Both the position numbers and the translations under genes were made by a program. Source: Candidatus Latescibacterota bacterium (GTDB lineage Bacteria; Latescibacterota; UBA2968; UBA8231). From it: a stretch of 64,000 nt of DNA. Shown piece by piece: positions 1-64,000 of this stretch. Numbering within the stretch: the first letter of the stretch is position 1; each line of letters starts with the position of its first letter. The notes under the pieces are model-generated. The model was not told the DNA's origin, did no database searches, and saw only the letters and a list, made by a program, of their open reading frames with translations. The DNA is taken from NCBI GenBank assembly GCA_965206595.1, contig OZ242214.1, positions 6,462,675 to 6,526,674 on the forward strand, in the 5' to 3' direction.

Positions 1-1220
1 GGCCACCGGCACCAACGCCACCACCTGCACCCCGGGGGCCTTCCACCTCGAGACCATGCTCAGGGCGAGCGACGCCTGGCCGTTGAACTTCGGCTTCCTC
101 GGCAAGGGAAACTCCTCCTTCCCGGAGGGGCTGCGCGAACAGGTCCGGGCCGGGGCCTGCGGTCTCAAGCTGCACGAGGACTGGGGCACCACCCCCGCGG
201 CCATCGACACCTGCCTCTCCGTGGCCGAGGAGGAGGACGTCCAGGTCGCCATCCACACCGACACCCTCAACGAGTCCGGCTTCGTCGAGCAGTCGCGGCA
301 GGCGTTCAAGGGCCGCACCATCCACACCTACCACACGGAAGGGGCCGGGGGCGGGCACGCCCCGGACATCATACGGCTGTGCGGAGAGGCGAACGTGCTC
401 CCCTCCTCGACCAATCCGACGCGGCCCTTCACGGTCAACACCATCGACGAGCACCTCGACATGCTGATGGTCTGCCACCACCTCGACAGGAACATCCCCG
501 AGGACGTCGCCTTCGCCGAAAGCCGCATCCGCAAAGAGACCATCGCCGCCGAGGACATCCTCCACGACATCGGGGCGTTCTCCATCATCGCCTCGGACAG
601 CCAGGCCATGGGACGGGTAGGCGAGGTCGTCTGCCGGACCTGGCTAGACCGCCCACAAGATGAAGCTGCAGCGCGGCCCCCTTGCCGGGGACCGGGGGAC
701 CGGCGCCGACAACCTCAGGGTGAGACGCTACATCGCCAAGTACACCATCAACCCGGCGATCGCCCACGGCGTCAGCCGCCACGTCGGCTCGGTCGAGGCG
801 GGCAAGCTCGCCGACCTCGTGCTCCGGAAGCCGGCCTGCTTCGGGTCGCGGCCGGAAATAGTCGTCAAGGGCGGGGTCATCGCCTGGTCCCAGATGGGGG
901 ATGCCAACGCCTCGATCCCGACCCCCGAGCCGGTCCTTCCCAGGCCGATGTTCGGCGCCTTCGGCAACGCCATAGGTCGGACGTCCCTGAGCTTCGTCTC
1001 GCGGAACGGAGCCGAGGCCGCCGCCGGGTACAGGCTTGCAAAGGAGGTCGCCCCGGTCGAGTCCTGCCGGGGGCTGGAGAAGAGGGACATGATCCTCAAC
1101 GACCTCACCCCGGAGATCGAGGTCGACCCGGAGACCTACGAGGTGCGCGCCGACGGAGAGGTGCTGACCTGCGAGCCCGCGGCCAAGCTGCCCCTCGCCC
1201 AGCTCTACAACCTCTTCTGA
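1..1220 (+). CDS. ureC: Urease alpha subunit (UreC), 5'-partial at window edge; apparent 1-bp insertion frameshift near 641-647 (tggcTag)
   Basis: Frame 2 from base 2 reads [10 protein letters not shown]...[14 protein letters not shown]...[14 protein letters not shown]...MVCHHLD..., canonical urease alpha motifs. After ...[17 protein letters not shown] the frame breaks; the continuation KMKLQRGPL...[15 protein letters not shown]...[10 protein letters not shown] runs in the ORF 660..1220. Confidence 0.85.
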
Positions 1221-1485
1221 GCGGCAGCCGGTCCTGTTGGACGTGCAGAAAGCCCCGGGGCAAAGATGGAAACCGGTTGATGAAGGGCCAGACTCCATGA
1301 GAACGGACTCCACCATCGAGACGGGCCGTGGGGCCGTGGCCGGGATGGACCGACGGAACTTGCAGCGCCTCAACCAGGGATGAGATCGGTTGATGAAGGC
1401 CAGACTCCATGAGGCAGAATCCCGCCGCCGAGGCGGGGGTGTGGCCATTGCCACGGATGGATCTGCCGAACCACCGCGAGCGACC

Positions 1486-2223
1486 ATGACACAGGACCAC
1501 GCCATCGAGGCAGAACCCCGAACGGTCTTGGAAGTCGCGGAAAGCGGCGATCCCCTGCTGCTGCTGCTGCAGCTCGGAGACGCGGCGCTGCCGACCGGAG
1601 GCTACGCCTTTTCCGCCGGCCTCGAAGCGGCGCGGCAGCTGGGGCTGGTCGCCGGCGGGGCCGGGCTGCACCAGTTCGCGCGCCAGGCGCTGCGCACCGC
1701 GGGCACCTGCGAACTCCCCTTCCTGCGCGCGGCCTGGCGGCTTGCCCACCCACCGGTGTCCGGCCTGGTGGAGCTGGCGCAGCGCTACGACGCCATGCAG
1801 ACCGCGGCCTGCACGCGCCAGGCGAGCCTGAAGACCGGGCGCGGCTGGCTGCGCCTGTTCCCGCGGCTTTTCCCCGGGCATGGCCAGCGCCGCATCGAGC
1901 GCCTCTTCTCGACGCGGGGGACGGTCCCGCACGGCTGCATCCTCTTCGGGGCCTGTCTCGGCGCCGCCGGCGTCGGCGAGGAGGAAGCGACGGCCCTGTT
2001 CCTGCACCAGCTGCTGCGCGACCAGCTCGGGGCCGCCGTCCGCCTCGGCATCGTCGGCCCCCTCGAGGCGGTGGAGCGCCACGCCGCCCTGCGCCCCGAG
2101 TGCGCCAGGGCGGCCGAGGCCTCGCGCCTTATCCCCTGCGATGAGGCATTCCGCGGCGCGCCCCAGCTCGACCTGGCGCAGGCCGCGCACGGACACCTGT
2201 ACTCGCGGCTGTTTCAGAGCTGA
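1486..2223 (+). CDS. ureF: Urease accessory protein UreF
   Basis: LLLLQLGDAALPTGGYAFSAGLEAA... matches the UreF signature (LLQL.DSALP.GGF.HS.GLE). ATG at 1486 chosen inside the longer ORF 1390..2223. Confidence 0.75.
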   Translation: MTQDHAIEAEPRTVLEVAESGDPLLLLLQLGDAALPTGGYAFSAGLEAARQLGLVAGGAGLHQFARQALRTAGTCELPFLRAAWRLAHPPVSGLVELAQRYDAMQTAACTRQASLKTGRGWLRLFPRLFPGHGQRRIERLFSTRGTVPHGCILFGACLGAAGVGEEEATALFLHQLLRDQLGAAVRLGIVGPLEAVERHAALRPECARAAEASRLIPCDEAFRGAPQLDLAQAAHGHLYSRLFQS

Positions 2224-2335
2224 TCCGCTGTCCACGAGATCACCATGCCCGCTCACAGCTACGATATCACCGGCCGCGAGGGACACCTGAAATCACCCTT
2301 GTTCCATAGCTGACCTGCCACCTGCGGAGACCGAC

Positions 2336-3058
2336 ATGCACACCCACAGCCACGATACCGAAAACGGGCACGGCCACAGCCACGCCGACGATCCGGGATC
2401 CTTCGCCGCCCGGGAGAGGATGGCCAGCGGCAGGGACTTCGAAAGTCGCGCCTTCACCGCCGGCATCGGCGGACCGGTCGGCAGCGGCAAGACCGCGCTC
2501 GTGAAGGCCCTTTGCGAAAGGCTGCGCTCCGACTGCGAACTCGCGGTTGTGACCAACGACATCTTCACCCGCGAGGACGCCGATTTTCTCGTCCGCCACG
2601 ACGCCCTGGACGGTGACCGCATCATCGGGGTGGAGACCGGCGGCTGCCCGCACGCGGCGATCCGCGAGGACATCGTCCTCAACCTCGACGCCCTCGAGAC
2701 CCTGATGGAGCGCTGCCGCCCCGGTCTGCTCCTGCTCGAAAGCGGCGGCGACAATCTCGCCGCGCACTTCAGCAAGGAGCTCGTCGACTACGCCATCTAC
2801 GTGATCGACGTCTCCGGCGGCGACAAGATACCGCGCAAGGGGGGGCCGGGAATCACCCAGTCCGATCTGCTGGTCGTCAACAAGATCGACCTCGCCGGCC
2901 TCGTCGGAGCCGACCTCGAGGTGATGGCCCGCGACGCCCGCAAGATGAGAGGGGAGGGGCCCACGGTCTTCACCTGCATCGCCGACGGCACCGGCGTCGA
3001 CACGGTGATCGCCCACCTGATGGCCGCCCGCGAGCAGGCCGCGGGCGTTCTTCTGTAG
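2336..3058 (+). CDS. ureG: Urease accessory GTPase UreG
   Basis: His-rich N-terminus [17 protein letters not shown]-loop [10 protein letters not shown], and ESGGDNL / NKIDL motifs of the UreG/HypB GTPase family. Confidence 0.9.
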
Positions 3059-3376
3059 TCGGCCGCTGCAATAGCCGACCCGGGCTGCGGCCTGCCCGTC
3101 GCGGTCGCGAACCCCGGCAGTTCGTGTCGGAAACCTGGCCCTTCCCTGGCGCTCGCCAGAGCGTTCTGAATTCTGACGTTCCCTGCCTCCCGAATCCACG
3201 GAGATTCGATTCGATCGCGGTCCCTGCCTTCGCTCGCCCCATGCCCCGGCCTCGCTTGGAGCCACTGTATGGACGAGCGGTTAGCCGTTGGTCGGTCTGT
3301 TGATCGGTTCGGGGCCGCTTCTATATTCGGGCGACCCACGTCCCCCTTCTCCTTCGGCAGAATCCCCCCGTCACCC

Positions 3377-4324
3377 ATGCCCCCCACCCGGCATTCCCTT
3401 ACCGTAGGCACTCGCGGCAGCAGACTCGCCCTCGCCCAGGCGGAGCGCGTCTGCTCCCTCCTCCGGGAAACGGCCGGCGACCGCCCCAAGCTACGGCTCG
3501 AGATCGTCCGCACCGAGGGGGACCGTTCCCGCGGTCCCCTCTCCGAGATCGGGGGACAGGGGGTGTTCACCGCGGAGCTGGAGAAGGCGCTGCGGGACGG
3601 GCGGGTCGACCTCGCCGTCCACAGCCTCAAGGATCTTCCGACCGCGGTCCCTGCCGATCTCGAGCAGGTCGCAGCGCCCGCCCGCGCCGATGTGCGCGAC
3701 GTGCTTGTCACCGCGGGGGACCGCGGCCTCGAGGAGCTGCCTGAGGGAGCCCTCCTCGGTACCGGCAGCCCCCGGCGCCGCGCCCAGTTGCTGGCGCTCC
3801 GCCCCGACCTGCGGTTCGACGACATCCGCGGCAACGTCGACACCCGCATCGGCAAGGTCGGCGCAGACGGGCTCGACGGCGTCGTGCTGGCCGCCGCGGG
3901 CCTGCAGCGGCTCGGCCTGCTGAACCGCGTCAGCTCCTACCTCGACACCGACCAAGTGCTGCCGGCCCCCGGACAAGGAGTGCTCGGGCTGCAGATGCGT
4001 TGCGGCGACCCCCGACGCGCCCTGGTGGCGGCTCTGAACCACGGGCCGACCTGGGCCGGCGCCGCGGCCGAACGCAGCCTCCTCCACTCCCTCGGCGGCG
4101 GCTGCCGCGCCCCGGTGGCCGCCTGGGGCCGCGAGATCAGCGGCGAGCTGCTCCTCGACGGGCTTGTCGCCTCCGCGGACGGCCGCGAGCTGCTGAGGCG
4201 AACCGACGAGGGCCTTCCCGGCGCGGCGGACACCCTCGGACGCGACCAGGCCGCGGAGCTGCTCCGCGCCGGAGCGGACCGGCTGCTGGAGCTATCCGGG
4301 GTCAAGGACACGGCCTCCCCATGA
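3377..4324 (+). CDS. hemC: Hydroxymethylbilane synthase (porphobilinogen deaminase)
   Basis: LTVGTRGSRLALAQAE...GGQGVFTAELEKAL..DGRVDLAVHSLKDLPT...GNVDTRIGKV...GGGCRAPVAA; ATG at 3377 inside ORF 3269..4324. Confidence 0.85.
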   Translation: MPPTRHSLTVGTRGSRLALAQAERVCSLLRETAGDRPKLRLEIVRTEGDRSRGPLSEIGGQGVFTAELEKALRDGRVDLAVHSLKDLPTAVPADLEQVAAPARADVRDVLVTAGDRGLEELPEGALLGTGSPRRRAQLLALRPDLRFDDIRGNVDTRIGKVGADGLDGVVLAAAGLQRLGLLNRVSSYLDTDQVLPAPGQGVLGLQMRCGDPRRALVAALNHGPTWAGAAAERSLLHSLGGGCRAPVAAWGREISGELLLDGLVASADGRELLRRTDEGLPGAADTLGRDQAAELLRAGADRLLELSGVKDTASP

Positions 4325-5874
4325 ACTTCGCGCCGGCAGCGCCGGGAACCGTCTACATCGTCGGGGGCGGCCCGGGAGACCCGGGCCTGCTGACCCTCAA
4401 GGGGGCCCACCTGGTCTCCGAGGCGGACGTGATCCTCTTCGACGACCTGCTCGACCGGCGCCTCCTCGGCCTCGCCCGCGAGGACTGCGAGCAGGTGTAC
4501 GTCGGCCATCGCGGCGGCGCCGGCAGCGGCGGCGCGCGGAAACAGGAGGAGGTCAACGGACTGCTAATTCAATTGGCGCGCGCGGGCCGCCGGGTGGTGC
4601 GCCTGAAGGGGGGGGATCCCTACATCTTCGGCCGCGGCGGCGAGGAGGCGGTGGCGCTCGCCGAAGCCGGGGTGCCGTTCGAGGTGGTCTCCGGAGTGAG
4701 CGCGGCCTCCGGGGTTCCGGCGTACGCCGGCATTCCGCTGACCCACCGCAACGTCTCCGCGGCCGCGGTCCTCGTCACCGGACACGAGGACCCCGCGCGC
4801 AGCGCCCCGGGGGTCGACTGGGAGCTGCTTTCCCGGCTCGACAGCACCCTCGTCGTCTTCATGGGGTCGCGCAAGCTCGGCGAGATCGCGACGACGCTGA
4901 CCCGGCACGGGCGCTCGCCCGAAACCCCCGCCGCGGCCATCGAGTGGGGGACGTGGCCGCACCAGCGCACCGTGGTCTCGACCCTGGGACAGGTCGCCGA
5001 TGCCGCCAGGGACGCGGCCCTGGAGTCGCCGACCCTCGTCCTTGTGGGAGAGGTGGTCTCCCTGCGCGAGCAGCTCAACTGGTTCGAGGGGAAGCCGCTG
5101 TTCGGCCGGCGCATCCTCGTCACCCGCAGCCGCGAGCAGGCCGGCCGCCTGCAGCTGATGCTCGAGGCGGAAGGGGCCGAGGTCCCGGCGCTGCCGCTGC
5201 TGGAGATCGGCCCGCCCGCGGACTGGAGCGATCTCGACGACGCCCTCGGCCGCCTGCCGGAGTTCGCCTGGATCCTGTTCACCAGCCCCAACAGCGTCAG
5301 CTATTTCTTCGACCGCCTCGCTGCCGGGGGGATGGACGCCCGCGCCCTGGGCGGCTGCTCGATCGCCGCGGTCGGCCTGTCGACGGCGCGGCAGCTGCGC
5401 CGCCGCGGCCTGGTGCCCGACCTCGTCCCCCGGGAGCAGTCCCAGAAAGGGCTCGCCGCGGCCTTCGAGGAGGTCGCGGTCGCCGGGGCCAGCTTCCTTG
5501 TGCCTGCCTCTTCCATCGGCCGCACCGGTCTCGACGACGCCCTCGCCCGCAGGGGAGGCCGCGTTTACCGGGTCGTCGCCTACGAGAACCGCCCCCCCGA
5601 CCCGGAAACCGTCGAGCTGCCCGCGGCCCTGGTCGCAAACCGGCTCGACATGATCGTCTTCGCCAGCCCTTCCTCGGTGCGCAACTTCCTCACCGTCTGC
5701 GGCCCGGAAAAGGGGAGGGCCCACCTGGCCGCAACCGCCCTCGCCTGCATCGGCCCGACCACGGCGCAGGCGGTCCGCGACCTCGGGTTCGAGGCCGCCC
5801 TGCAGCCGGCAGAGAGCAGCATTCCCGCCCTCGTGCAGGCGATCTGCACCCACTACGCCGGGGAGCGCCCGTGA
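4321..5874 (+). CDS. cobA: Uroporphyrinogen-III C-methyltransferase fused to uroporphyrinogen-III synthase (CobA/HemD bifunctional)
   Basis: N-terminal VYIVGGGPGDPGLLTLKG...GGDPYIFGRGGEE (SAM-dependent SUMT) and a C-terminal HemD-like half (RILVTRSREQAG...IVFASPSSVRNF). ATGA overlap with the hemC stop; the upstream part of ORF 4000..5874 is rejected. Confidence 0.85.
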   Translation: MNFAPAAPGTVYIVGGGPGDPGLLTLKGAHLVSEADVILFDDLLDRRLLGLAREDCEQVYVGHRGGAGSGGARKQEEVNGLLIQLARAGRRVVRLKGGDPYIFGRGGEEAVALAEAGVPFEVVSGVSAASGVPAYAGIPLTHRNVSAAAVLVTGHEDPARSAPGVDWELLSRLDSTLVVFMGSRKLGEIATTLTRHGRSPETPAAAIEWGTWPHQRTVVSTLGQVADAARDAALESPTLVLVGEVVSLREQLNWFEGKPLFGRRILVTRSREQAGRLQLMLEAEGAEVPALPLLEIGPPADWSDLDDALGRLPEFAWILFTSPNSVSYFFDRLAAGGMDARALGGCSIAAVGLSTARQLRRRGLVPDLVPREQSQKGLAAAFEEVAVAGASFLVPASSIGRTGLDDALARRGGRVYRVVAYENRPPDPETVELPAALVANRLDMIVFASPSSVRNFLTVCGPEKGRAHLAATALACIGPTTAQAVRDLGFEAALQPAESSIPALVQAICTHYAGERP

Positions 5875-6893
5875 GCCCGGAGCGCTACCCCGCCGGCAAG
5901 CTCCCCGCGGAGCTGCTCGGGCGCATGCTCTCCCGCTACGCTGCGCGGGAGGACGAACGCCTGCTAGTTCCCCCCGGCATCGGCGAGGACGCCGCCGTCA
6001 TCCGCTTCGGGGACCGCTGCGTGGTCGCCAAGACCGACCCCATCACCTTCGCCACCGACGAGGCCGGCTGGTACGCCGTCCACGTCAACGCCAACGACGT
6101 CGCCGCCATGGGAGCGACCCCACGCTTCTTCCTCGCCTCCGTCATCCTCCCCGAGGAGCAGGCGACGGAAGCCCTGGTCGAATCGGTGTTCCGCTCGATC
6201 GACGAGGCGGCGCGGCAGTTGGGGATCACAGTATGCGGCGGCCACACCGAGATCACCCGCGGCATCGACCGGCCCATCGTCGTCGGGCAGATGCTCGGGG
6301 ACGTCGACTGCGGAAAGGTGGTGCGCTCCTCCGGCATGGTGCCGGGAGACGCGGTGCTGCTCACCAAGGGGATGGCGGTCGAGGCCACCGCCATCATCGC
6401 GCGGGAAAAGCGCGGGGAGCTGGAGGAACGGGGGTTCGACACCGGCTTCCTCGATGGCTGCGCCGGGTATCTGCGCGACCCCGGCATCAGCGTGGTTCGG
6501 GACGCCGCGATCGCTACCGGGACGGCAGAGGTGCACGCCATGCACGACCCGACCGAAGGGGGGGTCGCCACCGGTCTGGCCGAGATCGCAGCCGCTTCCG
6601 AAGTCGGCCTCGAGGTGTTCGGGGACCGCCTGCGCTGCAGCGACGAATCGCGGCGCCTGTGCGCCGAGTACGGCCTCGACCCGTTCGGGGCGATCTCCTC
6701 AGGCGCCCTTTTGATCGGCTGCCCGCAGGAGGCGGCGGACCCAATCCTGGCGGCGCTGGCCGAAGCGGGGATCGGCGCCGGGATCGGCGCCCGTGCGGTC
6801 GACCTGGCCGCCGGTCTGCAGCTGCGCCGCGGCGGGCGTCTCGAACCGATGCCCCGGTACGAGGTCGACGAGATCACCCGCCTGTTCGGCTAG
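5871..6893 (+). CDS. AIR-synthase-related protein (PurM/HypE/ThiL superfamily), function unknown
   Basis: GEDAAVIRFGDRCVVAKTDPITF...HVNANDVAAMGATP...CGGHTEI...HDPTEGGVATGLAEIA is a PurM-like fold. GTG start at 5871 overlaps the cobA stop. Confidence 0.65.
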   Translation: MSPERYPAGKLPAELLGRMLSRYAAREDERLLVPPGIGEDAAVIRFGDRCVVAKTDPITFATDEAGWYAVHVNANDVAAMGATPRFFLASVILPEEQATEALVESVFRSIDEAARQLGITVCGGHTEITRGIDRPIVVGQMLGDVDCGKVVRSSGMVPGDAVLLTKGMAVEATAIIAREKRGELEERGFDTGFLDGCAGYLRDPGISVVRDAAIATGTAEVHAMHDPTEGGVATGLAEIAAASEVGLEVFGDRLRCSDESRRLCAEYGLDPFGAISSGALLIGCPQEAADPILAALAEAGIGAGIGARAVDLAAGLQLRRGGRLEPMPRYEVDEITRLFG

Positions 6894-7057
6894 GGCCTGC
6901 TCGGCATCTGTCCGCAGCAGGGCGTCAAGCCTGAACTCCCTCGCAGAATCTCCATTTGGGGAAAAATCCAGCGATCTAGCGCCTGAGACGGGCGCGGCTT
7001 CTTTCGAGTAGAATCGAGCTTGAAGGAGGAGGGGCGGGCGGCGGCCCGTCGGCGAAA

Positions 7058-7092
7058 CCGTATATAATACGGGAGCACCGTATTATATACGG
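7058..7092. promoter_or_regulatory. Inverted pair of AT-rich dyad sites CCGTATATAATACGG-gagca-CCGTATTATATACGG (CGTAT-N3-ATACG cores); candidate upstream activator sequence for the sigma54 activator
   Basis: Perfect 15-bp inverted repeats with a 5-bp spacer in otherwise GC-rich DNA. The same CGTAT-N3-ATACG dyad recurs at 12826..12844 upstream of the second sigma54 promoter. Without the IS it would lie ~140 bp upstream of the promoter at 8087. Confidence 0.4.
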
Positions 7093-7143
7093 CAGGACCG
7101 GAAAGCTGGTGCCACCAAGACGAGTTGATGGCGGCGAAAAGAA

Positions 7144-7998
7144 GAACCTATCTCAAAATTGAAATTGTTTAAGCAAAATCAAAATGGATGCAAGTTGGAC
7201 GAAGCCAAGAAAATTCTCCGGATACAATTCCCAGCGAGTGATCACTCGACGCTGCCATTGAAGCCAAGCAAAGAATCTCTCAACCATCCAAGGCCGCACA
7301 TAACGCCGCAATCGCCGTCCATCCTGAGTCTTTTTCTTGGTCCGATTCTGGCGATGCGGGGCGATCATCTCGATCCCGTCTTTCTTAAGCTCTTCATCCA
7401 ACGAATCGCTGTCGTACGCCTTGTCGCCGATCAAGTTGTCAGGTTGGTCTTCGATGAGGTAAAAGTCAAAGGTCAACTGAACCAGCGTCACTTCATGATG
7501 GTTCGCTGCATGCGTGCTCACCGACAAGGGAAGCCCATTGCCGTCCACGATCCCCATGACCCGCACCCCCTTACCTCGCCTGGTGTGGCCGATATCGGCA
7601 CCTCCACCCTTGGCCGCCGAGAACATGCCGTCGATGAAAGCCTCCGATTCGTCCAAGCCCCCTTGCTCGTGAAGGGTCTGGGCCAGGTCCATGAGAACTT
7701 CGCGTACCACCCCTTGACGACACCCGTTTTGAAAACGGCGATGCACGGTTTTGTAGTTCGGATAGCACGGCGGCAACATATGCCATTGAGCCCCGGTGTT
7801 TAGAATCCAAAGAACGGCTTCAAAAACATCACGGGTGCAAACCGGTTTGCGACCCCGGATGGCTCTTGGGACGAAGTTCTTCAGGAAAGTGATGCCGGAT
7901 TCGTTGCCATTGCATGTCGGTCAGGTTGACCATACACCAATGGTACATCACTGTCATTTCGAAAACAAGTTTAAGTTTGCCTATTTTGAGATAGGTTC
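7144..7998 (-). mobile_element. IS5-family insertion sequence (IS427/IS1031-like, ~855 bp) with 16-bp terminal inverted repeats GAACCTATCTCAAAAT
   Basis: Terminal IRs at 7144-7159 and 7983-7998. Lower GC than the flanks. Encodes a DDE transposase. Flanking AAG/AA direct repeat is consistent with a short target-site duplication. Confidence 0.8.
7153..7933 (-). CDS. IS5-family DDE transposase, two overlapping ORFs (orfA 7829..7933, orfB 7153..7828) joined by a frameshift
   Basis: orfA MVNLTDMQWQRIRHHFPEELRPK... stops at 7829. In the adjacent frame ...RDVFEAVLWILNTGAQWHMLPPCYPNYKTVHRRFQ... continues to 7153, the classical IS5/IS427 two-ORF transposase organisation. Confidence 0.8.
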
Positions 7999-8086
7999 AA
8001 GAAAAAGTGGTGTTAGTCAGCCACCGCAAAAACAACAGGTTACGAAAACTACAAACGCCAATTCATGGGCTCCCCGGCCATGTTCA

Positions 8087-8100
8087 GGCACGCCTTTTGC
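8087..8100 (+). promoter_or_regulatory. Sigma54 (-24/-12) promoter aGGCACGccttTTGC
   Basis: Matches the TGGCACG-N4-TTGC consensus with correct GG/GC spacing, ~74 bp upstream of the ATG at 8174. Near-identical core to the promoter at 12980. The flanking ~100 bp is homologous between the two loci, including a shared AAAAACAAC-NN-GTTA 15-mer. Confidence 0.55.
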
Positions 8101-8173
8101 GAGTCTTCGAAATCGACAGGGAAAGGGGGAGCCTGTCGGGCCCATGCCCGGGCAGAACAAGGAGGAGAAACAG

Positions 8174-9157
8174 ATGCTTTTTTCCGTCACAACGAATCGG
8201 TGGAGCATGGCCCTCGTCCTGCTCATCGGGCCGGCCCTGTCGGCCGAAGCCCACGTCGGCGGTCGAGTGTTCCCGATTCCCGAACTCACCGACGAAATGC
8301 TGGCCGAGATCCAGCTCGACGGCTTCGTGGAGGAGTGGTCGGATCTGATCGGCGAACCGACCCTGACCCTGCTTGACTTCACCCACGGAGGGGGGGGGGG
8401 GGGGAGCCTCGATCCGTCGGATATCGACTTCCGGATCTGGCTGGCCTGGCACGATGATCCGGCTCGTATCTATGCAGCCTTGGTGGTCGCCGATGACGTT
8501 TACAAGAATACTCACACTTACGATGTGGATTGGGCCACCTCACTAAAAAGTAGCATGGTTGGCGGCAACGACAGTATTCGCCTTGGAGTCGACGGAGATC
8601 ACAGCGGCGGTCCCGGGTTTGTTGATCAATCATTCGAAACAAAGGAACTCGCGGAGGCCGAACTCGTGAAGGTCTCTGGGAAGACCCAGATGTATGAGGC
8701 CATTTCCCGCACTCCTGATGGACCGACCGTGGATGCCCGGAGATCCAGGTACTGGAGCGGGGTCTTCTCCTGGATGGCCCTTCCTCCCTTCGCGGAGGCC
8801 GGCGGCAGGGTAGCCGGAGAAACGCCGGTCATCTGGTCGATCGAGCTGTACATCACGCCGTTCGACCACAGGGGGGAGGAGTTGACCAGCCCCGAAGGGA
8901 GTGTGATAAGCGATCTGAGCGCCGATCGGTTCATCGGCTTCGCGATTGGGGTGTTTGATGAGGACGGGCGGGATCCTCATACGGAACCAAGGAGGTTGAT
9001 ACCGGAAGCCTTGGCGGGTCCCGATCATGAAGTTTTTTCCGATATGTCTGATTTTCGCGCCGACAATTTTCTCGATGGGCTGCTGCTGCCGGCTGGAGGC
9101 ACTGCGGTCGAGTCGGTTACCTGGGGCCGGATCAAGGCTTCCCTGGAACTGAAGTAG
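8174..9157 (+). CDS. Secreted protein, paralog 1 of a four-member family of unknown function; signal peptide MALVLLIGPALSAEA|HVGGRV
   Basis: RBS AAGGAGGAG at 8158-8166. Shares AHSGGRV(F/Y)PI...DEML..I.LDDG..EW..L.GEP..TLLDF, IWLAWHDDP.R.Y, DGDHSGG, YEAI.RT..GP, PPYG..GGGV.GE.PVI..IELY.TPFD and a C-terminal WGRIKASLE with the ORFs at 13463, 14512 and 15586. Confidence 0.8.
   Translation: MLFSVTTNRWSMALVLLIGPALSAEAHVGGRVFPIPELTDEMLAEIQLDGFVEEWSDLIGEPTLTLLDFTHGGGGGGSLDPSDIDFRIWLAWHDDPARIYAALVVADDVYKNTHTYDVDWATSLKSSMVGGNDSIRLGVDGDHSGGPGFVDQSFETKELAEAELVKVSGKTQMYEAISRTPDGPTVDARRSRYWSGVFSWMALPPFAEAGGRVAGETPVIWSIELYITPFDHRGEELTSPEGSVISDLSADRFIGFAIGVFDEDGRDPHTEPRRLIPEALAGPDHEVFSDMSDFRADNFLDGLLLPAGGTAVESVTWGRIKASLELK
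8390..8404 (+). repeat. G15 homopolymer inside the coding sequence of paralog 1 (encodes HGGGGGGS); candidate slipped-strand phase-variation tract
   Basis: ggag + 14 g + agcc read directly. It lies in the loop that is hypervariable among the four paralogs (DFTHGGGGGGSLDPS vs DFSEDQGFPLDPS / DFQTHSNFLPPDPS / DFSSQNDFEALDPS). Confidence 0.7.
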
Positions 9158-9509
9158 CCGGCGTATCGTCCGGTCCATTTCGCAGCCTTCCTTTCAAGCC
9201 CTCGTAACATTGGCTTTCCCTAAAGCATTCCTTCCGGCTTGGCCCTTTCCAGCCCTCCTTCTACTGAACGCACGCCTGGACCGCTCAAGCTGACCGTCTT
9301 CCTTTCGCTATGTTCGCTCCTGTGGCAGCCCCCCGCCGTGGCCCCCTACATGGAATAGAATGAACCGATGGTTAAGCAGCTGGCTGGCTGACTGGTAATC
9401 CAGGTAAGGTGGGGGAAAAACATCCGCCCCATTGTGCTGCCACACTGGCGAATCGCCAAACCGAAGACACCGAGGGGCGCGTCGGGTAGAGCCCCGTTCA
9501 AGACCGCTT

Positions 9510-18809: not shown

Positions 18810-20069
18810 ATGCAACTTCCCAGGATGATGCGGGTCAAACAGCGTTTCGACGGACCTACCCTCGAAGACATTCCCGGCGCCGTGCGCGAGGAGATCGCCA
18901 AACAGAATCTCTCGGACAAGGTCGCCAGGGGGGACAGCGTCGCCATCAGCGTCGGCAGCCGCGGCATCGCCAACATCGCCCTGATCACCAGAACCGTGAT
19001 CGAGGAGCTGCAGGTTCTGGGGGCCGAGCCGTTCGTGGTCCCGGCGATGGGCAGCCACGGCGGCGGCAAGGCCGAGGGGCAGCGCGGCATCATCGAGAGC
19101 TACGGCGTTACAGAGGAGTACATAGGGGCGCCGATCCGGTCGTCGATGGAGGTGGTGCAGGTCGGCGAGACCGGGGACGGGGTGCCGGTCTTCTTCGACA
19201 AGTACGCGTACGAGGCGGACCACGTGGTCGTCGCCGGGCGCGTCAAGCCGCACACCGGGTTCGTCGGCGAGATCGAGAGCGGCCTGCACAAGATGATGCT
19301 GATCGGCCTCGGCAAGCATAAAGGAGCCGCCCTCTACCACCAGGCCATCGTCCATTACAGCTTTGACCGCATCGTGCGCGCCGTCGGCCAGACCGTGATC
19401 GACAAGTGCGGGGTGCTGTTCGGCCTCGGCATCGTCGAGAACCAGTACGACAGGACGGCGCTGGTGCGCACCGTGGAACCGGAGAACTTCGTCGAGGGGG
19501 AGAAGGAGCTGCTGCTGCTCGCCAAGAAGTGGATGCCCTCGCTGCCGTTCGAGCAGATCGACGTGCTCGTCGTCGAGGAGATGGGCAAGAACATCAGCGG
19601 CGCCGGCATGGACACCAACGTCATCGGCCGCAAGTACTACGACCACAAGGCGGCCGAGAAGGAGTACCCCAAGGTCACCCGCATCGCCGTGCGCAGCCTG
19701 ACCGAGGAGACCCACGGCAACGCTTCCGGCATCGGCATGGCCGACTACATCCACGCGCGCATCCTCGACCAGATCGACCTCGAGGCCACGGCCATCAACA
19801 CCATGACCGGCAACCACCCGTCGGCCGGGGCGGTGCCGATCTGCTTCGACAGCGACCGCAAGGTGCTCGAAGCCGCGCTGTCGACCTGCGGGCTGGTGGA
19901 GCCGCCCGACGCCAGGGTGGTGCGCATCCGCAACACCCTCGACGTCGGGGAGATCCTCGTTTCGGAGGCCTGCGAGAAGGAGGTGGCGCGCCGCGACGAG
20001 CTCAGCGTCGTCGAGCCGCCGCAGGAGATGCGGTTCGACGCCAACGACGACCTGCTCCCCTTCGAGTGA
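18810..20069 (+). CDS. LarA-like (lactate racemase family / DUF2088) protein
   Basis: VAISVGSRGIANI...VVPAMGSHGG and GRVKPHTGFVGEIESGLHKMMLIGLGKHKGA parallel the LarA N-terminal and catalytic-loop regions. ATG at 18810 with RBS AGGAG. Confidence 0.55.
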   Translation: MQLPRMMRVKQRFDGPTLEDIPGAVREEIAKQNLSDKVARGDSVAISVGSRGIANIALITRTVIEELQVLGAEPFVVPAMGSHGGGKAEGQRGIIESYGVTEEYIGAPIRSSMEVVQVGETGDGVPVFFDKYAYEADHVVVAGRVKPHTGFVGEIESGLHKMMLIGLGKHKGAALYHQAIVHYSFDRIVRAVGQTVIDKCGVLFGLGIVENQYDRTALVRTVEPENFVEGEKELLLLAKKWMPSLPFEQIDVLVVEEMGKNISGAGMDTNVIGRKYYDHKAAEKEYPKVTRIAVRSLTEETHGNASGIGMADYIHARILDQIDLEATAINTMTGNHPSAGAVPICFDSDRKVLEAALSTCGLVEPPDARVVRIRNTLDVGEILVSEACEKEVARRDELSVVEPPQEMRFDANDDLLPFE

Positions 20070-20094
20070 CCCGGTACCGGCAAGAGGAGGAGTC

Positions 20095-21210
20095 ATGGCG
20101 ATTCAAGCGGCAGTGATGACGGAACCCGGCGCGGTCGAGGTGCGGGAGTTCCCGCGCCCCGACATCGCCGCGGACGAGCTGCTGCTCGAGATCGAGAGCA
20201 CCGGCATCTGCGGCAGCGACAAGCACATCTACGCCGGCCACATGCCGCTGCAGTTCCCCCTCGTTCCAGGTCACGAGCTCGTCGGCAGGATCGCCGAGAT
20301 CGGGTCGCGCGCCGCCGCGGAGATGGCTGTAGTCGGGGGGCCCCTCGCCGAAGGGGACCGCGTCACCACCACCCCGAGCTCGACCGCCTGCGGCCGCTGC
20401 CACTACTGCCTGCACATGCCGCAGCGGCCCACCCTCTGCACCGGGCGCTACGTGCACGGGTTCGTCTCCTGCGACCTGCCGCCGGCCCCGCGCGGCGGCT
20501 TCGCCGAGCAGATGCACCTGGGGCCGCGCTCCTGGATCTTCAGGATCCCCGACGAGCTGAGCTCGGACCGCGCCGTGCTCACCGAGCCGGCCGCGGTCGC
20601 CACCCGCGCCGTCGAGCGCGCCCTCGGCCCCGGCATCCCCCACATCGGCGAGGGCCTCGGCATGGACAAGTCCGTGCTCGTGCTCGGGGCCGGGCCGATC
20701 GGCCAGCTCGTCATCGCCGTCCTCGCCCATATCGGCACCGACCTGATCATCGCCTCCGACCTGAGCGCTTCCCGCCTGGAGATGGCCGCGGCGATGGGGG
20801 CGCACCGGGTCGTCGACGCCGCCGCCGACCTCGACGAGCGGCTGCAGGAAGTGCAGGAGCTGACCGGCGGGATCGGCCCGGACATCGTCATCGAAACCGC
20901 CGGGGTCCCCGTCGTCTTCAAGGAGTCCCTCGACCTGGTGAAGCGGGGCGGCATCGTCGTCGAGGTCGGCCACTTCACCGACCCGGGCGGCGTCGACATC
21001 CACCCCAACACCGTCTGCTTCAAGGACCTCGACATCCGCGGCATGTGGGCCTACCCGGCGATGCAGTTCAAAACGGCCTTGAGCTTCCTCAAGAACTCCT
21101 CCGCACCTCTCGACCGCTTCATCACCCACCGGGTGGGGCTCGCCGATACCGAAGAGGGTATCCGCCTCACCGGCAGCGAGGGTTCGATGAAGGTGGTCGT
21201 CGAGCCCTGA
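20095..21210 (+). CDS. Zinc-dependent alcohol/polyol dehydrogenase (MDR superfamily; sorbitol/threonine dehydrogenase-like)
   Basis: GICGSDKHIY, PGHELVG, CGRCHYC structural Zn site, VLGAGPIGQL Rossmann motif. Confidence 0.85.
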   Translation: MAIQAAVMTEPGAVEVREFPRPDIAADELLLEIESTGICGSDKHIYAGHMPLQFPLVPGHELVGRIAEIGSRAAAEMAVVGGPLAEGDRVTTTPSSTACGRCHYCLHMPQRPTLCTGRYVHGFVSCDLPPAPRGGFAEQMHLGPRSWIFRIPDELSSDRAVLTEPAAVATRAVERALGPGIPHIGEGLGMDKSVLVLGAGPIGQLVIAVLAHIGTDLIIASDLSASRLEMAAAMGAHRVVDAAADLDERLQEVQELTGGIGPDIVIETAGVPVVFKESLDLVKRGGIVVEVGHFTDPGGVDIHPNTVCFKDLDIRGMWAYPAMQFKTALSFLKNSSAPLDRFITHRVGLADTEEGIRLTGSEGSMKVVVEP

Positions 21211-21291
21211 CCGGACCCGCAGTTTTCCTGACAATCTGGGAACGCCCCATGACCCGGGCGGCGGCGGCTGTGGTACCAGGGAACTTCCATA

Positions 21292-22839
21292 ATGGCGAGA
21301 CGCAGACTGCCCATCGGCATTCAGAACTTCCGCAAGATCCGGGAGCAGGATTTCTATTACGTCGACAAGACAGGATATATCCGTGCCCTCCTCGACGAGG
21401 GCACGCATTACTTCCTTTCGCGGCCGCGTCGCTTCGGCAAGAGCCTGTTTCTCGACACCTTGAAGGAGCTGTTCGAAGGAAACGAGCCGCTATTCGAGGG
21501 ATTGTACATCCACGACCACTGGGATTGGCGCGTGCGCTATCCCGTCCTGCACCTCAGTTTCGGCAGCGGGAACTTCAGTGAGCCGGGCTACCTGCGGGCC
21601 AACCTCATGGAACAGCTCGCCGCGGCTGAACGTCGAGCGGGGATCGTTTCGGAGTACACCACAGCTCCCGGACGCTTTGCGTCTCTATTGGAAATCCTTC
21701 ACGACCAAGCCGGACAGCGCGTGGCCGTCCTGGTGGACGAATACGACAAGCCGATCCTCGACGCGCTGGAAGTCCCCGAAATAGCCCGCGCCAACCGCGA
21801 CTTCCTGCGCGGCCTCTACGCCACCATCAAGGACTGCGACGCACACGTCCACTTCACCTTTCTCACAGGCGTAAGCAAGTTCTCCAAGGTCCGTCTGTTC
21901 TCCGGCCTCAACAACCTCACCGACATCACCATCGACCCGCGGTATTCCGCCATCTGCGGCTACACCGAGACAGACCTCGACACCGTATTCGCACCCGAGT
22001 TGCAAGGTCTGGACCGGGACGAGATCCGCGACTGGTACAACGGCTACGGCTGGCTTGGCGACGAAAAGGTGTACAACCCGTTCGACATTCTCCTGCTGTT
22101 CGACAAGCGCACCTTCGGCGCCTACTGGTTCGAGACCGGCACACCCACGTTCCTTGTCGAAACCCTGTTCAAACACCGCACCAGTTCCCTCGAACTCAAT
22201 AATCTGGTCGGCAACGACGCGTTGTTATCCGCCTTCGAGGTCGACGACATAGGAACGGAGGCCCTGCTGTTCCAGACCGGTTACCTCACCATCACAGAGA
22301 AAGAAGACCTCGGCGGCGAGTCTCTCTATCGGCTGGGCTATCCCAACCGGGAGGTGCGTCAAAGCCTCAACGAAAGCCTGCTGCGCTACCTGGTGAAGGA
22401 CTCGACGCGCCAGATGGCGAACAGCGTGCGCCTGTACCGGTTGCTCGAAGCCAACGACTTCGCCGGCCTCGAGACCTTGTTCCACGCCTTCTTCGCCAGC
22501 ATACCCTACGAGTGGTACACCAACAACGACATCGCCGATTTCGAGGGCTACTACGCCAGCGTGTTCTATTCCTACTTCGCGGGGTTGGGACTTGAGATTA
22601 CCGTAGAAGACAGCAGCAGCCATGGCCGTGTGGATATGGCCGTCAATTTCAACGCCGCCGTCTATCTGTTCGAGTTCAAAGTGGTCGAAATGGCATCCAA
22701 GGGCGCGGCAATGGAGCAATTGAAGGAGAAGGGATACGCGGACAAATACCGCGGCCTGGACCAGCCGATCCACCTGATAGCCGTAGAGTTCAGCAAGAAC
22801 ACCCGCAACATAACGGCCTTCGAGGTCGCCCGCGCGTGA
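21292..22839 (+). CDS. AAA-ATPase-like N-terminal domain plus PD-(D/E)XK nuclease-like C-terminal domain protein (PF09820/DUF1703 type)
   Basis: IGIQNFRKIREQDFYYVDKTGYI...YFLSRPRRFGKSLFLDTL is the hallmark N-terminus of this family. Confidence 0.7.
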   Translation: MARRRLPIGIQNFRKIREQDFYYVDKTGYIRALLDEGTHYFLSRPRRFGKSLFLDTLKELFEGNEPLFEGLYIHDHWDWRVRYPVLHLSFGSGNFSEPGYLRANLMEQLAAAERRAGIVSEYTTAPGRFASLLEILHDQAGQRVAVLVDEYDKPILDALEVPEIARANRDFLRGLYATIKDCDAHVHFTFLTGVSKFSKVRLFSGLNNLTDITIDPRYSAICGYTETDLDTVFAPELQGLDRDEIRDWYNGYGWLGDEKVYNPFDILLLFDKRTFGAYWFETGTPTFLVETLFKHRTSSLELNNLVGNDALLSAFEVDDIGTEALLFQTGYLTITEKEDLGGESLYRLGYPNREVRQSLNESLLRYLVKDSTRQMANSVRLYRLLEANDFAGLETLFHAFFASIPYEWYTNNDIADFEGYYASVFYSYFAGLGLEITVEDSSSHGRVDMAVNFNAAVYLFEFKVVEMASKGAAMEQLKEKGYADKYRGLDQPIHLIAVEFSKNTRNITAFEVARA

Positions 22840-22918
22840 TTATGAAACGTGAAGGGGGGAAGGGCCACGGGCGTTCCGGATGGTGGTCCACGCTCACGGA
22901 CCCTCCTCTGCTGATTCG

Positions 22919-23272
22919 ATGACCCATATGAATACGATCGAATCCCCTATCGACAAAGCCGCTATCCAAACCGTGGCGCAATTGATCGTGGAACGGTTCG
23001 ATCCGGAAATGGTCATCCTTTTCGGCAGCCATGCTCGAGGGCAGGCTGGTATGCACAGCGATGTAGACCTGTTGGTCGTGATGCGTGAAGATGCAGGCCG
23101 GAAACAACCTGGAAACCCAATTCGCAGGGCGATTGCCGAACGGTTCGTTCTTCCTGTCGATGTTATAATCAGCTCTCCGGAAGTCTTTGCCAGGGAGCGA
23201 GCCAATCCATATTCGCTGATCCACAAGGCCCTGGAAGAAGGAGAAATGCTGTATGAGCGACCTACCGCCTGA
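22919..23272 (+). CDS. Minimal nucleotidyltransferase (MNT) antitoxin-like protein
   Basis: ILFGSHARGQAGMHSDVDLLVV matches the GS.ARG...SDVDL nucleotidyltransferase motif; overlaps the downstream HEPN gene. Confidence 0.75.
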   Translation: MTHMNTIESPIDKAAIQTVAQLIVERFDPEMVILFGSHARGQAGMHSDVDLLVVMREDAGRKQPGNPIRRAIAERFVLPVDVIISSPEVFARERANPYSLIHKALEEGEMLYERPTA

Positions 23273-23635
23273 ATGGGACTGGTTCCGGAAAGGAGATCAG
23301 GATCTGGAAATGGCTCGTCGGGCACTGGGGCCGGGAACCCCTTGCCGGCGATGGCCTGTTATCACTCCCAGCAATGCACAGAAAAATACCTGAAAGGCTA
23401 TCTGGTTGCTCACTCGGTCCCCTTTCGCTACGTGCACGATCTTGTCTACCTCACGCAGCTTTGCAAAGAAGGGAACCCAGTCTTTGAGGAGCTGATGCAG
23501 GCTGCTGAAATTTTAAATGAATATGGAGCGGCAGTACGGTATCCGAGTGAGAACTCAGCAGAACCCGACCTCAATGCGGCCAAAGAGGCCGTTCGTCTGG
23601 CGGAGCAGGTCGCTGCGCTTATAACTCAGAATTAA
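23253..23635 (+). CDS. HEPN domain toxin-like protein, frameshifted (apparent 1-bp deletion near 23334-23338)
   Basis: ATG at 23253 gives MSDLPPEWDWFRKGDQDLEMARRALGPG. It then continues in ORF 23273..23635 as NPLPAMACYHSQQCTEKYLKGYLV...AAVRYPSEN (HEPN signature). Confidence 0.65.
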
Positions 23636-23705
23636 ACCCCGAGCAGTTCGCTCAGCGCCTCGCGAAACATCAACCCCCTGCCCATCCACCCCTTCGGCCC
23701 GGACC

Positions 23706-24248
23706 TCAGGCGAGGGCCTCCCGGAGGAAGCCGTAGGCGCGGGCGCCGCTGATCTGGTGCCGCCCCGAGAAGATATCCGCCTTCACCCCGTCCCCGGCAC
23801 CTAAAACCCCGTACACACTGCGCGCCTTGGCCAGGCCGGAGCGCACCGCGGAAACCGGGAAGATCGGGTCGTGGGTGCCGGCTTCCACCAGCATCGGCCG
23901 CGGGGCGATGAGGCCGGCCAGATCGTGCATTTCGCCGAACTCCGCCAACCCCGGCACGTAGTTGCAGGGGCAGTGCGCCATGGCGAAGAGACTGTCCCGG
24001 AAGGTCGAGTAATAGCCGCTGACCACGCAGGCGCGGATGCGCTCGTCGATGCAGGTGGAAAAGAAGGTGTGCATGCCGCCCCCTGAAATACCCATGGCCC
24101 CGAGGCGGCCGGTGTCGAACTCGGGGCGGGTCTCGAGGTAGTCGACGAGGCGCCGGCCGTCGCCCACGCGGATGCCGACCACTGACTTCGCCCAAAGATA
24201 ACCCCCGAAAAACCGAGATCGGAGGAGGTCCTTCCATGTACACGGCAA
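23706..24248 (-). pseudogene. C-terminal fragment of an alpha/beta-hydrolase (acetyl-xylan-esterase / dienelactone-hydrolase-like); N-terminal half absent
   Basis: GAMGISGGGMHTF nucleophile elbow, CNYVPGL, IAPRPMLVEAGTHDPIFP. Only ~180 aa present, and the ORF abuts the stop of the upstream gene at 24258. Confidence 0.55.
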
Positions 24249-24257
24249 TACATAAGG

Positions 24258-25268
24258 TCAGCCCCCGTTTCCGATCCGCATGGGCTCACCGCCCCGGTCC
24301 GCAGAGAGCTGGGCGGTGCACACCACCTCGGTCTCCAGCAGGCAGTCCTCGGCGCTGGCGCGCATCGGAGTGCCGTGCAGGATCAGGTCGACGAAGGCCT
24401 GCTCGAGAGTGCCGGGGCTTTCCGCCGGCACTTCGATGTGGCGCGTCGCCTGGCCGTGGGTCGTCACCTGGAGGCGGGTTGTCCCTCGCAGGTTCTCCAC
24501 CATGCCTTCGGTGCCGTACACCCGCATCCGGTCGTCGCCCCAGCTGCCGATCTGCCGCGGATTGAGGTAGTTGAAGTTGGCCGCTCCGGCGCCTCCGTTG
24601 TCGAGGGTGAAGGCCAGTCCAGCCGCCATCTGCAACCGACCGGCTCGCGGATTGCCACAGGTGGTGTCGAAGGCGGAGACCGTGGTGAATTCACGGCCGG
24701 TCGCCCAGCGAGTGAAGGTGACGGCGTGGATGCCGGCCTGGCGGATCAGACCGCCGTCCACCCCCCGGTCCTGGGGACGTCGGTCATGGTAGGGGTACGA
24801 TTTCTGCGCCACGACCTGCACGGGCTCGCCGATTTCGCCGCTGCCGACGACTTCTCTCATGGCGGTCCAGATGGGCGAGTAGACCGACCCGGTCATGGAA
24901 CGCAGTTGCTTGTCGGTCCGTTCCTCGGCGCCGCGGATGCGCTCCAGTTCCTCCAGCGTCAGACAGAGCGGTTTTTCCGCCAGGACATGTTTGCCCGCCT
25001 CGAGAGCGCGGATCGTCTCTTCCGCCTGCCGGTCCCGGCGCGGACTGCAGAGGCTGATCATGGCAAGTCTCTCGTCTCCCAGCAGCGCCTCCAGATCGGG
25101 GTAGTACTTCATGCTCCCCGCCAGATTCGGATGGTCCTTCGTGATCCTGGCGAATCCGGCTTCGGAGACGCCGGCGACAGCGTCGATGGAGGCATCCTTC
25201 AACACAGGCGCCAGACCGAGTATCTGGTGGCCGTTCGTTCCGTAGCAGCCGATGTGGATTTCTTCCAT
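24258..25268 (-). CDS. Gfo/Idh/MocA-family NAD(P)-dependent oxidoreductase
   Basis: IHIGCYGTNGHQI N-terminal Rossmann motif, EKPLCLTLEE, Gfo/Idh/MocA C-terminal region. Confidence 0.8.
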   Translation of the reverse strand: MEEIHIGCYGTNGHQILGLAPVLKDASIDAVAGVSEAGFARITKDHPNLAGSMKYYPDLEALLGDERLAMISLCSPRRDRQAEETIRALEAGKHVLAEKPLCLTLEELERIRGAEERTDKQLRSMTGSVYSPIWTAMREVVGSGEIGEPVQVVAQKSYPYHDRRPQDRGVDGGLIRQAGIHAVTFTRWATGREFTTVSAFDTTCGNPRAGRLQMAAGLAFTLDNGGAGAANFNYLNPRQIGSWGDDRMRVYGTEGMVENLRGTTRLQVTTHGQATRHIEVPAESPGTLEQAFVDLILHGTPMRASAEDCLLETEVVCTAQLSADRGGEPMRIGNGG

Positions 25269-25310
25269 GAGAACCTCTCCAGGAGCGTCGGGTTTGCGCC
25301 GATACCGCAC

Positions 25311-27308
25311 TCAATAAGGCAGTTGGGACACCGATTTCGATACCAGGGCGATGGCTACCGTGCTCATGCCGATCAGTCCCATCCCCGCCGCGTAACCCGC
25401 CAGCAGCACCGGCGCGTATTGGCGCCACTTCTGTTTGCCGAATCGCCTCTCGAAATAGTAGCGTCCCAGCAGGGCACCGATCATTTCGGGAATCAGCAGA
25501 TGGGACAACTGTCCCACACCCCTGATGAATCCGTAGATGAGCAGGACCGGCAGTCCCAGTACGGTCAGCAAGACGTACGAACTTACTCCGAAGAGAAAGC
25601 CTGCTCCGATCCAATCGAACTTGATCGCCTCCAGAAAGAGATGGTTGCCCTCGGTCGTGGCCGAGATCCAGATCGACTGCCGAAGCGCGGTGAGATGCCA
25701 GAACTTCTGGGCGTACTGGAAGATCGGTGAAGGGATGGAAGTGTTGTTCCAGATCAGGGTCCAGAAGAGCAGGCTGCAGCCGAGGGCCACCGGAATCAAC
25801 AGGAGTTCGGCTTTGATGATGCTGGTGAAGCGCGTCCCGGTAAGCTCGAACTGCCTGAACATCTGCACGCTGCCGCCGTAGTTGTCATAGGGAACGGGCG
25901 CGAACCAGATGTCGACCCCCCTGTAGCCGGAGAGGATGAAGGACCCTTCGCGAATCATGGGAAAACCCACGGTCTGTCCCGTCATGCCGACCATGCGCGC
26001 ATTTATGTAGGAGAGCACGGGCGTGAGCAGGAAGCCGAAGAGGAGCAGGAAGCCGAGAGGGAATTCATCGTCTTCGAGAATCAACATGCAGACGGCTATG
26101 TAGGCGCTCGTGGCCAGCACGTACAGCCCGAGTCCGACCCAGAACGGAATGTCGCCGCGCCCCGGGGGCGGGGCGAAGGAGCGGCCTTTCTCGCTGCGCG
26201 CGCGCAGGGTCTGCCTGGTCGACAGGAACACCGTGACCAGGCCGATCACGGCGACAGCGAAGCCCATCCCAATGGCCACGCTCATCCATAGATCCACGGA
26301 GTTGGCGAACTCCGTCGTCACCGTGTCCATGCCCGGGCGCCAGATCGTCAGCAAGCCGGCGTTGTAGAGCAGCGGATTGACCAGCACGTAAACCATGGCC
26401 ATGAGGAAGCCGCCGACGACCACCCAGAATGGCAGCACGAAGCCGGTGATCACCACGCCCAGGTCGGTCATGAAACCGGTGGGGCTGGCCGGCAGGAAGG
26501 ATTCGGTGAGTGGTGTCGTGTCGATCCAGGGGATGGGGATGAGGTTGAGCGGCTCCTTCATGATGATCCCGGTGAGGGCGGGCACGCCGACGTAGACGAT
26601 GCCGAAGAGGACACCGGTCGTCATCCCGACGATGAAGACATTCCAGCGCCACGTCTCCTTCTCGCCAGTCGACTCCGCCAGCGCCAGCGCTCCCTGCGCG
26701 CCGACCGGTGCCATCGGGAACGGCAGATTCTCTACGTCGGAGGTGACGCGGAAGAGCGTGTAGCCGGCGCCGAACCAGGCCATCCTGCTGGCGATATACT
26801 TGAATGCGATGAGGGTGACGGCGGGGATCCACGCCTTGTGGAACAAGGTGCGGTGCACCAGGGCCGGCGAATCGGCCGGCGGGGATACCCATTCGGGTAT
26901 CTGCCCGGCGATACCGAATCCTTCAACCGCGGTGGATTGGACCAGGTACTGATGCCACATCGCCTCGGCGAAGGGACCACCGGCCAGCATCAGGCCGCCA
27001 CCGAGCACCACCTCGGTCAGGCCGCCGGCGATGTAGAAGAGGACGAAGACTTCCTGCTTGCGCAGTACTGTAAACGACCGCCTGGCGATCTCGGCGAACA
27101 GGATGATGGTGACCCACTCGGCCGCCGGTCCCATGCCGCGACCGGCAATGAGACCCAGATAGATCGATCCGGGAAGCATGACGAAACCGATGAAGAAGGC
27201 GCCGAGCACCGAGCGCATGTTGAAGCCATCCTCGAACTCGGATGGCACCTCCATCGCGGCGCGGTATTCTTCAAGATCCCGGGTGGAGCGATCCCTCTCT
27301 TTCAGCAC
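25311..27308 (-). CDS. Large polytopic integral membrane protein of unknown function (paralog of 52715..54748)
   Basis: 665 aa, >12 hydrophobic segments. Shared motifs with the second copy, e.g. R.T...ENL.FP (RVTSDVENLPFPMAP vs RQWTETENLNFPITQ). Confidence 0.65.
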   Translation of the reverse strand: MLKERDRSTRDLEEYRAAMEVPSEFEDGFNMRSVLGAFFIGFVMLPGSIYLGLIAGRGMGPAAEWVTIILFAEIARRSFTVLRKQEVFVLFYIAGGLTEVVLGGGLMLAGGPFAEAMWHQYLVQSTAVEGFGIAGQIPEWVSPPADSPALVHRTLFHKAWIPAVTLIAFKYIASRMAWFGAGYTLFRVTSDVENLPFPMAPVGAQGALALAESTGEKETWRWNVFIVGMTTGVLFGIVYVGVPALTGIIMKEPLNLIPIPWIDTTPLTESFLPASPTGFMTDLGVVITGFVLPFWVVVGGFLMAMVYVLVNPLLYNAGLLTIWRPGMDTVTTEFANSVDLWMSVAIGMGFAVAVIGLVTVFLSTRQTLRARSEKGRSFAPPPGRGDIPFWVGLGLYVLATSAYIAVCMLILEDDEFPLGFLLLFGFLLTPVLSYINARMVGMTGQTVGFPMIREGSFILSGYRGVDIWFAPVPYDNYGGSVQMFRQFELTGTRFTSIIKAELLLIPVALGCSLLFWTLIWNNTSIPSPIFQYAQKFWHLTALRQSIWISATTEGNHLFLEAIKFDWIGAGFLFGVSSYVLLTVLGLPVLLIYGFIRGVGQLSHLLIPEMIGALLGRYYFERRFGKQKWRQYAPVLLAGYAAGMGLIGMSTVAIALVSKSVSQLPY

Positions 27309-27336
27309 ATTCCTCTCTCAGGAAGGAGACCATCTG

Positions 27337-28050
27337 TCAACGACGAAACTGACCGGGTAAAGAGACGAGAAACAGGATGACGAGGGTCCCCGCAAAGAGG
27401 TAGTGCCAGAAATGCGTGCGTCCCGATTTGACCGTCACCTGGCCGGCAAATGACGTCGTGTCCTCGATGGCTATGGAGAAGTTCCAGGTGGCGGTGCGCC
27501 CGTCTGTCCGCGTCGCCGAAGGGGATTCCAGCAACTGACCGGGCATCTCGACTGCAATCTGGACCTTCACCGGAGGCAGCGACTGTTGGCGCGCTTCGGT
27601 GAGGGCGGCGGCGCTGGGACGTATGTTGAAAGTCTCCCTAAAGGCGTAGGAGGTCGCCGGGAGAGTGCGGTAGATATCGAAATTCACCGCGTCGCCTTCC
27701 TGGTAGGCGCCCAGCTCGATCCACTGGCCGAAGAGGCGCTGCAGCTCGCGGTCGGACATGCCGGCGACATCCTGGAATTCCTTCGTGAGGACCCGATGGA
27801 AGCGTTCGTCCTGGACATAGCTCCTCTCCGTCCACTGATCCTGGGCGGAAAACATCTGCCCATCGGTCTTCTGTGCTTTCTTCAGGAGCGGTCGATACTT
27901 CTCGTCCACGGACAGGTCGAGACTCCGCAACGTTCCGCCATCCGCGGCGATGGCCGTGTTCAAACGGATATGCACACAACCGACAGTAGTGAGAAGAGCG
28001 AGCCAGAGCGCGACAAGCAACGGGGGATTTATCAGTTCACGCCCGCTCAT
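27337..28050 (-). CDS. Hypothetical membrane-anchored protein (N- and C-terminal hydrophobic helices)
   Basis: MSGRELINPPLLVALWLALLTTVGC... and C-terminal HFWHYLFAGTLVILFLV. ATG overlaps the stop of the upstream gene (TGATGA). Confidence 0.5.
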   Translation of the reverse strand: MSGRELINPPLLVALWLALLTTVGCVHIRLNTAIAADGGTLRSLDLSVDEKYRPLLKKAQKTDGQMFSAQDQWTERSYVQDERFHRVLTKEFQDVAGMSDRELQRLFGQWIELGAYQEGDAVNFDIYRTLPATSYAFRETFNIRPSAAALTEARQQSLPPVKVQIAVEMPGQLLESPSATRTDGRTATWNFSIAIEDTTSFAGQVTVKSGRTHFWHYLFAGTLVILFLVSLPGQFRR

Positions 28051-28622
28051 CAGAGGCCGTGGCAGGTGATGCCCAGGCCCGGAGATCGACCAATCATCCG
28101 CGCGCTCAACTGCAACCGCTCCGGCGCTGTCTGCCGCGCCTGTCGAGCGCCGCTGTCGGGTGCCGTGAAGAGCAGGATGTCGATCATGTTGTACAGGTAT
28201 ATACCTGCCGACAGATAGGCGAGCTGGCGCCATCTGTGGTAGCTGTCCAGGTCGTCTTCCATATCCTTGAGCGTCTGCCAGCGCTCCTTCGCCTGTTCGA
28301 AACGTCCCCCGTGACGCAGGGCCAGATAGCGCTCTGTTTCCTGCTCGTGCCGCCCCTTGACCGTCTTGTAGTTCTCGTTGGCGTTGACCGCCACGATGAG
28401 CGTGGTCAGCTCTCCGAGGAAAATGCCGAGGCCTTTCAGGCGCGCGCCCAGGGCTACCTGTCCGAGACCGGGAAGAGCTGCGGATATCGCCATAGCCCGC
28501 TTCTTCTCAGCGAGCGGTCTCTGGGTGAAAGTGTCCTCGGAAAAAACCTGCGCGCCGACCGGATTGAATGAACCGGTCCCTGCGAGGCAGACGGCGAAGA
28601 GGCAAATCAGAAGTCGGTGCAC
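28050..28622 (-). CDS. Hypothetical secreted/periplasmic protein with signal peptide
   Basis: MHRLLICLFAVCLAGTGSFNPVGAQ signal; part of the minus-strand operon. Confidence 0.5.
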   Translation of the reverse strand: MHRLLICLFAVCLAGTGSFNPVGAQVFSEDTFTQRPLAEKKRAMAISAALPGLGQVALGARLKGLGIFLGELTTLIVAVNANENYKTVKGRHEQETERYLALRHGGRFEQAKERWQTLKDMEDDLDSYHRWRQLAYLSAGIYLYNMIDILLFTAPDSGARQARQTAPERLQLSARMIGRSPGLGITCHGL

Positions 28623-28643
28623 CTGTTTTCCCTTTCCCGGATC

Positions 28644-31600
28644 CTACAGACGGTTGGCCGTGATCCATTCCCGGTGGGCTTTGGCGAACTGATAGGCGTC
28701 GGTCGTTGCCCGCCCATCCTCATAGGCCTGGTAGACCTTGTCATACGTGGCGACTGCCTCTTTCCAGCGATTCATGCTCTCGTAGCAGACGCCCATGTTC
28801 ACCAACGCGCCTGTGTGGCTTTCCGTGCCGGGATACTGTTCGACGATCTGCTGAAAGAGCGCGATAGCCTGCTGGAATTTCTCTCGATCCTTGCCGGCCA
28901 TCGCCGCCCTGTACGGTTCGACCGCTTTCTGGTAATCGAGAAAGGCCAGGCTCTCCCTGAGCCCTGCGCTCAGGTCCGGCACCTTCTCGGCCAGTGGATT
29001 CTGCGGGTACAGCTCCGCGACCTTCTGGTAGGCCTCCAGAGCATCCCTGTAGTTCTCCTGATTGTAGTGATAGTCGCCTATGGAAAACTGAGCGTTCGGA
29101 CTGAATTCGCTGTCGGGAAAACGCGCGACCAGTTGCTGAAAGACAGCGGCTGCTTCCGAGCCGCGATCCCTTTCCAGCAACGCCCACGCTTTGTTGTAGA
29201 GGGCGTCGTCTGCCTGGTCGGACTGCGGGTATTCATCCAGGATCTGCTGGTAGTAGGAGAGGGACTCTTCGAAGCGGCCTAGATTGAAACAGCTCTCGCC
29301 GGCCCGGTACAGGACATCGGGGATCACATCCAACCCGGGGAAGCGGCGCGCCATTTCGGCGAAGAGAGAGGCGGCTCGTTCGAAGCGGGTGAGATTGAAA
29401 TGGGAGTAGGCCGCATAGTAGTAGGCATAAGGAAGATTTGAATCTTTCCCGAATTCCCGTATGAAGGCCTCGAAGAAACTGGCCGCCTTTTCCAGATCGT
29501 CCAGTTGCAGGTGGGAACTGGCGATAGCGAAGCGCATGTCGGAGGCGTACAAGCCCGACGGATAGTTATCCAGAGCCTCGGCATAAGTAGCGATCACGGA
29601 TGCGTGCATACCGCGCCGCATGAAGGTATCCCCCAGCAGGTAGTAGGCACGTTCCTTGATGAAGTAGTCTCCCTGCTCGGCACGCGTATCCTCGAAGGGC
29701 AGCCCGATGACCTGCCGGGCCAGCTGTGCGGCCTCTTCGTTCCGCTCCAACCCGTGGTAGAGTTCTGCCAGCAGGAGCACGTACTCCGATTTTTCAGCGG
29801 GGTCGGCGGCTTCCTCGGCAAGGATGCGATAGTTGTCGAGGGCCTGTTCCTCTCTGTGCAGCTCGATGCGCGCTTTTCCCAGCATGCGCTGGGCCGCCCG
29901 GCGCACTTTGTGATCTTCGGCTTCCATCAGACCCGTCAGTTGAGCCTCGGCGTCTGCATAGCGTTCGAGTTGCATATAGCAGACGCCACGGCTGTAGCGC
30001 GCGCTCTCTATCAGTCTGCGGTCTTCGAGCAGCTCGAGGGCCTCACCGAACTGGGCGGTGGCCTCCGTGTAGGCCTCGTTGCCCACCAGGGCCTTACCGT
30101 GCAGATAGTGGTTGAGCCCCCGCTCGGTGCCTTCCGCGAGTGGCAGGGCTTGCGCGAGCGCTTCCAGCGAGCGCTCGAACGCCCCCATGGCCATCAGGAG
30201 CTGAGCTGCCTCGTGGCGCGCCTTGACGAAGAGAGCGGATCCGTCGCCGATTCTTAGGAAGTTGGCGATAGCCGGCTCGCTGAGCCCGGCTTTCTTCTCG
30301 GCGATGGCCAGCTCGAAATGGGCGGTGTCCAGCTGGGGTGAATCGCCGTAGTCGCCTACGATGCGTTCGTAGATTTCGATGGCGCTGGCATACGAGGCCT
30401 GGTTGAAATGCATGCGGGCGACCTGGAAGAGGGCGCCGGGCGCGTACTCATCTTCGGGATGCTCTCGCGCCATGAAGTGGAACTTCTCCAGGGCCCGGGC
30501 GCGGCCCTCCGCGGTGTCCATCATCTGATAGGAGAGCCCGATATTGAAATGGCAGGCCAGTCCCAGCCAGCTGTTCGGGAATTCCTCCAGTACGGCTTCG
30601 TATTCATCGACGGCTCTCAGAAAGTGCTGTACTCCCTGGTGCGAACCGTCGCTTTCCTGCAGGTCGCGGCCCTGCTCATAGTAGGATCGTCCAACTTTGT
30701 AACGCGCTTCGTCGATGCCGAATCCGGCCGCCGGTGCCACGTCTCCGTAGGCCTGTATGTAAAGTCTGTATTCCTCTATAGCCTCTTCAAAGCGGCGGCT
30801 CTGGTAGTAGCGCTCGGCCAGCAGCGACTGCATGCGCGCACGGAAGGCGGGATCGGCGACCGAGTCTATCGCCTCGCGATATATGGCTAGCCCTCGCTCG
30901 GGTTGACCGGCCTGATGGTACATGTCGGCCAGGCGACGGTAGGCCTCCTCCGCCAGAGAGCGCTCCTTGGTAAACAGTCCGATGGCGTTGCGGTAGACCT
31001 GGGCCGCACTCTCGTACTCTCCGAGCCGGGCGTAGCAGGAGCCCATTCTGATCTGCGACTTCATGGCCAGCTCCAACACGGTCTCATCGACCAGGCCGGC
31101 GATCTTCTCCCGGCGCATACGCGCCAGTTCCTGGTCCGTCAAGCGGTCGATCTGAGCCAGCTCTACCAGGCGCTGGTAGTAGGGGAGAGCCTCTCGATAC
31201 TGTTCCTTGCTGTAGTGGCTCTCGCCGATCTGGAACAGGGACCGGTCGTGCTGGTACCCGGACGGAAAACGCTCCACCAGCTCTTTGAACGCCTCGACGC
31301 TCCGTTCGTACTCCTCCAGCTCGAAATAGGACCAGCCGATGTCGTAGAGGGAGGTCATCGCGTACCCGCTCTGCGGGTACCTCTCGATGAGATGGCGCGC
31401 CTCGCGTATCGTGCGCTCGTAGTCGCCGGCTTCGTACAACACCTTGATGATGCGGTTGCGGGCCAGTTCCTGAAGATCGGCATTCCCGCTCTGCTCCTCC
31501 GTCTTCTCGAAGAAACCGATGGCTTGTGTCCGGTGCTCGCGGGCGCGTTCGCGGTGGCCATCCCGTCGCTGTTCGGTGGCGGCGCGGCGGGCCAGTTCCA

Positions 31601-31889
31601 GCTCCTCCTGGGCCATCTTGAAGTAGGAATTTCCGCTCTGGTAGAGTGCCACGTCCTGGACCGGTGCCGACACTTCTCCTACCGCAAACGAGAGCGAGTC
31701 CGTCTCCAGAAAACGGCTTTCCACCGCGCTGATCCGGCCGTACTTCTCCACCGCCTGGTCGTAGGCGCCCGAGGCGTAGAACTTCTGTGCCTGCTCGAAC
31801 CACAACTCCACGTCACTCGCTGTGGGAACGGTGCGCGTGGTGGCGATCAACAATGACAGGCCGATGAGAATACCCCAGCCCAGGCTCAC
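28644..31889 (-). CDS. Tetratricopeptide-repeat (TPR) protein, 1081 aa, signal peptide
   Basis: Dozens of 34-aa repeats with the W-LG-Y / A---Y-----P TPR pattern; N-terminal MSLGWGILIGLSLLIATT signal. Confidence 0.8.
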   Translation of the reverse strand: MSLGWGILIGLSLLIATTRTVPTASDVELWFEQAQKFYASGAYDQAVEKYGRISAVESRFLETDSLSFAVGEVSAPVQDVALYQSGNSYFKMAQEELELARRAATEQRRDGHRERAREHRTQAIGFFEKTEEQSGNADLQELARNRIIKVLYEAGDYERTIREARHLIERYPQSGYAMTSLYDIGWSYFELEEYERSVEAFKELVERFPSGYQHDRSLFQIGESHYSKEQYREALPYYQRLVELAQIDRLTDQELARMRREKIAGLVDETVLELAMKSQIRMGSCYARLGEYESAAQVYRNAIGLFTKERSLAEEAYRRLADMYHQAGQPERGLAIYREAIDSVADPAFRARMQSLLAERYYQSRRFEEAIEEYRLYIQAYGDVAPAAGFGIDEARYKVGRSYYEQGRDLQESDGSHQGVQHFLRAVDEYEAVLEEFPNSWLGLACHFNIGLSYQMMDTAEGRARALEKFHFMAREHPEDEYAPGALFQVARMHFNQASYASAIEIYERIVGDYGDSPQLDTAHFELAIAEKKAGLSEPAIANFLRIGDGSALFVKARHEAAQLLMAMGAFERSLEALAQALPLAEGTERGLNHYLHGKALVGNEAYTEATAQFGEALELLEDRRLIESARYSRGVCYMQLERYADAEAQLTGLMEAEDHKVRRAAQRMLGKARIELHREEQALDNYRILAEEAADPAEKSEYVLLLAELYHGLERNEEAAQLARQVIGLPFEDTRAEQGDYFIKERAYYLLGDTFMRRGMHASVIATYAEALDNYPSGLYASDMRFAIASSHLQLDDLEKAASFFEAFIREFGKDSNLPYAYYYAAYSHFNLTRFERAASLFAEMARRFPGLDVIPDVLYRAGESCFNLGRFEESLSYYQQILDEYPQSDQADDALYNKAWALLERDRGSEAAAVFQQLVARFPDSEFSPNAQFSIGDYHYNQENYRDALEAYQKVAELYPQNPLAEKVPDLSAGLRESLAFLDYQKAVEPYRAAMAGKDREKFQQAIALFQQIVEQYPGTESHTGALVNMGVCYESMNRWKEAVATYDKVYQAYEDGRATTDAYQFAKAHREWITANRL

Positions 31890-31917
31890 GGTAGCTTACC
31901 CCCTTCAGTGTGCTGCA

Positions 31918-34809
31918 TCAAAACCCCAGTATGAGGCTCATGAACATCGATGTGGTCCTGCTGTTGCGCTGCTGCTGGCGCGCGTCGAGAAACTCGATCT
32001 TGCGGTAGGCCAGTCCTGTATTGACGGTCATGTCGTAGCCGAAGTACTCGGAGAGGTTGGTGACGAACAAGGCCCAGTCCCGGCTCTCGAAGCTGCTGCT
32101 GTCGTCCGTGAGGTCCTTGAACTGATAGGCGAGGCCGGGCAACGGCAGGCCCTGCATGCCGGCCTTGAGTGCGGTTCTCGAGGTCATGCGGTACGCGGCC
32201 TTGAAGATCGGCATGATCTCGCGCTCGTGAATCAGCGGAACGCCCAGGCTGCGGCGCTCCCGGCGTAGATAGAGCAGTTTGAACTGCGGCGTCAGCGTCC
32301 ACTTGCCACGACGCCAGGAGTAGCTGGTCTTGTGCACGCCGGCCAACAGACCCAGACGATCGCCCGGTTGAAAAACGCCGTCGTCGAAGAGTGTCTCCCG
32401 CTGGTCGTTGATTTCCACTTTCACCTGGTTGACCAGCTGGAGATGGCGGAATGCTGTCACGCGACTGGCCACGTAGCTGCGGTTGACCAAGCTGTTGCGG
32501 TAGTTGAGCTCGTCGGCGATCCGCTCCGTGCTGAACTGACTTTCGTATCTGACTCCGCCGAAATTGTAGGCGCCGCTGGGCACCTCCGAGACGCGCACGG
32601 TCTCGTTCGGAATGTCATCGTGGACGCGCTTGATCTCGTGCTCGAAGCGGATCTTACCCAGACCTGGTTCGCGCAGTGCGTAGATGAGTCGCAGGTAGTC
32701 GACGCGGCTCGCGCGCCCGCCAGCGATCTGTTGCGTGCGCAGAAGTCCGGGGGCCAGGCGCAGACCCGGCAGGGGCTCCACCCATGTGCCGAGATGGAAT
32801 CCTTCGAGATCGAGGTCATAGGGATATTCCGGATCGATATCGTCTTCGCGCTCGTCCGGCACGTCATTGTTGTCCAGATCAACGCCGTAGACGTACTCGT
32901 CGGACTCCACGTCGAACATCAGGAAAGGCTCGACGTAGTCCGGGAGGTTGTTGAAGTTGCGGTTGGTATCCGGAATGCCGTCCCGGTCCTCGTCCTTGCC
33001 CGGAAACACCCCGTCGGTGTCCTCGGTGACAACGGCGTCGTCGGTGATCTGGCCGGTCCAGATGTCTGGAAAGCGATCGTGATCGTCGTTGTCCTGGACG
33101 AGCGGCCAGAGGCCTGTGTTATTGATGAAGCCGCGGCGGGTGTACTGGTGGTTCTCGTTATGGGGCAGCGAGGTCATGAGGTAGGTGGTGAAGTCGGGTT
33201 GCATGGAGAACAGCTCGCCCCCCAGTCCCCAACGCTCGGAATCCTGAGTCGCGACCAGGTACCAGGCCCGTCCGTGGCGCTCGTGCCGGCGGCCATCCCG
33301 TTCCTCGTTCGGGTAGCGGTTGAACTCTCTGCTGAGTGCGTATTCCCCGGCGATCTGAAATCCACCGAACTCGGCGTGCATGTCGATGCTGTAGACAGAT
33401 AGACCAGTCGGCCATCCGTAGTCGAAGCGAACCCACTGCACGTTGGAGAAATTCTGCACATTCCCGGGGGCCCGCTCGATGGTGCGAAGGAGCTCCGCCC
33501 GGTAGAGGTTTTCGTAGTTGTCGCTCCGACCCTTCTCCTGGACCTCGGAGATCGAAATCACGTAATCGTTCCCCACCAGAAAGCCCAATTCCACCTCATC
33601 CACTTTCTCCTCCAGGCCTTGCAGGTCGAAGTAGTAGATCAGGAAGTCCTCGCCGTCCGCCCTGTGCCCCTTGCCGGGCAGCAGTTCGACGTTGGTAGTC
33701 AATTGCACCACATCGGCCTGGCGGCTCACGTCCGTGCCGTTGTTGTGGTCTTTCAGGTATAGATAATCGGCGAATAGCGGGAGCTGCTGTGGCTGCTCGA
33801 GCAGCTTGAAAATGTCGGCTTGTCCTTGAACGCTTCGGCTGATAGGGATGGCATAGCCATTACGGGTGAAGCGGCCGGTCAGGTTGTTGGTGCGGCCCAC
33901 CGCCGTGTTCCTCGTGTGGTGGAGTACCACATCGGGGCGGATGTCGTCCCGGCGTTCGCCGTTGACCCAGACGGCGATGTCGAAGACCTGCGGCCCCCCT
34001 GTGCCATCCTCCGGCGAGTCGTCGGCGATCTGCACCGCCAGCCACAGAGGCGTGCCGCGCGTGGCAGGGAACGATCCCTTCATGGTTCGCTCCCCATCTG
34101 CGTTGTGCTCCGAGTGGACATTGACGTAGCTGGCGCCCAGATCGAGGATGCCGATACTGCGCTCGGAATGGGCTCCGAAGAGCTGCACCGGATTCTGGTC
34201 GCGAAGCAGGCCGTTGAGGACGAATGCCGCTGCGTGGTCGCGTGGGTAGAGCGGAGTGGTGAGGCGCGATGCCACGATGGAGATCCGCGTTTGGTCGGTC
34301 ATCCAGTCGCCGCGGAACCCGTTCAGTCCTGCCCAGTAGAGCGTGAGCGGCGTGAACATCGTGCGGATCTCGCTGCCGAACATCGCCCTGGCCGACCAGC
34401 CATCGTAGGCGTCGCCGGCTATCATCACATTGTTGAAAACGCGCTCGAAGCGATTCTGGGACTTGAAGAGTTCGCTTTCGAGTCCCTCCGGGGAGTGCGA
34501 CTCCCGCCACGAGGCGACGTCGTAGCCGCTGAGCAGGCGATCGCCCAGGGGGCCGTAGAAGGTGCGGCGCGAAGTGGTATAGGGGAACTCGAAGTCCTCG
34601 TAGTTGGCGTAGGGCGACATGGCGTGGCTCGTGAAACCGGGAAGCCGCCGCCCTAAAAACGGGTGGGCGGGATACACCTGCCGCAGCGCTACGTCTGCAG
34701 TGCGCGCGTCGTCCTCTCCGTCGCCGGGGCCGTCCTGGGCGCAGAGCGGGATCGCACACAGCAGCGCGACTGCTGACGCCAAAGCTGTGGTTTGATATCC
34801 CGCTGACAT
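31918..34809 (-). CDS. Large outer-membrane-like protein, paralog C (963 aa), thrombospondin-type-3-like Asp-rich Ca-binding motifs, C-terminal ...LILGF
   Basis: Signal peptide ALLCAIPLCAQ. FTPLTLYWAGLNGFRGDW. FPGKDEDRDGIPDTNRNFNNLPDYVEPFLMFDVESDEY...DLDNNDVPDEREDDIDPEYPYD. Alternating hydrophobic C-terminal strands ending in F. Confidence 0.7.
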   Translation of the reverse strand: MSAGYQTTALASAVALLCAIPLCAQDGPGDGEDDARTADVALRQVYPAHPFLGRRLPGFTSHAMSPYANYEDFEFPYTTSRRTFYGPLGDRLLSGYDVASWRESHSPEGLESELFKSQNRFERVFNNVMIAGDAYDGWSARAMFGSEIRTMFTPLTLYWAGLNGFRGDWMTDQTRISIVASRLTTPLYPRDHAAAFVLNGLLRDQNPVQLFGAHSERSIGILDLGASYVNVHSEHNADGERTMKGSFPATRGTPLWLAVQIADDSPEDGTGGPQVFDIAVWVNGERRDDIRPDVVLHHTRNTAVGRTNNLTGRFTRNGYAIPISRSVQGQADIFKLLEQPQQLPLFADYLYLKDHNNGTDVSRQADVVQLTTNVELLPGKGHRADGEDFLIYYFDLQGLEEKVDEVELGFLVGNDYVISISEVQEKGRSDNYENLYRAELLRTIERAPGNVQNFSNVQWVRFDYGWPTGLSVYSIDMHAEFGGFQIAGEYALSREFNRYPNEERDGRRHERHGRAWYLVATQDSERWGLGGELFSMQPDFTTYLMTSLPHNENHQYTRRGFINNTGLWPLVQDNDDHDRFPDIWTGQITDDAVVTEDTDGVFPGKDEDRDGIPDTNRNFNNLPDYVEPFLMFDVESDEYVYGVDLDNNDVPDEREDDIDPEYPYDLDLEGFHLGTWVEPLPGLRLAPGLLRTQQIAGGRASRVDYLRLIYALREPGLGKIRFEHEIKRVHDDIPNETVRVSEVPSGAYNFGGVRYESQFSTERIADELNYRNSLVNRSYVASRVTAFRHLQLVNQVKVEINDQRETLFDDGVFQPGDRLGLLAGVHKTSYSWRRGKWTLTPQFKLLYLRRERRSLGVPLIHEREIMPIFKAAYRMTSRTALKAGMQGLPLPGLAYQFKDLTDDSSSFESRDWALFVTNLSEYFGYDMTVNTGLAYRKIEFLDARQQQRNSRTTSMFMSLILGF

Positions 34810-34827
34810 GGATCGCCTCTGCGGCCG

Positions 34828-37482
34828 TCAGAGATTCTGGCTGGGATTCAGGCCCGCGACCAGACGCAGGAAGAAGAGCGTGTAGTCCTGGTCGAGAAAA
34901 GCCCTGCGCCTGTCGGCCATGCGTTGGATCTTGAGGTGATAGCCTACGCTCAGCCCCAACTGATAACCGCTGTACGACGACACGTTGGAGAGACTGATCA
35001 TGTAGTCCCGCGCATCGTAGTCATTGTCGGCCCGTGCAAAATCCCGGAACCGGCTCTCGAGAAAGGGAAACCCCTGGGCGCCCAAGCGCAGCGCCGTATC
35101 CGGCGTCATCTGGTAGTAGATCTTGAAAATCGGGTAGTAGAACAGCTCGTGGAGAGGCTGGATTTCGCCCGCATCGTCCGAGAGCTTCTGCACCATCAAC
35201 TTCATCTGCGGCATCACCGACAGCGTACCCAGTTTCCAGGTGTAGTCGCTGCGCAGGACCGTCGCCGAGCGCCGGATCCAGTTCACGTCTCTAGGCGCTG
35301 TAGCCAACTGGCGGTTCGTTTCCAACAGGGTCTTGAGGCGGATGTGGAACGGCCGGAAATGGTAAAGTTCGATATCGGCAAACGCCGAGTTGGCCAGGCT
35401 ATTCTGCATACGCAATTGATCTTCGGCGAAGACGGTCCCGAAACCGGTGCTGCTGAAGGTGAAGCGAAAGACGTCGTTGCGGATGTCGTCCCGCACTCGT
35501 TTGAGGAAATCCACGGCGCGGATTCTGACAAGGCCGGCGAAGTCGTGTTGGTACTCCGCCTTGGTGTAGAAGACTTCAGCCTCACCTGCGCCCCACAACT
35601 GTCGCGTATCGTAAGCGCCCAGGGTCAACGTCAGGGGGGACAGGGGGCGCCATTCACCGAACAGGTGCCAGCCCCGTAGATTGCGGTCGTAGGGGTAGTC
35701 GGGTTTGAGATCGTTCTCGCGGACGTCGACGACGCCGTTGTTGTTCAGGTCATCGCCGTACTCGAACTCGTCCGGGTCGACGCGATAGAGCATGAACGGT
35801 TCGACGTAGTCGGGCAGAGCATTGTCGTTCTCGTTGATATCCGGTCGCCCGTCCAGATCCTCGTCCAGCCCGGGGAACACCCCGTCGATGTCTCCCTGGG
35901 AGGGGATGAAATAGGTATCGGCGAACGGATCCTTGTCATCGTTGTCGTCTACCGTGTCCATGTCGATGGTATTATTGGAATGCAGCGGGAAACCGGCTTT
36001 GAACTCGGTGGAGTACGGCTGGACGGGCAGGTCGGTGTAGGCGGCGTAGCCCTCATAGCGCACGCTGATTCCGGTACTGTAGTCCGGGTCGACGTTGAAG
36101 TACTCGCCCCCGATCGCTACTCGGCCTCCAAACTCCCTCCGGAGGTTGACGAAGTACGCCAGTGCCTCGCGCCGATGCCGGGCACCCTCCAGGTCGGGGT
36201 ACTGGAGGTGGTTCAGATTGACATCGAATTCGCCTCTGAACCGGAATCCCTTGAACGAGGATTCCGCGTTGGCACCGAAGACCGTGTTGCCGGTCTGCCG
36301 GCCGTAGTCGAAGCTCACCCGCTGGAGGTTCGATCCATCGAGGGCTGATTCGTCATTGCCGGCTACGCCGGCGAAGTAGGTAGCGCGGTTCCGCTGCCTC
36401 GGATCACGCTTGTCCGCAAGGGGGTTCGCGACGAGGACCTCCGAGACAGAGATTTCGTAATTGTTGGCAACCAGGGCGTCGAAACTGGCCCCGAGAACAT
36501 CTTCATCTTCCGGCAATTCGAACCAGTAGAGCACAAATTCGCTGTCGTCCACCTGGATGTAGCCTTGAGGGCTGGGACTTTCCGCAGGGAAATCGCCCCT
36601 GATGAACTCGATATAGGGAGGAATCGTCCTCTCGAGTGGAAAGAACTCGTCGAAGTTCTCGAAACGGGGGTTGACAACGTGGGCATCGTGACGGGTTACC
36701 ACGGGTTCAACATCCCTCGGTTCCCCGTTGAGTGTCAGGTCGATATCGTAGACGCGCGCGTTGCTGTGCCTGCGCATGTCGGCATTGGCGACCTTGACGA
36801 CCAGCAGCTGAACCGTGGCCATCTCGGAAGGCGTGGTTCCCTTGATGCTGCTTCCCTCCGTGCCCAGCAGGGTGTTCACCCTGAGCTGATTGGTGAACGT
36901 GGCGCCCATTTTTAAGGGCCCCCGGTCCGTCTCCCAATGACCCCCCAGCAGGTAGGTAGCGAAGTTCAGCTCCTGGTTCTGGTCCACGTCTGGCAGGGTC
37001 CAGAGAGGGAAGTCACGGCGGGAGGTCACCAGCGACAGGCGATGGCCGCTGCCCTCCACATCCCAGCGGATGCCGTTGAGAGCGGCCAGATCCAGAGTGA
37101 GAGGGGTGAAGTGCGTACGGATGCGGTCGCCGATGAGCAAGCGCGTGATCCAACCATTGTAGCTGTCCTGGGCAATGGCCAGACCATTCAGATATCTGTA
37201 GTAGAAGAAGTGTTTGTTCAATCGGCTGCCAGGGGGAACCAGTTCGGCCCCGACCCGGTTTTCTCGCAGAGAGTAAATCTCGACTCCATTCATCAGTTGG
37301 TCGCCCAACTGGTCGAAGAGGGGCCTAGTCGATCGGCCCAGTACACCGCGGCCGTAATGGCGGTATCCCTGCTCGCCGTAGTTATCGTACCTGGGCGTTT
37401 CGTTGTAGAGGAGCTGAGCCGTCGCGCCACTGGCGGGAAGGGCGAGGAGCCACAGTATCCGGAGGGATCGGCGGCGTATCAT
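34828..37482 (-). CDS. Large outer-membrane-like protein, paralog B (884 aa)
   Basis: MIRRRSLRILWLLALPASGATAQ signal. FTPLTLDLAALNGIRWD. FPGLDEDLDGRPDINENDNALPDYVEPFMLYRVDPDEFEYGDDLNNNGVVDVRENDLKPDYPYD. ATGA overlap with the upstream paralog. Confidence 0.7.
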   Translation of the reverse strand: MIRRRSLRILWLLALPASGATAQLLYNETPRYDNYGEQGYRHYGRGVLGRSTRPLFDQLGDQLMNGVEIYSLRENRVGAELVPPGSRLNKHFFYYRYLNGLAIAQDSYNGWITRLLIGDRIRTHFTPLTLDLAALNGIRWDVEGSGHRLSLVTSRRDFPLWTLPDVDQNQELNFATYLLGGHWETDRGPLKMGATFTNQLRVNTLLGTEGSSIKGTTPSEMATVQLLVVKVANADMRRHSNARVYDIDLTLNGEPRDVEPVVTRHDAHVVNPRFENFDEFFPLERTIPPYIEFIRGDFPAESPSPQGYIQVDDSEFVLYWFELPEDEDVLGASFDALVANNYEISVSEVLVANPLADKRDPRQRNRATYFAGVAGNDESALDGSNLQRVSFDYGRQTGNTVFGANAESSFKGFRFRGEFDVNLNHLQYPDLEGARHRREALAYFVNLRREFGGRVAIGGEYFNVDPDYSTGISVRYEGYAAYTDLPVQPYSTEFKAGFPLHSNNTIDMDTVDDNDDKDPFADTYFIPSQGDIDGVFPGLDEDLDGRPDINENDNALPDYVEPFMLYRVDPDEFEYGDDLNNNGVVDVRENDLKPDYPYDRNLRGWHLFGEWRPLSPLTLTLGAYDTRQLWGAGEAEVFYTKAEYQHDFAGLVRIRAVDFLKRVRDDIRNDVFRFTFSSTGFGTVFAEDQLRMQNSLANSAFADIELYHFRPFHIRLKTLLETNRQLATAPRDVNWIRRSATVLRSDYTWKLGTLSVMPQMKLMVQKLSDDAGEIQPLHELFYYPIFKIYYQMTPDTALRLGAQGFPFLESRFRDFARADNDYDARDYMISLSNVSSYSGYQLGLSVGYHLKIQRMADRRRAFLDQDYTLFFLRLVAGLNPSQNL

Positions 37483-40157
37483 TCGACCCGCATGTGGATG
37501 AAAACTTCGCTGGAATGTCGCGAGCCGACCGAGCTGTTGTGCGCAAAGTCGAAGCGACTGGCTTTGTAGCCCATCAGGAAACTGGTGTCGTAGCCGATGT
37601 AGTTGTCCCGCGTCTGCACGGTAAAGATGAAGTGTTCGGCGTCGAAGTCGTCGGCAGGTGCAGGCTCGCTGCGAAAGCGATGTTTGAACAGGAGGGGAAA
37701 TCCCTGGACCCCGGCGCGCACCACCGTGCGCGGGGACGCCTGATAGTCGAGGCGCAGGATCGGGAAGAAGGTGTAGTCCTGAATCAACGCTTCTGCCCCA
37801 TCCGAGGCGGTCTCTCGCGCCGTCGTGAACTTGACCATCGGCATGAGCGAGAAGGAACGCCATTTGCGCAGGTAATCGGCCTTGGCGACAGCCCTCCACC
37901 CACGCAGGGTGCGTTCTTCCCGGATCGTCTGAGCTTGCTCGACCTCCTCGAGCTGGTTGTTTTGCTCGTAGCGCAGAATGGTTTCCAAGCGCAGAGTGGA
38001 AACCGGGCGCAATCGACATCGAGCGAACAGGGTATTGACCAGGCTGTTGCGCATCTCCAGCGGATCGGGGCGCACCTGGATCGAGAAATTCTCCAGCACT
38101 CGTGGATCGATCCTGAATTCGTAGGTACTGGAAGCGATGTCGTCGCGGACCCTCCTGCCCAGGTAGTTCAGCTCCAGGTGGCCGGCGGAAGACAGCTTGC
38201 GGTGGAGGTGCAAGCGCAGATAAGAAGTCCGGTTTTCGCCACCTCCAGCAGTCTGTTCGATATCGTACCAGCCAGCCGTTACGTCCAACGCAGGTGAAGG
38301 ACGGTAGCCGGCGAAGACGTGGGGTCCCCCCGAGTCGAGCTCGTAGGGGTAGTCGGGCCGGTTGTCGTTTTCGCGGACGTCGATGATACCATTGTTGTTG
38401 TAGTCGTCTCCGAATACGAAGTCTTCCGGCTCGACGTGGTACATGAGGAAGGGTTCCAGATAGTCGGGCAATCCATTGTCGTTGACATTGGTGTCCGGCG
38501 TGCCGTCCCCGTCCTCGTCCAGTCCCGGAAAGACCCCGAAACCGATCGCCTCGTTGGGAGACGGCACCAGGTTGCGATCCGCTTCCGGCGTGGGGCGGCC
38601 TACCGATTGCAGGGTGTATCGGGGGTCGAGGGGTTCCCAGTGCTCCCAGCTGTCCGCCCATTGGTCGCGGTCGTCGTTGTCCTCCACCATGTGGAAGACA
38701 TCGAACTGGTTGATATCTTGCCGCCAGTAAGTGAAATCCGTCGAAAAGGTGGCCGGCACCTCGAACAGTTCCAGCCCCAGCCGCCATGCTCCCACCGGTC
38801 GCTCCAGCGTCAGGTAGTAGGCGTCGCGCTGGCCCTCGAACCGGCGCCCTTCGAAAACCGGGTACTGGGAGAAGTCGAAGTTGCGCACGTACTCCCCCCT
38901 GAGAGCAAAATCATACAGTGCCAGATCGACATCGGCTCCGTACGTAGCGATCCCCGTGGAGGCGGAGTAGGAGAATCTCTTCCTCTGCGGGGTGGCATCC
39001 CCAGCCCCGGGGTTGCCGGGCGCCCGCAGCACGTTGTGCCAATCGTTCCAGGTGATGCCGACAACCCCCCGCCGGGGCAGCTCGGCTGCGACGTCGATGC
39101 TGTAGTCATGGGAGACGAGCGCCTCGAACTCGACCGCAGAGGCGCCATGGGGAACATCGAAGCGGTAGATGAGAACATCCGTGCCACTTGCCTCCAGGAA
39201 ATCCTCTGCGCTCGGCGCAACGACCGGAGCGTCGTCGATGAGATTGCGGAAAGAGGTCCAGGGAAGCACAGCGCTCAACCAGGACTGGCGCCGACGCAGG
39301 TGGGAAACATCCTCCACGGTCAGCTCGCGCTGGCGCTCGATGTCCTGCACCTGGCGGATTTCGGGTGTCAGATCAGCACGAGCTGTTCCATCTACCAGCA
39401 TCACCATGTCGTAGACTCTGGCGCCGGACCCATCGTCGGGTGAGTCGTCGCAGACGATGACGAACAGGGTCTCCGGGGGCTGCAGCTCGTTGGGGAGGTT
39501 GCCCTTCTGCGAACTCCTCTTGCTCCCGACCAGGCTGTCGGTGTAGTGGAGATTGACGTAGGAGGCTCCGAAGGTGAGCACATCGCCGAGGGTGCCTTCC
39601 CAGCGGCCACCGTAGATATAGTTGGCGAACTCCCGGCTGCGCAGGCCGCCGGAGAGGATGGGGTCCGACACGCGCGAGGCCACGATCGCGAAGCGGTTAC
39701 GGCGCGTCGCAGCATCCCAGCGCATGCCGTTGAGACGGGCGACGTTGAGGGTGAGAGGGGTGAAGGTGGACTCCACCGCCCTGCCGATCGTCAGCTTGCT
39801 GGACCAACTCCGGTAACTGTCGCTCGATATCACCAGATTCTGGAACAGGTTGGTCAGCGCGAAGTCCTTGAAGAGGAGGCTGCCATCGAAGGGGTCGATA
39901 CTGCGAAACTCCTCGAGGCGGAACACCTCGACCCCGTCGAGCATGTACATGCCGAAAGAATCGAAGGTCCGCTGCTCTTGATCGATGTCGTAGCCCCGGT
40001 AGCTGATGCTGGCGAGGTTCTCGTGCTCCTCCTGCTGCCAGCGTGGATAGGACTGGCGGTTGAGGAACTGGGCCTGGGTGTCTCGGCTGTCCAGCAGGAG
40101 ACTGAATAGCACTACCCCGCCGCCTACCGCGAGGCTTCTCACCCTGTACCTCTCCAT
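37479..40157 (-). CDS. Large outer-membrane-like protein, paralog A (892 aa)
   Basis: Signal peptide. FTPLTLNVARLNGMRWD. VFPGLDEDGDGTPDTNVNDNGLPDYLEPFLMYHVEPEDFVFGDDYNNNGIIDVRENDNRPDYPYE. Confidence 0.7.
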   Translation of the reverse strand: MERYRVRSLAVGGGVVLFSLLLDSRDTQAQFLNRQSYPRWQQEEHENLASISYRGYDIDQEQRTFDSFGMYMLDGVEVFRLEEFRSIDPFDGSLLFKDFALTNLFQNLVISSDSYRSWSSKLTIGRAVESTFTPLTLNVARLNGMRWDAATRRNRFAIVASRVSDPILSGGLRSREFANYIYGGRWEGTLGDVLTFGASYVNLHYTDSLVGSKRSSQKGNLPNELQPPETLFVIVCDDSPDDGSGARVYDMVMLVDGTARADLTPEIRQVQDIERQRELTVEDVSHLRRRQSWLSAVLPWTSFRNLIDDAPVVAPSAEDFLEASGTDVLIYRFDVPHGASAVEFEALVSHDYSIDVAAELPRRGVVGITWNDWHNVLRAPGNPGAGDATPQRKRFSYSASTGIATYGADVDLALYDFALRGEYVRNFDFSQYPVFEGRRFEGQRDAYYLTLERPVGAWRLGLELFEVPATFSTDFTYWRQDINQFDVFHMVEDNDDRDQWADSWEHWEPLDPRYTLQSVGRPTPEADRNLVPSPNEAIGFGVFPGLDEDGDGTPDTNVNDNGLPDYLEPFLMYHVEPEDFVFGDDYNNNGIIDVRENDNRPDYPYELDSGGPHVFAGYRPSPALDVTAGWYDIEQTAGGGENRTSYLRLHLHRKLSSAGHLELNYLGRRVRDDIASSTYEFRIDPRVLENFSIQVRPDPLEMRNSLVNTLFARCRLRPVSTLRLETILRYEQNNQLEEVEQAQTIREERTLRGWRAVAKADYLRKWRSFSLMPMVKFTTARETASDGAEALIQDYTFFPILRLDYQASPRTVVRAGVQGFPLLFKHRFRSEPAPADDFDAEHFIFTVQTRDNYIGYDTSFLMGYKASRFDFAHNSSVGSRHSSEVFIHMRVE

Positions 40158-40175
40158 GCGGGAATTCCGTCCCGT

Positions 40176-42347
40176 CTAGTAGACGACCGCTACCGTGCCG
40201 ATGCCGACCTCGGAATGGTCGCCGAGGTCGATCCCGACTCGATACAGGTAGTTGCCCGGGGGGACGAGATTGCCGTTCCGATCCACGCCGTCCCAGAATC
40301 CAGGCGTCTGCCCGGCCAGCGTCGCGTCCCGGGGATGGAGATAGGTGCCGGCGCTCAGGCGGACCGTTGGAAGGGTGCGCACCAGTCGACCGCTGAGATC
40401 GAAGAGGCGAATCTCGACGTCCTGAGGCTCGGCGAGTTTACTGATGACCAGTTCGATGACCGTGAAGTCATTGCGGCCATCGGCATTGGGAGTGATGACA
40501 CGAGGCGTGGCCTCGGCGCGCACGAGCAACTCGTCCAGCACTGCGGAGACAGAAACCGCCCACGATTTGAGCACCTCCCCCGTGGTTTCATCTACCAGGC
40601 GGTCTTCAGCAGCTTCCAGCGGATTGTCGGTGCCGGGAGCGAAGAGATGGGCCCGATAGTCGAACCGGGGCAAAAACTGGGCTGTAGTGAAGGGAATCCG
40701 TAGCGAGGTAACCCCGTCATCTGCCGCGATGGGAGGAGTGAAAGTCACGACGAACTGCTGGCGCAGGACATCGAAACCGCCGTCCACCGGCAAGGCTTCC
40801 CCATCCGGCCCTGTAACGCTGCCGGCCGCCTCGGCCCGGGAAGGGACGTCGATGGCCAGCTTCTCTACGCCGGCTTCGTCGCCCGAGAAATCCAGATTCA
40901 GCTCGTAGACGAACGTTGTATCGCGGCCCATGGGAACTGAGCGGGGACTGATCGAGGCCGATGCCTCGTCGACGGCGAGCGGCCCTTCGTCGAAGCGCAG
41001 CTGCAGGGAGCGCAGTGCCGGGGTACGGCTGTTGTCGCTGGTGGCGAGGTTCGCCCGGTACTGCAGCGAGGTCCGGGGTTCGGGAACCTCGGCAAAGACG
41101 CCGCTCTCCGAATAGGGGCGGCTCCAGTCGCTCCACTCCATGTCCGCTCCGGCGCTGCGAAACTGCAGGCTCAACTGTGTCCGTTCCGGCACCTCCGCCT
41201 CCCAGGTGACCAGGCCGAAGTTCTTCGGGGCAGCCGGCGCGTCGAACGCGAGAGGAGGCGACAGATAGCTGGCGCTCTCGGCGAAACCGGTGCCGAAGAC
41301 TTCCAACTCCGCGACGCTCGGTGACAGGCCGCGGGCTACCTCGGTCACGACGATTCTCAGGTGCCGCGCCGCCACGGCCGGGAAGCCGATCCCGGTCTCG
41401 CGAAACTCGGTGATCCCGAACAGGGCGCCCACTTCGGTCCAACGGGAGCGGTCGTCGCTGATCTGGACCGAGTATCCTCTCAGCGAGTTGCCTTCGAGTT
41501 CCTCGGCGTCGTCGCCTTCGGTGACCACGCGCACTCGATTGATGCTTCGGCGACGGCCCAGATCGACGCGGGCGAAGTCGTTGAGAGCCCCAGTCGTCAG
41601 GTTCCACGCCGTCTGGAGATCGCCATCGGTGATCTCGGCCGGGGCGGCGAACATGCCTGCGGCCAGATTCTGGCCGTCGATGAGGCGCAACTGCAAGGCC
41701 CCTTCCCCCTGCCGGCTCGTCTCGACGCCACCGGGAAAGCCAGCGATCGGCTCCACGTCCAGGCTGTGAAAGCCGGAGATCCGCGAACGGTCGAACGTCG
41801 CGTTCTGGACTCGCTGCCAGGGCGGTTCGTTGCCGATGTCGCCGTCGGTCAGCCAGGCGTCGTCTACCGGCTCCAGGCCGCTCCAGTACCAGGGCCCTGT
41901 CACGGTGCTGACGAACTGCTCATTCCCGGCGACGATTTCGACCATCAGGCCGGCACCCGAACCCGTGCCGTCGTTGTCGACCACCAGCGCCAGGTGGTTG
42001 TCGCCCTCCTCGAAGGTGACGGAATGCTCCTTCAGGGCGGTCCAGTCCGCACCGGCGCCGGCCCTCTGGCCGTTGAGGAAAAGCACGTACCGGTCCACGG
42101 CCGTGAGGCGGATTTCTCCCTGTCCCGAATCGGTGTTGAAATCGTAGCGGTACCAGGTCGTTGTCGGCCAGCGGTCGATCGACAGCATTTCGCCGTCTGC
42201 CGCCGTACTGCCGGCGACGATGAATGCCGCCCAGAGGGAGGCGATCAGAGCCGTGCGGAGTCCGCATTCCGCTACCACGACAACCTCCTCGCGGCGGTCC
42301 CCGGAACAGAGGGGTGCCCGGGAAATCCGCTTGTCAGAGACATTCAT
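40176..42347 (-). CDS. Secreted F5/8-type-C (discoidin) domain protein with T9SS type-B-like (CHU_C / FlgD-Ig-like) C-terminal domain; start codon uncertain
   Basis: ITDGDLQTAWN...RVDLGRRRSINRVRVV discoidin-like. C-terminal ITPNADGRNDFTVIEL...IRLFDLSGRLVRTL...GFWDGVDRNGNLVPPGNYLYRV. Confidence 0.6.
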   Translation of the reverse strand: MNVSDKRISRAPLCSGDRREEVVVVAECGLRTALIASLWAAFIVAGSTAADGEMLSIDRWPTTTWYRYDFNTDSGQGEIRLTAVDRYVLFLNGQRAGAGADWTALKEHSVTFEEGDNHLALVVDNDGTGSGAGLMVEIVAGNEQFVSTVTGPWYWSGLEPVDDAWLTDGDIGNEPPWQRVQNATFDRSRISGFHSLDVEPIAGFPGGVETSRQGEGALQLRLIDGQNLAAGMFAAPAEITDGDLQTAWNLTTGALNDFARVDLGRRRSINRVRVVTEGDDAEELEGNSLRGYSVQISDDRSRWTEVGALFGITEFRETGIGFPAVAARHLRIVVTEVARGLSPSVAELEVFGTGFAESASYLSPPLAFDAPAAPKNFGLVTWEAEVPERTQLSLQFRSAGADMEWSDWSRPYSESGVFAEVPEPRTSLQYRANLATSDNSRTPALRSLQLRFDEGPLAVDEASASISPRSVPMGRDTTFVYELNLDFSGDEAGVEKLAIDVPSRAEAAGSVTGPDGEALPVDGGFDVLRQQFVVTFTPPIAADDGVTSLRIPFTTAQFLPRFDYRAHLFAPGTDNPLEAAEDRLVDETTGEVLKSWAVSVSAVLDELLVRAEATPRVITPNADGRNDFTVIELVISKLAEPQDVEIRLFDLSGRLVRTLPTVRLSAGTYLHPRDATLAGQTPGFWDGVDRNGNLVPPGNYLYRVGIDLGDHSEVGIGTVAVVY

Positions 42348-42429
42348 CGAGCTTCTTTCGACCTCGCTGGCCAGAGCGGTGAGGTCGGGATACGATGGAG
42401 GCGACCATGTTGGGTGTCAAGCTTATCTG

Positions 42430-42458
42430 TTGAATTTCCCCATGCGTTTCATTATAAT
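42430..42458 (+). promoter_or_regulatory. Sigma70-type promoter TTGAAT-17bp-TATAAT upstream of the T9SS cargo gene
   Basis: Exact -35/-10 hexamers with a 17-bp spacer in the 224-bp divergent intergenic region. Confidence 0.45.
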
Positions 42459-42571
42459 GCGCTGGTTGTGGCGCCCAGTTTCAGCTATTCGGGAAGTTTG
42501 CCTGTGGATCGCCATAAAAAAACCTGTAACTGACTGATTTCTTTCACTTTCCCACCACAAAGGAGATAGCA

Positions 42572-44485
42572 ATGGCAAGATGGAAAAGTGTCAGCGCCGT
42601 AGCCGCATGTATCGCCATCGCAGGCGCGGCATGGGCTCAGGACGTCGACGAACCCAATTGGATTCCCACGGTGAGCGGTCCGCCTGAGGCGATGTCCGTC
42701 GAGGTGCCGGATGCCCTGCCAGCGTTCGACGGCAGCACACCCGTGGACCTTCCGTTCGAGATCGACCAGCCGGCCACGGTGTACGCGGCCGTCTACACCA
42801 AGGGGTTCAACCCGCCGGCCGTGCCTTTCATACCGAACGGCCGCTGGGATAACGACGCCCAGGAATGGGTGGACGGCACGCCGGGTGCCATCGCCCGCGG
42901 CGCGAATACCAACATCGATGTCATGGTGTGGCGCACACCCCAGGACGGAGTTCCCTTCAGTGCCGGCTCGCACTCGATTAGCTGGCCGGGTACCAATATG
43001 GAAGGCGATGCGATGCCGGCCGGGGAGTACCAGTTCTACCTCATCGTCCGGGGTGATAACACGCGCACCGTTGCCCGGGTGGCCAACGACGCCTGGAGCG
43101 CCTGGGCGATGGACTGGAGGCAGGATCCGCCGGTCGTCTGGGCGCCCTACGGCCGCAGGGGTTTCGAAGAGAGGTGGATAATCCGCAGTGTCATCGGCAC
43201 CGACTACGTGGCCAGCCCGGACGCCTACGAGATTTACGATGCGTCAGACTACATGAGGGGCATCAACGACGCAGGTGGCGAGCCGGACGCGATACTGCAA
43301 GCGAACGGGATTGAGCTCGATCCGACCGACGAGAATGTCCTCTACGTGACCATGTTTTCAGGGCCTTCCTCGGGCGTACACAAACTCCGCGCGACGGATG
43401 ACGGAACCTTCGAGCCGGTGACCGAGTGGGGCGAAAACGGCCATTTCCCGCTGCCGTCGAGAGTCTACAACTGTCACTGGTTCGACGGTGCTATCTGGGT
43501 AGACAGCTGGAATAGAACCGACTTCACTTCGACCGTGATCAAGCTGGACAAGGACACCGGCGAGGTCCTCCATGTAATCGACCTCGGCGACGTCTTCACC
43601 GGTGTCAATATCGACGCCGAAGGCAACGAGGTGCCCTGGTCCAACGGCCCGGTAGACACCGCGATGAACGAGAGGGGGGTCGCCGGGGTGACCCACTTCA
43701 ATCCCTGGACCCCCTTCGTCTCCCACGAAAGCGAGGTCCTCTGGGTAAACGACAACGGCGATGGTTGGGGCGACACCATCGACTGGGACCACGACAACGA
43801 TCCGGAGACCAGGAACGAGTCCGTCATGCGGCGAGCCTCGCAAAATATCAATCCGGGTCCGTTCGGCATGTTCTTTCAAGGGCCGAACGGTGACCAGGGT
43901 GTCTTCAGCCAATTTGTCGGAATCGTGCTCGGCCCCGATGGCAACGGCCTGGCTCGACTGAAAGTCGATGGCGCCGTCAATTTCACCTACGGAGGCATCC
44001 AGTACCACGAGTTCGGAAACCGCTACGACGGCTTTTACGACTCGATGGGGTTCGACAACATCTTCGACAGGCAGTTTATCGAACGGAACGAGTGGGACAG
44101 CGAGGAGCAGCCGAGCTGGCTGGTGCACACTCCCGGCGCAATCCGTCAGGGCCAGATCGGCGGCGAGACGGCGATCGTGGAAGAGCAGCGGGGTGTCGTC
44201 CCGGAGGAATACGGGTTGGGCGACAATTATCCCAATCCCTTCAACCCGATGACCACGCTTAGCTTTCAGATTCCCAACCGCAGCGAAGTGGTTCTCACGG
44301 TCTACAACGCAACAGGACAGGAAGTGGTACGGCTGGCGGACGGCGAGGTCATGAACGCCGGCTCCTACACCGCGACCTGGGACGGACGCGATGCGAGCGG
44401 CCGTTTGGTGTCGAGCGGCGTCTATCTCTATCGGATGCAGGCGGGGTCCTATACCGCCACCAAGAGGATGAGTCTGCTCAAGTAG
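42572..44485 (+). CDS. Secreted protein with T9SS type-A C-terminal sorting domain (Por_Secre_tail)
   Basis: Signal peptide MARWKSVSAVAACIAIAGAAWAQ. C-terminus GDNYPNPFNPMTTLSFQIP...VLTVYNATGQEVVRL...WDGRDASGRLVSSGVYLYRMQAG..TKRMSLLK. Confidence 0.8.
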   Translation: MARWKSVSAVAACIAIAGAAWAQDVDEPNWIPTVSGPPEAMSVEVPDALPAFDGSTPVDLPFEIDQPATVYAAVYTKGFNPPAVPFIPNGRWDNDAQEWVDGTPGAIARGANTNIDVMVWRTPQDGVPFSAGSHSISWPGTNMEGDAMPAGEYQFYLIVRGDNTRTVARVANDAWSAWAMDWRQDPPVVWAPYGRRGFEERWIIRSVIGTDYVASPDAYEIYDASDYMRGINDAGGEPDAILQANGIELDPTDENVLYVTMFSGPSSGVHKLRATDDGTFEPVTEWGENGHFPLPSRVYNCHWFDGAIWVDSWNRTDFTSTVIKLDKDTGEVLHVIDLGDVFTGVNIDAEGNEVPWSNGPVDTAMNERGVAGVTHFNPWTPFVSHESEVLWVNDNGDGWGDTIDWDHDNDPETRNESVMRRASQNINPGPFGMFFQGPNGDQGVFSQFVGIVLGPDGNGLARLKVDGAVNFTYGGIQYHEFGNRYDGFYDSMGFDNIFDRQFIERNEWDSEEQPSWLVHTPGAIRQGQIGGETAIVEEQRGVVPEEYGLGDNYPNPFNPMTTLSFQIPNRSEVVLTVYNATGQEVVRLADGEVMNAGSYTATWDGRDASGRLVSSGVYLYRMQAGSYTATKRMSLLK

Positions 44486-44518
44486 GCAAGCAGCAGACAG
44501 TCCTCACCACGGGCTCCT

Positions 44519-44568
44519 GGTCTGGGTGCGCGTCTTCCGCTGCGAGGCGCGCACCCAGACCCTTTTTT
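44519..44568 (+). terminator. Rho-independent terminator: 14-bp GC-rich stem (GGTCTGGGTGCGCG...CGCGCACCCAGACC) followed by CTTTTTT
   Basis: Perfect inverted repeat plus T6, 34 bp after the stop at 44485. Confidence 0.75.
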
Positions 44569-44659
44569 CATTCCGGGCAGGAAGCGGGGACCGCCCTCAG
44601 CGTCTGTTCCGACGACCTGTTCCTGCGCCAGCGCCAAGACAGACACCGGTCGGATTACC

Positions 44660-45925
44660 ATGACTTCACGTCCCCGGCGCGAAGAGCGTTTTTCCACTCC
44701 GTCAGATCTGCTCGATCTGCGCCTGCTCCGACGGAGAACACGCGAGTTTCTCTACTGGGGCTTGGGGATCGCGCTGGGTTGCCACCTGGGATTGGCTCTC
44801 TATCTGGTCCTCAGTCACAGGGAGGAGCCCGTAGCCAAACCGCAGACCGTGGAGTTCGTCGTGCGCCAGCCGCGTATGACCAAACCCTTCGAGTTGAAAA
44901 AGAAGCGGGTACCCCACAGGGTGATGACGCGCAAGGTCGCCACCGCCAAGCCCGAACAGGTGCGCACCCTGAGCAAGCGGATCGACCGACCGGATGTCTT
45001 CGGCACCGTGGCCACGGTCTCCTATACCGTGCAGGACAGTGCCGCCGTGGGTGACGAGGTGGTGATGCCGGCCCACAGTGCGGCGCAGGTCGCCAGCTTC
45101 AAGGAACCGGGGAAACGGATCAGCATGCAGGAGGAGTTCATCGATGTCCGCGCTCTGGATACGGGCAAATACAAGGCGCTCGTCATCCAGGATCCGCAGA
45201 ACAGGCAGGATATCAAAGGATTCGTCCACCTGGCCCTGGCCTGGGGGACCGACCTCGAACCGAAGGCGCCCAGAGCGGTACCGAAGCTGGTGGAAGCGAT
45301 GAACCGGTACACCAGCATCGAGGCGCGCGTGGACAACCATCTCTTCATCGACTCCAGCGAACTGCTCGAGACCCCGTTCGTGTACATCACCGCCGACGAC
45401 GCCTTCGAGATAACGGAGAAGGAGATCGAGAGCCTGCGCCGGTACCTGGAAAGCGGAGGGTTCATCCTGGCCGACAATGGAGTGGCAGAGCTGGAGTACG
45501 GACCGGGCGAGGCCTCTCTGCGCAAGATGTTCAAACAGGTGCTGGGCAACAAGGCGCGTTTCCAGAACCTTCCTCGGGATCATCCCATATATCACAGTTT
45601 CTTCGACTTCGACGGACCACCTCCGGGAGAGGAAGTCAGCCAGAAGGTGCGAGTGTCAGGAGAAAGAAGGGGTGTGCTGACGGGCGCAACCCGCGGCATC
45701 CAGCACGCTGTATCCAAACCAGCGCACTTCCTCGAGGGGATTTATCTGGGCGACCGGTTGGTGGCCGTGTACTCCGACAAAGCCTACGGCAAGTACTGGG
45801 AGCGGGAGTACGAAAACGAGCCGCAGTTGAAGATAGGGGTCAATATGGTCGTCTTCGCCTTGACCCAGCAGGGCTCCATTGCGCAGCAGCACATCGACTT
45901 CTACGAGCATTCCGCGAGCCGGTGA
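44660..45925 (+). CDS. DUF4159-domain membrane-anchored protein
   Basis: N-terminal TM helix. KGFVHLALAWGTD...PFVYITADDAFEITEKEIESLRRYLESGGFILADNG...HPIYHSFFDFDGPP fits the DUF4159 pattern. Confidence 0.6.
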   Translation: MTSRPRREERFSTPSDLLDLRLLRRRTREFLYWGLGIALGCHLGLALYLVLSHREEPVAKPQTVEFVVRQPRMTKPFELKKKRVPHRVMTRKVATAKPEQVRTLSKRIDRPDVFGTVATVSYTVQDSAAVGDEVVMPAHSAAQVASFKEPGKRISMQEEFIDVRALDTGKYKALVIQDPQNRQDIKGFVHLALAWGTDLEPKAPRAVPKLVEAMNRYTSIEARVDNHLFIDSSELLETPFVYITADDAFEITEKEIESLRRYLESGGFILADNGVAELEYGPGEASLRKMFKQVLGNKARFQNLPRDHPIYHSFFDFDGPPPGEEVSQKVRVSGERRGVLTGATRGIQHAVSKPAHFLEGIYLGDRLVAVYSDKAYGKYWEREYENEPQLKIGVNMVVFALTQQGSIAQQHIDFYEHSASR

Positions 45926-45939
45926 CGAGACAGGGGGAC

Positions 45940-47244
45940 ATGGCTGAGCGACTATCGAGGCGCGGGCGGCTTTTGTCCAGGATTGCGATCGCTCTGAGTC
46001 TGTTGGTGGCGGTAGATGGTTGTATCCTTTTTCCGCGGCACTACGACTACCGTTCCTCCCTGGTTTCGGCGATCTCCCAGGAACAATTGGAGACCGATCT
46101 GGGGGCCTACGAGGTGGACGAGAGCGGCCAGGTCTCCTTCCGTCTGGAAGGGTTGCGTATCGATGTGCGCCCGCTGACGGACGAGGAACTGAATCGACGC
46201 TATCCCGACGAGTCGTCCCAGGGAGAGCACTCCACCAATCCCTACACCTATGGCGACTGGGTGGATCCCAGTCGCGGCCATACTCCGGCCCGCTTCGTCT
46301 GTTTCGAGATTTCGGTGCACAACTACACCTACGCCAAGGTGGAGCTGAGCCCCACCGAAGCGGTGCTGAAGACGGACAAGGGGGAGCTCTTCCACGCTTA
46401 TGGTGTTTCCGCGCTCTCTTCGCCGTATGGCAACAGCTTTGAGCGCTACTACCGATCGCGCCGTGGACAGAGCGGTAACGAGTATTACCGTTTCGATTAC
46501 CGCATGGGGTTGGTGCGCAGCACCTATTTCGGTCGGGACGAACCGATCTTCAAGGGCGACAACTACAGCGGACTGATCGCTTTCGACGTTCCGCGACAGG
46601 AGGCGGAAAAGGTGCGTCTGGTGCTCGTGGACTTCGTCACCAAATTCGACAGTTTAGGGCGTCCCCTGGAGACGATGGACATCCCCTTCGACTTCTATCG
46701 CCAGATCGAAGTGGCGGAGAGGATCCAGGACCGGCAGCAGGTCGAAACCGCTACGACCGAGGTAATAACGGAAGGGCCGCGGAATATAACCGGGAACCTA
46801 CCCGGGGATGCCAGCAGGAGCGCCGCTGCGGTGAACGCCATGGTGAGGTCCCGCCTGAGTGAAGTGAATGGCTGTTTCAGTCAGTGGTTCGACGCCGGCG
46901 AGGCCGTGGCCGGCGAAGTGGTGATCGAGTTCACCATCGCTCCCAGTGGGCTGGTGGGGCGGTCCGAGGTCGTGGAAGCGAGCGTGGCCAACGACGAGGT
47001 GGGGCCATGTGTGGCTGAGCGCGTGGCGGCCTGGCGCTTCCGGGCCGCAGGCGAGGGGCTGGCCGGGTCTGCCTCGCCGGTGGATGACGGAACAACGGGG
47101 GAAGAGATCGACGATGGGGGAGGTGACCGCTCTTCCCGGCAGGGTGCAATTGCTGCCTCTCATGCCCTCCAACGACTGGCTTCCACTCAGGAGGTCACGG
47201 TGGTCTATCCGTTCCTTTTCCGGGCGGCGGACCAGGCGGAATAG
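45940..47244 (+). CDS. Hypothetical lipoprotein with TonB/AgmX-like C-terminal domain
   Basis: Lipobox LLVAVDGC; C-terminal region with NGCF...GEVVIEFTIAPSGLV...VGPCVAERVAAWRF. Confidence 0.5.
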   Translation: MAERLSRRGRLLSRIAIALSLLVAVDGCILFPRHYDYRSSLVSAISQEQLETDLGAYEVDESGQVSFRLEGLRIDVRPLTDEELNRRYPDESSQGEHSTNPYTYGDWVDPSRGHTPARFVCFEISVHNYTYAKVELSPTEAVLKTDKGELFHAYGVSALSSPYGNSFERYYRSRRGQSGNEYYRFDYRMGLVRSTYFGRDEPIFKGDNYSGLIAFDVPRQEAEKVRLVLVDFVTKFDSLGRPLETMDIPFDFYRQIEVAERIQDRQQVETATTEVITEGPRNITGNLPGDASRSAAAVNAMVRSRLSEVNGCFSQWFDAGEAVAGEVVIEFTIAPSGLVGRSEVVEASVANDEVGPCVAERVAAWRFRAAGEGLAGSASPVDDGTTGEEIDDGGGDRSSRQGAIAASHALQRLASTQEVTVVYPFLFRAADQAE

Positions 47245-47252
47245 GACTGGAG

Positions 47253-47684
47253 TTGTACCAGAAAGGCAAGAGCATGTTGCGCCGAGTTGTGCCGGCGGTG
47301 ATGGCCGGCCTCACGCTGCTCGCCGGCTGTGAGAAAGACCATCAGCCGGTCACCTCTTTCCATCAGAGCCTGGAGCCACCGGTCAGCGTGCAGGCGGCGT
47401 GGACGGGGACGGGCGAAGTGCGGGCAACGTGGGAGATGGAAGGCGCCGACGACCTGGTGCATGGGTTCGTCGTCACCCTCAGCCACCGCGGCAACCTCAT
47501 CTACGGGCGAGCGGTGGAGGGAGCCGAAGTGCGCAGCTTCACATCGAGCGGTTTCGACACGGACGATATCGCCGCCGATGGGGAGGGGACAGCCACCTGG
47601 CTGCTCGTCCGCGTTCGGGCCTACGACGAGAATCTCTTCCAGGGGCCGCCTTCCGAACCGGATTCTGTACAGGTAGGCTCCTGA
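47253..47684 (+). CDS. Small lipoprotein with fibronectin-type-III-like fold
   Basis: Lipobox LTLLAGC; the beta-strand pattern VRATWE...GFVVTL...TATWLLVRVRAYD suggests a single beta-sandwich domain (tentatively FN3-like). Confidence 0.45.
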   Translation: MYQKGKSMLRRVVPAVMAGLTLLAGCEKDHQPVTSFHQSLEPPVSVQAAWTGTGEVRATWEMEGADDLVHGFVVTLSHRGNLIYGRAVEGAEVRSFTSSGFDTDDIAADGEGTATWLLVRVRAYDENLFQGPPSEPDSVQVGS

Positions 47685-47696
47685 GCCCCGGCTGAA

Positions 47697-50600
47697 GTGC
47701 GAAACGCCGGATCCCTGGAACGGGACGACCCGCAACTCCCGCCGGCGAGGTTCCCATGGGCCCCGGCGGTGGCGCTGACCTCCATAGCCGCCTTCGCAAC
47801 GCTTCTCTACCTCTACTTCACCGATTTCCCGTTTTCGTTCCAGTCCTTTCCGGATGCCGCTGCTCCGCGCAGTGCCGTCGACGGCTCCGCCGCCGAGAGC
47901 CGCGTCGACCTCGAGCGCCTGCGGCGCACGATCGCGATCCTTTCCAGCTACTCCTCCCGCGTCAGCGGCTATCCGGGCGCTGACAGCGCCGCCACCTGGA
48001 TCGAAGATCAGTTCCACCGGGTCGGACTGCAGTCGGTGACCGCCATGCCGTTCGAGCTGCCGGTGCCGCTGGACCGGGGCGCGCGGCTGGTGGTGGAGCC
48101 AGAGGGGCCGACGGTCGAGCTGTTCTGCCTGTGGCCCAATCTGGTGCGCACGTCCACCCTGCCCCCGGGCGGCATCAGCGGCCAACTGGTCTACGGTGGC
48201 CATGGCGAGCTGTCGGCTTTCAACGGACTCGACATCGCCGGGCAGCTGGTGCTGATGGAGTTCGATTCCGGGATGAACTGGATCGAGGCCTTCGACCTGG
48301 GGGCAGCGGCGGTCCTCTTTCTGGAGCCCGAAACAGCGAACCGCGCCGAGGCCGAGCAGAAATTCCTCTCGGTGCCGGCCGATCTGCCGCGGTTCTGGGT
48401 GCCGCGCCGGGCGGGGGAGACCCTCAAGAAGCACCTGGGCAAGAGGGTCCATCTCTCGGCGCGCATGGAGTGGGCGAACGCTCAGGGACGCCACATCCTC
48501 GGTGTCGTGGAGGGGAGCGACCCGCAGCTCAGGGACCACGCCCTGGTGCTGGAGGCCTATTACGACGCCGCTTCGGTGGTGCCGGCCCAGGCTCCGGGCG
48601 CCGGGGCGGCCTCGGGTGTGGCGGTGCTGTTGGAGGTCGCCCGCGAGATGGCCGCCCAACCGCCGGCGCGCACCGTGGTTTTCGTCGCCAGCGGCGGTCA
48701 CTTCCAGGCGCTGATCGGCATGCGCCAGCTGGTGGCCCTGATGGACGGAGGGCAGGAAGGGCTGGCGCAGCGGCGGGAGCAGCTCACCGAGCGCCTGCAC
48801 CTGCTGGAGCAATTCACCGCTTTTCTGCAAGGTGGCGGCTCCCTGCCGGCGGCAACGGAGAGCCTCCCCAGCCGTCTCGTCGAGGAGCTGGCCGACAACG
48901 CTGCCCGCGTAGTGGCCCAGCAGGAAAACAGACTCGAAGGGCAGGTGGAGGAGGCCGAGCGCGTTCGCCTGAGGACCATGCTCGATGTGGCGCGCCCCCT
49001 GCGCTGGATCGAATCGACCGCGGAGATGGAGTCCCTGTTTCGCTCACCTGCCCTGGTGGAGGTGCTGCGCCAGCGTCAGGCGGAGGAGATCGGGGATCTC
49101 CGGCAACAGCTGACGGTCGTCGAGGGGCAGGGGCGGTTTCTGGCGGTGCTCGACCGCTACCGCCTGGATGCCTGCCTGGGATTGGATCTGTCGGCGGGCG
49201 GGGACCGCGTCGGTATCTTCGGGGGCGGCGGCTTCTATGATTTCGGGCCGGGCTGGGCCCACAACCGCAATACCCATGGCGATTCTCCGTTCTACGAACG
49301 GGTCATGGGGGCGGCGAAACGGGTCGAGGAGGGACTGGCCGCCGCCGGCTTCGGCGAACCGCCGCTGTTCTTCGACGGCATCCAGTTCGAGCGCGAGCGG
49401 CTGGCCCTGGGAGGCCATCACGAGCCCCTCCCATTCAACGGCGGTCCCCTGAACGCGTGGGGGTTTCTCACCGCGACCCTGGCCACGCTGGCAGACACCC
49501 GTTCCGCCTTCGACACGCCGCTGGATCGCGCCGCGGGGCTTGACCTTTCGCGCCTGGGCAGGCAGGCCGAGTTCCTCCTGCCGTTCCTGCGCGAAGCCGC
49601 AGACGATCCGCTGATCGCCATGATTGCCCGCGGCGAGTCCGATTTCTTCGGCTACGTAGAAGGCCGGACCGTCTACTTCGATCCGCACACCAGCTTCGTG
49701 CCGGACGCGCCGGTACCCCATACCCTGGTGCGCCTGCGCCTGCCGGCAAAGACCCTTGTCGGTGTGCGCACCGAGTTCCTGGCCATGGCCGATCGCCACG
49801 GCCGTTTCCGCATGCCCGGGGTCATCCGCGCAGCCTCTTTTTCAGGAATGGTGCCGATGAAGCTGGAAGCGTATCACCTCGACCCTGGCGATGGTTCAGT
49901 GGACTATGTCGCGGACCTGGGGGTCAACGGCGCCGAGCGCTACCCGCTGGAACTCGATTTGGACCGCAAGCGCAAAGAAGTCAGCGTCGTGCTTTTCGAG
50001 GCCGACGGGGTGAGCCTCTTCGAAGCGCTCGACTACCGCTATCTGGATGTGCTCAACAGTCTGTCCGTACTGGAGGAGGGCCGCGAGGTGCAGCCGGTTG
50101 AATTCGGTTACACCCTGCCACTGTATCCTTATAACGATCGTCAGGCGGGCGTCCGTTTCGATTACAATGCCAGATGGGTGCAAAAGAAGCTGGATTCGCT
50201 GGTCGAACCCTGCGTGGTGGTCTTCGCCCCACCCGGAACGCGGATGAAGATCGCCATGACCTGGGGATTCTACGGCATGGGCAACCGCTACCTGCTCCTC
50301 AACGGCTCGCCGGAAACAGCGATCGGCGAGGGTTTCGCCGTCTCCCGACAGACGCGCCTGACCCATACCGCCTATCAGGTGGCGCGGGACATCTGTCTGC
50401 TGAACGACAGCCGCATCGACAACCTGCAGCGGCACGGGGTGCGCAACGAGCGCCTGCGGAACCTGCACGACCAGGCGCTGGACTACCTGGAGGAGGCCGG
50501 GAAAGCGCTGGAGAAGAAGGAATACGATCGCTTCGGCGAGATGGCCCGCCGCTCCTGGACCTACGCCAGTCGAGCCTACCTCGATGTGCATGGCACGACC

Positions 50601-52706
50601 GGTGACGTGGTCAAGGGAGTGCTCTTCTATATGGCCCTGCTGATCCCCTTCGCCTACTTCGGCGAACGGCTGCTGCTGGCCGGGGCGACCATACGGCGGC
50701 AGCTGCTGGGACTGACGGCAGTCTTCCTGATGGCCTTCGGCATCCTGAGGTGGGTGCACCCGGCCTTCGATCTGACGCTCAACCCCGGCATCATCCTCCT
50801 CGGCTTCGTCATCTTCGGCCTCAGTGTACTGGTGATCCGAATCGGTCTGACCAAGATGCAGCAACAGATCCGGCGGGTGATGAGTCGCGTGGGCGGGGTG
50901 CACCGGGCGGATATGGATCGCTCGGGGGCCATATGGAGCGCCTTCGATCTGGGCATCAACAACATGCGACGCCGGCCGCTGCGCACCCTGCTCGCCATGT
51001 TGACGATCGTCCTGGTGACGTTCTCGGTGCTGGGCTTCACCTCGGTCAAGACCTTTCTGCGCTTCAACCAGGTACCGGCACGGGGCGCGGCCCACTACAA
51101 TGGACTTTTAGTGCGACAGGTGGGCTGGGCACCGGTGAACGAAAGGATCCATGCCGGCATCGCCAACCAGTACCGGGAGCAGACCGTAAGCCCCCGGGCC
51201 TGGTTCGACGGCACGGCGAAGGGAGTAGCAGGCGTCGCGCCGCAGAGCAGGGTGCGGGTCGAACGGCTGGACCGGCGTGACCGGGCGGGCACCGCGATGG
51301 CCGTCATCGGACTGACGGCGCAAGAGGCGGCCTTGACCGCCCCCCAGCGCGCCCTGTACGCCGGACGCTGGTTCGAGCCGGGCGAGGAGCAGGTATGCAT
51401 CCTGCCGCTGCGCCTGGCGCGCCTGCTGCGTATCGGGCCGGCCGACGTGGATATAACCCGGGTGGTGATCTCCGGGGAGATTTTCACGGTCGTAGGGCTG
51501 CTGGACGAAGGGCTGTTCGACAATCTGCTGGATCTCAGCAACGCCCCGTTGACGCCGCTGGATCCCGACGCCACACAGCCGACGGAGAAGACCGGGGGGG
51601 CCGCCGAGCGCGCCCTGTCGGGAGAAGAAGAGAGCTTCGTCCACCTGGCCGCCGAGCAGGCGATCGTCGTGCCCTACGCCGTGGCGCGCCGCTGGGGAGG
51701 AAGCATCCGCTCCGTCGCAATCGGCTTTGCCAGCGCTCAGGCCGTCGGCAAGGCGATCGAGGAATGGATGGCGGGGCTGGCGGTCAACATGACCGCCGGC
51801 ATCGATGGCAGACGCTACTTGCTGAACGCGGTGGATCTGCAGTCGGTGGGCGGTCTGAGCAACATCGTCATTCCGCTGGTCATCGGAGCCCTGATCGTGT
51901 TGAACACGATGCTGGGCTCGGTCTACGAACGGCGGGAGGAGATCAACACCTATACGGCGGTGGGGCTGTCGCCGCTCCATGTAGCCGGTCTGTTCATCGC
52001 CGAAGCGGCGGTGTATGCGAGTTTCGGAGCCGTGCTGGGCTACCTGACGGGCCAGCTTGTGTCGAAAGCGGTGTCTTCCTTCGACTGGGTATCCGGGGTT
52101 ACCCTCAACTATTCGTCGCTGTCGGTCGTCTACACCATCGCTCTGGTGATGGCGGTGGTGCTGCTCTCGAGCCTCTATCCGGCAACCCAGGCTTTCCGGG
52201 TCGCGGCATCGGCCGTGCAGCGCAAGTGGATCCTGCCGCCTGCGGTGGGAGACGAGCTGTCGATGACGATTCCGGTCACCGTCCGGCAGGCGGACGTGGC
52301 AGGCCTGATGGTCTACCTCACCGAATATTTCGCGCTGCATGAAGAGCAGACGGTGGGGGCCGCCTTTTACACCCGGGATGCCCGCTACGATCGCCTCGAC
52401 ACACCCGGCGGACCGGTGCACGAGGTCGGCGTGCGCGTCTGGGTGGCTCCCTTCGACCTGAATGTGAGTCAGTGGCTCAAGCTGGACGCCGTCCCCGGTC
52501 AGGAGGACATCTACGAGGTCAGGGTGCAGGCGCGCCGGGCTTCAGGCGAGCGCGAAAGCTGGCTGCGCAAGAACTATGCTTTCTTCAACGACCTGCGCAA
52601 GCAGTTCCTGATATGGCGCGCGATCGGCGACGAAACCCGGCAAAGCTACGAGGATCGCGCCCCCGGACTGGCCGGGCAGGATCCCCACGCGGTACTGGAA
52701 CTTTGA
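47697..52706 (+). CDS. Giant (1669 aa) fusion protein: N-terminal TM + PA/M28 peptidase-like domain, central region, and C-terminal MacB/FtsX-type permease (large periplasmic loop + FtsX 3-TM domain); no ATPase domain
   Basis: M28-like YYDAASVVP...ASGVAVLLEVAR...VVFVASGGHF. MacB-like TM1 NNMRRRPLRTLLAMLTIVLVTFSVLGF. FtsX domain VIPLVIGALIVLNTMLGSVYERREEINTYTAVGLSP...LSSLYPATQA. No Walker A motif found. Confidence 0.7.
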   Translation: MRNAGSLERDDPQLPPARFPWAPAVALTSIAAFATLLYLYFTDFPFSFQSFPDAAAPRSAVDGSAAESRVDLERLRRTIAILSSYSSRVSGYPGADSAATWIEDQFHRVGLQSVTAMPFELPVPLDRGARLVVEPEGPTVELFCLWPNLVRTSTLPPGGISGQLVYGGHGELSAFNGLDIAGQLVLMEFDSGMNWIEAFDLGAAAVLFLEPETANRAEAEQKFLSVPADLPRFWVPRRAGETLKKHLGKRVHLSARMEWANAQGRHILGVVEGSDPQLRDHALVLEAYYDAASVVPAQAPGAGAASGVAVLLEVAREMAAQPPARTVVFVASGGHFQALIGMRQLVALMDGGQEGLAQRREQLTERLHLLEQFTAFLQGGGSLPAATESLPSRLVEELADNAARVVAQQENRLEGQVEEAERVRLRTMLDVARPLRWIESTAEMESLFRSPALVEVLRQRQAEEIGDLRQQLTVVEGQGRFLAVLDRYRLDACLGLDLSAGGDRVGIFGGGGFYDFGPGWAHNRNTHGDSPFYERVMGAAKRVEEGLAAAGFGEPPLFFDGIQFERERLALGGHHEPLPFNGGPLNAWGFLTATLATLADTRSAFDTPLDRAAGLDLSRLGRQAEFLLPFLREAADDPLIAMIARGESDFFGYVEGRTVYFDPHTSFVPDAPVPHTLVRLRLPAKTLVGVRTEFLAMADRHGRFRMPGVIRAASFSGMVPMKLEAYHLDPGDGSVDYVADLGVNGAERYPLELDLDRKRKEVSVVLFEADGVSLFEALDYRYLDVLNSLSVLEEGREVQPVEFGYTLPLYPYNDRQAGVRFDYNARWVQKKLDSLVEPCVVVFAPPGTRMKIAMTWGFYGMGNRYLLLNGSPETAIGEGFAVSRQTRLTHTAYQVARDICLLNDSRIDNLQRHGVRNERLRNLHDQALDYLEEAGKALEKKEYDRFGEMARRSWTYASRAYLDVHGTTGDVVKGVLFYMALLIPFAYFGERLLLAGATIRRQLLGLTAVFLMAFGILRWVHPAFDLTLNPGIILLGFVIFGLSVLVIRIGLTKMQQQIRRVMSRVGGVHRADMDRSGAIWSAFDLGINNMRRRPLRTLLAMLTIVLVTFSVLGFTSVKTFLRFNQVPARGAAHYNGLLVRQVGWAPVNERIHAGIANQYREQTVSPRAWFDGTAKGVAGVAPQSRVRVERLDRRDRAGTAMAVIGLTAQEAALTAPQRALYAGRWFEPGEEQVCILPLRLARLLRIGPADVDITRVVISGEIFTVVGLLDEGLFDNLLDLSNAPLTPLDPDATQPTEKTGGAAERALSGEEESFVHLAAEQAIVVPYAVARRWGGSIRSVAIGFASAQAVGKAIEEWMAGLAVNMTAGIDGRRYLLNAVDLQSVGGLSNIVIPLVIGALIVLNTMLGSVYERREEINTYTAVGLSPLHVAGLFIAEAAVYASFGAVLGYLTGQLVSKAVSSFDWVSGVTLNYSSLSVVYTIALVMAVVLLSSLYPATQAFRVAASAVQRKWILPPAVGDELSMTIPVTVRQADVAGLMVYLTEYFALHEEQTVGAAFYTRDARYDRLDTPGGPVHEVGVRVWVAPFDLNVSQWLKLDAVPGQEDIYEVRVQARRASGERESWLRKNYAFFNDLRKQFLIWRAIGDETRQSYEDRAPGLAGQDPHAVLEL

Positions 52707-52714
52707 GCGCGACC

Positions 52715-54748
52715 ATGGCGGAAACGGAAAACGCCGATCGGAACGCCCGTGGCGGCGACGCGGGCGACCGCGGGCTGACGCTGCGATCGTTCCTGCTCGG
52801 GGTCGGGTCGATCACGCTGATCAGTCTGCTGTTACAGGAGGTGACGTTGGCGCTGGGCGGCCCCGACCTGAACGAGTGGGCGCCGGCGGCGGGCCCGGTC
52901 GTGCTGCTGGGTATGCTCGTGCTGCTGCTTCTGGGGTTGCGAGGCCTGCTGCCGTGGCTGCGGCTGAGTCGCGGCGAACTGGTCGTCATCTACTGCATGG
53001 CCTATGTGGGTTCCGTGCTGTCGGGAACCGGCCTGGTGCACCGGCTGCTCCCCGGCATGGTCACGAACCATTTCATGTACGCCGAACCGGGGACGTGGTA
53101 CTATCCTTTCCTGAAATACATCCCCACCTGGTTCGGTCCCGCCGCTGCCGATCCCGAGGCCGTGGACGAGTTTTTCGCGCCCACGGGCGCAGGCGTGCCC
53201 TGGGGGGCGTGGCTGCTGCCGCTGGCGGCCTGGTCGGTGCTGATCTGCAGTCTGTTCTTCGCCATGCTGTGCGTGGTTATTCTGCTGCGCCGGCAGTGGA
53301 CGGAGACCGAGAATCTCAATTTCCCGATAACACAGCTGCCACTGGCGCTCATCGGCGGCGACGCCGCGGGCGGCACCCTGGGTGGACTGCTGCGCCACCG
53401 ATTGATGTGGATCGGCTTTGCCGTCTCCGCGCTGCTCCTGGGGTATAACGGCCTGACCAACTACGTGCAGGCGTTGACCCCGGTGAGTCTTGAGCTGGCC
53501 TTCGCGAACTTTCTGGTGGAAAAGCCCTGGAGCGCCGTGACGCTGGAAACCATGGCGCCTTCCGACCCCTTCCTGTTTTCGGTCTCGCCGCTGATGATCG
53601 GTATCGCCTATCTGTTCCCGCTGAATACGCTGTTCAGCGTCTGGCTCTTTTACCTGCTCACCCGCCTGCAACTGCTCGGTGCGGAGCTGATTGGTCTGTC
53701 TCACATGACGGCCACGAATCGGCTCATGTTTTTTTCCGGCTCCAGGCAGTTTCCCTTCTTCGGCAGCCAGGCTCAGGGCGGCATCTACGTGCTTGTCATC
53801 TTCATGGTCTGGAGTGCCCGGTCGCATCTGCGGGAACTCATCGGCAAAGCCTTCAGCTTCCGGCATGGCAGCCAGGACCGGGAGGGGGAGGAGCCGTTCT
53901 CCGCGGGGTTCACGCTCTGGGGCCTGTCCGGTGCGCTGGTCGTCTGCATAATCTGGGCTCATATGGCGGGCATGAGCGTGGGGTCCGGACTTGCCTTTTT
54001 CGTGCTCTTTCTGCTCCTGGCGCTGGCCTTTGCCCGCATGCGCGCCGAAGCGGGAGTGCCGTTCACCTACGAGCTGCTGCCGGTACCGTTCCTGATCTAC
54101 ATGGCGACGGGCACCGGTCCCCGAATCTACTCCGCCTCCGACCATCAGATCTTCTCTCACCTGAACATGCTCTGCGCCAGTGGGTTCGGTATGTTGATGG
54201 TGATCCTCTTCGAATCGTACAAGATGGGGCAGGTCGCGGCCGTACCGGCGCGCCGCATGACCCTGGCGCTGGTGCTTGCTTTCGCACTGGGGCTGGTGAT
54301 CGCCTACTGGGCCTCGTTGACGGCGATCTACACCCACGGCCTGCAAGACATGGGGAGCGGCAACCAGTACGCCGCCCTAGCCTTCTACCAAGGTCGGGAG
54401 GTGCATCACACCGTGCACTGGGCACACAAATCACAGCCCGTGGCGTGGCTGAATTACGCCTTCGAAGGGATCGGTTTTGCGATCACCGCCAGCCTGGCCG
54501 TTCTGCGGCGGATGTTCTCGCACTGGCCGCTGCATCCGATCGGCTTCGTGGTCGGCACCGGGTTTGGCTACAAACTGTGGTCCTCTGTACTCATCGCCTG
54601 GGCGATCAAGTCGACGATGCTGCGCTACGGCGGGGTGCGCCTCTACCAGATGGCCATGCCGGCCTTTCTGGGGCTGGCCCTCGGACACCTGAGCATGGAG
54701 GTGTTCTGGGCGATCGTGGCGCTGGCGGTGGGTTCCGCCGGGGGGTAG
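52715..54748 (+). CDS. Large polytopic integral membrane protein of unknown function (paralog of 25311..27308)
   Basis: 678 aa, many TM segments; motifs shared with the first copy; immediately precedes the sulfatase gene. Confidence 0.65.
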   Translation: MAETENADRNARGGDAGDRGLTLRSFLLGVGSITLISLLLQEVTLALGGPDLNEWAPAAGPVVLLGMLVLLLLGLRGLLPWLRLSRGELVVIYCMAYVGSVLSGTGLVHRLLPGMVTNHFMYAEPGTWYYPFLKYIPTWFGPAAADPEAVDEFFAPTGAGVPWGAWLLPLAAWSVLICSLFFAMLCVVILLRRQWTETENLNFPITQLPLALIGGDAAGGTLGGLLRHRLMWIGFAVSALLLGYNGLTNYVQALTPVSLELAFANFLVEKPWSAVTLETMAPSDPFLFSVSPLMIGIAYLFPLNTLFSVWLFYLLTRLQLLGAELIGLSHMTATNRLMFFSGSRQFPFFGSQAQGGIYVLVIFMVWSARSHLRELIGKAFSFRHGSQDREGEEPFSAGFTLWGLSGALVVCIIWAHMAGMSVGSGLAFFVLFLLLALAFARMRAEAGVPFTYELLPVPFLIYMATGTGPRIYSASDHQIFSHLNMLCASGFGMLMVILFESYKMGQVAAVPARRMTLALVLAFALGLVIAYWASLTAIYTHGLQDMGSGNQYAALAFYQGREVHHTVHWAHKSQPVAWLNYAFEGIGFAITASLAVLRRMFSHWPLHPIGFVVGTGFGYKLWSSVLIAWAIKSTMLRYGGVRLYQMAMPAFLGLALGHLSMEVFWAIVALAVGSAGG

Positions 54749-54751
54749 GAC

Positions 54752-56227
54752 ATGAGCTCACCCCGCAACATCATCGTCGTCATGACCGACCAGCAGCGCC
54801 CGGACTTCATGGCCGGCGAGGGCTTTCCGCTGGATACCATGCCGCGCGTCGACGCCCTGTCGACGGAGGGCATCCGCTTCCGCAAGGCCTACACACCGGT
54901 CCCGCTGTGCCTGCCGGCCCGCTGCAGCTACCTGACGGGGCGCTTCCCGCGGGCCCACGGCGTCAAGGCCCACAGGATGGCAGAGCCCCGCTACGAGCGC
55001 GACCTGGTCGATGTTCTCAACAACGCCGGCTACACCACCGGGCTGGTGGGCAAGGACCACACCTATCGACAAGGGGCCCAGCGCGGGTTGTGCGGCCCCC
55101 CGGCCAGCCCCTACCACTTCCACCTGGGCGGCTGGTTCGTCGACGAGATGGCCCATCCCGATCCGGCCCTGCGCGACCGGCAGGAGGACTTCTGGCGTTG
55201 GATGCGCGAGCTTGCCCACGGAATCTCGGAGGAGCCGACGCCGTTTCCCGTGGGGTTGCTGCAGCCGGTCCGGGTGGTGGACGCGGCCATCGAGCTGCTC
55301 GAACAGATGCGCCGGGAGCCATTCTACCTGTTTCTCGGCTTCGACCCGCCGCACAGTCCCTACCAGGTACCCGAGCCGTATTTCAGCCTGTTCCCTCCCG
55401 ACGAGATCCCACCCCCGGCGGCGGGAAGGGAAGTCCTGGAAGGACGGAACTTCCAGTGGCGCTTCTCGCGGCGGCTGATCGAGGAGTACTGCCCGGATCC
55501 GGAGCGGCTGGTCCCCCGCTACCGGGCCAACTACTGCGGCATGCTGCGGTTGATCGACGATCAGGTGGGGCGACTGCTGGATTTCCTGGAACAGAGCGGC
55601 CTGAGCGAGAGCACGGTCGTGGTCTTCACCTCGGATCACTCCGATTACCTCGGCGACTACGGCCTGCAGCGCAAAGGGGTCGGACTGCCGGAGAATCTGG
55701 TGCGGATCCCGATGGTCTGGCGCGGGCCGGGGATCGTGCCGCGCTCTGAGGCCAGCATGGCGCACGTATCCCTGGTGGACGTGCTGCCGACACTGTGCGG
55801 CATGCTCGGGCTGGAGTCGCCCCAGGGGGTGCAGGGGAGGGACCTGTGGCCGCTGTTGAGTGGGGCCGGCGATGGGGCGGAGCTGGACTCGATGTACGCG
55901 GAAGCCGGGGTGGAGGGCCGGCCGTATGCAGCGGAGGACGAGCCGCCGCTGCACGGGGGAAGCTTCACCCTGAAGTCGGTGGAGACTTATTGCGAGCTCA
56001 ACGACGTCACCCAGACCGGCAAGTGGAAGATGGTGGTGAAGGGCGACTGGAAGCTGGTCGTGGATCCGTACGGCACGTGGGAGCTCTACGATCTGCGGGC
56101 CGATCCACACGAGCTGAGGAACCTGGCCGACGACGCGGCCCACAACGGCAGGCGGCAGGAGCTGGCCGAGGAACTGGTGCGCTGGGACATGCGGCTGGGG
56201 GATTCTCTTCCTGGGAGACGCAGATGA
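54752..56227 (+). CDS. Sulfatase (formylglycine-dependent arylsulfatase family)
   Basis: IIVVMTDQQRPD, CLPARCSYLTGR (C-x-P-x-R FGly motif), GKDHTY, VVVFTSDHSDYLGDYG. Confidence 0.85.
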   Translation: MSSPRNIIVVMTDQQRPDFMAGEGFPLDTMPRVDALSTEGIRFRKAYTPVPLCLPARCSYLTGRFPRAHGVKAHRMAEPRYERDLVDVLNNAGYTTGLVGKDHTYRQGAQRGLCGPPASPYHFHLGGWFVDEMAHPDPALRDRQEDFWRWMRELAHGISEEPTPFPVGLLQPVRVVDAAIELLEQMRREPFYLFLGFDPPHSPYQVPEPYFSLFPPDEIPPPAAGREVLEGRNFQWRFSRRLIEEYCPDPERLVPRYRANYCGMLRLIDDQVGRLLDFLEQSGLSESTVVVFTSDHSDYLGDYGLQRKGVGLPENLVRIPMVWRGPGIVPRSEASMAHVSLVDVLPTLCGMLGLESPQGVQGRDLWPLLSGAGDGAELDSMYAEAGVEGRPYAAEDEPPLHGGSFTLKSVETYCELNDVTQTGKWKMVVKGDWKLVVDPYGTWELYDLRADPHELRNLADDAAHNGRRQELAEELVRWDMRLGDSLPGRRR

Positions 56228-56248
56228 ACACGGGCCTGTCCGATCACC

Positions 56249-59200
56249 TCAGATGCCCAGCTCCTGATGGACCTCGCCGGAGGATGTGCTCAGTCTGACC
56301 TTCCACCGGGTGTAACCGCCGTCGACAGTGACCTCGGCTTCGCCGGCGTCGGTCTGCAGCTCGAATCCGTAGTGGTCCGGTCTGACCGCGATCTCCGGCA
56401 GCGGGCCGTCGGCGCGATGGGCGGTGAGCATGGCGAGGAAGGGCCGGCCCGGTTGCGCATGGGCGCGCAGAATCATCGCGTGCTCCCCTCCGGTGCGGGC
56501 AAACAAGTCCCTCTCGCGGATGTCTTCGCGGGACCAGTACCAGGTGCGCTTGTACTCCGCCATCTGTCCAGGCTCATAAGAGCCGAGATGCGCATAGCTG
56601 CTGGTCAGCAGGTCGGGCTCCTGCGGTCGGGCGAAAGCGACGGCCAGGTCGATCCCGAGCTGTCCTTTGAAACGAGCCGTGGTCCCGGTCGCCCGCACGT
56701 TGTCGGCCAGAACCTGAATGCTCCAGTCGGTGGGCAGGGTTCCCGCGATGTCGTCGAGCAGCACCAGGGTTTCCAGGGGTTTCAGGTACAGCAGGTGACG
56801 GCGCCAGCGGTGTTCAGGCACCTGCTCCCACGGCGCGCTGACGTACTCGAAATGCTGGTGTCGAAAACGCCGCGGCCATTCGGGGAACTCCTGCAGCTCG
56901 GAGATGGTCTGTTCGGCGCAGAGAAAGTCGATCTCGGGGGAAAACCGGTGGGCGAGGAAACGCCCGGGATTGCGGCGGTCCTGCCTGTGGTCGATGGAGA
57001 TGCGGTTGTTCATCCAGGGCTGGTCCATCATCGGGCTGTACCCGGTCATGTAGTCGATCAGCATCGGGGTCCCGTAGGCATACCAGATGAAGCTGCCCTC
57101 GTCGCCGTCGAAGTGCCCCCTGTTTTTGCCGGTCTTGAACATGAGGAAGCCCTCGGTCCGCTTCCCGTCCCCGTGGCGGTGCCTCAGCATGGCCCCGGTC
57201 TTGCCGCACAGGCGCGAGTCGGCGACCTCGACTTCGACATCGTCGTCGAGCAGATCGCGGTCGATGAAACACAAGGGCTGGGCCCAGATTGTACAACCGT
57301 GCGCTCCGGCATCGCGCCAGTTTATGATGTAGGATCCGCATGCCCGCCAGGCGCGCATGCAGCGCAGGCTGAATTCCGGATCGATGGGGCGGTACACCTT
57401 CGCCGCCAGGGCCAGGAAGGCCGACTGGGAAAAACCGCCGGAGGAACCCGATGCCGTATGCCCGAGCGGCGGGTACATCCGCTTGTTTTTGTTGCGCGGG
57501 TCGGGCGGCGTCAGGGTATCGATCCAGTACTCGAGGGCTTTTCGAAACCGCGGCTTTTCTAGTAACGGTCGGGCTTCGTCGGTGCCCATGATCAGGGCGC
57601 ACTGCAGGAAATAGCCGAAATCAATGGTCTGATAGGTAAGCGCTTCATTCCCGGTCCCGGCGTCATCGATTTCGTTTTCCAGCACCCAGTCGATCTGATC
57701 GCGGATGGCGGCGAACCACTGCTTCTGCTTGGGATGTCCCTCGGCTCGACCCCCCAGGACGGCGCGCCCGAAGATCACGTGGGTGTTGAAATTCCGCATG
57801 CTGAGCGCCAGGCCCGATTCGTAGCGCGGCCAGGTGTCTTCGCTGATGATGGTCTCGGCCAGAAACAGCATCTTGCGCAGCAGGGCCAGGCGCTCCTCCG
57901 CGGTGAACTGCCCGCTGCCGAGAATGAAATCGAGAGCGAGCGCGTCGCGCGGAATCGACTGAGCCAGACTGATGCCGAAATTCCGCTCGTTGCCGATGCT
58001 GTACCCGAGCATGCACTCGACCAGGGGCGCAAATCGTGGAACCAGCTCTTCCTTGGCGCGTGCGGCGTAGGATTCGTCGCCGGTGGCCAGGTACCCGCCG
58101 GCCAGATCGCGCCCGATCGGGGGCAGTCCCTTGGCCAGCAGCATATCCTCTCCGGCGAGACTGTTGAAGAACTCGTCCTCGACATGGGCGAAGAAGGTCC
58201 CCCTGAACCAGTCCCATTCGTCCAGTGTCCTGCGGATCTCCGGCAGCTCGCCGGCGCCGAGAAAGATGCCGGGAAAGCGGGCCTCTTCGATGCCGGGCCA
58301 GTCGAGATCCATCCGGGCGTAGTCGTCGAGCCCCAGCGCCATCAGCCGCGCGCACAGACGGTCGATGTCGTTGGCGGGATTCCGCCCCGGCTCGCAGGAA
58401 AGATCGGCCTCTTCCCGGTCGAGCATGGCCAGCGCGAACGGCCTGACGCCTTCCTGCAGCGGCAGCGCCAGATCGATGCGCTTTTCGCCGTCGACCTCGG
58501 CCGCCGAGTGCTGCGCCCAGCGCAGCCGGTTGGCGTGGGTGTAGCCCGCTCCGGAGGGATGCCGCGTCCACAGCTCTCCTGCGGCCACCCGGGTCTGGGA
58601 GGGGCGGATAGGGGCCACCATCAGCACGTCCCGCCGCTCGCCGCCGGCATACCAGCCTGCCCAGATGTTGCTGCGATCAAATCCGTGCAGGTACATAAGC
58701 CCCAGCTCCATGCGCTCGGGTTCCGCAGGATAGCGCATGGAGTAGGTATGCCGGTGGTAGTCGAACTGGCGATAGATGGGCACCCGCGGGGACTGGGACG
58801 GGCGCCAGTACGCCTGGGTCGGCTCGAAGCCGCGCCCGAGGTGCCACACCACCGCCCCTTCCGCGTCGCCCTCCTGCTCCTGCCAGTAGCGCAGCGCGGC
58901 GGTGGCCGCGTCGACTTCCCAGGTCAGCCGGAGGGTGGAACCGTCGGCCAGCGCCCAGGTCTGGCGCAAGCGCACCACCACCGGACCGCCGGCAAGGAGC
59001 TCGCAGCGCAGGTCTTGCGCCGGCGGCGTGTCGGCGGCGAAGGAGGAGCCGCCGAACCAGATGCCGTCGGCACCACGGACGGCGATCATCGGACCGGCTT
59101 GCGGGTCGGCCCCGTCCCAGCTTATGCGCAGACCGAAGGACGCATTGGTCACCTCCGCTACACCGGGCGAGATCTTCAGGGAAAGAGGAGTGTCCGGTGG

Positions 59201-59431
59201 CGCGGCCGCCTCGCGCAGGGCGAAGGATTTGCGCGCCCCCGCGGGCAGATCCGTCACCCATGCGACCTTCGGCTCCGTGGCATGCAGCTGAGCCGCCGTC
59301 GCATTTCCGCTTTCGTCGATTACCTCCAGACAATCTGTCTGAGGTCTCGACTGCAGGTCGTGCCACACCACTTCGTCCGGCCAGTCGTGGTCGACGTACT
59401 CAACCAGATCCCATTCTTCCATCACCCGCAT
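56249..59431 (-). CDS. Heparinase II/III-like (polysaccharide lyase) family protein, tandem copy 1 (~1060 aa)
   Basis: MRVMEEWDLVEYVDHDWPDEVVWHDL... N-terminus with RBS GGAGA; Hepar_II_III-like C-terminal half (...GHFDGDEGSFIWYAYGTPMLIDYMTGYSP...); ~90% identical to copy 2. Confidence 0.65.
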   Translation of the reverse strand: MRVMEEWDLVEYVDHDWPDEVVWHDLQSRPQTDCLEVIDESGNATAAQLHATEPKVAWVTDLPAGARKSFALREAAAPPDTPLSLKISPGVAEVTNASFGLRISWDGADPQAGPMIAVRGADGIWFGGSSFAADTPPAQDLRCELLAGGPVVVRLRQTWALADGSTLRLTWEVDAATAALRYWQEQEGDAEGAVVWHLGRGFEPTQAYWRPSQSPRVPIYRQFDYHRHTYSMRYPAEPERMELGLMYLHGFDRSNIWAGWYAGGERRDVLMVAPIRPSQTRVAAGELWTRHPSGAGYTHANRLRWAQHSAAEVDGEKRIDLALPLQEGVRPFALAMLDREEADLSCEPGRNPANDIDRLCARLMALGLDDYARMDLDWPGIEEARFPGIFLGAGELPEIRRTLDEWDWFRGTFFAHVEDEFFNSLAGEDMLLAKGLPPIGRDLAGGYLATGDESYAARAKEELVPRFAPLVECMLGYSIGNERNFGISLAQSIPRDALALDFILGSGQFTAEERLALLRKMLFLAETIISEDTWPRYESGLALSMRNFNTHVIFGRAVLGGRAEGHPKQKQWFAAIRDQIDWVLENEIDDAGTGNEALTYQTIDFGYFLQCALIMGTDEARPLLEKPRFRKALEYWIDTLTPPDPRNKNKRMYPPLGHTASGSSGGFSQSAFLALAAKVYRPIDPEFSLRCMRAWRACGSYIINWRDAGAHGCTIWAQPLCFIDRDLLDDDVEVEVADSRLCGKTGAMLRHRHGDGKRTEGFLMFKTGKNRGHFDGDEGSFIWYAYGTPMLIDYMTGYSPMMDQPWMNNRISIDHRQDRRNPGRFLAHRFSPEIDFLCAEQTISELQEFPEWPRRFRHQHFEYVSAPWEQVPEHRWRRHLLYLKPLETLVLLDDIAGTLPTDWSIQVLADNVRATGTTARFKGQLGIDLAVAFARPQEPDLLTSSYAHLGSYEPGQMAEYKRTWYWSREDIRERDLFARTGGEHAMILRAHAQPGRPFLAMLTAHRADGPLPEIAVRPDHYGFELQTDAGEAEVTVDGGYTRWKVRLSTSSGEVHQELGI

Positions 59432-59463
59432 TCGTGTCTCCTCTGTCGGACTCACCCACTTCA

Positions 59464-62400
59464 TCAGATGCCCAGCTCCTGATAGACCTCCCCGGAGGAT
59501 GTGCGCAGCCTGACCTTCCACCGGGTGTAATCGCCGTCGACGCTGACCTCGGCTTCGCCGGTGTCGGTCTGCAGCTCGAATCCGTGGTGGTCGGGTCTGA
59601 CCGCGATCTCCGGCAGCGGGCCGTCGCCGCGATGGGCGGTGAGCATGGCGAGGAAGGGCCGGCCCGGTTGCGCATGGGCGCGCAGAATCATCGCGTGCTC
59701 CCCTCCGGTGCGGGCAAACAAGTCGCCCTCGCCGATGTCTTCGCGGGACCAGTACCAAGTGCGCTTGTACTCCCCCATCTGTCCCCGTTCGTATTTGCCG
59801 AGATGGGCAAAGCCGCTGGTAAGCAGATCGGGCTCGTGCGGGTGGGCGAAAGCCGCGACCATGTCGATCCCGAGCTGACCTTTGAAGCGGGCGCTGGTCC
59901 CGGTTGTCCGCACGTTGTCGGCCAGAACCTGAATGCTCCAGTCGGTGGGCAGAGTGCCGGCGATGTCGTCGAGCAGCACCAGCGTCTCCAGGGGTTTCAG
60001 GTACAGCAGGTGACGGCGCCAGCGGTGTTCCGGCACCTGCTCCCACGGCGCGCGGTCGTATTCGAACACCTGGTGGCGAAAGCGCCGCGGCCATTCGGGG
60101 AACTCCTGCAGCTCGGAGATGATCTGTTCGGCGCAGAGAAAGTCGATCTCAGGGGAAAACCGGTGGGCGAGGAAACGCCCGGGATTGCGGCGGTCCTGCC
60201 TGTGGTCGATGGAGATGCGGTTGTTCATCCAGGGCTGAGACATCAGTGGACTGTAGCCGGTCATGTAGTCGATCAGCATCGGGGTCCCGTAGGCATACCA
60301 GATGAAGCTGCCCTCGTCGCCGTCGAAGTGCCCCCTGTTGTTTCCGGTCTTGAACATGAGGAAGCCTTCGGTCCGCTTCCCGTCCCCGTGGCGGTGGCGA
60401 AGCATGGCGCCGGTCCTGCCGCACAGGCGCGAGTCGGCGACATCGACTTCGAGATCGTCGTCGAGCAGATCGCGGTCGATGAAACACAAGGGCTGGGCCC
60501 AGATTGTACAACCGTGCGCTCCGGCATCGCGCCAGTTCATGACGTAGGAGCCGCAGGCGCGCCAGGCGCGCATGCAGCGCAGGCTGAAGTCGCGATCGAT
60601 GGGGCGGTAGACCTTTGCCGCCAGGGCCAGGAAGGTCGACTGGGCGAAACCGTCCGATCCGGATGACGTATGCCCGAGCGGCGGGTACATGCGCTTGTTC
60701 CTGTTGCGCGGATCCGGCGGCGTCAGGGTATCGATCCAGTACTCGAGGGCTTTTCGAAACCGCGGCTTTTCGAGAAACGGCCGGGCCTCGTCGGTGCCCA
60801 TGGTCAGGGCGCACTGCAGGAAATAGCCGAAATCGAGAATCTGGTAGGTAAGCGCTTCGTTCCCGGTTCCCGCCTCGTCGATTTCGTTCTCCAGGACCCA
60901 GTCGATCTGATCGCGGATGACGGCGAACCACTGTTTCTGCCTGGGATGTCCGTCGGCTCGACCCGCTAGGACCGCGCGCCCGAAAATCACGTGGGTGTTG
61001 AAATTCCGCATGCTGAGCGCCAGGCCAGATTCGTAGCGCGGCCAGGTATCTTCGCTGATGATGGTCTCGGCCAGGAACAGCATCTTGCGCAGCAGGGCCA
61101 GGCGCTCCTGAGCGGTGAACTGACCGCTGCCGAGAATGAAATCGAGGGCGAGCGCGTCGCGCGGAATCCACTGTCCCAGGCTCATGCCGAAATTCAGCTC
61201 GTTGCCGATGCTGTATCCGAGCATGTGTTCGACCAGGTGGGCAAAGCGTGGAACCAGCTCTTCCTTGGCGCGCGCCGCGTAGGATTCGTCCCCGGTGGCC
61301 AGGTATCCGCCCGCCAGATCGCGCCCGATCGGGGGAAGCCCCTTGGACAGCAGCATATCCTCTGCGGCGAGACTGTTGAAGAACTCGTCCTCGACATGGG
61401 CGAAGAAGGTCTCCCTGAACCAGTCCCATTCCTCCAGCGTCCTGCGGATCTCCGGCAGCTCGCCGGCGCCGAGAAAGATGCCGGGAAAGCGAGCCTCTTC
61501 GATGCCGGGCCAATCGAGATCCATACGGGCGTAATCGTTCAGACCCAGCGCCATCAGCCGCGCGCACAGACGGTCGATGTCGTTGGCGGGATTCCTCCCC
61601 GGCTCGAAGGAAAGGTCGGCCCCTTGGCGGTCGAGCATGGCCAGCGCGAACGGCCTGGCGCCTTCCTGCAGGGGCAGCGCCAGGTCGATGCGCTTCTCGC
61701 CGTCGATCTCGGCCGCCGAGTGCTGCGCCCAGCGCAGCCGGTTGGCGTGGGTGTATCCCGCGCCTGAAGGGTGCCGCGTCCACAGCTCCCCTGCGGCCAC
61801 CCGGGTCCGGGAGGGGCGGATGGGCGCCACCATCAGCACGTCCCGCCGCTCGCCGCCGGCATACCAGCCCGCCCAGACATTGCTGCGGTCAAAGCCGTGC
61901 AGGTACATCAACCCCAGCTCCATGCGCTCGGGCTCCGACGGATAGCGCATGGAGTAAGTATGCCGGTGGTAATCGTGCTGGCGATGGATGGGCACCCGCG
62001 AGGAGGTGTGCGGGCGCCAGTACGCCTGGGTCGGCTCGAAGCCGCGCCCGAGGTGCCAGACCACGGCTCCGTCGGCGTCTCCCTTTTGCTCCTGCCGGTA
62101 GCGCACCGCGGCGGTGGCCGCGTCGACTTCGTAGGTCAGCCGGAGGGTGGAGCCGTCGGCCAGCGCAAAGGTCTGGCGCAACCGAACCACCACCGGACCG
62201 CCGGCAAGGACCTCGCACCGCAGGTCTCGCGGTTCCGGCGTGTCCGCGGCGAAGGAGGAGCCGCCGAACCAGATGCCGTCGACCCCGCGGACGGCGACGA
62301 TCGGACCGGCTTGCGGGTCGGCCCCGTCCCAGCTTATGCGCAGACCGAAGGACGCATTGGTCACCTCCGCTACACCGGGCGAGATCTTCAGGGAAAGAGG

Positions 62401-62643
62401 AGTGTCCGGTGGCGCGGCCGCCTCGCGCAGGGCGAAGGATTTGCGCGCCCCCGCGGGCAGATCCGTCACCCATGCGACCTTCGGATCCGTGGCATGCAGC
62501 TGAGCCGCCGTCGCATTTCCGCTTTCGTCGATTACCTCCAGACAATCTGTCTGAGGTCTCGACTGCAGGTCGTGCCACACCACTTCGTCCGGCCAGTCGT
62601 GGTCGACGTACTCAACCAGATCCCATTCTTCCATCACCCGCAT
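59464..62643 (-). CDS. Heparinase II/III-like (polysaccharide lyase) family protein, tandem copy 2 (~1059 aa)
   Basis: RBS AAGGAG; first ~450 nt nearly base-identical to copy 1 (59000-59431 vs 62210-62643). Confidence 0.65.
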   Translation of the reverse strand: MRVMEEWDLVEYVDHDWPDEVVWHDLQSRPQTDCLEVIDESGNATAAQLHATDPKVAWVTDLPAGARKSFALREAAAPPDTPLSLKISPGVAEVTNASFGLRISWDGADPQAGPIVAVRGVDGIWFGGSSFAADTPEPRDLRCEVLAGGPVVVRLRQTFALADGSTLRLTYEVDAATAAVRYRQEQKGDADGAVVWHLGRGFEPTQAYWRPHTSSRVPIHRQHDYHRHTYSMRYPSEPERMELGLMYLHGFDRSNVWAGWYAGGERRDVLMVAPIRPSRTRVAAGELWTRHPSGAGYTHANRLRWAQHSAAEIDGEKRIDLALPLQEGARPFALAMLDRQGADLSFEPGRNPANDIDRLCARLMALGLNDYARMDLDWPGIEEARFPGIFLGAGELPEIRRTLEEWDWFRETFFAHVEDEFFNSLAAEDMLLSKGLPPIGRDLAGGYLATGDESYAARAKEELVPRFAHLVEHMLGYSIGNELNFGMSLGQWIPRDALALDFILGSGQFTAQERLALLRKMLFLAETIISEDTWPRYESGLALSMRNFNTHVIFGRAVLAGRADGHPRQKQWFAVIRDQIDWVLENEIDEAGTGNEALTYQILDFGYFLQCALTMGTDEARPFLEKPRFRKALEYWIDTLTPPDPRNRNKRMYPPLGHTSSGSDGFAQSTFLALAAKVYRPIDRDFSLRCMRAWRACGSYVMNWRDAGAHGCTIWAQPLCFIDRDLLDDDLEVDVADSRLCGRTGAMLRHRHGDGKRTEGFLMFKTGNNRGHFDGDEGSFIWYAYGTPMLIDYMTGYSPLMSQPWMNNRISIDHRQDRRNPGRFLAHRFSPEIDFLCAEQIISELQEFPEWPRRFRHQVFEYDRAPWEQVPEHRWRRHLLYLKPLETLVLLDDIAGTLPTDWSIQVLADNVRTTGTSARFKGQLGIDMVAAFAHPHEPDLLTSGFAHLGKYERGQMGEYKRTWYWSREDIGEGDLFARTGGEHAMILRAHAQPGRPFLAMLTAHRGDGPLPEIAVRPDHHGFELQTDTGEAEVSVDGDYTRWKVRLRTSSGEVYQELGI

Positions 62644-62812
62644 TCGTGTCTCCTTTGCTCCGGACCCCACCCGCTTCTTGTCCCCACTTTTCTGCCCGTG
62701 GCCTGCATCACCCTTGAGATTGGTCCGAGCGCTCTGGATGCCTCCCGAAGGCCCTCTATATTGAGGCTCGATCCGGTCGACGGAAAAGATTGAACAACGA
62801 GAGATATCGTCA

Positions 62813-63856
62813 ATGGAACCCATCCCCATCGCCATCGTTGGCCTGAACTTCGGGCGCCATATCGCGCACGAAATCGCCCATGGCGAAGCGGGAAGGCACA
62901 TGAAGCTCGCTGCCGTCTGTGATATCGACGAAGACAAGGCGAAGCAGCGCGCAGATGAATACCGGGTACCGTTTTACACCGATCTGGATCAGCTGCTGGC
63001 CAATGAAGACATCCCGACGATCGGGTTGTTCACCGGGCCTGGCGGGCGAGCCGAGCTCCTGGACAGGGCTGTCGACGCCGGCAGGGATGTCATGACGACA
63101 AAACCGTTCGAGCTGGACTGCGACGCCGGCCTGGCAGTGTTGAGGAAAGCGAAAGGACTCGGTCGCGTAATCCATCTCAACTCTCCATCGCCAGTCGAGA
63201 CGCCGGACTTCAAGCTGATCCGTCAGTGGCAGAGGACCCACCGGCTCGGAAAGCCGGTGGCCTGCAGCACTTCGGTGTGGGTCCGTTACCGCGAAGTGCC
63301 GGATGGCCGGTGGTACGACGATCCCGGGAAATGTCCCGTAGCACCGATCTTCCGGATCGGTATCTATCTCATCAACGACCTGATCCGGGTTTTCGGCGAA
63401 GCGGAGCGCGTATCCGTTTTTTCGAGCCGTATGTTTACCCAACGACCCACGGCCGACAACGCTCAGCTGTCCATTCTGTTCAGGAGTGGGGCGCTGGCGA
63501 GCGTCTTTGCATCCTTCTGCGTGGAGGACGGCGATCACCATCGCCTGCGCATGGTGCTCAACTTCGAAAGGGGAACGGTGTATCGCAACGCGGATCCGGC
63601 ACGGAACAGCAGGCCGGGCGCGGACCTGACGCTCGTCATGGGCTCCCGGGACGTCGAGCGCGCCCTGGTGGAGAGCGAGCAAGTCGAGCGCATGAGTGGA
63701 GGCTATCAATGGGACAACTTTGCAGCTGCGGTCCGGGGTGAGTCCATCGATGAAACCACGACGCCCGAATCGATCGTCTCCGGACTGCGGATCATCGAAG
63801 CCATGGGTGAAGCGGAAAAAGGACCAGGCGTCGCAGAGGTCAAAAGGGCGGTATGA
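62813..63856 (+). CDS. Gfo/Idh/MocA-family oxidoreductase
   Basis: IAIVGLNFGRHIA...AAVCDIDEDKAKQRADEY...TTKPFELDCDAG. Confidence 0.75.
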   Translation: MEPIPIAIVGLNFGRHIAHEIAHGEAGRHMKLAAVCDIDEDKAKQRADEYRVPFYTDLDQLLANEDIPTIGLFTGPGGRAELLDRAVDAGRDVMTTKPFELDCDAGLAVLRKAKGLGRVIHLNSPSPVETPDFKLIRQWQRTHRLGKPVACSTSVWVRYREVPDGRWYDDPGKCPVAPIFRIGIYLINDLIRVFGEAERVSVFSSRMFTQRPTADNAQLSILFRSGALASVFASFCVEDGDHHRLRMVLNFERGTVYRNADPARNSRPGADLTLVMGSRDVERALVESEQVERMSGGYQWDNFAAAVRGESIDETTTPESIVSGLRIIEAMGEAEKGPGVAEVKRAV

Positions 63857-64000
63857 ACAAACGGATCGAATTCGATAGCGGGTTGAAGCCAGGCCGTCAA
63901 CAGGCCGCACAGCTGCAGGCGGCTATCGATGCCGTCCATGAGGGCGGTGGCGGCAGGGTGACCGTCGGACCCGGCACCTGGATCGTGACCACGCTTACAC
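63853..64000 (+). CDS. Right-handed beta-helix (pectate-lyase-superfamily/GH28-like) protein, 3'-truncated by window end
   Basis: MNKRIEFDSGLKPGRQQAAQLQAAIDAVHEGGGGRVTVGPGTWIV resembles the AIQ.AIDA....GGG.V..P.G.Y N-terminus of beta-helix glycosidases. Confidence 0.45.
   Translation, partial: MNKRIEFDSGLKPGRQQAAQLQAAIDAVHEGGGGRVTVGPGTWIVTTLT

Follow-up and report, generated by a model that had tools for sequence, protein, structure and literature searches.

In the 64-kb window (the whole stretch of 64,000 nucleotides analyzed), an IS5-family insertion sequence (IS) of 855 bp lies between two palindromes (dyads), the presumed sites of a sigma-54 activator, and the sigma-54-type promoter upstream of a gene designated paralog 1. 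The best joint explanation, to which we give a probability of roughly 0.6, is that a dyad/promoter cassette was duplicated from the adjacent locus and fused to a gene from another context, that the IS split the palindromes from the promoter, and that paralog 1 has remained dependent on the activator through a longer DNA loop. The first-pass annotation described an IS5 element that separates an enhancer-like dyad from its sigma-54 promoter; that arrangement is upheld, with the dyads at 7058–7092, the IS at 7144–7998, and the promoter at 8087–8100. The features of locus 1 and its surroundings are as follows.

5871–6893, upstream of locus 1: AIR-synthase-family gene (Pfam AIRS/AIRS_C)
6979–7005, plus strand: terminator-like hairpin and T-run, stem 6979–6995, downstream of the AIR-synthase-family gene
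7036–7143, plus strand: left half of the locus-1 cassette, homologous by alignment to locus 2 at ~12808–12899
7058–7072, no strand: distal dyad CCGTATATAATACGG, AT-rich palindrome, presumed activator site
7078–7092, no strand: proximal dyad CCGTATTATATACGG, AT-rich palindrome of 15 nt, presumed activator site
7142–7143, no strand: left copy of the target-site duplication, AA, by the 2-bp rule from six other copies
7144–7998, minus strand: IS5-family insertion sequence, 855 bp, inverted repeats 7144–7159 and 7983–7998
7153–7933, minus strand: transposase gene, reading frame broken in the window copy by one extra G
7999–8000, no strand: right copy of the target-site duplication, AA, by the same rule
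8001–8105, plus strand: right half of the locus-1 cassette, with the A-tract and AAAAACAAC..GTTA blocks and then the promoter
8087–8100, plus strand: sigma-54-type promoter of locus 1, GGCACGCCTTTTGC, −24 GG at 8087–8088 and −12 GC at 8099–8100
8110–8173, plus strand: 5′ leader of paralog 1, with the hairpin CGACAGG...CCTGTCG at 8114–8138
8174–9157, plus strand: paralog 1, secreted protein of predicted CBM9/DOMON-like fold, alternative start at 8144

The two dyads of locus 1 are separated by 20 bp, center to center. With the IS in place, the centers of the distal and proximal dyads lie 1022 and 1002 bp from the −24 GG, and when the IS and one AA are removed, these distances become 165 and 145 bp; the displacement of about 1 kb described in the annotation is thus borne out. 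The insertion point is in an A-tract (GAAAAGAA^GAAAAAG), 58 bp downstream of the proximal dyad center and 86 bp upstream of the −24 GG. The IS parts the dyads from the A-tract and AAAAACAAC blocks, which are common to locus 1, locus 2, and two related loci (L109 and L110) and which remain beside the promoter. Both types of element are rare in the window: its 64 kb hold three copies of the dyad core, CGTAT-N3-ATACG (7059, 7079, and 12832), versus an expectation of 0.01, and GGCACG-N4-TTGC is matched perfectly at just two positions, 8087 and 12980. The spacing of TGGCAC-N5-TTGC is exact at both promoters (aGGCACGccttTTGC at 8086–8100 and aGGCACGcttaTTGC at 12979–12993). Five further sigma-54 candidates, each deviating at a single position (24642, 29646, 37854, 42875, and 51660), were rejected, having no dyad near any of them, and the first three are within coding-like sequence. 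A TGGCAC-like match at 7100–7114 on the minus strand was also set aside; it is without the −12 GC and is unconserved at locus 2. A scan of the whole window with Rfam gave no family match.

The cassette has a counterpart at locus 2, where it precedes an operon containing three further paralogues.

12830–12846, no strand: single locus-2 dyad GTCGTATTAAATACGAC, with the −24 GG at a distance of 142 bp and the divergent activator gene starting ~120 bp away
12980–12993, plus strand: sigma-54-type promoter of locus 2, GGCACGCTTATTGC, GGCACG-N4-TTGC
13054–17217, plus strand: locus-2 operon, comprising a Cys-rich small ORF, paralogs 2–4, and a propeller
13054–13281, plus strand: small Cys-rich ORF of the locus-2 operon
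13463–14407, 14512–15489, and 15586–16575, plus strand: paralogs 2, 3, and 4 of the locus-2 operon
16660–17217, plus strand: PD40/TolB-like propeller of the locus-2 operon

The left flank of the IS aligns to 12832–12899 and the right flank to 12898–12994, segments that are contiguous in locus 2, and none of 2000 shuffles reaches either alignment score. The joined flanks score 39, as compared with a maximum of 13 among 651 control tiles of the window. The earlier proposal that the flanks are colinear with one continuous stretch at a second locus is therefore confirmed from end to end (12832–12994); the description of the dyad as tandem, however, holds for locus 1, with its two dyads, and not for locus 2, which has a single one. 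Over the stretch that starts at the proximal dyad and ends at the promoter, the two loci are 65% identical (113/173 columns), and the dyad half-sites (CGTAT/ATACG) and GGCACG/TTGC agree between them at each of their 20 positions, for which the chance is ~2e-4 at 65% identity. The alignments show the locus-1 cassette, dyads and promoter together, as a diverged duplicate (~65% identical) of the cassette of the adjacent operon.

Orthologous intergenic regions were compared in two relatives, L109 (~95% nucleotide identity) and L110 (~88%), in which the dyads and the −24/−12 elements form conserved islands. GGCACG...TTGC is invariant in both, and the bases beside these elements differ in L110; conservation in L110 extends to the dyads, the A-tract block, and an AAAA(C/T)AAC..GTTA block, and the remaining spacer has diverged. 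The proximal dyad is 142 bp from the −24 GG at locus 2 of the window and in L109, 143 bp in L110, and 145 bp at locus 1 without the IS. The number of dyads varies, always with 20-bp spacing: locus 1 has two, and locus 2 has one in the window, three in L109, and two in L110. The three dyads of L109 are in 20-bp tandem units, and the difference from the single dyad of the window is an indel of exactly 40 bp. Among 110 loci compared, the dyad core was found at the orthologous L109 and L110 sites and in one stray match, and nowhere else.

An IS-free locus 1 was not found in these comparisons: L110 is without the locus, the L109 contig ends inside paralog 1, and six other relatives are non-syntenic. 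The evidence that the cassette was contiguous before the insertion therefore comes from comparison with the paralogous locus 2 and its orthologues. In L110, the AIR-synthase-family gene directly precedes the 3′ end of the activator gene, and residues 6888–9492 of the window have no counterpart. The L109 contig stops 8 nt into paralog 1 and so does not extend to its regulatory region; a PD40 gene, missing from the window, follows paralog 1 there. Paralog 1, P0001, and the upstream AIRS protein had no exact match when looked up. Further members of the paralog-1 cluster (P0361–P0363, at least 90% identical) lie on contigs that are 159 kb, 1.01 Mb, and 885 kb long. A 99.9% identical contig is present in samples such as ERZ23495182 and ERZ6103948.

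The termini of the IS are perfect inverted repeats of 16/16 nucleotides, GAACCTATCTCAAAAT (7144–7159 and 7983–7998). It is the single copy within the window, and matches to the repeat are confined to its two termini. The G+C content of the window is mostly 60–70%, and that of the 7–8-kb interval is 52%. On the plus strand, the window IS has CCCC at 7853–7856 versus CCC in five other copies, and the corresponding extra G on the coding strand (GGGG versus GGG) shifts the transposase frame after residue ~26, so the frame is not intact. When the extra G is removed, the transposase is a single ORF of 259 amino acids that contains the Pfam domains DUF4096 and DDE_Tnp_1 and matches the NCBIfam model NF033580, "IS5 family transposase," with 199.4 bits (cut-off 110 bits) over profile positions 4–258 of 258. 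In a plasmid collection, the annotated protein closest to it comes from Deinococcus deserti and is labeled "IS5-like element ISDds9 family transposase" (52% amino acid identity). The element belongs to the IS5 family by its transposase models, terminal inverted repeats, short target duplication, and copies at multiple sites. What it has in common with that family (NF033580, transpos_IS5_3) is one DDE transposase of ~259 residues carrying DUF4096 and DDE_Tnp_1, inverted repeats at the termini that are short and perfect, an overall size of ~0.85 kb, and the duplication of 2 bp of target; unlike an autonomous IS5-family element, the window copy has the additional G that breaks the transposase frame.

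When the IS ends were scanned against species-representative genomes, the matches listed included Latescibacterota, Nitrospira, Terriglobia, Kiritimatiellia, Verrucomicrobiota, and others. Among the matches listed, at least six are full-length copies that are 89–98% identical to the window copy, all in Latescibacterota chromosomes, and the nearest of those listed (97–98% identical) are at unrelated positions in other Latescibacterota genomes. These full-length copies are 854 bp long, one being 853 bp, and their flanks are unrelated from site to site; five are one base shorter at the G-run, and one of the five, L010, additionally has a 1-nucleotide deletion. The target duplications of six other full-length copies are all 2 bp (AT, AT, AT, CA, AA, and TG). 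The duplication at locus 1 is therefore assigned as the 2-bp AA, and the empty site as 7143 joined to 8001, with the predicted sequence GGCGGCGAAAAGAA followed directly by GAAAAAGTGGTGTTAG. The junction of 7143 to 7999 given in the first-pass annotation is wrong by 2 bp. A 5-bp duplication, AAGAA, which the gapless 38-nucleotide match to locus 2 quoted in that annotation would require, was rejected because all six other copies duplicate 2 bp.

Single-base insertions relative to related sequences are present at three places in the window, with an additional T in ureC at 645, a T near 11060 that interrupts the reading frame of the activator gene, and the G in the transposase gene. Since related long-read contigs (tagged 3x, 1x, etc.) show comparable breaks in other genes, these insertions are more likely to be sequencing errors than marks of pseudogenes. 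If the frameshift in the activator gene were real, both loci would be silent. The sequence looks like a long-read metagenome assembly, and the same insertions could be taken as a sign that the position of the IS is itself an assembly artefact or is carried by just a minority of the population that was assembled. This is very improbable: the IS has clean ends and a 2-bp duplication like those at six other insertion sites, and its flanks continue the cassette with a precision that is unexpected of a misjoin.

The promoter and the gene at locus 1 have separate origins. Up to ~8102, the sequence resembles locus 2, and from 8110 onward, it resembles operons of other genomes with 81–92% nucleotide identity, a homology that takes in the leader, the hairpin at 8114–8138, the ribosome-binding site, and the gene. 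The start of the homology to GerE-regulated operons at 8110 therefore places the fusion point at 8102–8110, which coincides with the transcription start predicted near 8112. The six relatives of paralog 1 that were retrieved (P0002–P0005, P0008, and P0009; 77–90% identical) are all in non-syntenic GerE contexts, and in their operons an 82-residue small ORF and a pair consisting of a HisKA_3 kinase and a GerE response regulator precede the paralog-1 homologue. These operons contain neither a −24/−12 site nor a dyad. By these alignments, locus 1 is shown to be a chimera in which a cassette of the locus-2 type is fused to a gene from HisKA_3/GerE contexts, and we infer that the promoter at 8087–8100 drives paralog 1.

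Paralog 1 has a full-length ORF that can be aligned with its relatives over its entire length. It carries a run of 15 G residues at 8390–8404, a tract whose length is different in near-identical assemblies, where it disrupts the frame. Searches of Pfam, NCBIfam, and PDB sequences with the four paralogues gave no family match; their homologues number 671 at E ≤ 0.001, with many copies per genome. An AlphaFold model of a paralogue (pLDDT 76, pTM 0.79) matched CBM9 modules (7nwn and 1i82_A; E ~3e-8, target TM-score 0.7) and, more weakly, the γ subunit of ethylbenzene dehydrogenase in a fold search, and on the basis of these matches the predicted fold is a CBM9/DOMON-like sandwich. The mature N terminus of the paralogues is nearly always His, and DGDHSGG and a C-terminal WGRIKASL are conserved.

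A candidate for the protein that binds the dyads is encoded between the two loci.

9510–12711, minus strand: sigma-54 activator (bEBP) with Reg_prop β-propeller, Y_Y_Y, Sigma54_activat AAA+, and lid domains

This gene is divergent from locus 2, and its start is ~120 bp from the locus-2 dyad. The loop motif of the activator is GAFTNA. A Fis-type helix-turn-helix was judged by eye to be present at its C terminus; a Pfam scan of the window protein gave no helix-turn-helix domain, and PF02954, which we take to be the Fis-type helix-turn-helix domain, is listed for many of its homologues. At least two proteins with Sigma54_activat domains are encoded in the same 7.05-Mb contig, the second being P0178. 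A metagenome scan with the propeller domain gave three loci, none with dyads or a paralogue operon.

As for an enhancer, whose sites are expected ~80–200 bp upstream of the promoter, the dyads lie at 145 and 165 bp when the IS is removed, have a helical phasing of 20 bp, and are near a candidate activator gene. Because the activator gene adjoins them, their spacing is fixed, their footprints are conserved, and the core is rare elsewhere, the palindromes are probably the sites of this neighboring propeller-type activator. They could instead serve another regulator or role, so that the IS separated no enhancer from the promoter, and the locus-2 dyad, situated ~120 bp before the divergent activator gene, could act on that gene. 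We regard this as improbable, because a dyad and a sigma-54-type promoter occur together at a fixed 142–145 bp in all four cassettes, the 20-bp tandem units (one to three copies) are what the assembly of an activator oligomer would call for, the motif is all but missing elsewhere, and the dyads of locus 1 have no activator gene start beside them.

In the proposed course of events, the cassette would have been duplicated from locus 2 and fused at the predicted start to the GerE-context gene, and its dyads would bind the propeller-type activator, which is predicted to act on the promoter of paralog 1. The 855-bp element would later have inserted into the A-tract between the dyads and the −24/−12 promoter, duplicating AA. 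After the insertion, the activator would still be needed and would be reached by a longer DNA loop, with an efficiency that is unchanged to moderately reduced and with the loss of any helical phasing or assistance from bending; the IS would contribute no promoter of its own toward paralog 1.

According to a review, the NtrC sites of glnAp2 can be placed 1000 bp or more away without appreciable loss and act with lower efficiency at 6000 bp (PMC7408454). Because these sites tolerate at least 1000 bp, the effect of the insertion may be small, and by analogy with NtrC at glnAp2, retained dependence on the activator, with efficiency unchanged to moderately reduced, is the most likely outcome. The first-pass expectation that expression of paralog 1 would be attenuated or rewired, and not destroyed, is plausible. 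A stronger form, in which the insertion is functionally neutral, the sites are a true enhancer at 1 kb, and paralog 1 is coregulated with paralogs 2–4, has a lower but appreciable probability. The activity of NtrC sites at such distances, still present at 6000 bp, and the intact ORF of paralog 1 are consistent with it. However, the spacing is held at 142–145 bp in four cassettes with conserved A-tract blocks between the elements, and this suggests a geometry-dependent architecture and a bend-assisted promoter. Geometry-dependent, bend-assisted sigma-54 promoters such as nifH and Pu are sensitive to spacing. At some promoters with two sites, helix face matters (PMC7408454), and IHF often assists DNA looping at sigma-54 promoters (PMC7057263). 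The E. coli IHF consensus was not recognizable by eye in the conserved spacer blocks, a result that refers to the consensus of that species.

The opposite outcome, that the IS has in effect cut paralog 1 off from its activator while an accessory locus that can be dispensed with decays, likewise has a lower but appreciable probability. It would agree with the complete absence of locus 1 (6888–9492) from the syntenic L110, with the loss from the window of the PD40 gene found after paralog 1 in L109, and with the variable, frame-breaking poly-G tract of near-identical assemblies. With the locus absent in L110, PD40 lost, and the poly-G run prone to slippage, locus 1 appears unstable in evolution, and its promoter may therefore already have been dispensable, a point that also weighs against the preferred reading. 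Nevertheless, paralog 1 is full length and aligns wholly with its relatives, the −24/−12 elements and both dyads are perfect, and enhancer action of NtrC at 1 kb is documented (PMC7408454).

The suggestion that transcription might read out of the right end of the IS found no support. Transcription of the transposase gene runs in the direction opposite to paralog 1, and the sole sigma-70-like match inside the IS is on the minus strand and was discarded as an outward promoter, as was TTGAGA in the right inverted repeat, which has no −10 acceptable by eye. The terminator-like hairpin at 6979–7005 would shield locus 1 from upstream read-through. Given the orientation of the transposase and of the sigma-70-like match, and this hairpin, the IS is not obviously feeding transcription into paralog 1.

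A broader interpretation, which is speculative and on present evidence unlikely, treats the ~200 bp of dyads and promoter as a portable cassette that was copied to capture a gene of a GerE regulon, with its strength tuned by gain and loss of 20-bp sites; the numbers of dyad units are 1, 2, or 3 across genomes that are 88–95% identical. The IS would then be a natural enhancer-displacement allele of 1 kb, and the IS and the poly-G run together would turn locus 1 into a contingency locus with transcriptional and translational switches.

The insertion of an IS into a regulatory region is a commonplace event, and the promoter is of the standard enhancer-dependent kind. If the promoter still responds, locus 1 is a natural test of long-range sigma-54 enhancer action in an uncultured phylum, probably Latescibacterota. 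Regulon predictions that demand an activator site within ~200 bp of the −24/−12 elements would miss the locus-1 pair. CGTAT-N3-ATACG in 20-bp repeats is a candidate operator for the large, uncharacterized class of sigma-54 activators with propeller sensors, and the locus shows how duplication of a regulatory cassette can rewire a paralogue. In the literature searched, no report turned up of an IS that lies between the site of an activator and a sigma-54 promoter, an absence that is weak evidence.

The cassette resembles the NtrC-glnAp2 and NifA-nifH systems in several respects: (i) it has a GG-N10-GC promoter with dyad-symmetric sites 100–200 bp upstream when the IS is left out; (ii) the tandem sites are two helical turns apart, and an AT-rich stretch lies between the sites and the promoter; and (iii) an AAA+ activator of the Sigma54_activat type is encoded nearby. 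Unlike NtrC and NifA, the activator of the window has an N-terminal Reg_prop/Y_Y_Y sensor module and no receiver or GAF domain. The sites also differ: TGT-N10-ACA and the NtrC sites are distinct from the CGTAT-N3-ATACG of the cassette, which varies in copy number from 1 to 3 among close relatives. In the engineered displacement of NtrC sites (Reitzer and Magasanik 1986; Hao, Shearwin, and Dodd 2019), as these studies are cited in PMC7408454, the likeness to the window is that inserted DNA puts the activator sites ~1 kb from the sigma-54 promoter. Unlike in those constructs, the displacement at locus 1 is natural, was made by a mobile element, and belongs to an uncultured lineage.

At locus 2, where a sigma-54-type promoter precedes the operon carrying paralogs 2-4, the window and its two relatives, L109 (~95% nucleotide identity) and L110 (~88%), differ in length at the putative activator sites by exact multiples of 20 bp.

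Number of 20-bp units (putative activator sites), locus 2
Window, 12830-12846: one unit
L109, 8127-8179: three units
L110, 11565-11597: two units

Locus 1, which holds paralog 1, is missing in its entirety from the syntenic L110 (window 6888-9492 compared with L110 8131-8234). In L109, a PD40 propeller gene lies 3' of paralog 1; the window lacks this gene (window 9354-9491 compared with L109 11538-12249).

The paralogs (window 8174-9157 and 13463-16575) encode secreted proteins from a large, uncharacterised family that has 671 homologues and many copies per genome, and for which a CBM9/DOMON-like fold is predicted. In its members the mature N terminus is almost always His, DGDHSGG is invariant and the C-terminal tail reads WGRIKASL(EME). 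The locus-2 operon opens with a small secreted product.

13054-13281: Cys-rich ORF, 75 aa, first in the locus-2 operon

Its mature end likewise begins with His. Equivalents of 82 aa come first in the GerE-regulated operons of L107 and L108, loci from other genomes, and in the locus-2 operon of L110, which is linked to the sigma-54 activator; locus 1 lacks this ORF.

The 5' leader of paralog 1 contains a hairpin that is kept in L107, L108 and a further locus, L004, and for which Rfam returned no family match.

8114-8138: hairpin CGACAGG...CCTGTCG

The 99-nt spacers 3' of paralogs 2 and 3 (14401-14499 and 15473-15571) are 97% identical, whereas the flanking genes share just 58-66% protein identity, a contrast that points to gene conversion or a conserved element. 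Other repeats lie elsewhere in the window.

32787-38538: three paralogous units in tandem at intervals of about 2.7-2.9 kb, 68-71% identical across the repeated core
56249-62680: tandem duplication of ~3.2 kb, copies starting at 56249 and 59464, 90-95% identical

Within paralog 1 there is a 15-nt poly-G run (8390-8404), read as GGGGGG where relatives have GGGGE. Other assemblies hold members of the paralog 1 cluster with identities of 90% or more: in one the tract encodes seven Gly, one (92 aa) has its frame broken just past it, and one (200 aa) is called from an internal Met only. The cause would be slipped-strand phase variation or, alternatively, homopolymer error in long reads. Three single-base insertions break frames relative to close relatives.

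645: +T in ureC
7853-7856: +G in the IS transposase
About 11060: +T in the sigma-54 activator gene

All three are probably assembly errors; if the last were real, the activator would be a pseudogene.

The 16-nt end of the IS occurs in genomes of many phyla among the matches listed (loci L005-L103). Among these, TA adjoins 109 of the 156 ends and the preceding bases are skewed to TGAC, so that in many of these genomes the motif may come from a related IS, one that duplicates TA or has longer ends.

Follow-up and report, generated by a model that had tools for sequence, protein, structure and literature searches.

Contingency loci built on coding poly-G or poly-C tracts are reportedly found, going by the work of Moxon, Bayliss and Hood, in Neisseria (pgtA and lgtA/C/D), Haemophilus influenzae, Campylobacter jejuni and Helicobacter pylori, and the classical phase-variable organisms carry many long tracts. 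To our knowledge, almost all work on slipped-strand phase variation has been done in pathogens that are cultured and host-adapted. The locus described here lies in a window of 64 kb (the whole stretch of DNA that was analysed) and resembles these SSR contingency loci in several respects; a long run of G is found towards the start of the sequence that encodes a putatively secreted protein, the length of the tract is polymorphic between near-identical strains, and the product is truncated whenever this length is not a multiple of 3 whilst changes of 3 nt leave it in frame. It differs from them in its host, which is an uncultured metagenomic member of the Latescibacterota rather than a host-adapted pathogen, in the presence of just one such tract within 64 kb, and in that the tract is young and absent from sister lineages. 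A second point of reference is the 7C tract of glpK in Mycobacterium tuberculosis, at which reversible frameshifts are said to have been described in 2019 by Bellerose and by Safi. Both are coding G/C homopolymers of a GC-rich genome for which frameshift variants are seen; however, the Latescibacterota tract is at least twice as long, and its target is a secreted protein, as far as the N-terminus suggests, rather than a metabolic enzyme.

With a probability of roughly 60%, we consider the tract to be a slippage-prone coding homopolymer which, in the manner of a contingency locus, would yield both ON alleles that vary in their number of glycines and OFF alleles. An earlier sequence-only reading of this DNA had put the gene forward as a candidate phase-variable locus. 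That proposal is strengthened by a tract which is real, which takes the forms G8, G15 and G18 in near-identical strains and which is found both in and out of frame, but it is weakened in that diverged lineages do not keep the tract uninterrupted; the locus is best described as a partly supported, new contingency-locus candidate in an unusual organism. The stronger claim, that an uncultured environmental member of the Latescibacterota has a true contingency switch acting on one protein of a large, secreted and possibly sigma-54-controlled CBM9/DOMON-like family, with stochastic ON/OFF states as well as graded variants of a Gly loop, is in our opinion rather unlikely.

The tract consists of exactly 15 consecutive G residues at window positions 8390-8404 on the forward strand, where it lies between GGA and AGC (CAC GGA G15 AGC CTC). 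Read from the ATG at 8174 the frame is CAC GGA GGG GGG GGG GGG GGG AGC, which encodes H-G6-S as part of DFTHGGGGGGSLDPS; the homopolymer and the preceding GGA together make up Gly6, residues 72-77. A repeat long enough to slip (a homopolymer of about 7-9 or more) is thus placed inside an open reading frame at codons 72-77, as in the known contingency loci. By run counting, no homopolymer other than G15 exceeds 8 nt in the 64-kb window or in the paralogs. The number of G/C runs in the window drops about 0.23-fold with each extra base, from which 5.5e-5 runs of 15 or more would be expected per 64 kb, or about 0.006 per 7 Mb, and the occurrence of G15 is far beyond chance. The tract had been called extraordinary, and in terms of rarity this description holds; the genomic GC content of ~68% that accompanied it does not, as the window has a GC content of 63.8% and the DNA around the gene about 59-61%. 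In eleven long ORFs that were picked from the window by length, without other validation, only about 24% of the glycines are encoded by GGG. A truncation after ~75 residues had also been predicted for a change of one base in either direction. The native sequence does indeed stop at about residue 77, but the simulated products are longer than this, at 94 aa for G16 and 123 aa for G14.

The gene which carries the tract (8174..9157, forward strand) encodes a protein of 327 aa according to its ORF and translation. A Shine-Dalgarno-like sequence, AAGGAGGAG, is found on the same strand at 8159..8167, 6 nt 5' of the ATG at 8174, and because of this placement we prefer 8174 as the start over the upstream ATG at 8144 that is used in the public annotation (P0001) and from which the product would be 337 aa. 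Residues 1-26 (8174..8251, forward strand) form, by inspection, a probable Sec signal peptide, MLFSVTTNRWSMALVLLIGPALSAEA, which is followed by HVGG; a basic n-region, a hydrophobic core and an A-x-A-like end can be recognised by eye, and residues 1-15 are of low pLDDT in the structural model. It is therefore probable, from this putative N-terminal signal peptide, that the protein is secreted; the surface protein implied by the sequence-only reading is a stronger description than the signal peptide bears out.

No curated family profile places the sequence of this protein within the CBM9 or DOMON families; there was no match to Pfam-A families at E values up to 0.1, CBM9 models included, and no meaningful match in NCBIfam. 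An AlphaFold2 model, for which 108 homologues were used as input, has a mean pLDDT of 84.8 and a pTM of 0.84. When this model was compared with the PDB using Foldseek, the top match, at a probability of 1.00, was to the CBM9 structures 7nwn (E 4.8e-8, target TM 0.72) and 1i82 (E 7.9e-8, target TM 0.69), followed by 4jpq, a putative carbohydrate-binding protein from Bacteroides, and then by the DOMON-like proteins NxrC (7b04) and EbdC (2ivf). By this comparison, the predicted fold is that of a CBM9/DOMON-like beta-sandwich, and the likeness consists of this shared sandwich, with Foldseek E values from 5e-8 to 4e-3 and target TM values of 0.69-0.72 for CBM9. In contrast, sequence identity to the CBM9/DOMON structures is just 8-12%, the protein is some 100-135 residues longer than CBM9 modules, and it has a C-terminal tail, ESVxWGRIKASLE, which is specific to its family, conserved and disordered. 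The pattern D-x-D-F-R-I-W-L-A-W-D/H-D...L-Y-V-A is one which we take to be reminiscent of CBM9-like proteins.

A search with the protein returned 671 homologues. The paralog family proposed by the sequence-only reading is readily seen within the window, where three tandem copies lie on the forward strand at 13463-14407, 14512-15489 and 15586-16575 with identities of 49-53% by tblastn and 51-55% by protein alignment, none of the three having a homopolymer in the equivalent loop. At least 4 copies of the family are thus present in the window, and at least 12 loci were counted on a single 6.78 Mb contig of a related MAG. In a scan of the GTDB species representatives the relatives were all paralog-family members of at most 64% identity from two Latescibacterota MAGs, and no further tract alleles were found among them; the JGI metagenome contigs scanned with the protein contained no relative, and exact matches to the window protein and to P0001 were found on no contig. 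The species-representative scan thus places the paralog family in Candidatus Latescibacterota MAGs.

Within the protein, the loop that holds the tract is flanked by two conserved blocks, LLDF and DPSDxDF, or lies in the model between a strand at residues 69-71 and another at 84-94. The 10-residue block from 71 to 80, in which the tract is found, has a mean pLDDT of 78, compared with 95 for both of the adjoining blocks, and over the 108 homologues the loop is variable in its sequence and to some extent in its length. To have called it the single most variable loop was nevertheless an overstatement, as it ranks about fourth among 7-residue segments in the 108 family members. From its variability and its lower pLDDT, the loop is predicted to be flexible and tolerant of a change in the number of glycines.

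Five assemblies, namely that of the window and four others from four further metagenome samples, have a run of G at this codon position, each sample having yielded one contig per lineage. Allele lengths are given here as the number of nucleotides from the His codon CAC to the Leu codon CTC (in L023, which has Leu for His, from CTC to CTC). The window allele, GGA-G15-AGC, is 21 nt long and in frame, giving the 327-aa protein with Gly6, whilst the allele of contig L001 (ERZ25068966, 885 kb, 13x), GGA-G18-AGC, is 24 nt long, also in frame, and gives 338 aa with Gly7. In L004 (ERZ25071132, 1.01 Mb, 11x) the allele is GGA-G8-AGC, 14 nt and out of frame, and the gene is broken into fragments of 131 and 200 aa. 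L002 (ERZ25072076, 6x) and L003 (ERZ25067264, 10x) share GGAA-G8-AAGC, 16 nt and likewise out of frame, for which the product is 92 aa with a tail that corresponds to the +1 frame of the window sequence. When clustered at 90% identity, the window protein is grouped with three other products which reflect these alleles, namely the 338-aa (Gly7) form, the 92-aa form and the 200-aa C-terminal fragment. More distant orthologues, with 85-90% protein identity, have interrupted tracts of 15-18 nt which are in frame and contain no run longer than G7 (e.g., GGAGGAGGTGGGGAA): GGAGGAGGTGGGGAAAGC in L020 (18 nt), GGAGGAGGGGGGGAAAGC in L021 and L023 (18 nt) and GGAGGGGGGGCAAGC in L022 (15 nt). The arrangement at the tract site therefore differs in every sampled lineage.

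The genomes that carry G8, G15 and G18 (L004, the window and L001, respectively) are otherwise very similar, with flank identities of 99.3-99.9%. Over 12.6 kb, L001 and L004 have an identity of 99.889%, with 4 mismatches and the tract as the sole indel; apart from the tract and one substitution, the gene in L004 is intact relative to that in L001. The window is about 99.4% identical to both over about 8.3 kb and 98.9% identical over a further 3.2-3.6 kb, and, apart from the tract, it is separated from L001 (about 11.9 kb compared) and from L004 (about 11.4 kb) by no indels other than two changes of 1 nt in runs of C. Another G8 run, at window positions 4608-4615, is also G8 in L001, L002 and L004. 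Indels outside the tract which are common to L002 and L003 are all multiples of 3, so that the tract is the sole frame-breaking lesion the two share; each also has one private 1-bp indel. Taken as consensus long-read lengths, the tract is polymorphic in near-identical strains above the background rate of indels, and, at the level of sequence, a gene that is otherwise intact is present in alleles both in and out of frame. The comparison shows an indel rate at the tract site far above that of the background. An uninterrupted tract is not kept in the diverged lineages (L020, L021, L022 and L023), and the long form (15 or more) is found in two of the five contigs that have an expanded or pure tract, both from one shallow lineage.

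These alleles are of the kind expected from slipped-strand mispairing at a coding homopolymer, and a sequence of events can be proposed for the origin and behaviour of the tract. It would probably have arisen from a Gly-rich loop of mixed GGN codons, from which the interruptions were lost and in which the run then expanded in one lineage; sister lineages keep GGA GGA GGT GGG GAA at the site. At replication, the nascent and template strands would misalign inside the run such that G residues are gained or lost. Changes in multiples of 3 would shift the number of glycines in the flexible loop (Gly6 in the window, Gly7 in L001), whereas all other changes would cause a frameshift and a stop after 94 or 123 residues, of which about 77 are native, with the beta-sandwich gone. 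The population would thus hold ON alleles, differing in loop length, alongside OFF alleles. Reversible ON/OFF switching would be expected because runs of G8 to G18 slip both ways, as is established for contingency loci. Slippage as the mechanism, its reversibility and rate, any advantage that switching brings and the expression of the gene, which may depend on sigma-54, are what we infer.

The explanation which competes best with this is that the tract is a non-adaptive slippage hot spot without a switch function, a recent by-product of a Gly-rich loop, a GC-rich genome and a redundant, possibly decaying gene copy, in which case the OFF alleles would be losses of function en route to pseudogenes. 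We regard it as somewhat unlikely, although several observations fit it well. Long pure tracts are restricted to a single shallow lineage, whose sister lineages have interrupted tracts of G7; the family is redundant and of many copies; and within 64 kb there is no second long tract. The same OFF allele is present in two samples (L002 and L003), and hence is stable there. For the window compared with L002/L003, dN/dS is 0.22 upstream of the tract (a value based on only 5 changes) and about 0.85 downstream of it, the latter to be compared with a value of 0.32-0.44 in a second family member which is similarly diverged. Because of this downstream value the L002/L003 copy, and with it their OFF allele, may be a settled pseudogene, though gene conversion between paralogs could have inflated the ~0.85.

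The surroundings of the gene can be read in the same way. A sigma-54-type -24/-12 promoter-like element, GGCACGCCTTTTGC, is found at 8087..8100 on the forward strand, 74 nt 5' of the start codon; in L003 its -24 box is changed to GGTAC and extra sequence is inserted between the box and the RBS. There are two exact matches to GGCAC-N5-TTGC in the 64 kb (8087-8100 and 12980-12993), both on the forward strand and upstream of family genes, the second being upstream of the tandem paralogs; as a pair they are statistically weak, with two or more matches in 12 of 100 shuffles. An 855-bp insertion sequence of the IS5 family (7144..7998, reverse strand), with perfect 16-nt terminal inverted repeats (7144-7159 and 7983-7998) and a DDE_Tnp_1 transposase at 7153-7779, ends 89 bp upstream of the promoter-like element. 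The window, L001 and L004 carry this insertion sequence, which is absent from L002 and L003, with an empty site in L003. On the other side of the gene, between it and the tandem paralogs, lies a sigma-54-dependent activator (Reg_prop / Y_Y_Y / AAA+ / HTH_8; 9510..12930, reverse strand) which is split into two frames, as overlapping ORFs at 9510-11132 and 10258-12930, by one extra base at about 11060 that is common to the window, L001 and L004; in L003 the activator gene is intact and encodes 1070 aa. The local regulatory context looks damaged, and since the activator is frameshifted and the insertion sequence is near the promoter-like element, the gene copy of the window lineage may be poorly expressed or decaying.

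Against a hot spot without function, the two long-tract alleles, 15 and 18, are both in frame. The OFF allele of L004 looks very recent rather than the outcome of an old decay, because the gene is otherwise one substitution from that of L001. A G8-G18 run that slips in both directions would also be expected to revert, whether or not reversion is selected. Finally, dN/dS of the gene relative to intact orthologues is 0.32-0.53, which indicates constraint on the ON form.

It is also possible, though improbable, that there is a single stable tract length and that the differences come from sequencing or consensus error, with homopolymers miscalled in assemblies of 6-13x. The main residual error of long-read platforms is in homopolymer length, and the coverage tags in the contig names do range from 6x to 13x. 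These names (ctgN_13x_l) look like those of metaMDBG assemblies, made from a presumed long-read platform. The private 1-bp indels of L002 and L003 break housekeeping or family genes, and so consensus errors do occur at 6-10x. However, most genes are intact even in contigs labelled 1x and 3x, where a frameshift occurs about once per 4 kb, which argues for reads of high (HiFi-grade) accuracy, and accurate reads can be relied on to call a run as short as G8. Nowhere else in their 12.6 kb do L001 and L004 differ by an indel, and the two agree on other G8 runs. The lengths differ by 3, 7 and 10 nt rather than by 1, and the 16-nt allele, complete with its flanking A substitutions, is identical in L002 and L003, which come from different samples; as judged from the consensus sequences, these differences and the shared allele are real. 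The exact values of 15 and 18 could nevertheless be off by about 1. The window allele is probably ON, a status which is less than certain because the lengths of long tracts are uncertain by about ±1.

Other technical sources for the tract itself were considered and rejected. The presence of runs of G at the same codon in four other assemblies rules out an artefact of the assembler. A poly-G artefact of two-colour short-read chemistry and a chimeric join were both dismissed, because of these four assemblies and because the gene can be aligned in frame with its paralogs and orthologues on either side of the tract. Nor is the window assembly riddled with homopolymer frameshifts; the lone neighbouring frameshift (11060) is in an AA/A context and is seen in three assemblies.

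Slippage of RNA polymerase, as an alternative or in addition, by which mixed-length transcripts would blur a DNA-level switch so that OFF alleles give some full-length protein and ON alleles some truncated protein, is most improbable, for although runs longer than the 8-9 bp RNA-DNA hybrid allow realignment and this run exceeds that length, bacterial RNA polymerase slippage is documented mainly on A/T runs and the differences in DNA length among the assemblies would be left unexplained.

A slippage-prone tract which generates ON and OFF alleles offers a testable candidate for phase variation in an uncultured phylum, and one that came from the comparison of long-read metagenome assemblies. If heterogeneity were confirmed at the level of individual reads, accurate long-read metagenomes could be searched for switches of this kind, and one member of a large, putatively secreted CBM9/DOMON-like family would be seen to be under fluctuating selection; if it were not confirmed, the locus would serve as a warning that the homopolymer lengths and frames called in long-read MAGs need the support of reads. 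Should a true switch exist, SSR phase variation would extend to an uncultured phylum and a first clue would be gained to the function of a protein family that is uncharacterised; the switch might vary a ligand-binding loop, or might allow evasion of a phage or predator whose receptor is this protein. Our search of the literature on homopolymer phase variation in HiFi metagenomes found nothing relevant. A homologue search was also carried out with the out-of-frame product of the G14 type; unrelated truncated fragments on short, low-coverage contigs made up the rest of the matches, and the only one from this lineage was the 131-aa fragment of L004.

Within the 64 kb, exact matches to a sigma-54 -24/-12-like element, GGCAC-N5-TTGC, were found at only two positions, both on the forward strand: at 8087-8100, upstream of the G-tract gene (which encodes a secreted CBM9/DOMON-like protein), and at 12980-12993, upstream of three tandem paralogs of that gene. 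The pair flanks the gene for a large sigma-54-dependent activator (9510-12930, reverse strand) with Reg_prop repeats, Y_Y_Y, AAA+ and HTH_8. The placement of the two elements, 5' of family genes and around the activator, suggests that the paralog family is under sigma-54/bEBP control; this reading is statistically weak, as at least two matches were also obtained in 12 of 100 shuffles.

A single additional base at about 11060 (CAGACAAGAGG vs CAGAC-AGAGG) divides the activator gene into two overlapping frames. This frameshift is common to the window and to L001 and L004, two contigs from other metagenome assemblies with a G run at the same codon position, and the counterpart in L003, a further such contig, is intact at 1070 aa. 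In the lineage of the window, L001 and L004, the activator probably represents a genuine pseudogene or a split gene.

Frame calls should be considered with caution in low-coverage long-read contigs, as L002 and L003 (6-10x assemblies) carry private 1-bp indels in non-homopolymer contexts, e.g., near 3474 and 6713 in L003 and near 6644 in L002, which break a cobA/hemD-type gene and the family gene and are likely to be consensus errors. Frameshifts at or close to the variable loop which holds the G tract also shorten other family proteins from other contigs (e.g., SVDFLNTGKNHMIRP…), namely P0135, of 113 aa and encoded on an 85 kb contig, and P0138, of 88 aa; these frameshifts may reflect either short repeats at the loop or sequencing error.

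Between the tandem paralogs (13463-16575, forward strand), the spacers at 14405-14511 and 15487-15585 are near-identical (…GATGGAATAGCATGCGTTTCGG.CACTTCGTCCATCCGAAGTCGTTCCAG…GAACTAA(A)GGAGAG…), as are the signal-peptide regions, which together suggest recent duplication or gene conversion in the array. The C-terminal tail, (A)VESV(S/T)WGRIKASLE(ME), found at 9101-9154 (residues 310-327) in the G-tract gene and at the corresponding place in all paralogs, is near-invariant across the family yet predicted to be disordered (pLDDT <50), and has no match to any known C-terminal sorting family. It may serve as a signal for sorting or secretion, or as an interaction peptide.

An IS5-family element of 855 bp, whose 16-nt terminal inverted repeats are perfect (GAACCTATCTCAAAAT), lies at 7144-7998, upstream of the promoter-like element at 8087-8100 and separated from it by 89 bp. 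The window, L001 and L004 all carry this element; L002 and L003 lack it. At position 7853 the window has C4 where L001 and L004 have C3, and the transposase is called as 208 aa in the window and as 267 aa, with DUF4096, in L004. An extra insertion of ~1.17 kb, comprised of a DDE_3 transposase fragment and a 184-aa ORF, occurs in L001 (3581-4748) and L004 (3177-4344) but not in the window (about 6890-6893), thus mobile-element content varies among strains that are ~99% identical.

What the first reader, a model, noticed from the sequence alone, without database searches (positions are those of the whole stretch)
27337..42347. 15-kb minus-strand operon: discoidin/T9SS-type-B protein, three paralogous ~900-aa outer-membrane-like proteins with TSP3-like Asp-rich motifs, a giant TPR protein and two small envelope proteins
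Seven co-directional genes with overlapping or short junctions (ATGA, TGATGA). The three big paralogs share signal peptides, the motif FTPLTL-A-LNG-RWD, a long Asp-rich stretch (FPGLDEDxDGxPDxNxNDNxLPDYxEPF…DxNNNGxxDxRENDxxPDYPYD) of the thrombospondin-type-3/OmpA-like Ca-binding kind, and C-terminal amphipathic beta-strands (one ends in the classical OMP terminal Phe). No characterised family fits. The composition (lectin-like secreted protein + triplicated Ca-binding OM proteins + TPR scaffold) suggests a novel outer-membrane complex. Possible functions are exopolysaccharide export or capture, or a surface lattice.
Basis: partly seen in the sequence, partly recalled or inferred. Interest (0 to 1): 0.75.

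Follow-up and report, generated by a model that had tools for sequence, protein, structure and literature searches.

The report
Giant outer-membrane barrels in conserved envelope cluster
Three paralogous genes encode very large outer-membrane barrel proteins of an undescribed family, and they sit in a gene cluster conserved across several Bacteroidota-related (FCB) phyla that probably builds a machine spanning the whole cell envelope.

Summary
Seven co-directional minus-strand genes lie at 27337-42347, with ATGA and TGATGA junctions.

- **The paralogs.** The three ~900-aa proteins are 31-34% identical. They have signal peptides and the quoted motifs, and no Pfam, NCBIfam or PDB sequence match.
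- **Family size.** About 1,000 clusters at 50% identity, all from metagenome-assembled genomes and all unnamed.
- **Synteny.** The order is conserved in Latescibacterota, KSB1, Ignavibacteria, Marinimicrobia and others: lectin-like protein with a T9SS type-B-like C-terminal domain, then an optional PorP/PorV-like gene, 1-3 barrels, a ~1,100-aa TPR protein, a DUF4159 protein with a TonB/TolA-like N-terminus, a lipoprotein with a TonB-C-like domain, and DUF5683. TolQ/ExbB-TolR/ExbD genes are embedded in 27 of 78 loci.
- **True extent.** In this window the last partners are divergently transcribed at 42572-47244, so the unit is about 20 kb.

Best reading: a Tol/TonB-type, probably proton-motive-force-coupled trans-envelope complex whose barrels hold a T9SS-delivered surface lectin. 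I found no support for polysaccharide export or true TSP3 repeats. It is a new family and a new system variant. Its function is untested.

The parts
40176..42347 (-). g1 'DISC': secreted lectin-like protein. Contains an N-terminal beta-sandwich, an F5/8 type C (discoidin/CBM32-like) domain at 235-336, further beta domains, and a C-terminal T9SS type-B-like CTD at about 610-723.
   Evidence: Pfam F5_F8_type_C_2 E = 3e-12; CHU_C scores 24.4 bits in the full-length protein. The isolated CTD scores 30.6 bits for CHU_C (cut-off 27); 17 of 20 orthologs hit CHU_C and 20 of 20 hit FlgD_ig. Weak PDB hits to CBM32 glucanase modules and lectins. It, or a PorP-like gene that follows it, directly precedes the first barrel gene in most loci.
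37479..40157 (-). parA: outer-membrane beta-barrel of the new family (892 aa).
   Evidence: 31-34% identical to parB and parC. No Pfam or NCBIfam hit. DxDxDG-type loops at 547 and 585. The A-B-C gene order is conserved in 18 related loci.
34828..37482 (-). parB: outer-membrane beta-barrel of the new family (884 aa). This is the copy that was modelled.
31918..34809 (-). parC: outer-membrane beta-barrel of the new family (963 aa), ending in ...LILGF.
   Evidence: Alignment. Only a sub-threshold SlpA_C hit, E = 0.009. parC-like copies also occur as singletons elsewhere in Latescibacterota genomes.
28644..31889 (-). g5: 1081-aa periplasmic TPR scaffold with seven YbgF/CpoB- and BamD-like TPR modules.
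   Evidence: NCBIfam tol_pal_ybgF 228 bits in 7 stretches and OM_YfiO 191 bits. Pfam TPR families. An ortholog follows the barrel genes in most loci of all phyla.
28050..28622 (-). g6: small DUF5683 membrane protein.
   Evidence: Pfam DUF5683 E = 3e-10. Recurs in the cluster in Latescibacterota, Ignavibacteria and Bacteroidota-labelled MAGs.
27337..28050 (-). g7: 237-aa putative lipoprotein (..LLTTVGC) with a C-terminal hydrophobic helix. Found only in the closest relatives.
   Evidence: Sequence. Weak LppM hit, E = 0.0027. Present only in L001 and L004. Membership of the system is uncertain.
42572..44485 (+). u1: 637-aa secreted protein with a T9SS type-A CTD, transcribed divergently from g1.
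   Evidence: TIGR04183 Por_Secre_tail 35.2 bits (cut-off 23) and FlgD_ig E = 1e-17. Full-length u1-like genes (about 600-660 aa aligned) lie directly upstream of DISC in many Latescibacterota loci. Many u1 labels elsewhere are matches of about 95-130 aa to the shared C-terminal domain only.
44660..45925 (+). u2: inner-membrane-anchored protein with a TonB/TolA-like N-terminus (a transmembrane (TM) helix containing a His, then a Lys/Pro-rich linker) and a periplasmic DUF4159 domain.
   Evidence: Pfam DUF4159 E = 8.5e-35. PDB 4i66, E = 2.4e-11. The TM His is kept in most lineages and the motif KP..V.F..R.PR..KP.E..K is conserved. Adjacent to TolQ/ExbB-TolR/ExbD genes in many loci. The TonB-like reading of the N-terminus is my inference.
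45922..47244 (+). u3: lipoprotein (..AVDGC) with a conserved Ig-like beta-sandwich domain (about 40-270) and a TonB-C-like domain (about 300-380).

Best explanation
The locus (about 27.3-47.2 kb) encodes a cell-envelope module conserved in several phyla of the FCB (Fibrobacterota-Chlorobiota-Bacteroidota) superphylum. parA, parB and parC are Sec-exported, very large outer-membrane beta-barrels of about 24-26 strands. They belong to an undescribed family.

Each barrel carries two large insertions on the same face, probably the outer one. The first is a beta-sandwich domain of about 180 aa. The second is an acidic segment of about 125 aa with one or two DxDxDG-type loops of the kind that binds Ca2+.

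The upstream gene encodes a lectin-like protein with discoidin/CBM32-like modules and a C-terminal domain of the T9SS type-B kind. I propose that T9SS exports it and that the barrels then hold it at the cell surface. In this lineage the contact would be direct. In other phyla it would involve a PorP/PorV-like shuttle encoded between the two genes.

On the periplasmic side the barrels would be coupled to three partners:
- the 1081-aa multi-YbgF/BamD-like TPR scaffold;
- lipoprotein u3, which has a TonB-C-like domain;
- inner-membrane protein u2, which has a TonB/TolA-like TM helix and linker plus a DUF4159 domain.

These in turn would connect to a TolQ/ExbB-TolR/ExbD stator. That stator is encoded inside the cluster in 27 of 78 related loci but lies outside this window.

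The whole would therefore work like a Tol/TonB-type, proton-motive-force (PMF)-coupled trans-envelope complex that operates a surface lectin, most plausibly for glycan capture or adhesion. Its architecture is analogous to the Myxococcus Agl-Glt 'core complex'.

**Shown:** the gene set, the paralogy, the barrel fold, the domain assignments and the synteny.

**Inferred:** every physical contact, the energisation, the orientation of the insertions, and the substrate.
For: **Barrel**
- The AF2 model and its strand list.

**New family**
- No Pfam, NCBIfam or PDB sequence hit.
- 1,043 clusters at 50% identity.
- Every homolog is unnamed or 'hypothetical'.

**Genetic linkage**
- DISC, (PorP-like), barrels, TPR, DUF4159, u3 and DUF5683 recur in Latescibacterota, KSB1, Zhuqueibacterota, Ignavibacteria, Kryptoniota, Marinimicrobia and Bacteroidota-labelled MAGs.
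- Of 141 barrel genes, 52 follow another barrel, 39 follow DISC directly and 23 follow a PorP-like gene. In the loci listed that PorP-like gene is itself preceded by DISC.
- A distant family member lies directly downstream of two other CHU_C proteins.

**Type-B-like CTD**
-.
- Published work shows that type-B CTD cargo is anchored and shuttled by a cognate OM protein encoded next to it (PMC9143113, PMC12618676).

**Energy-coupling components**
- The u3 TonB-C-like domain.
- The u2 N-terminal TM His and basic Pro-rich linker.
- TolQ/ExbB plus two TolR/ExbD genes in the cluster in 27 of 78 loci.

**Hetero-complex or division of labour**
- Three orthologous barrel groups keep a conserved A-B-C order in 18 loci.

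**Precedent**
- The Agl-Glt core complex combines a TolQR-like motor, a TonB-like protein and TPR proteins, and is of unknown function outside the gliders (PMC3169522).
Against: - No TolQ/ExbB, ExbD or PorP-like gene lies in this 64-kb window, so energisation here rests on relatives.
- The TM His of u2 is missing in several 3-barrel-type Latescibacterota relatives.
- No TonB box or plug could be identified in the barrels.
- I had no coordinates, so the strand count and the side of the insertions come from the DSSP string only.
- The CTD scores are marginal: TIGR04131 gives 19.6 bits against a cut-off of 35.
- T9SS core genes were not seen, because they lie outside the window.
- parC-like singletons elsewhere have unrelated neighbours, so barrels of this family can function without the rest of the cluster.
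- No member comes from a cultured or studied organism.
Confidence: 0.45

Rival explanations
1. Nutrient (glycan) import system. The barrels are TonB-dependent-transporter analogues, DISC is the surface glycan-binding protein, and u2, u3 and ExbBD supply energy, much like a Sus/PUL system built from different parts.
For: - CBM32/lectin-like modules in DISC.
- TonB-C-like domain and ExbBD linkage.
- Several copies per genome, for example at least 6 loci on OZ244619.1.
- Sulfatase and esterase-like neighbours here and in L080.
- A Reg_prop/Y_Y_Y hybrid sensor next to a singleton barrel in L072.
Against: - No Plug or TonB_dep_Rec match.
- The estimate of about 24-26 strands exceeds the 22 of TBDTs.
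- No SusD-like partner.
- A 1,100-aa TPR scaffold and a T9SS-type anchor are not features of known importers.
- The carbohydrate-active neighbours are not conserved across phyla.
Confidence: 0.18
2. Structural role. The barrels and the TPR protein form a Tol-Pal- or SlpA/OmpM-like device that tethers or stabilises the outer membrane (envelope integrity, division).
For: - Recurrent sub-threshold Pfam SlpA_C hits: 7 of 38 members, and 11 of 14 in the KSB1 subfamily, best E = 1.2e-9.
- YbgF/CpoB-like modules.
- TolQ scores higher than ExbB for the linked motor.
Against: - No SLH, OmpA_C or other peptidoglycan-binding domain, and no TolB or Pal, in the cluster.
- SlpA_C similarity covers only profile positions 232-306 of 656 and stays below the cut-off.
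- Multiple divergent copies per genome and a lectin with a secretion CTD are not expected of a housekeeping tether.
Confidence: 0.14
3. Passive anchor only. The barrels are lineage-specific replacements or partners of PorP/SprF that hold the type-B cargo at the surface. The neighbouring TPR, DUF4159 and ExbBD genes belong to a separate system that merely travels with them.
For: - Tight DISC-to-barrel adjacency.
- The PorP-like gene is absent exactly in the 3-barrel loci.
- Published type-B CTD/PorP pairing (PMC9143113, PMC12618676).
Against: - The barrels are not homologous to PorP/SprF (hhalign probability 0.5%).
- In Ignavibacteria both a PorP-like gene and a barrel are present.
- TPR, DUF4159 and u3 stay linked to the barrels across phyla despite rearrangements.
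Confidence: 0.13
4. Exopolysaccharide export or capture: a TPR protein plus an OM barrel, as in BcsC, PgaA, AlgK-AlgE or PelB.
For: - A giant periplasmic TPR protein is encoded next to OM barrels.
- The L056 TPR ortholog weakly hits PgaA: 21.9 bits against a cut-off of 367.
Against: - No synthase, glycosyltransferase, Wza, Wzc or flippase was identified in the scanned cluster genes or among the recurrent cluster components.
- Known exporters have 16-18 strands.
- TonB-like and T9SS elements are unexplained by this model.
Confidence: 0.06

Closest known systems
Deinococcus radiodurans SlpA C-terminal barrel (Pfam SlpA_C, PDB 7zgx) and OmpM-type porins
   Different: - No SLH or coiled-coil tether.
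- The similarity covers about 75 of 656 profile positions and stays below the Pfam cut-off.
- No PDB sequence hit.
- Extra beta-sandwich and acidic DxDxDG insertions.
- Different gene context.
MtrB (PDB 6r2q_B) and LptD: 26-strand barrels that enclose a partner protein
   Different: - No cytochrome: no CXXCH motif in any cluster protein.
- No LptD jellyroll or LptE.
- No sequence relationship.
T9SS type-B cargo with a PorP/SprF-like shuttle or anchor (SprB-SprF; PG1035-PorP-PorE)
   Same: A cargo gene with a CHU_C-type CTD lies immediately upstream of an OM barrel gene. In other phyla a PorP/PorV-family gene lies between them. A TPR-containing periplasmic partner recalls PorE (PMC9143113).
   Different: - The ~900-aa barrels are unrelated to PorP/SprF and about three times larger.
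- No PorP-like gene in this window.
- No OmpA_C domain.
- Extra TonB-like and DUF4159 components.
Myxococcus Agl-Glt / Nfs 'core complex' (AglRQS plus GltD, E, G, C)
   Same: Same parts list by type: a TolQ/TolR-like motor, an inner-membrane TonB-like transducer, very large TPR proteins, OM barrels and a surface adhesin. u3 carries the AgmX/PglI C-terminal domain above its cut-off. The core complex is also of unknown function outside the gliders (PMC3169522).
   Different: - No equivalog-level match: GltG scores 32 bits against a cut-off of 650.
- The Glt OM proteins are, to my knowledge, much smaller than these ~900-aa barrels; this was not tested here.
- The adhesin here is delivered by T9SS.
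- The paper states that the Glt machinery is absent from Bacteroidetes.
Tol-Pal and TonB-ExbBD systems
   Same: TolQ/ExbB and TolR/ExbD family genes in related clusters. YbgF-like TPR modules. A TonB-C-like fold. A TolA/TonB-like N-terminal anchor in u2.
   Different: - No TolB or Pal, and no TonB-dependent receptor.
- All scores are below equivalog cut-offs.
- The TonB-like N-terminus and the TonB-C-like domain sit on two different proteins. In u2, DUF4159 replaces the C-terminal domain.

Membership tests
Thrombospondin type-3 repeat (Pfam TSP_3, PF02412) | Match to the TSP_3 repeat profile | tested here: not met
   No TSP_3 hit in the three paralogs at E <= 0.01, nor in any of 38 family members at E <= 1.
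DxDxDG-type calcium-binding loop (motif class, not a family) | D-x-[DN]-x-[DN]-G-x-x-[DE] loop | tested here: met
   Regex hits: parA 547 and 585; parB 540 and 578; parC 606. These columns are invariant or nearly so across 38 members. Ca2+ binding itself was not tested.
T9SS type-B CTD cargo (Pfam CHU_C / TIGR04131), for g1 | C-terminal domain matching the type-B CTD profile above its cut-off | tested here: inconclusive
   CHU_C scores 24.4 bits in the full-length protein (below 27) and 30.6 bits for the isolated domain (above 27). 17 of 20 orthologs hit CHU_C. TIGR04131 scores only 19.6 bits against a cut-off of 35. All orthologs also hit FlgD_ig, which type-A CTDs resemble.
T9SS type-B CTD cargo, for g1 | Cognate PorP/SprF-like gene adjacent to the cargo gene | tested here: not met
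   No PorP-like gene in the window. One is present between DISC and the barrel in Ignavibacteria, KSB1, Marinimicrobia, Bacteroidota-labelled MAGs and some Latescibacterota loci.
T9SS type-B CTD cargo, for g1 | T9SS core genes (SprA/Sov, PorK/L/M/N, PorU/V) in the genome | not testable with these tools
   Only 64 kb of a contig of about 7 Mb is available. Indirect support: u1 has a type-A CTD above its cut-off (TIGR04183 35.2 bits against 23).
PorP/SprF or PorV/PorQ family, for the three barrels | Sequence or profile similarity to PorP_SprF / PorV_fam | tested here: not met
   No Pfam or NCBIfam hit. hhalign of the family profile against the Ignavibacteria PorP-like protein gives probability 0.5%.
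SlpA_C / OmpM-type tethering barrels | Match to SlpA_C above the gathering score, over most of the barrel | tested here: not met
SlpA_C / OmpM-type tethering barrels | N-terminal SLH (or other peptidoglycan/SCWP-binding) domain | tested here: not met
   No SLH or OmpA_C hit in any paralog.
TonB-dependent transporter | Plug domain plus a 22-strand TonB_dep_Rec barrel | tested here: not met
Synthase-dependent EPS export (BcsC, PgaA, AlgK-AlgE, PelB) or Wza-Wzc | Linked polysaccharide synthase, glycosyltransferase, Wza or Wzc genes | tested here: not met
   None was found among the cluster genes scanned in the window and in the Ignavibacteria operon, or among the components that recur across the loci. 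Unmatched ORFs in those loci were not examined.
Tol-Pal system | TolQ, TolR, TolA, TolB, Pal and YbgF/CpoB equivalogs | tested here: not met
   The TolQ- and TolR-like genes of L056 are below cut-off (112 bits against 221; 60 against 127). YbgF model 228 bits, but as 7 repeats within a 1081-aa protein. No TolB or Pal among the cluster genes scanned.
Myxococcus Agl-Glt/Nfs machinery | Equivalog-level GltG/GltD/GltE and AglRQS | tested here: not met
   Only the AgmX/PglI C-terminal domain passes (61 bits against 40). GltG scores 32 bits against 650. The TPR protein gives no Glt hit. The published distribution excludes Bacteroidetes (PMC3169522).
TonB family, for u3 and u2 | N-terminal TM anchor, Pro-rich linker and TonB C-terminal domain in one protein | tested here: not met

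The most novel reading that the evidence does not exclude
The cluster encodes a previously unrecognised class of PMF-driven trans-envelope machine found in several FCB phyla. It would stand beside TonB, Tol-Pal and Agl-Glt. In it a Tol/Exb-type stator acts through a split TonB-like transducer (u2 with DUF4159, plus lipoprotein u3 with a TonB-C-like domain) and a giant TPR scaffold. The target is a hetero-oligomer of barrels of about 26 strands that moves or gates a T9SS-delivered surface lectin.
Probability: 0.3. Interest if true: 0.85.

Novelty: new variant of a known kind. Interest (0 to 1): 0.62.

Why it matters
- **Scarce knowledge.** Latescibacterota, KSB1, Marinimicrobia, Ignavibacteria and their relatives are abundant in sediments, soils and oceans, yet almost nothing is known about their cell envelopes.
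- **An unannotated family.** This outer-membrane barrel family has about 1,000 clusters at 50% identity and no Pfam, NCBIfam or PDB representative. It sits in an 8-10 gene cluster conserved across phyla.
- **A concrete hypothesis.** The gene set suggests how these bacteria couple inner-membrane energy and type IX secretion to a surface lectin.
- **If confirmed.** It would add a new architecture to the small set of energised trans-envelope systems. It would also show that type-B T9SS cargo can use anchors other than PorP/SprF.
- **Practical gain.** The family and its partners (DUF4159, DUF5683, the u3 N-terminal domain) could be given joint annotation.

Tried and rejected
1. **TSP3 repeats.** Rejected; no TSP_3 hit.
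2. **PorP/SprF homology of the barrels.** Rejected.
3. **Porin-cytochrome conduit like MtrAB.** Rejected; no CXXCH motif in any cluster protein.
4. **PDB sequence relatives of the barrel family.** None with two different profiles, even at E <= 10.
5. **afdb50 fold search.** The library was not installed, so annotated AlphaFold-DB relatives could not be checked.
6. **ExbB, ExbD or PorP-like genes in the window.** None found.
7. **Promoter and terminator scan of 24-43 kb.** No more sites than in shuffled sequence, so it is uninformative about the operon's ends.
8. **Literature.** Searches for DUF4159, DUF5683, and Latescibacteria with T9SS found nothing relevant.
9. **Context of singleton parC-like barrels.** The neighbours were a sigma-54 regulator, a Reg_prop/Y_Y_Y hybrid kinase, DUF5695, UvrA-like and others, with no consistent partner.
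10. **A cultured host.** The third homolog search, seeded with the barrel from the MAG labelled Ignavibacterium album, returned only MAG or metagenome proteins named 'hypothetical'.
11. **g8 (25311-27308, polytopic membrane protein) and g9 (GFO/IDH/MocA) as cluster members.** They co-occur only in the closest relatives, so I left them out.
12. **Strand count and sidedness.** These could only be estimated from the DSSP string because model coordinates are not exposed.

Full report
**1. The observation**

The window is GC-rich (59-74%). The ORF list, my start-codon check and the gene calls on an identical public contig agree on seven co-directional minus-strand genes:

| Gene | Coordinates | Length |
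|---|---|---|
| g1 | 40176-42347 | 723 aa |
| parA | 37479-40157 | 892 aa |
| parB | 34828-37482 | 884 aa |
| parC | 31918-34809 | 963 aa |
| g5 (TPR) | 28644-31889 | 1081 aa |
| g6 | 28050-28622 | 190 aa |
| g7 | 27337-28050 | 237 aa |

- The junctions are as described: ATGA at parA|parB, TGATGA at g6|g7, and gaps of 18-28 nt elsewhere.
- The three paralogs are 31-34% identical along their whole length. They share signal-peptide-like N-termini, the FTPLTL..A.LNG.R.D motif and the long acidic stretch. parC ends in Phe.

**2. What the three paralogs are**

*No sequence match.*
- None of the three hits any Pfam or NCBIfam model at E <= 0.01, apart from a sub-threshold SlpA_C match for parC.
- Family profiles find nothing in the PDB by sequence.

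*The model.*
- An AlphaFold2 model of parB, built on 38 homologs, has pLDDT 79 and pTM 0.77. It consists almost entirely of long antiparallel strands.
- I count 25 strands long enough to span a membrane. One more is required by topology in the poorly modelled N-terminal 100 residues, which gives about 24-26 strands.
- A beta-rich insert of about 180 aa (204-386) and an acidic segment of about 125 aa (476-601) interrupt the barrel.
- Counting back from the C-terminal strand, and treating the 5-residue strand at 810-814 as part of its neighbour, both insertions fall in extracellular loops and the 3-4-residue hairpins are periplasmic turns.

*Fold comparison.*
- No specific family stands out.

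*The acidic segment.*
- It contains one or two D-x-[DN]-x-[DN]-G-x-x-D loops per paralog. These lie in invariant or nearly invariant columns of the family.
- The Pfam TSP_3 model is not matched in any of 38 members, even at E <= 1.
- 'Thrombospondin-type-3' is therefore a resemblance, not membership.

*Possible remote relatives.*
- Sub-threshold SlpA_C hits recur: 7 of 38 members, and 11 of 14 in a KSB1 subfamily, best E = 1.2e-9.
- They cover only about 75 of 656 profile positions and score 31 bits against a cut-off of 35.
- Remote homology to SlpA-type barrels is possible but not established.

**3. Size and distribution of the family**

- A full HMMER scan of 1.84 billion representative proteins finds 1,043 clusters at 50% identity with E <= 1e-3, and 716 with E <= 1e-10.
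- All homologs seen are unnamed or 'hypothetical' and come from metagenomes or MAGs.
- The window itself is identical to contigs of a Latescibacterota-like MAG. The nearest catalogued genome is a Latescibacterota MAG with 85% identity for parB.
- A scan of one genome per GTDB species found more than 525 coding relatives. They occur in:
  - Latescibacterota;
  - MAGs labelled Gemmatimonadota;
  - KSB1;
  - Zhuqueibacterota;
  - Ignavibacteria;
  - Kryptoniota;
  - Neomarinimicrobiota;
  - Bacteroidota-labelled MAGs.
- Several Latescibacterota genomes carry many copies. OZ244619.1 has at least six loci.

**4. Gene neighbourhood**

I blasted all ORFs of 78 fetched loci against the window's proteins and against an Ignavibacteriaceae operon.

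*The recurrent set, in order:*
1. DISC (g1-like).
2. In many lineages, a gene of about 310 aa of the PorP/SprF-PorV/PorQ family (Pfam PorP_SprF 28 bits against 22.3; NCBIfam PorV_fam 90.3 against 90).
3. One to three barrels.
4. A TPR protein of about 1,100 aa.
5. A DUF4159 protein (u2-like).
6. A u3-like lipoprotein.
7. DUF5683 (g6-like).

Full-length u1-like genes with a T9SS type-A CTD lie directly upstream of DISC in many Latescibacterota loci. Many u1 labels elsewhere reflect only the shared C-terminal domain.

*The motor.*
- TolQ/ExbB plus two TolR/ExbD genes are embedded in or abut the cluster in 27 of 78 loci.
- They score best against TolQ and TolR, but below every equivalog cut-off.

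*This window.*
- u1 (42572-44485), u2 (44660-45925) and u3 (45922-47244) are transcribed divergently from g1.
- The unit is therefore about 20 kb, not 15 kb.
- No ExbB, ExbD or PorP-like gene lies anywhere in the 64 kb.

*What precedes each barrel gene.*
- Of 141 barrel genes, 52 follow another barrel, 39 follow DISC directly and 23 follow a PorP-like gene. In the loci listed that PorP-like gene is itself preceded by DISC.
- A distant family member (27% identity) lies directly behind two other CHU_C proteins.

*The triplication.*
- The three paralogs are distinct orthologous groups with a conserved order: A-B-C in 18 loci and A-B in 10 more.
- The triplication is therefore old and maintained. 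That fits a hetero-oligomer or a division of labour.

**5. The partners**

*DISC (g1).*
- It has an F5/8 type C domain and weak similarity to CBM32 modules and lectins.
- Scanned alone, its last 140 residues pass the CHU_C cut-off (30.6 bits against 27). 17 of 20 orthologs hit CHU_C.
- The segment carries the TPNGDG.ND ... WDG.D..G..VPPG.Y signature, although TIGR04131 stays below its cut-off.
- Published work shows that type-B CTD cargo depends on, and is anchored by, a cognate OM protein encoded next to it (PMC9143113, PMC12618676).

*u2.*
- It has a short cytoplasmic tail, a TM helix with a His that most lineages keep, and a conserved basic Pro-rich linker. These are followed by DUF4159.
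- DUF4159 has a structural-genomics representative, PDB 4i66.
- This is the TonB/TolA type of anchor. That reading is mine and is not a database result.

*u3.*
- It is a lipoprotein.
- Its C-terminal domain is TonB-C-like:
  - NCBIfam AgmX/PglI C-terminal domain, 61 bits against a cut-off of 40;
  - PDB profile E = 2e-4;
- In Ignavibacteria the same N-terminal domain is fused to DUF4159 instead.

*TPR protein.*
- It contains seven YbgF/CpoB- and BamD-like modules.

**6. Most likely mechanism**

The parts list spans the envelope. It has four layers:
- a surface protein delivered by T9SS;
- giant OM barrels;
- a periplasmic TPR scaffold and a TonB-C-like lipoprotein;
- an inner-membrane TonB/TolA-like anchor which, in many relatives, is accompanied by its TolQR/ExbBD-type stator.

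I therefore read it as a Tol/TonB-type, PMF-coupled trans-envelope complex. Its barrels hold and perhaps operate a surface lectin, most plausibly for glycan capture or adhesion.

Its architecture parallels the Myxococcus Agl-Glt 'core complex'. That complex combines a TolQR-like motor, a TonB-like protein and TPR proteins, and its function outside the gliders is also unknown (PMC3169522). The present system is not a member: no equivalog-level match exists.

All contacts, the energisation and the substrate are inferred. I put this explanation at about 0.45.

**7. Rivals**

| Rival | For | Against | Confidence |
|---|---|---|---|
| Importer analogous to TonB-dependent transport / PULs | Lectin modules, many copies per genome, sulfatase neighbours | No plug or TBDT signature | 0.18 |
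| Passive T9SS anchor only | Tight DISC-to-barrel adjacency | TPR, DUF4159 and u3 stay linked across phyla | 0.13 |

**8. Novelty and verdict**

- The barrel family is new to the curated libraries and to the PDB. I found no description of the gene cluster in the searchable literature.
- The components belong to known types: OM barrel, TPR scaffold, TonB-like elements and T9SS cargo. I therefore rate it a new variant of a known kind, with a 0.3 chance that it is a distinct class of energised envelope machine.
- Its interpretation was right on 'novel OM complex' and on the T9SS link. It was wrong or unsupported on TSP3 repeats and on polysaccharide export. It missed the divergent partner genes and the Tol/TonB-like signature.

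Noticed in passing
window 47697-52706 (+): A 1669-aa ORF directly downstream of u3 combines an M28 peptidase-like region (about 268-342) with an FtsX-like permease domain (about 1391-1501). I did not check whether it travels with the cluster.
   Followed up: no
window 52472-56227 (+); L080 19930-22964: A DUF6785/DUF6784 polytopic membrane protein and a sulfatase lie next to each other here. A sulfatase and a DUF6785 gene also lie about 1.5 kb apart, separated by a DHDPS gene and a small ORF, beside the barrel cluster of a different MAG (L080/L081). This may be a recurring association with sulfated-glycan use.
   Followed up: partly
window 25311-27308 (-): g8 is a 665-aa protein with many hydrophobic segments and no Pfam hit. 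It lies 28 nt downstream of g7 on the same strand and is followed without a gap by a GFO/IDH/MocA oxidoreductase (24258-25310). Both co-occur with the cluster only in the closest relatives.
   Followed up: partly
window 10258-12939 (-); L072 14864-18736: An 893-aa protein with two-component regulator propeller repeats (Reg_prop) lies in the window. A Reg_prop/Y_Y_Y hybrid sensor kinase and a sigma-54 response regulator flank a singleton parC-like barrel in L072.
   Followed up: no
L082 3676-13495: A distant barrel homolog (P0040, 919 aa) follows two large CHU_C proteins (859 and 1215 aa) and is followed by a 243-aa gene, with no TPR or DUF4159 gene directly adjacent; the nearest TPR-containing gene is a 1067-aa MFS/spermine-synthase/TPR fusion about 4.8 kb downstream. 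This is a minimal 'cargo + barrel' arrangement.
   Followed up: partly
L056 17574-20175: In Ignavibacteriaceae the embedded motor genes (ExbB-ExbD-ExbD) are followed by a PstS-family periplasmic binding-protein-like gene rather than by a TonB gene.
   Followed up: no
window 56267-62937: Three large ORFs have no Pfam match: 56267-57562 (+, 431 aa), 57734-59482 (+, 582 aa) and 59464-62937 (-, 1157 aa).
   Followed up: no
window 1-24000: Unrelated housekeeping and accessory genes:
- UreF and UreG (1384-3058).
- A fused tetrapyrrole methylase/HemD (3745-5874).
- Fe-ADH (17536-18714).
- A LarA-like protein (18735-20069).
- An AAA-ATPase_like/PDDEXK_9 protein (21253-22839).

GC content swings from 0.74 at 4-6 kb to 0.59-0.61 at 6-10 kb and 12-16 kb.
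   Followed up: no

Follow-up and report, generated by a model that had tools for sequence, protein, structure and literature searches.

The 64-kb stretch of Latescibacterota DNA analysed here, referred to below as the window, contains a genuine open reading frame that starts with GTG and encodes a single polypeptide of 1669 residues, which we call BIG (Table 1). Pfam, a profile search of the PDB and two confident AlphaFold models agree on its architecture, an ectodomain built from a PA domain and an M28 fold joined to a complete MacB-type permease, and so bear out the fusion proposed in the initial annotation. BIG carries eight transmembrane helices. Hydropathy and sequence place a short cytoplasmic tail ahead of the N-terminal anchor, and the region of the three additional helices contains an invariant periplasmic loop, H1021-P-A-F1024. 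The DUF4159 protein and the lipoprotein described earlier as neighbours are both found upstream of BIG; the gene for a DUF6785/DUF6784 membrane protein just downstream had gone unmentioned.

Table 1. Features of the BIG locus, with residue ranges of BIG and nucleotide positions in the window
Feature	BIG residues	Position	Strand	Basis
BIG, whole gene: 8-TM protein with pseudo-M28/PA ectodomain (predicted), MacB-type permease and C-terminal cytoplasmic domain	1-1669	47697..52706	+	
N-terminal TM anchor	~23-43	47763..47825	+	hydropathy, sequence
PA + M28-fold head, predicted pseudo-peptidase	~72-643	47910..49625	+	
Four-helix insertion within the M28 fold, ~145 aa	~340-485	48714..49151	+	AlphaFold H297-442, model m96e955fdc60c
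Beta-rich extracytoplasmic region	~651-867	49647..50297	+	AlphaFold model
Helical stalk, running on into the membrane	~891-970	50367..50606	+	AlphaFold helices 848-951 (model numbering)
Three additional TM helices	~971-1051	50607..50849	+	hydropathy, model
Amphipathic elbow helix and MacB-type TM1	~1075-1117	50919..51047	+	model H91-107, H110-130
Periplasmic domain between TM1 and TM2, MacB Porter/Sabre-like	~1118-1383	51048..51845	+	model, Foldseek
FtsX domain: TM2, major coupling helix, TM3, TM4	~1384-1507	51846..52217	+	Pfam, PDB alignment, invariant columns
C-terminal cytoplasmic alpha/beta domain	~1520-1669	52254..52703	+	model, invariants
DUF6785 + DUF6784 polytopic membrane protein, 677 aa, conserved partner		52715..54748	+	Pfam E 6e-107, 1e-24
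comp0, 665-aa polytopic membrane protein, second, unlinked partner-type gene		25311..27308	-	tblastn, hhalign
DUF4159 protein		44660..45925	+	Pfam, NCBIfam
440-aa protein, TonB_C/AgmX-like C-terminal domain		45922..47244	+	Pfam, NCBIfam
Small lipoprotein (lipobox)		47274..47684	+	Pfam, NCBIfam
Cys-type sulfatase, CLPAR motif		54752..56227	+	Pfam, sequence

The M28 alpha/beta fold with its inserted PA domain is present in the head of BIG, where Pfam returns a partial match to Peptidase_M28 (PF04389; residues 268-342, profile positions 3-73 of 193, E 1.4e-6). The five canonical zinc ligands of this family are H97, D117 (bridging), E152, D179 and H256 in AAP numbering. At the canonical M28 positions BIG has Y288/Y289/D290, G303, G334/H335, D497 and G582/G583: aligned to canonical M28 proteins, a zinc-ligand His is replaced by Y288, the bridging Asp by G303/A304, the zinc-ligand Glu by H335 and the last zinc-ligand His by G582/G583, leaving the second Asp, D497, as the one position of five that is kept. 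The catalytic Glu, the general base of the EE motif, is G334 in BIG, and every one of the 29 family members aligned for this comparison has Gly or Ala there. In the family as a whole, three or four residues that could bind metal are retained (E303, H335 and D497, together with H288 or E583), and metal binding is therefore possible in relatives of BIG; the protein in the window has neither E303 nor E583. Judged by these residues, the M28 module of BIG is a predicted pseudo-peptidase, and the label "M28 family peptidase" is misleading for it. The coupling of peptidase activity to the permease that had been suggested earlier is thus not supported, given the loss of the catalytic Glu throughout the alignment and of four of the five ligand positions in BIG itself; the retention of zinc ligands, proposed as a check, comes down to D497. 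Structural or sequence neighbours of the head include the transferrin receptor, nicalin, nicastrin and GPAA1, M28-fold proteins that carry similar substitutions and are non-catalytic.

What had been described as one block of about 700 residues of unknown function resolves into several parts. The second half of the M28 fold is split by the four-helix insertion, a region not aligned with canonical M28 proteins in the PDB profile alignment, and is followed by the beta-rich region, for which neither Pfam nor the PDB gave a sequence match, then by the helical stalk and the three extra transmembrane helices.

The four-helix FtsX core (TM1, then TM2 to TM4) bears the PF02687 signature (residues 1391-1501, E 3e-14), aligns by profile to residues 470-655 of MacB (5lil) and is matched by Foldseek, with probability 1.0 for the permease, to MacB, LolC/E, HrtB and YtrF. 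The NCBIfam FtsX equivalogs score BIG at 12-22 bits, far under their cut-offs of 225-255. Alignment to MacB 5lil extends to the elbow and TM1, from residue 269, and the elbow motif FxLGIxNMRRRxxRT is conserved alike in BIG proteins linked to an ATPase gene and in those of Latescibacterota and Gemmatimonadota. The periplasmic domain between TM1 and TM2 is modelled as mixed alpha/beta and matches the isolated periplasmic domain of MacB (5c59/5lj8; E 1e-3 to 9e-3, TMt 0.44-0.53), the best match being 5c59 with E 1.3e-3 and TMt 0.53; PF12704 (MacB_PCD) is recorded for many BIG homologues and gave no match in the window protein at E<=1. A major coupling helix is present, modelled at residues 1413-1421, and E1411, R1412, E1415 and I1416 are invariant in the family alignment. 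This ERxxEI motif, which contacts the NBD, is invariant in Latescibacterota too, and the coupling helix is equally conserved in ATPase-linked and Latescibacterota/Gemmatimonadota proteins. The cytoplasmic domain that follows is family-specific, with invariant W1511, P1514, W1582, P1585, D1587, W1622, R1634, Q1636, W1640 and R1641. The model that includes this domain gave weak Foldseek matches to PYL, PR-10 and CoxG folds (E 0.03-0.07), and a START/Bet v 1-like fold is possible for the domain, as a lead only.

BIG is genetically coupled to polytopic permeases of the DUF6785 superfamily that are weakly similar to OPT transporters. In the window the DUF6785/DUF6784 gene begins 8 nt past the BIG stop codon. 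Across the 83 loci whose neighbourhoods were counted, including 22 from Latescibacterota and 9 from Gemmatimonadota, a gene of this superfamily directly adjoins BIG on the same strand in 67, and a partner permease adjoins it in 49 of the 57 loci with full flanks. From gene adjacency alone we infer that BIG and the permease interact physically. A second gene of partner type, comp0, lies about 20 kb from BIG in the window and shares 47-49% identity (tblastn) with genes downstream of BIG in other loci; its orthologues stand immediately downstream of BIG in 56/83 other loci. Comparison of comp0 with DUF6785 by hhalign (probability 95.8%, E 8e-9) indicates that the two families are related. Pfam OPT matches two of 38 comp0 orthologues below threshold (E 2.6e-5 to 5e-5; 22.5 bits against a gathering cut-off of 25.8 for PF03169), and in one of them, at locus L062, residues 147-432 are colinear with OPT profile positions 102-415 (E 5e-5, likewise sub-threshold). 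Neither of the two window partners matched OPT in Pfam even at E<=10, and neither DUF6785 nor comp0, queried individually or as a profile, had a sequence match in the PDB. By sequence, the partner permeases would be related to OPT at the superfamily level at best.

The remaining neighbours in the window differ in standing from the permease. The genes for the DUF4159 protein, the 440-aa TonB_C-like protein, the lipoprotein and the sulfatase were considered as conserved partners and rejected: their homologues are restricted to an 89%-identical relative (L004/L086), and they are therefore lineage-specific. A strong terminator (44519-44561) precedes the DUF4159-to-lipoprotein genes; the sulfatase, which has no signal peptide, begins 3 nt past the DUF6785 gene. 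Pfam annotation of 90 ORFs that flank the module at a diverse set of loci revealed no recurrent function beyond clade-level synteny, represented by RecD2, TPR, Hpre_diP_synt_I and pilin-like DUF1559 families. A PqqD-like gene occurs in 31 of the 83 BIG-related operons, but is absent within 10 kb of BIG at all 22 loci from Latescibacterota and all 9 from Gemmatimonadota.

The family is large. It numbers 570 loci or more in species genomes, and sequences that match the ectodomain at E<=1e-30 form 809 clusters when grouped at 50% identity. Over 200 homologues, 1385-1680 aa long and with few exceptions full-length and of the same architecture, supply the orthologous fusions that the initial annotation had proposed to look for. 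The family is abundant in Latescibacterota, Gemmatimonadota, Armatimonadota, Omnitrophota, WS1 and Desantisbacteria, often in several copies per genome; several genomes hold more than one paralogue, and one locus has a tandem copy. Public annotations call members either "M28 family peptidase" or "FtsX-like permease", and a literature search on DUF6785, DUF4159 and FtsX with M28 returned no relevant paper.

Where is the motor of such a permease? A six-frame scan of the window for strict Walker A motifs (G..G.GK[ST]) returned one site, at 2471, which belongs to UreG of a urease accessory cluster and was rejected as the motor of BIG. The scan found no ABC ATPase in BIG or anywhere in the 64 kb, extending the earlier observation that none is encoded in the protein or nearby; there is no FtsE gene beside BIG, the family ATPase HMM had no match in the window, and the window holds no small FtsX gene. 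HMMs of other module genes, the PqqD-like, 330-aa and PAP2-like ones, likewise had no match in the window. A different arrangement is seen in 18 of the 83 loci, from Armatimonadota, WS1, Desantisbacteria, one MAG labelled Nitrospirota and unclassified MAGs, where the operon includes a dedicated LolD/MacB-type ATPase (GPSGSGKS...LSGGQ) and a small FtsX without a periplasmic domain, which suggests a heterodimeric permease. These ATPases share 71-100% identity, and the BIG tree places their loci in three distinct clades. Since orthologous operons in other phyla hold both genes, the absence of the ATPase is a trait of this locus and its lineage and not of the BIG family. The earlier view had allowed that this might be an ordinary MacAB-like system if the M28 catalytic residues were all substituted and the same operon encoded an ATPase immediately outside the window: the residues are indeed nearly all substituted, and the ATPase stands in the operons of relatives, not beside BIG here. 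None of the 22 Latescibacterota and none of the 9 Gemmatimonadota loci has the ATPase and small FtsX within 10 kb. When the family ATPase and the small FtsX were each used as a profile query, the best 120 matches included no protein named as Latescibacterota or Gemmatimonadota, a weakly negative result, as near-identical Armatimonadota and unclassified matches filled those 120 places. In the MAG JBHIEF01, the ATPase accompanies one BIG locus (L035) and is missing from another (L044).

Based on these analyses, we view the BIG family as a widespread branch of the type VII (MacB/LolCE/FtsX-type) ABC mechanotransmission systems, and propose, as a reading with about an even chance of being correct, that BIG serves as the large subunit in an uncharacterised machine of the type VII ABC class, acting together with OPT-like permeases and with its ATPase probably encoded elsewhere in the genome. 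The missing motor at this locus probably reflects scattered genes and not a new principle, and a single ATPase is perhaps shared among the BIG paralogues of one genome. In the proposed mechanism, a LolD/MacB-type ATPase would dock on the conserved coupling helix of BIG, and ATP binding and hydrolysis would move the stalk helices, repositioning the periplasmic domain and the pseudo-peptidase head fused to it. The head would serve as a ligand-binding or hand-over module and not as an enzyme, handing a substrate, periplasmic or associated with the membrane, to the adjoining OPT-like permease or receiving it from there; its role as a receptor is suggested by analogy to nicastrin, the transferrin receptor, nicalin and GPAA1. 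What might be the substrate? The aminopeptidase-fold head, the OPT-like partners and the PqqD-like protein in part of the operons hint at a peptide-like ligand, and the cytoplasmic sulfatase gene that comes after the permease gene in this operon hints at import, but both substrate and direction are guesses.

It is conceivable that the FtsX-type module of the Latescibacterota and Gemmatimonadota proteins has lost its coupling to ATP altogether, although we regard this as unlikely. BIG could then be a passive scaffold, or a conformational partner that the OPT-like secondary transporter, and thus the proton-motive force, drives or gates, with the C-terminal cytoplasmic domain standing in for the NBD. 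The empty record of these lineages speaks for such a machine: no ATPase lies within 10 kb in any of their 31 loci or in the 64-kb window, no named protein from either phylum appears among the best 120 matches for the ATPase or the small FtsX, and a family-specific domain takes up the position after TM4 that the minor coupling helix has in MacB (PMC5985334). The ERxxEI and elbow motifs, however, are as well conserved here as in ATPase-linked proteins, and in this lineage the system's genes are plainly dispersed, with comp0 20 kb away. The C-terminal domain, with the same invariants, also occurs in ATPase-linked proteins, P0026 and P0084 among them, and is therefore not a substitute for the NBD. 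That we know of no ATPase-independent FtsX-family protein also counts against this reading. Its more specific form, in which BIG and the OPT-like permease of these two phyla make up a two-component machine without any ABC ATPase, the fold being driven or read out by a proton-motive-force-dependent transporter cycle or by a ligand on the C-terminal domain, we consider decidedly unlikely; if true, the ATPase-free BIG would, to our knowledge, be the first case of a type VII ABC fold operating without ATP.

The remaining alternatives assign the head a different task. As an active membrane-tethered metallopeptidase, the M28 module would trim periplasmic peptides or proteins and feed the OPT-like permease under regulation by the FtsX module. 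This is very improbable given the Gly or Ala at the catalytic position in all 29 sequences and a window protein that keeps D497 alone, without the E303 or E583 of its relatives; the known M28-fold proteins that carry such substitutions, named above, are non-catalytic. An envelope-remodelling regulator similar to FtsEX, whose ectodomain would recruit or activate a cell-wall hydrolase or, as cells grow or divide, act on the stem peptides of peptidoglycan, would fit the FtsX-type fold and the coiled-coil-like helical insertion in the ectodomain, and has precedents in the hydrolase-controlling systems FtsEX-EnvC/PcsB and YbbAP-TesA (PMC12646458). No amidase, LytM, CHAP, NlpC/P60, hydrolase activator, other cell-wall hydrolase or division gene was found in the window operon, in the Pfam-annotated neighbourhoods or among the 25 commonest families of the 90 flanking ORFs. 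Flanks beyond the module are not conserved, several paralogues per genome and a tandem copy are unlike a housekeeping part of the divisome, and the partner that is constant, a polytopic protein, resembles a transporter. We give this reading only the slimmest chance; the likeness to FtsEX-EnvC drawn in the initial annotation may serve as a mechanical analogy and not as a link to cell-wall hydrolases or division.

What is the relevance of this design? Type VII ABC systems (MacAB-TolC, LolCDE, FtsEX-EnvC, YbbAP-TesA) turn cytoplasmic ATP hydrolysis into periplasmic work, and each of those characterised has brought a different envelope process to light. The BIG family adds a new design, in which an aminopeptidase-fold domain, predicted to be dead and receptor-like, is fused directly to the permease, and the permease is paired with OPT-like secondary transporters, joined in some phyla by a PqqD-like peptide-binding protein. 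The family bears on whether secondary transporters and ABC mechanotransmitters can work together, and the substrate of BIG could expose a new route of uptake or export in poorly studied phyla.

The head of BIG resembles the PA-domain M28 aminopeptidases of Aneurinibacillus (AM-1, 2ek8), B. subtilis (BSAP/YwaD, 6hc6) and P. aeruginosa (PaAP, 8ac7), from which it differs in the replacement of the catalytic Glu and most zinc ligands, in its 145-aa helical insertion and in being built into a permease, with both of its ends tethered to the membrane. The M28 (+PA) ectodomains of transferrin receptor 1, nicastrin of gamma-secretase, nicalin and GPAA1 of GPI transamidase also lack the catalytic residues and act as ligand or substrate receptors on membrane machines; unlike BIG, these are eukaryotic proteins that cross the membrane once and carry no fused ABC permease. 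The partner genes encode polytopic proteins of about 650-700 aa, as do OPT (PF03169) genes, and the ExLxFP motif that they share lies where OPT proteins have LPFPxG, but the DUF6785/DUF6784 and comp0 families are separate from OPT and have no characterised member. ATPases of the MsiK/MsmK type are shared among sugar importers whose permease genes have no adjoining ATPase; BIG genes similarly can lack an adjoining ATPase gene and occur at several paralogous loci per genome, and JBHIEF01 has loci of both kinds, although the permeases served by MsiK/MsmK are, unlike BIG, type I importers.

The mechanics of the type VII ABC systems are established (PMC5985334, PMC12646458), and with MacB, LolC/LolE, FtsX, HrtB, YtrF and YbbP BIG has in common the four-helix FtsX core, the elbow helix, the Porter/Sabre-like domain between TM1 and TM2 and the ERxxEIG coupling helix; operons of its relatives contain a LolD/MacB-type ATPase and, as in LolCE, these relatives probably heterodimerize with a second FtsX subunit. 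That small subunit, unlike the type VII proteins, is without any Porter domain, and in the lineage studied here no ATPase gene is present in cis. No MacA/HlyD membrane-fusion protein or outer-membrane factor was found in the window operon or the annotated contexts, and BIG has no MacA, TolC, LolA-like or EnvC-like partner. Instead, an ectodomain of about 950 aa and three extra transmembrane helices are fused N-terminal to the core, a cytoplasmic domain of about 150 aa is fused C-terminal to it, and the constant partner is an OPT-like polytopic permease.

The BIG ORF, which encodes 1669 aa from a GTG start, is a genuine gene, and the fusion of a PA/M28 ectodomain to a MacB/FtsX-type permease described in the initial annotation proved correct. 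Pfam places an FtsX domain at residues 1391-1501 (E 3e-14) and a Peptidase_M28 match, covering only the first third of the profile, at residues 268-342 (E 1.4e-6); the NCBIfam matches to FtsX, MacB and LolC/E are all far below threshold. A profile of 29 aligned homologues resembles PA-containing M28 aminopeptidases in its N-terminal part (2ek8, E 2e-17; BSAP/YwaD, 6hc6) and the whole MacB transmembrane domain in its C-terminal part (5lil residues 269-655). Eight TM helices were assigned from hydropathy and two AlphaFold models, each built from an alignment of ~100 sequences and covering residues 44-1000 (pLDDT 87, pTM 0.88) and 985-1669 (pLDDT 84.5). The C-terminal cytoplasmic domain is family-specific and rich in invariant Trp, Pro and Arg; weak START/Bet v 1-like Foldseek matches of the model (E 0.03-0.07) may stem from it.

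Features of the window (nucleotide positions), segments of BIG (residues) and M28 positions in the BIG head (29 aligned sequences)
Feature	Position	Strand	Remarks
ureF, ureG (urease accessory)	1390-3058	+	
hemC, fused uroporphyrinogen-III methyltransferase/synthase	3269-5874	+	after ureF/ureG
Predicted AAA-ATPase_like and PD-(D/E)XK (PDDEXK_9) protein	21292-22839	+	
203-aa protein	23632-24243	-	no match; in comp0 cluster, oxidoreductase side
Gfo/Idh/MocA oxidoreductase	24258-25310	-	cytoplasmic, no signal peptide; directly after comp0
comp0 copy	25311-27308	-	47-49% identity; 20 kb from BIG, opposite strand
298-aa membrane protein	27337-28233	-	weakly LppM-like; flanks comp0
Very large genes	28644-40157	-	1081-aa TPR protein, then 963, 1319, 892 aa
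T9SS-type C-terminal sorting domain protein	40176-42347	-	divergent from next gene
T9SS-type C-terminal sorting domain protein	42572-44485	+	divergent from preceding gene
Strong terminator	44519-44561		
440-aa protein	45922-47244	+	one N-terminal TM; C-terminal AgmX/PglI/TonB_C-like domain (NF033768, E 9e-17)
BIG	47697-52706	+	
DUF6785/DUF6784 gene	52715-54748	+	8 nt past BIG stop codon
Cys-type sulfatase	54752-56227	+	CLPAR formylglycine motif; 3 nt past DUF6785 gene
Very large genes	56249-62937	-	1281 and 1157 aa
BIG N-terminal anchor	23-43		hydropathy and models
BIG PA/M28 head	~72-643		
BIG four-helix insertion	~340-485		145 aa, within head
BIG beta-rich region	~651-867		
BIG helical stalk	~891-970		
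BIG three extra TM helices	971-1051		invariant periplasmic HPAF loop
BIG elbow helix, TM1	1075-1117		
BIG periplasmic domain	1118-1383		
BIG TM2, coupling helix, TM3, TM4	1384-1507		
BIG cytoplasmic alpha/beta domain	C-terminal end		~150 aa
AAP H97, zinc ligand	Y288		His in 8/29
AAP D117, bridging zinc ligand	G303/A304		Glu in 27/29
AAP E151, catalytic base	G334		Gly or Ala in 29/29
AAP E152, zinc ligand	H335		invariant
AAP D179, zinc ligand	D497		invariant
AAP H256, zinc ligand	G582/G583		Glu583 in 15/29

The peptidase activity that had been proposed to be coupled to the permease is unlikely. We aligned the family to 2ek8/6hc6 and tallied residues per alignment column, citing the canonical M28 positions in Aeromonas aminopeptidase (AAP) numbering. 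The general base is absent from all 29 aligned members. Degeneration has gone furthest in the window protein and its close relative, which keep one zinc-ligand position of five (D497 in window BIG). Columns near the former active site (Y289, D290, H335, D497, D600, R602, D606 and D610) are nevertheless among the most conserved of the ectodomain, from which we infer that the site has been retained as a binding pocket.

BIG belongs to a large, unstudied family, distinctive both in its fusion and in its partner. The search for orthologous fusions returned more than 200 homologues of 1385-1680 aa, nearly all full-length and of constant architecture, and the ectodomain as query gave 809 clusters (50% identity) at E<=1e-30, nearly all of 1.4-1.7 kaa; the fused form is thus the norm. 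A collection limited to one genome per species contains at least 570 loci, and the phyla given in the records comprise Latescibacterota, Gemmatimonadota, Armatimonadota (including Zipacnadia), WS1, Desantisbacteria, Omnitrophota and one Nitrospirota. Members carry the NCBI labels 'M28 family peptidase' or 'FtsX-like permease family protein', and literature searches for the family and for DUF6785 turned up no papers. Several genomes hold two or more paralogues, and the tandem DUF6785-BIG-DUF6785-BIG of Latescibacterota OZ244937.1 (L056, 7436-20918) shows that DUF6785 and BIG are duplicated together.

How would such a permease be powered? The 64-kb window encodes no ABC ATPase; its sole strict Walker A site is that of UreG, and HMM searches found no homologues of the family ATPase, small FtsX or PqqD-like genes there. 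The reported lack of an ATPase thus holds locally, but is weakened by 18 of 83 homologous loci, in which the operon also encodes a small FtsX protein and then a LolD/MacB-type ATPase (GPSGSGKS...LSGGQ). This pair lies directly upstream of BIG or after comp0, a polytopic membrane protein; Pfam annotation gives the order FtsX-ABC_tran-BIG-comp0 in L084 (WS1) and L085 (Armatimonadetes). Seven aligned ATPases are 71-87% identical despite their different phyla. In the small FtsX (~215-250 aa) a ~60-aa loop, acidic in L084 (8201-8917) and L085 (6723-7448), replaces the periplasmic domain. To our knowledge, all type VII ABC permeases characterised so far have at least a Porter subdomain; the small FtsX would be unusually reduced for an FtsX protein.

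Within 10 kb of BIG, with loci grouped according to the phylum that their record gives, an ATPase occurs in 0/22 Latescibacterota, 0/9 Gemmatimonadota, 6/20 Armatimonadota and 9/20 unclassified loci, and at the single loci of WS1, Desantisbacteria and Nitrospirota (1/1 each). Neighbour joining on the C-terminal 700 residues splits the ATPase-linked loci into three clades with unlinked loci between them; the window and its nearest relative, a Latescibacterota MAG with 89% protein identity (L004), are placed together on a long branch whose sister clade consists of Latescibacterota loci arranged BIG-DUF6785-comp0. The NBD-contacting motifs, FxLGIxNMRRRxxRT (elbow helix/TM1) and GSVYERxxEI (coupling helix), show equal conservation in the ATPase-linked and the Latescibacterota/Gemmatimonadota groups, and the Armatimonadota MAG JBHIEF01 has the small FtsX-ATPase pair at one BIG locus (L035) but not at its second (L044, DUF6785-BIG). 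Because of the interleaved clades, the equal conservation and this genome, we favour, short of proof, a model in which the window genome's ATPase would be encoded elsewhere, with paralogues possibly sharing one. That the window's system works independently of ATP strikes us as improbable.

The neighbours of BIG were surveyed at the 83 loci with newly called ORFs and HMMs. A DUF6785/DUF6784 polytopic membrane protein adjoins BIG on the same strand in 34 of them, and comp0 (650-830 aa, no Pfam model) lies directly 3' in 56; one or the other adjoins BIG in 67/83 loci, and in 49/57 where flanks are full. DUF6785 and comp0 are remotely homologous to each other (hhalign probability 95.8%, E 8e-9, 331 columns), with a common ExLxFP motif, and in 2 of 38 comp0 members Pfam OPT matches colinearly but below threshold (E 2.6e-5 and 5e-5). 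The window's comp0 sits in its own tight minus-strand cluster (23632-28233), unlinked to BIG, whereas elsewhere it directly follows BIG. Further module genes encode a PqqD-like protein (PF05402, E 9e-11; 31/83 loci), a 330-aa protein without Pfam match (27/83) and a weakly PAP2-like membrane protein (20/83); none is in the window, and no recurrent genes beyond the module were found in the flanks of BIG loci. At L002 (17200-19152), the 330-aa protein, a 133-aa PqqD-like protein (RiPP-recognition-element-type) and a 206-aa weakly PAP2-like protein lie 3' of comp0, as such genes do at 20-31 other loci.

The terminator upstream and the tight gene spacing suggest that 44660-56227 is one transcription unit, in which the 440-aa protein gene begins within the DUF4159 gene, sharing its last 4 nt. 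Its DUF4159, TonB_C-like 440-aa, lipoprotein and sulfatase genes recur solely in the 89% relative. The catalytic fold of the sulfatase begins with the first residues, without a signal peptide, and the enzyme is therefore presumably cytoplasmic; its position directly after the DUF6785 gene hints at import of a sulfated compound through that permease.

Elsewhere, the window (G+C 59-74%) holds very large proteins, none with a significant Pfam match except the TPR protein; the 963-aa one has only a sub-threshold SlpA_C match. The sorting domains of the two T9SS-type proteins match CHU_C, FlgD_ig and Por_Secre_tail, and one of the proteins additionally has an F5/8 type C domain. AAA-ATPase_like/PDDEXK_9 proteins are frequently associated with mobile elements. 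Beside the BIG locus of another Latescibacterota genome (L001, 1-5910) lie a type I-U-like CRISPR-Cas set (Cas_GSU0053/GSU0054, Cas3) and transposases.

In MacB, LolCDE, FtsEX and YbbAP-TesA, the effect of NBD dimerisation reaches the periplasmic domain by way of the coupling helix and the stalk helices (PMC5985334; PMC12646458). By analogy, we propose a type VII ABC complex in which BIG would be the large, asymmetric permease subunit, probably paired in a heterodimer with the small FtsX where that is present, and in which movement powered by ATP would be applied to the pseudo-peptidase head fused to the permease. The adjoining OPT-like permease would, we speculate, use this head as its ligand receptor or hand-over module. 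Three clues, weak but independent of one another, suggest a peptide-like ligand: the head has an aminopeptidase fold, the partners are OPT-like, and other loci encode a PqqD-type peptide-binding protein. Both window permease genes are directly followed by a gene for a cytoplasmic enzyme without signal peptide, the sulfatase and the oxidoreductase, a pattern that fits import. Judged by its residues, BIG does not fit how an active M28 peptidase is defined, and the partners characteristic of FtsEX-EnvC or MacAB-TolC systems are missing; its architecture is that by which type VII ABC permeases are structurally defined.
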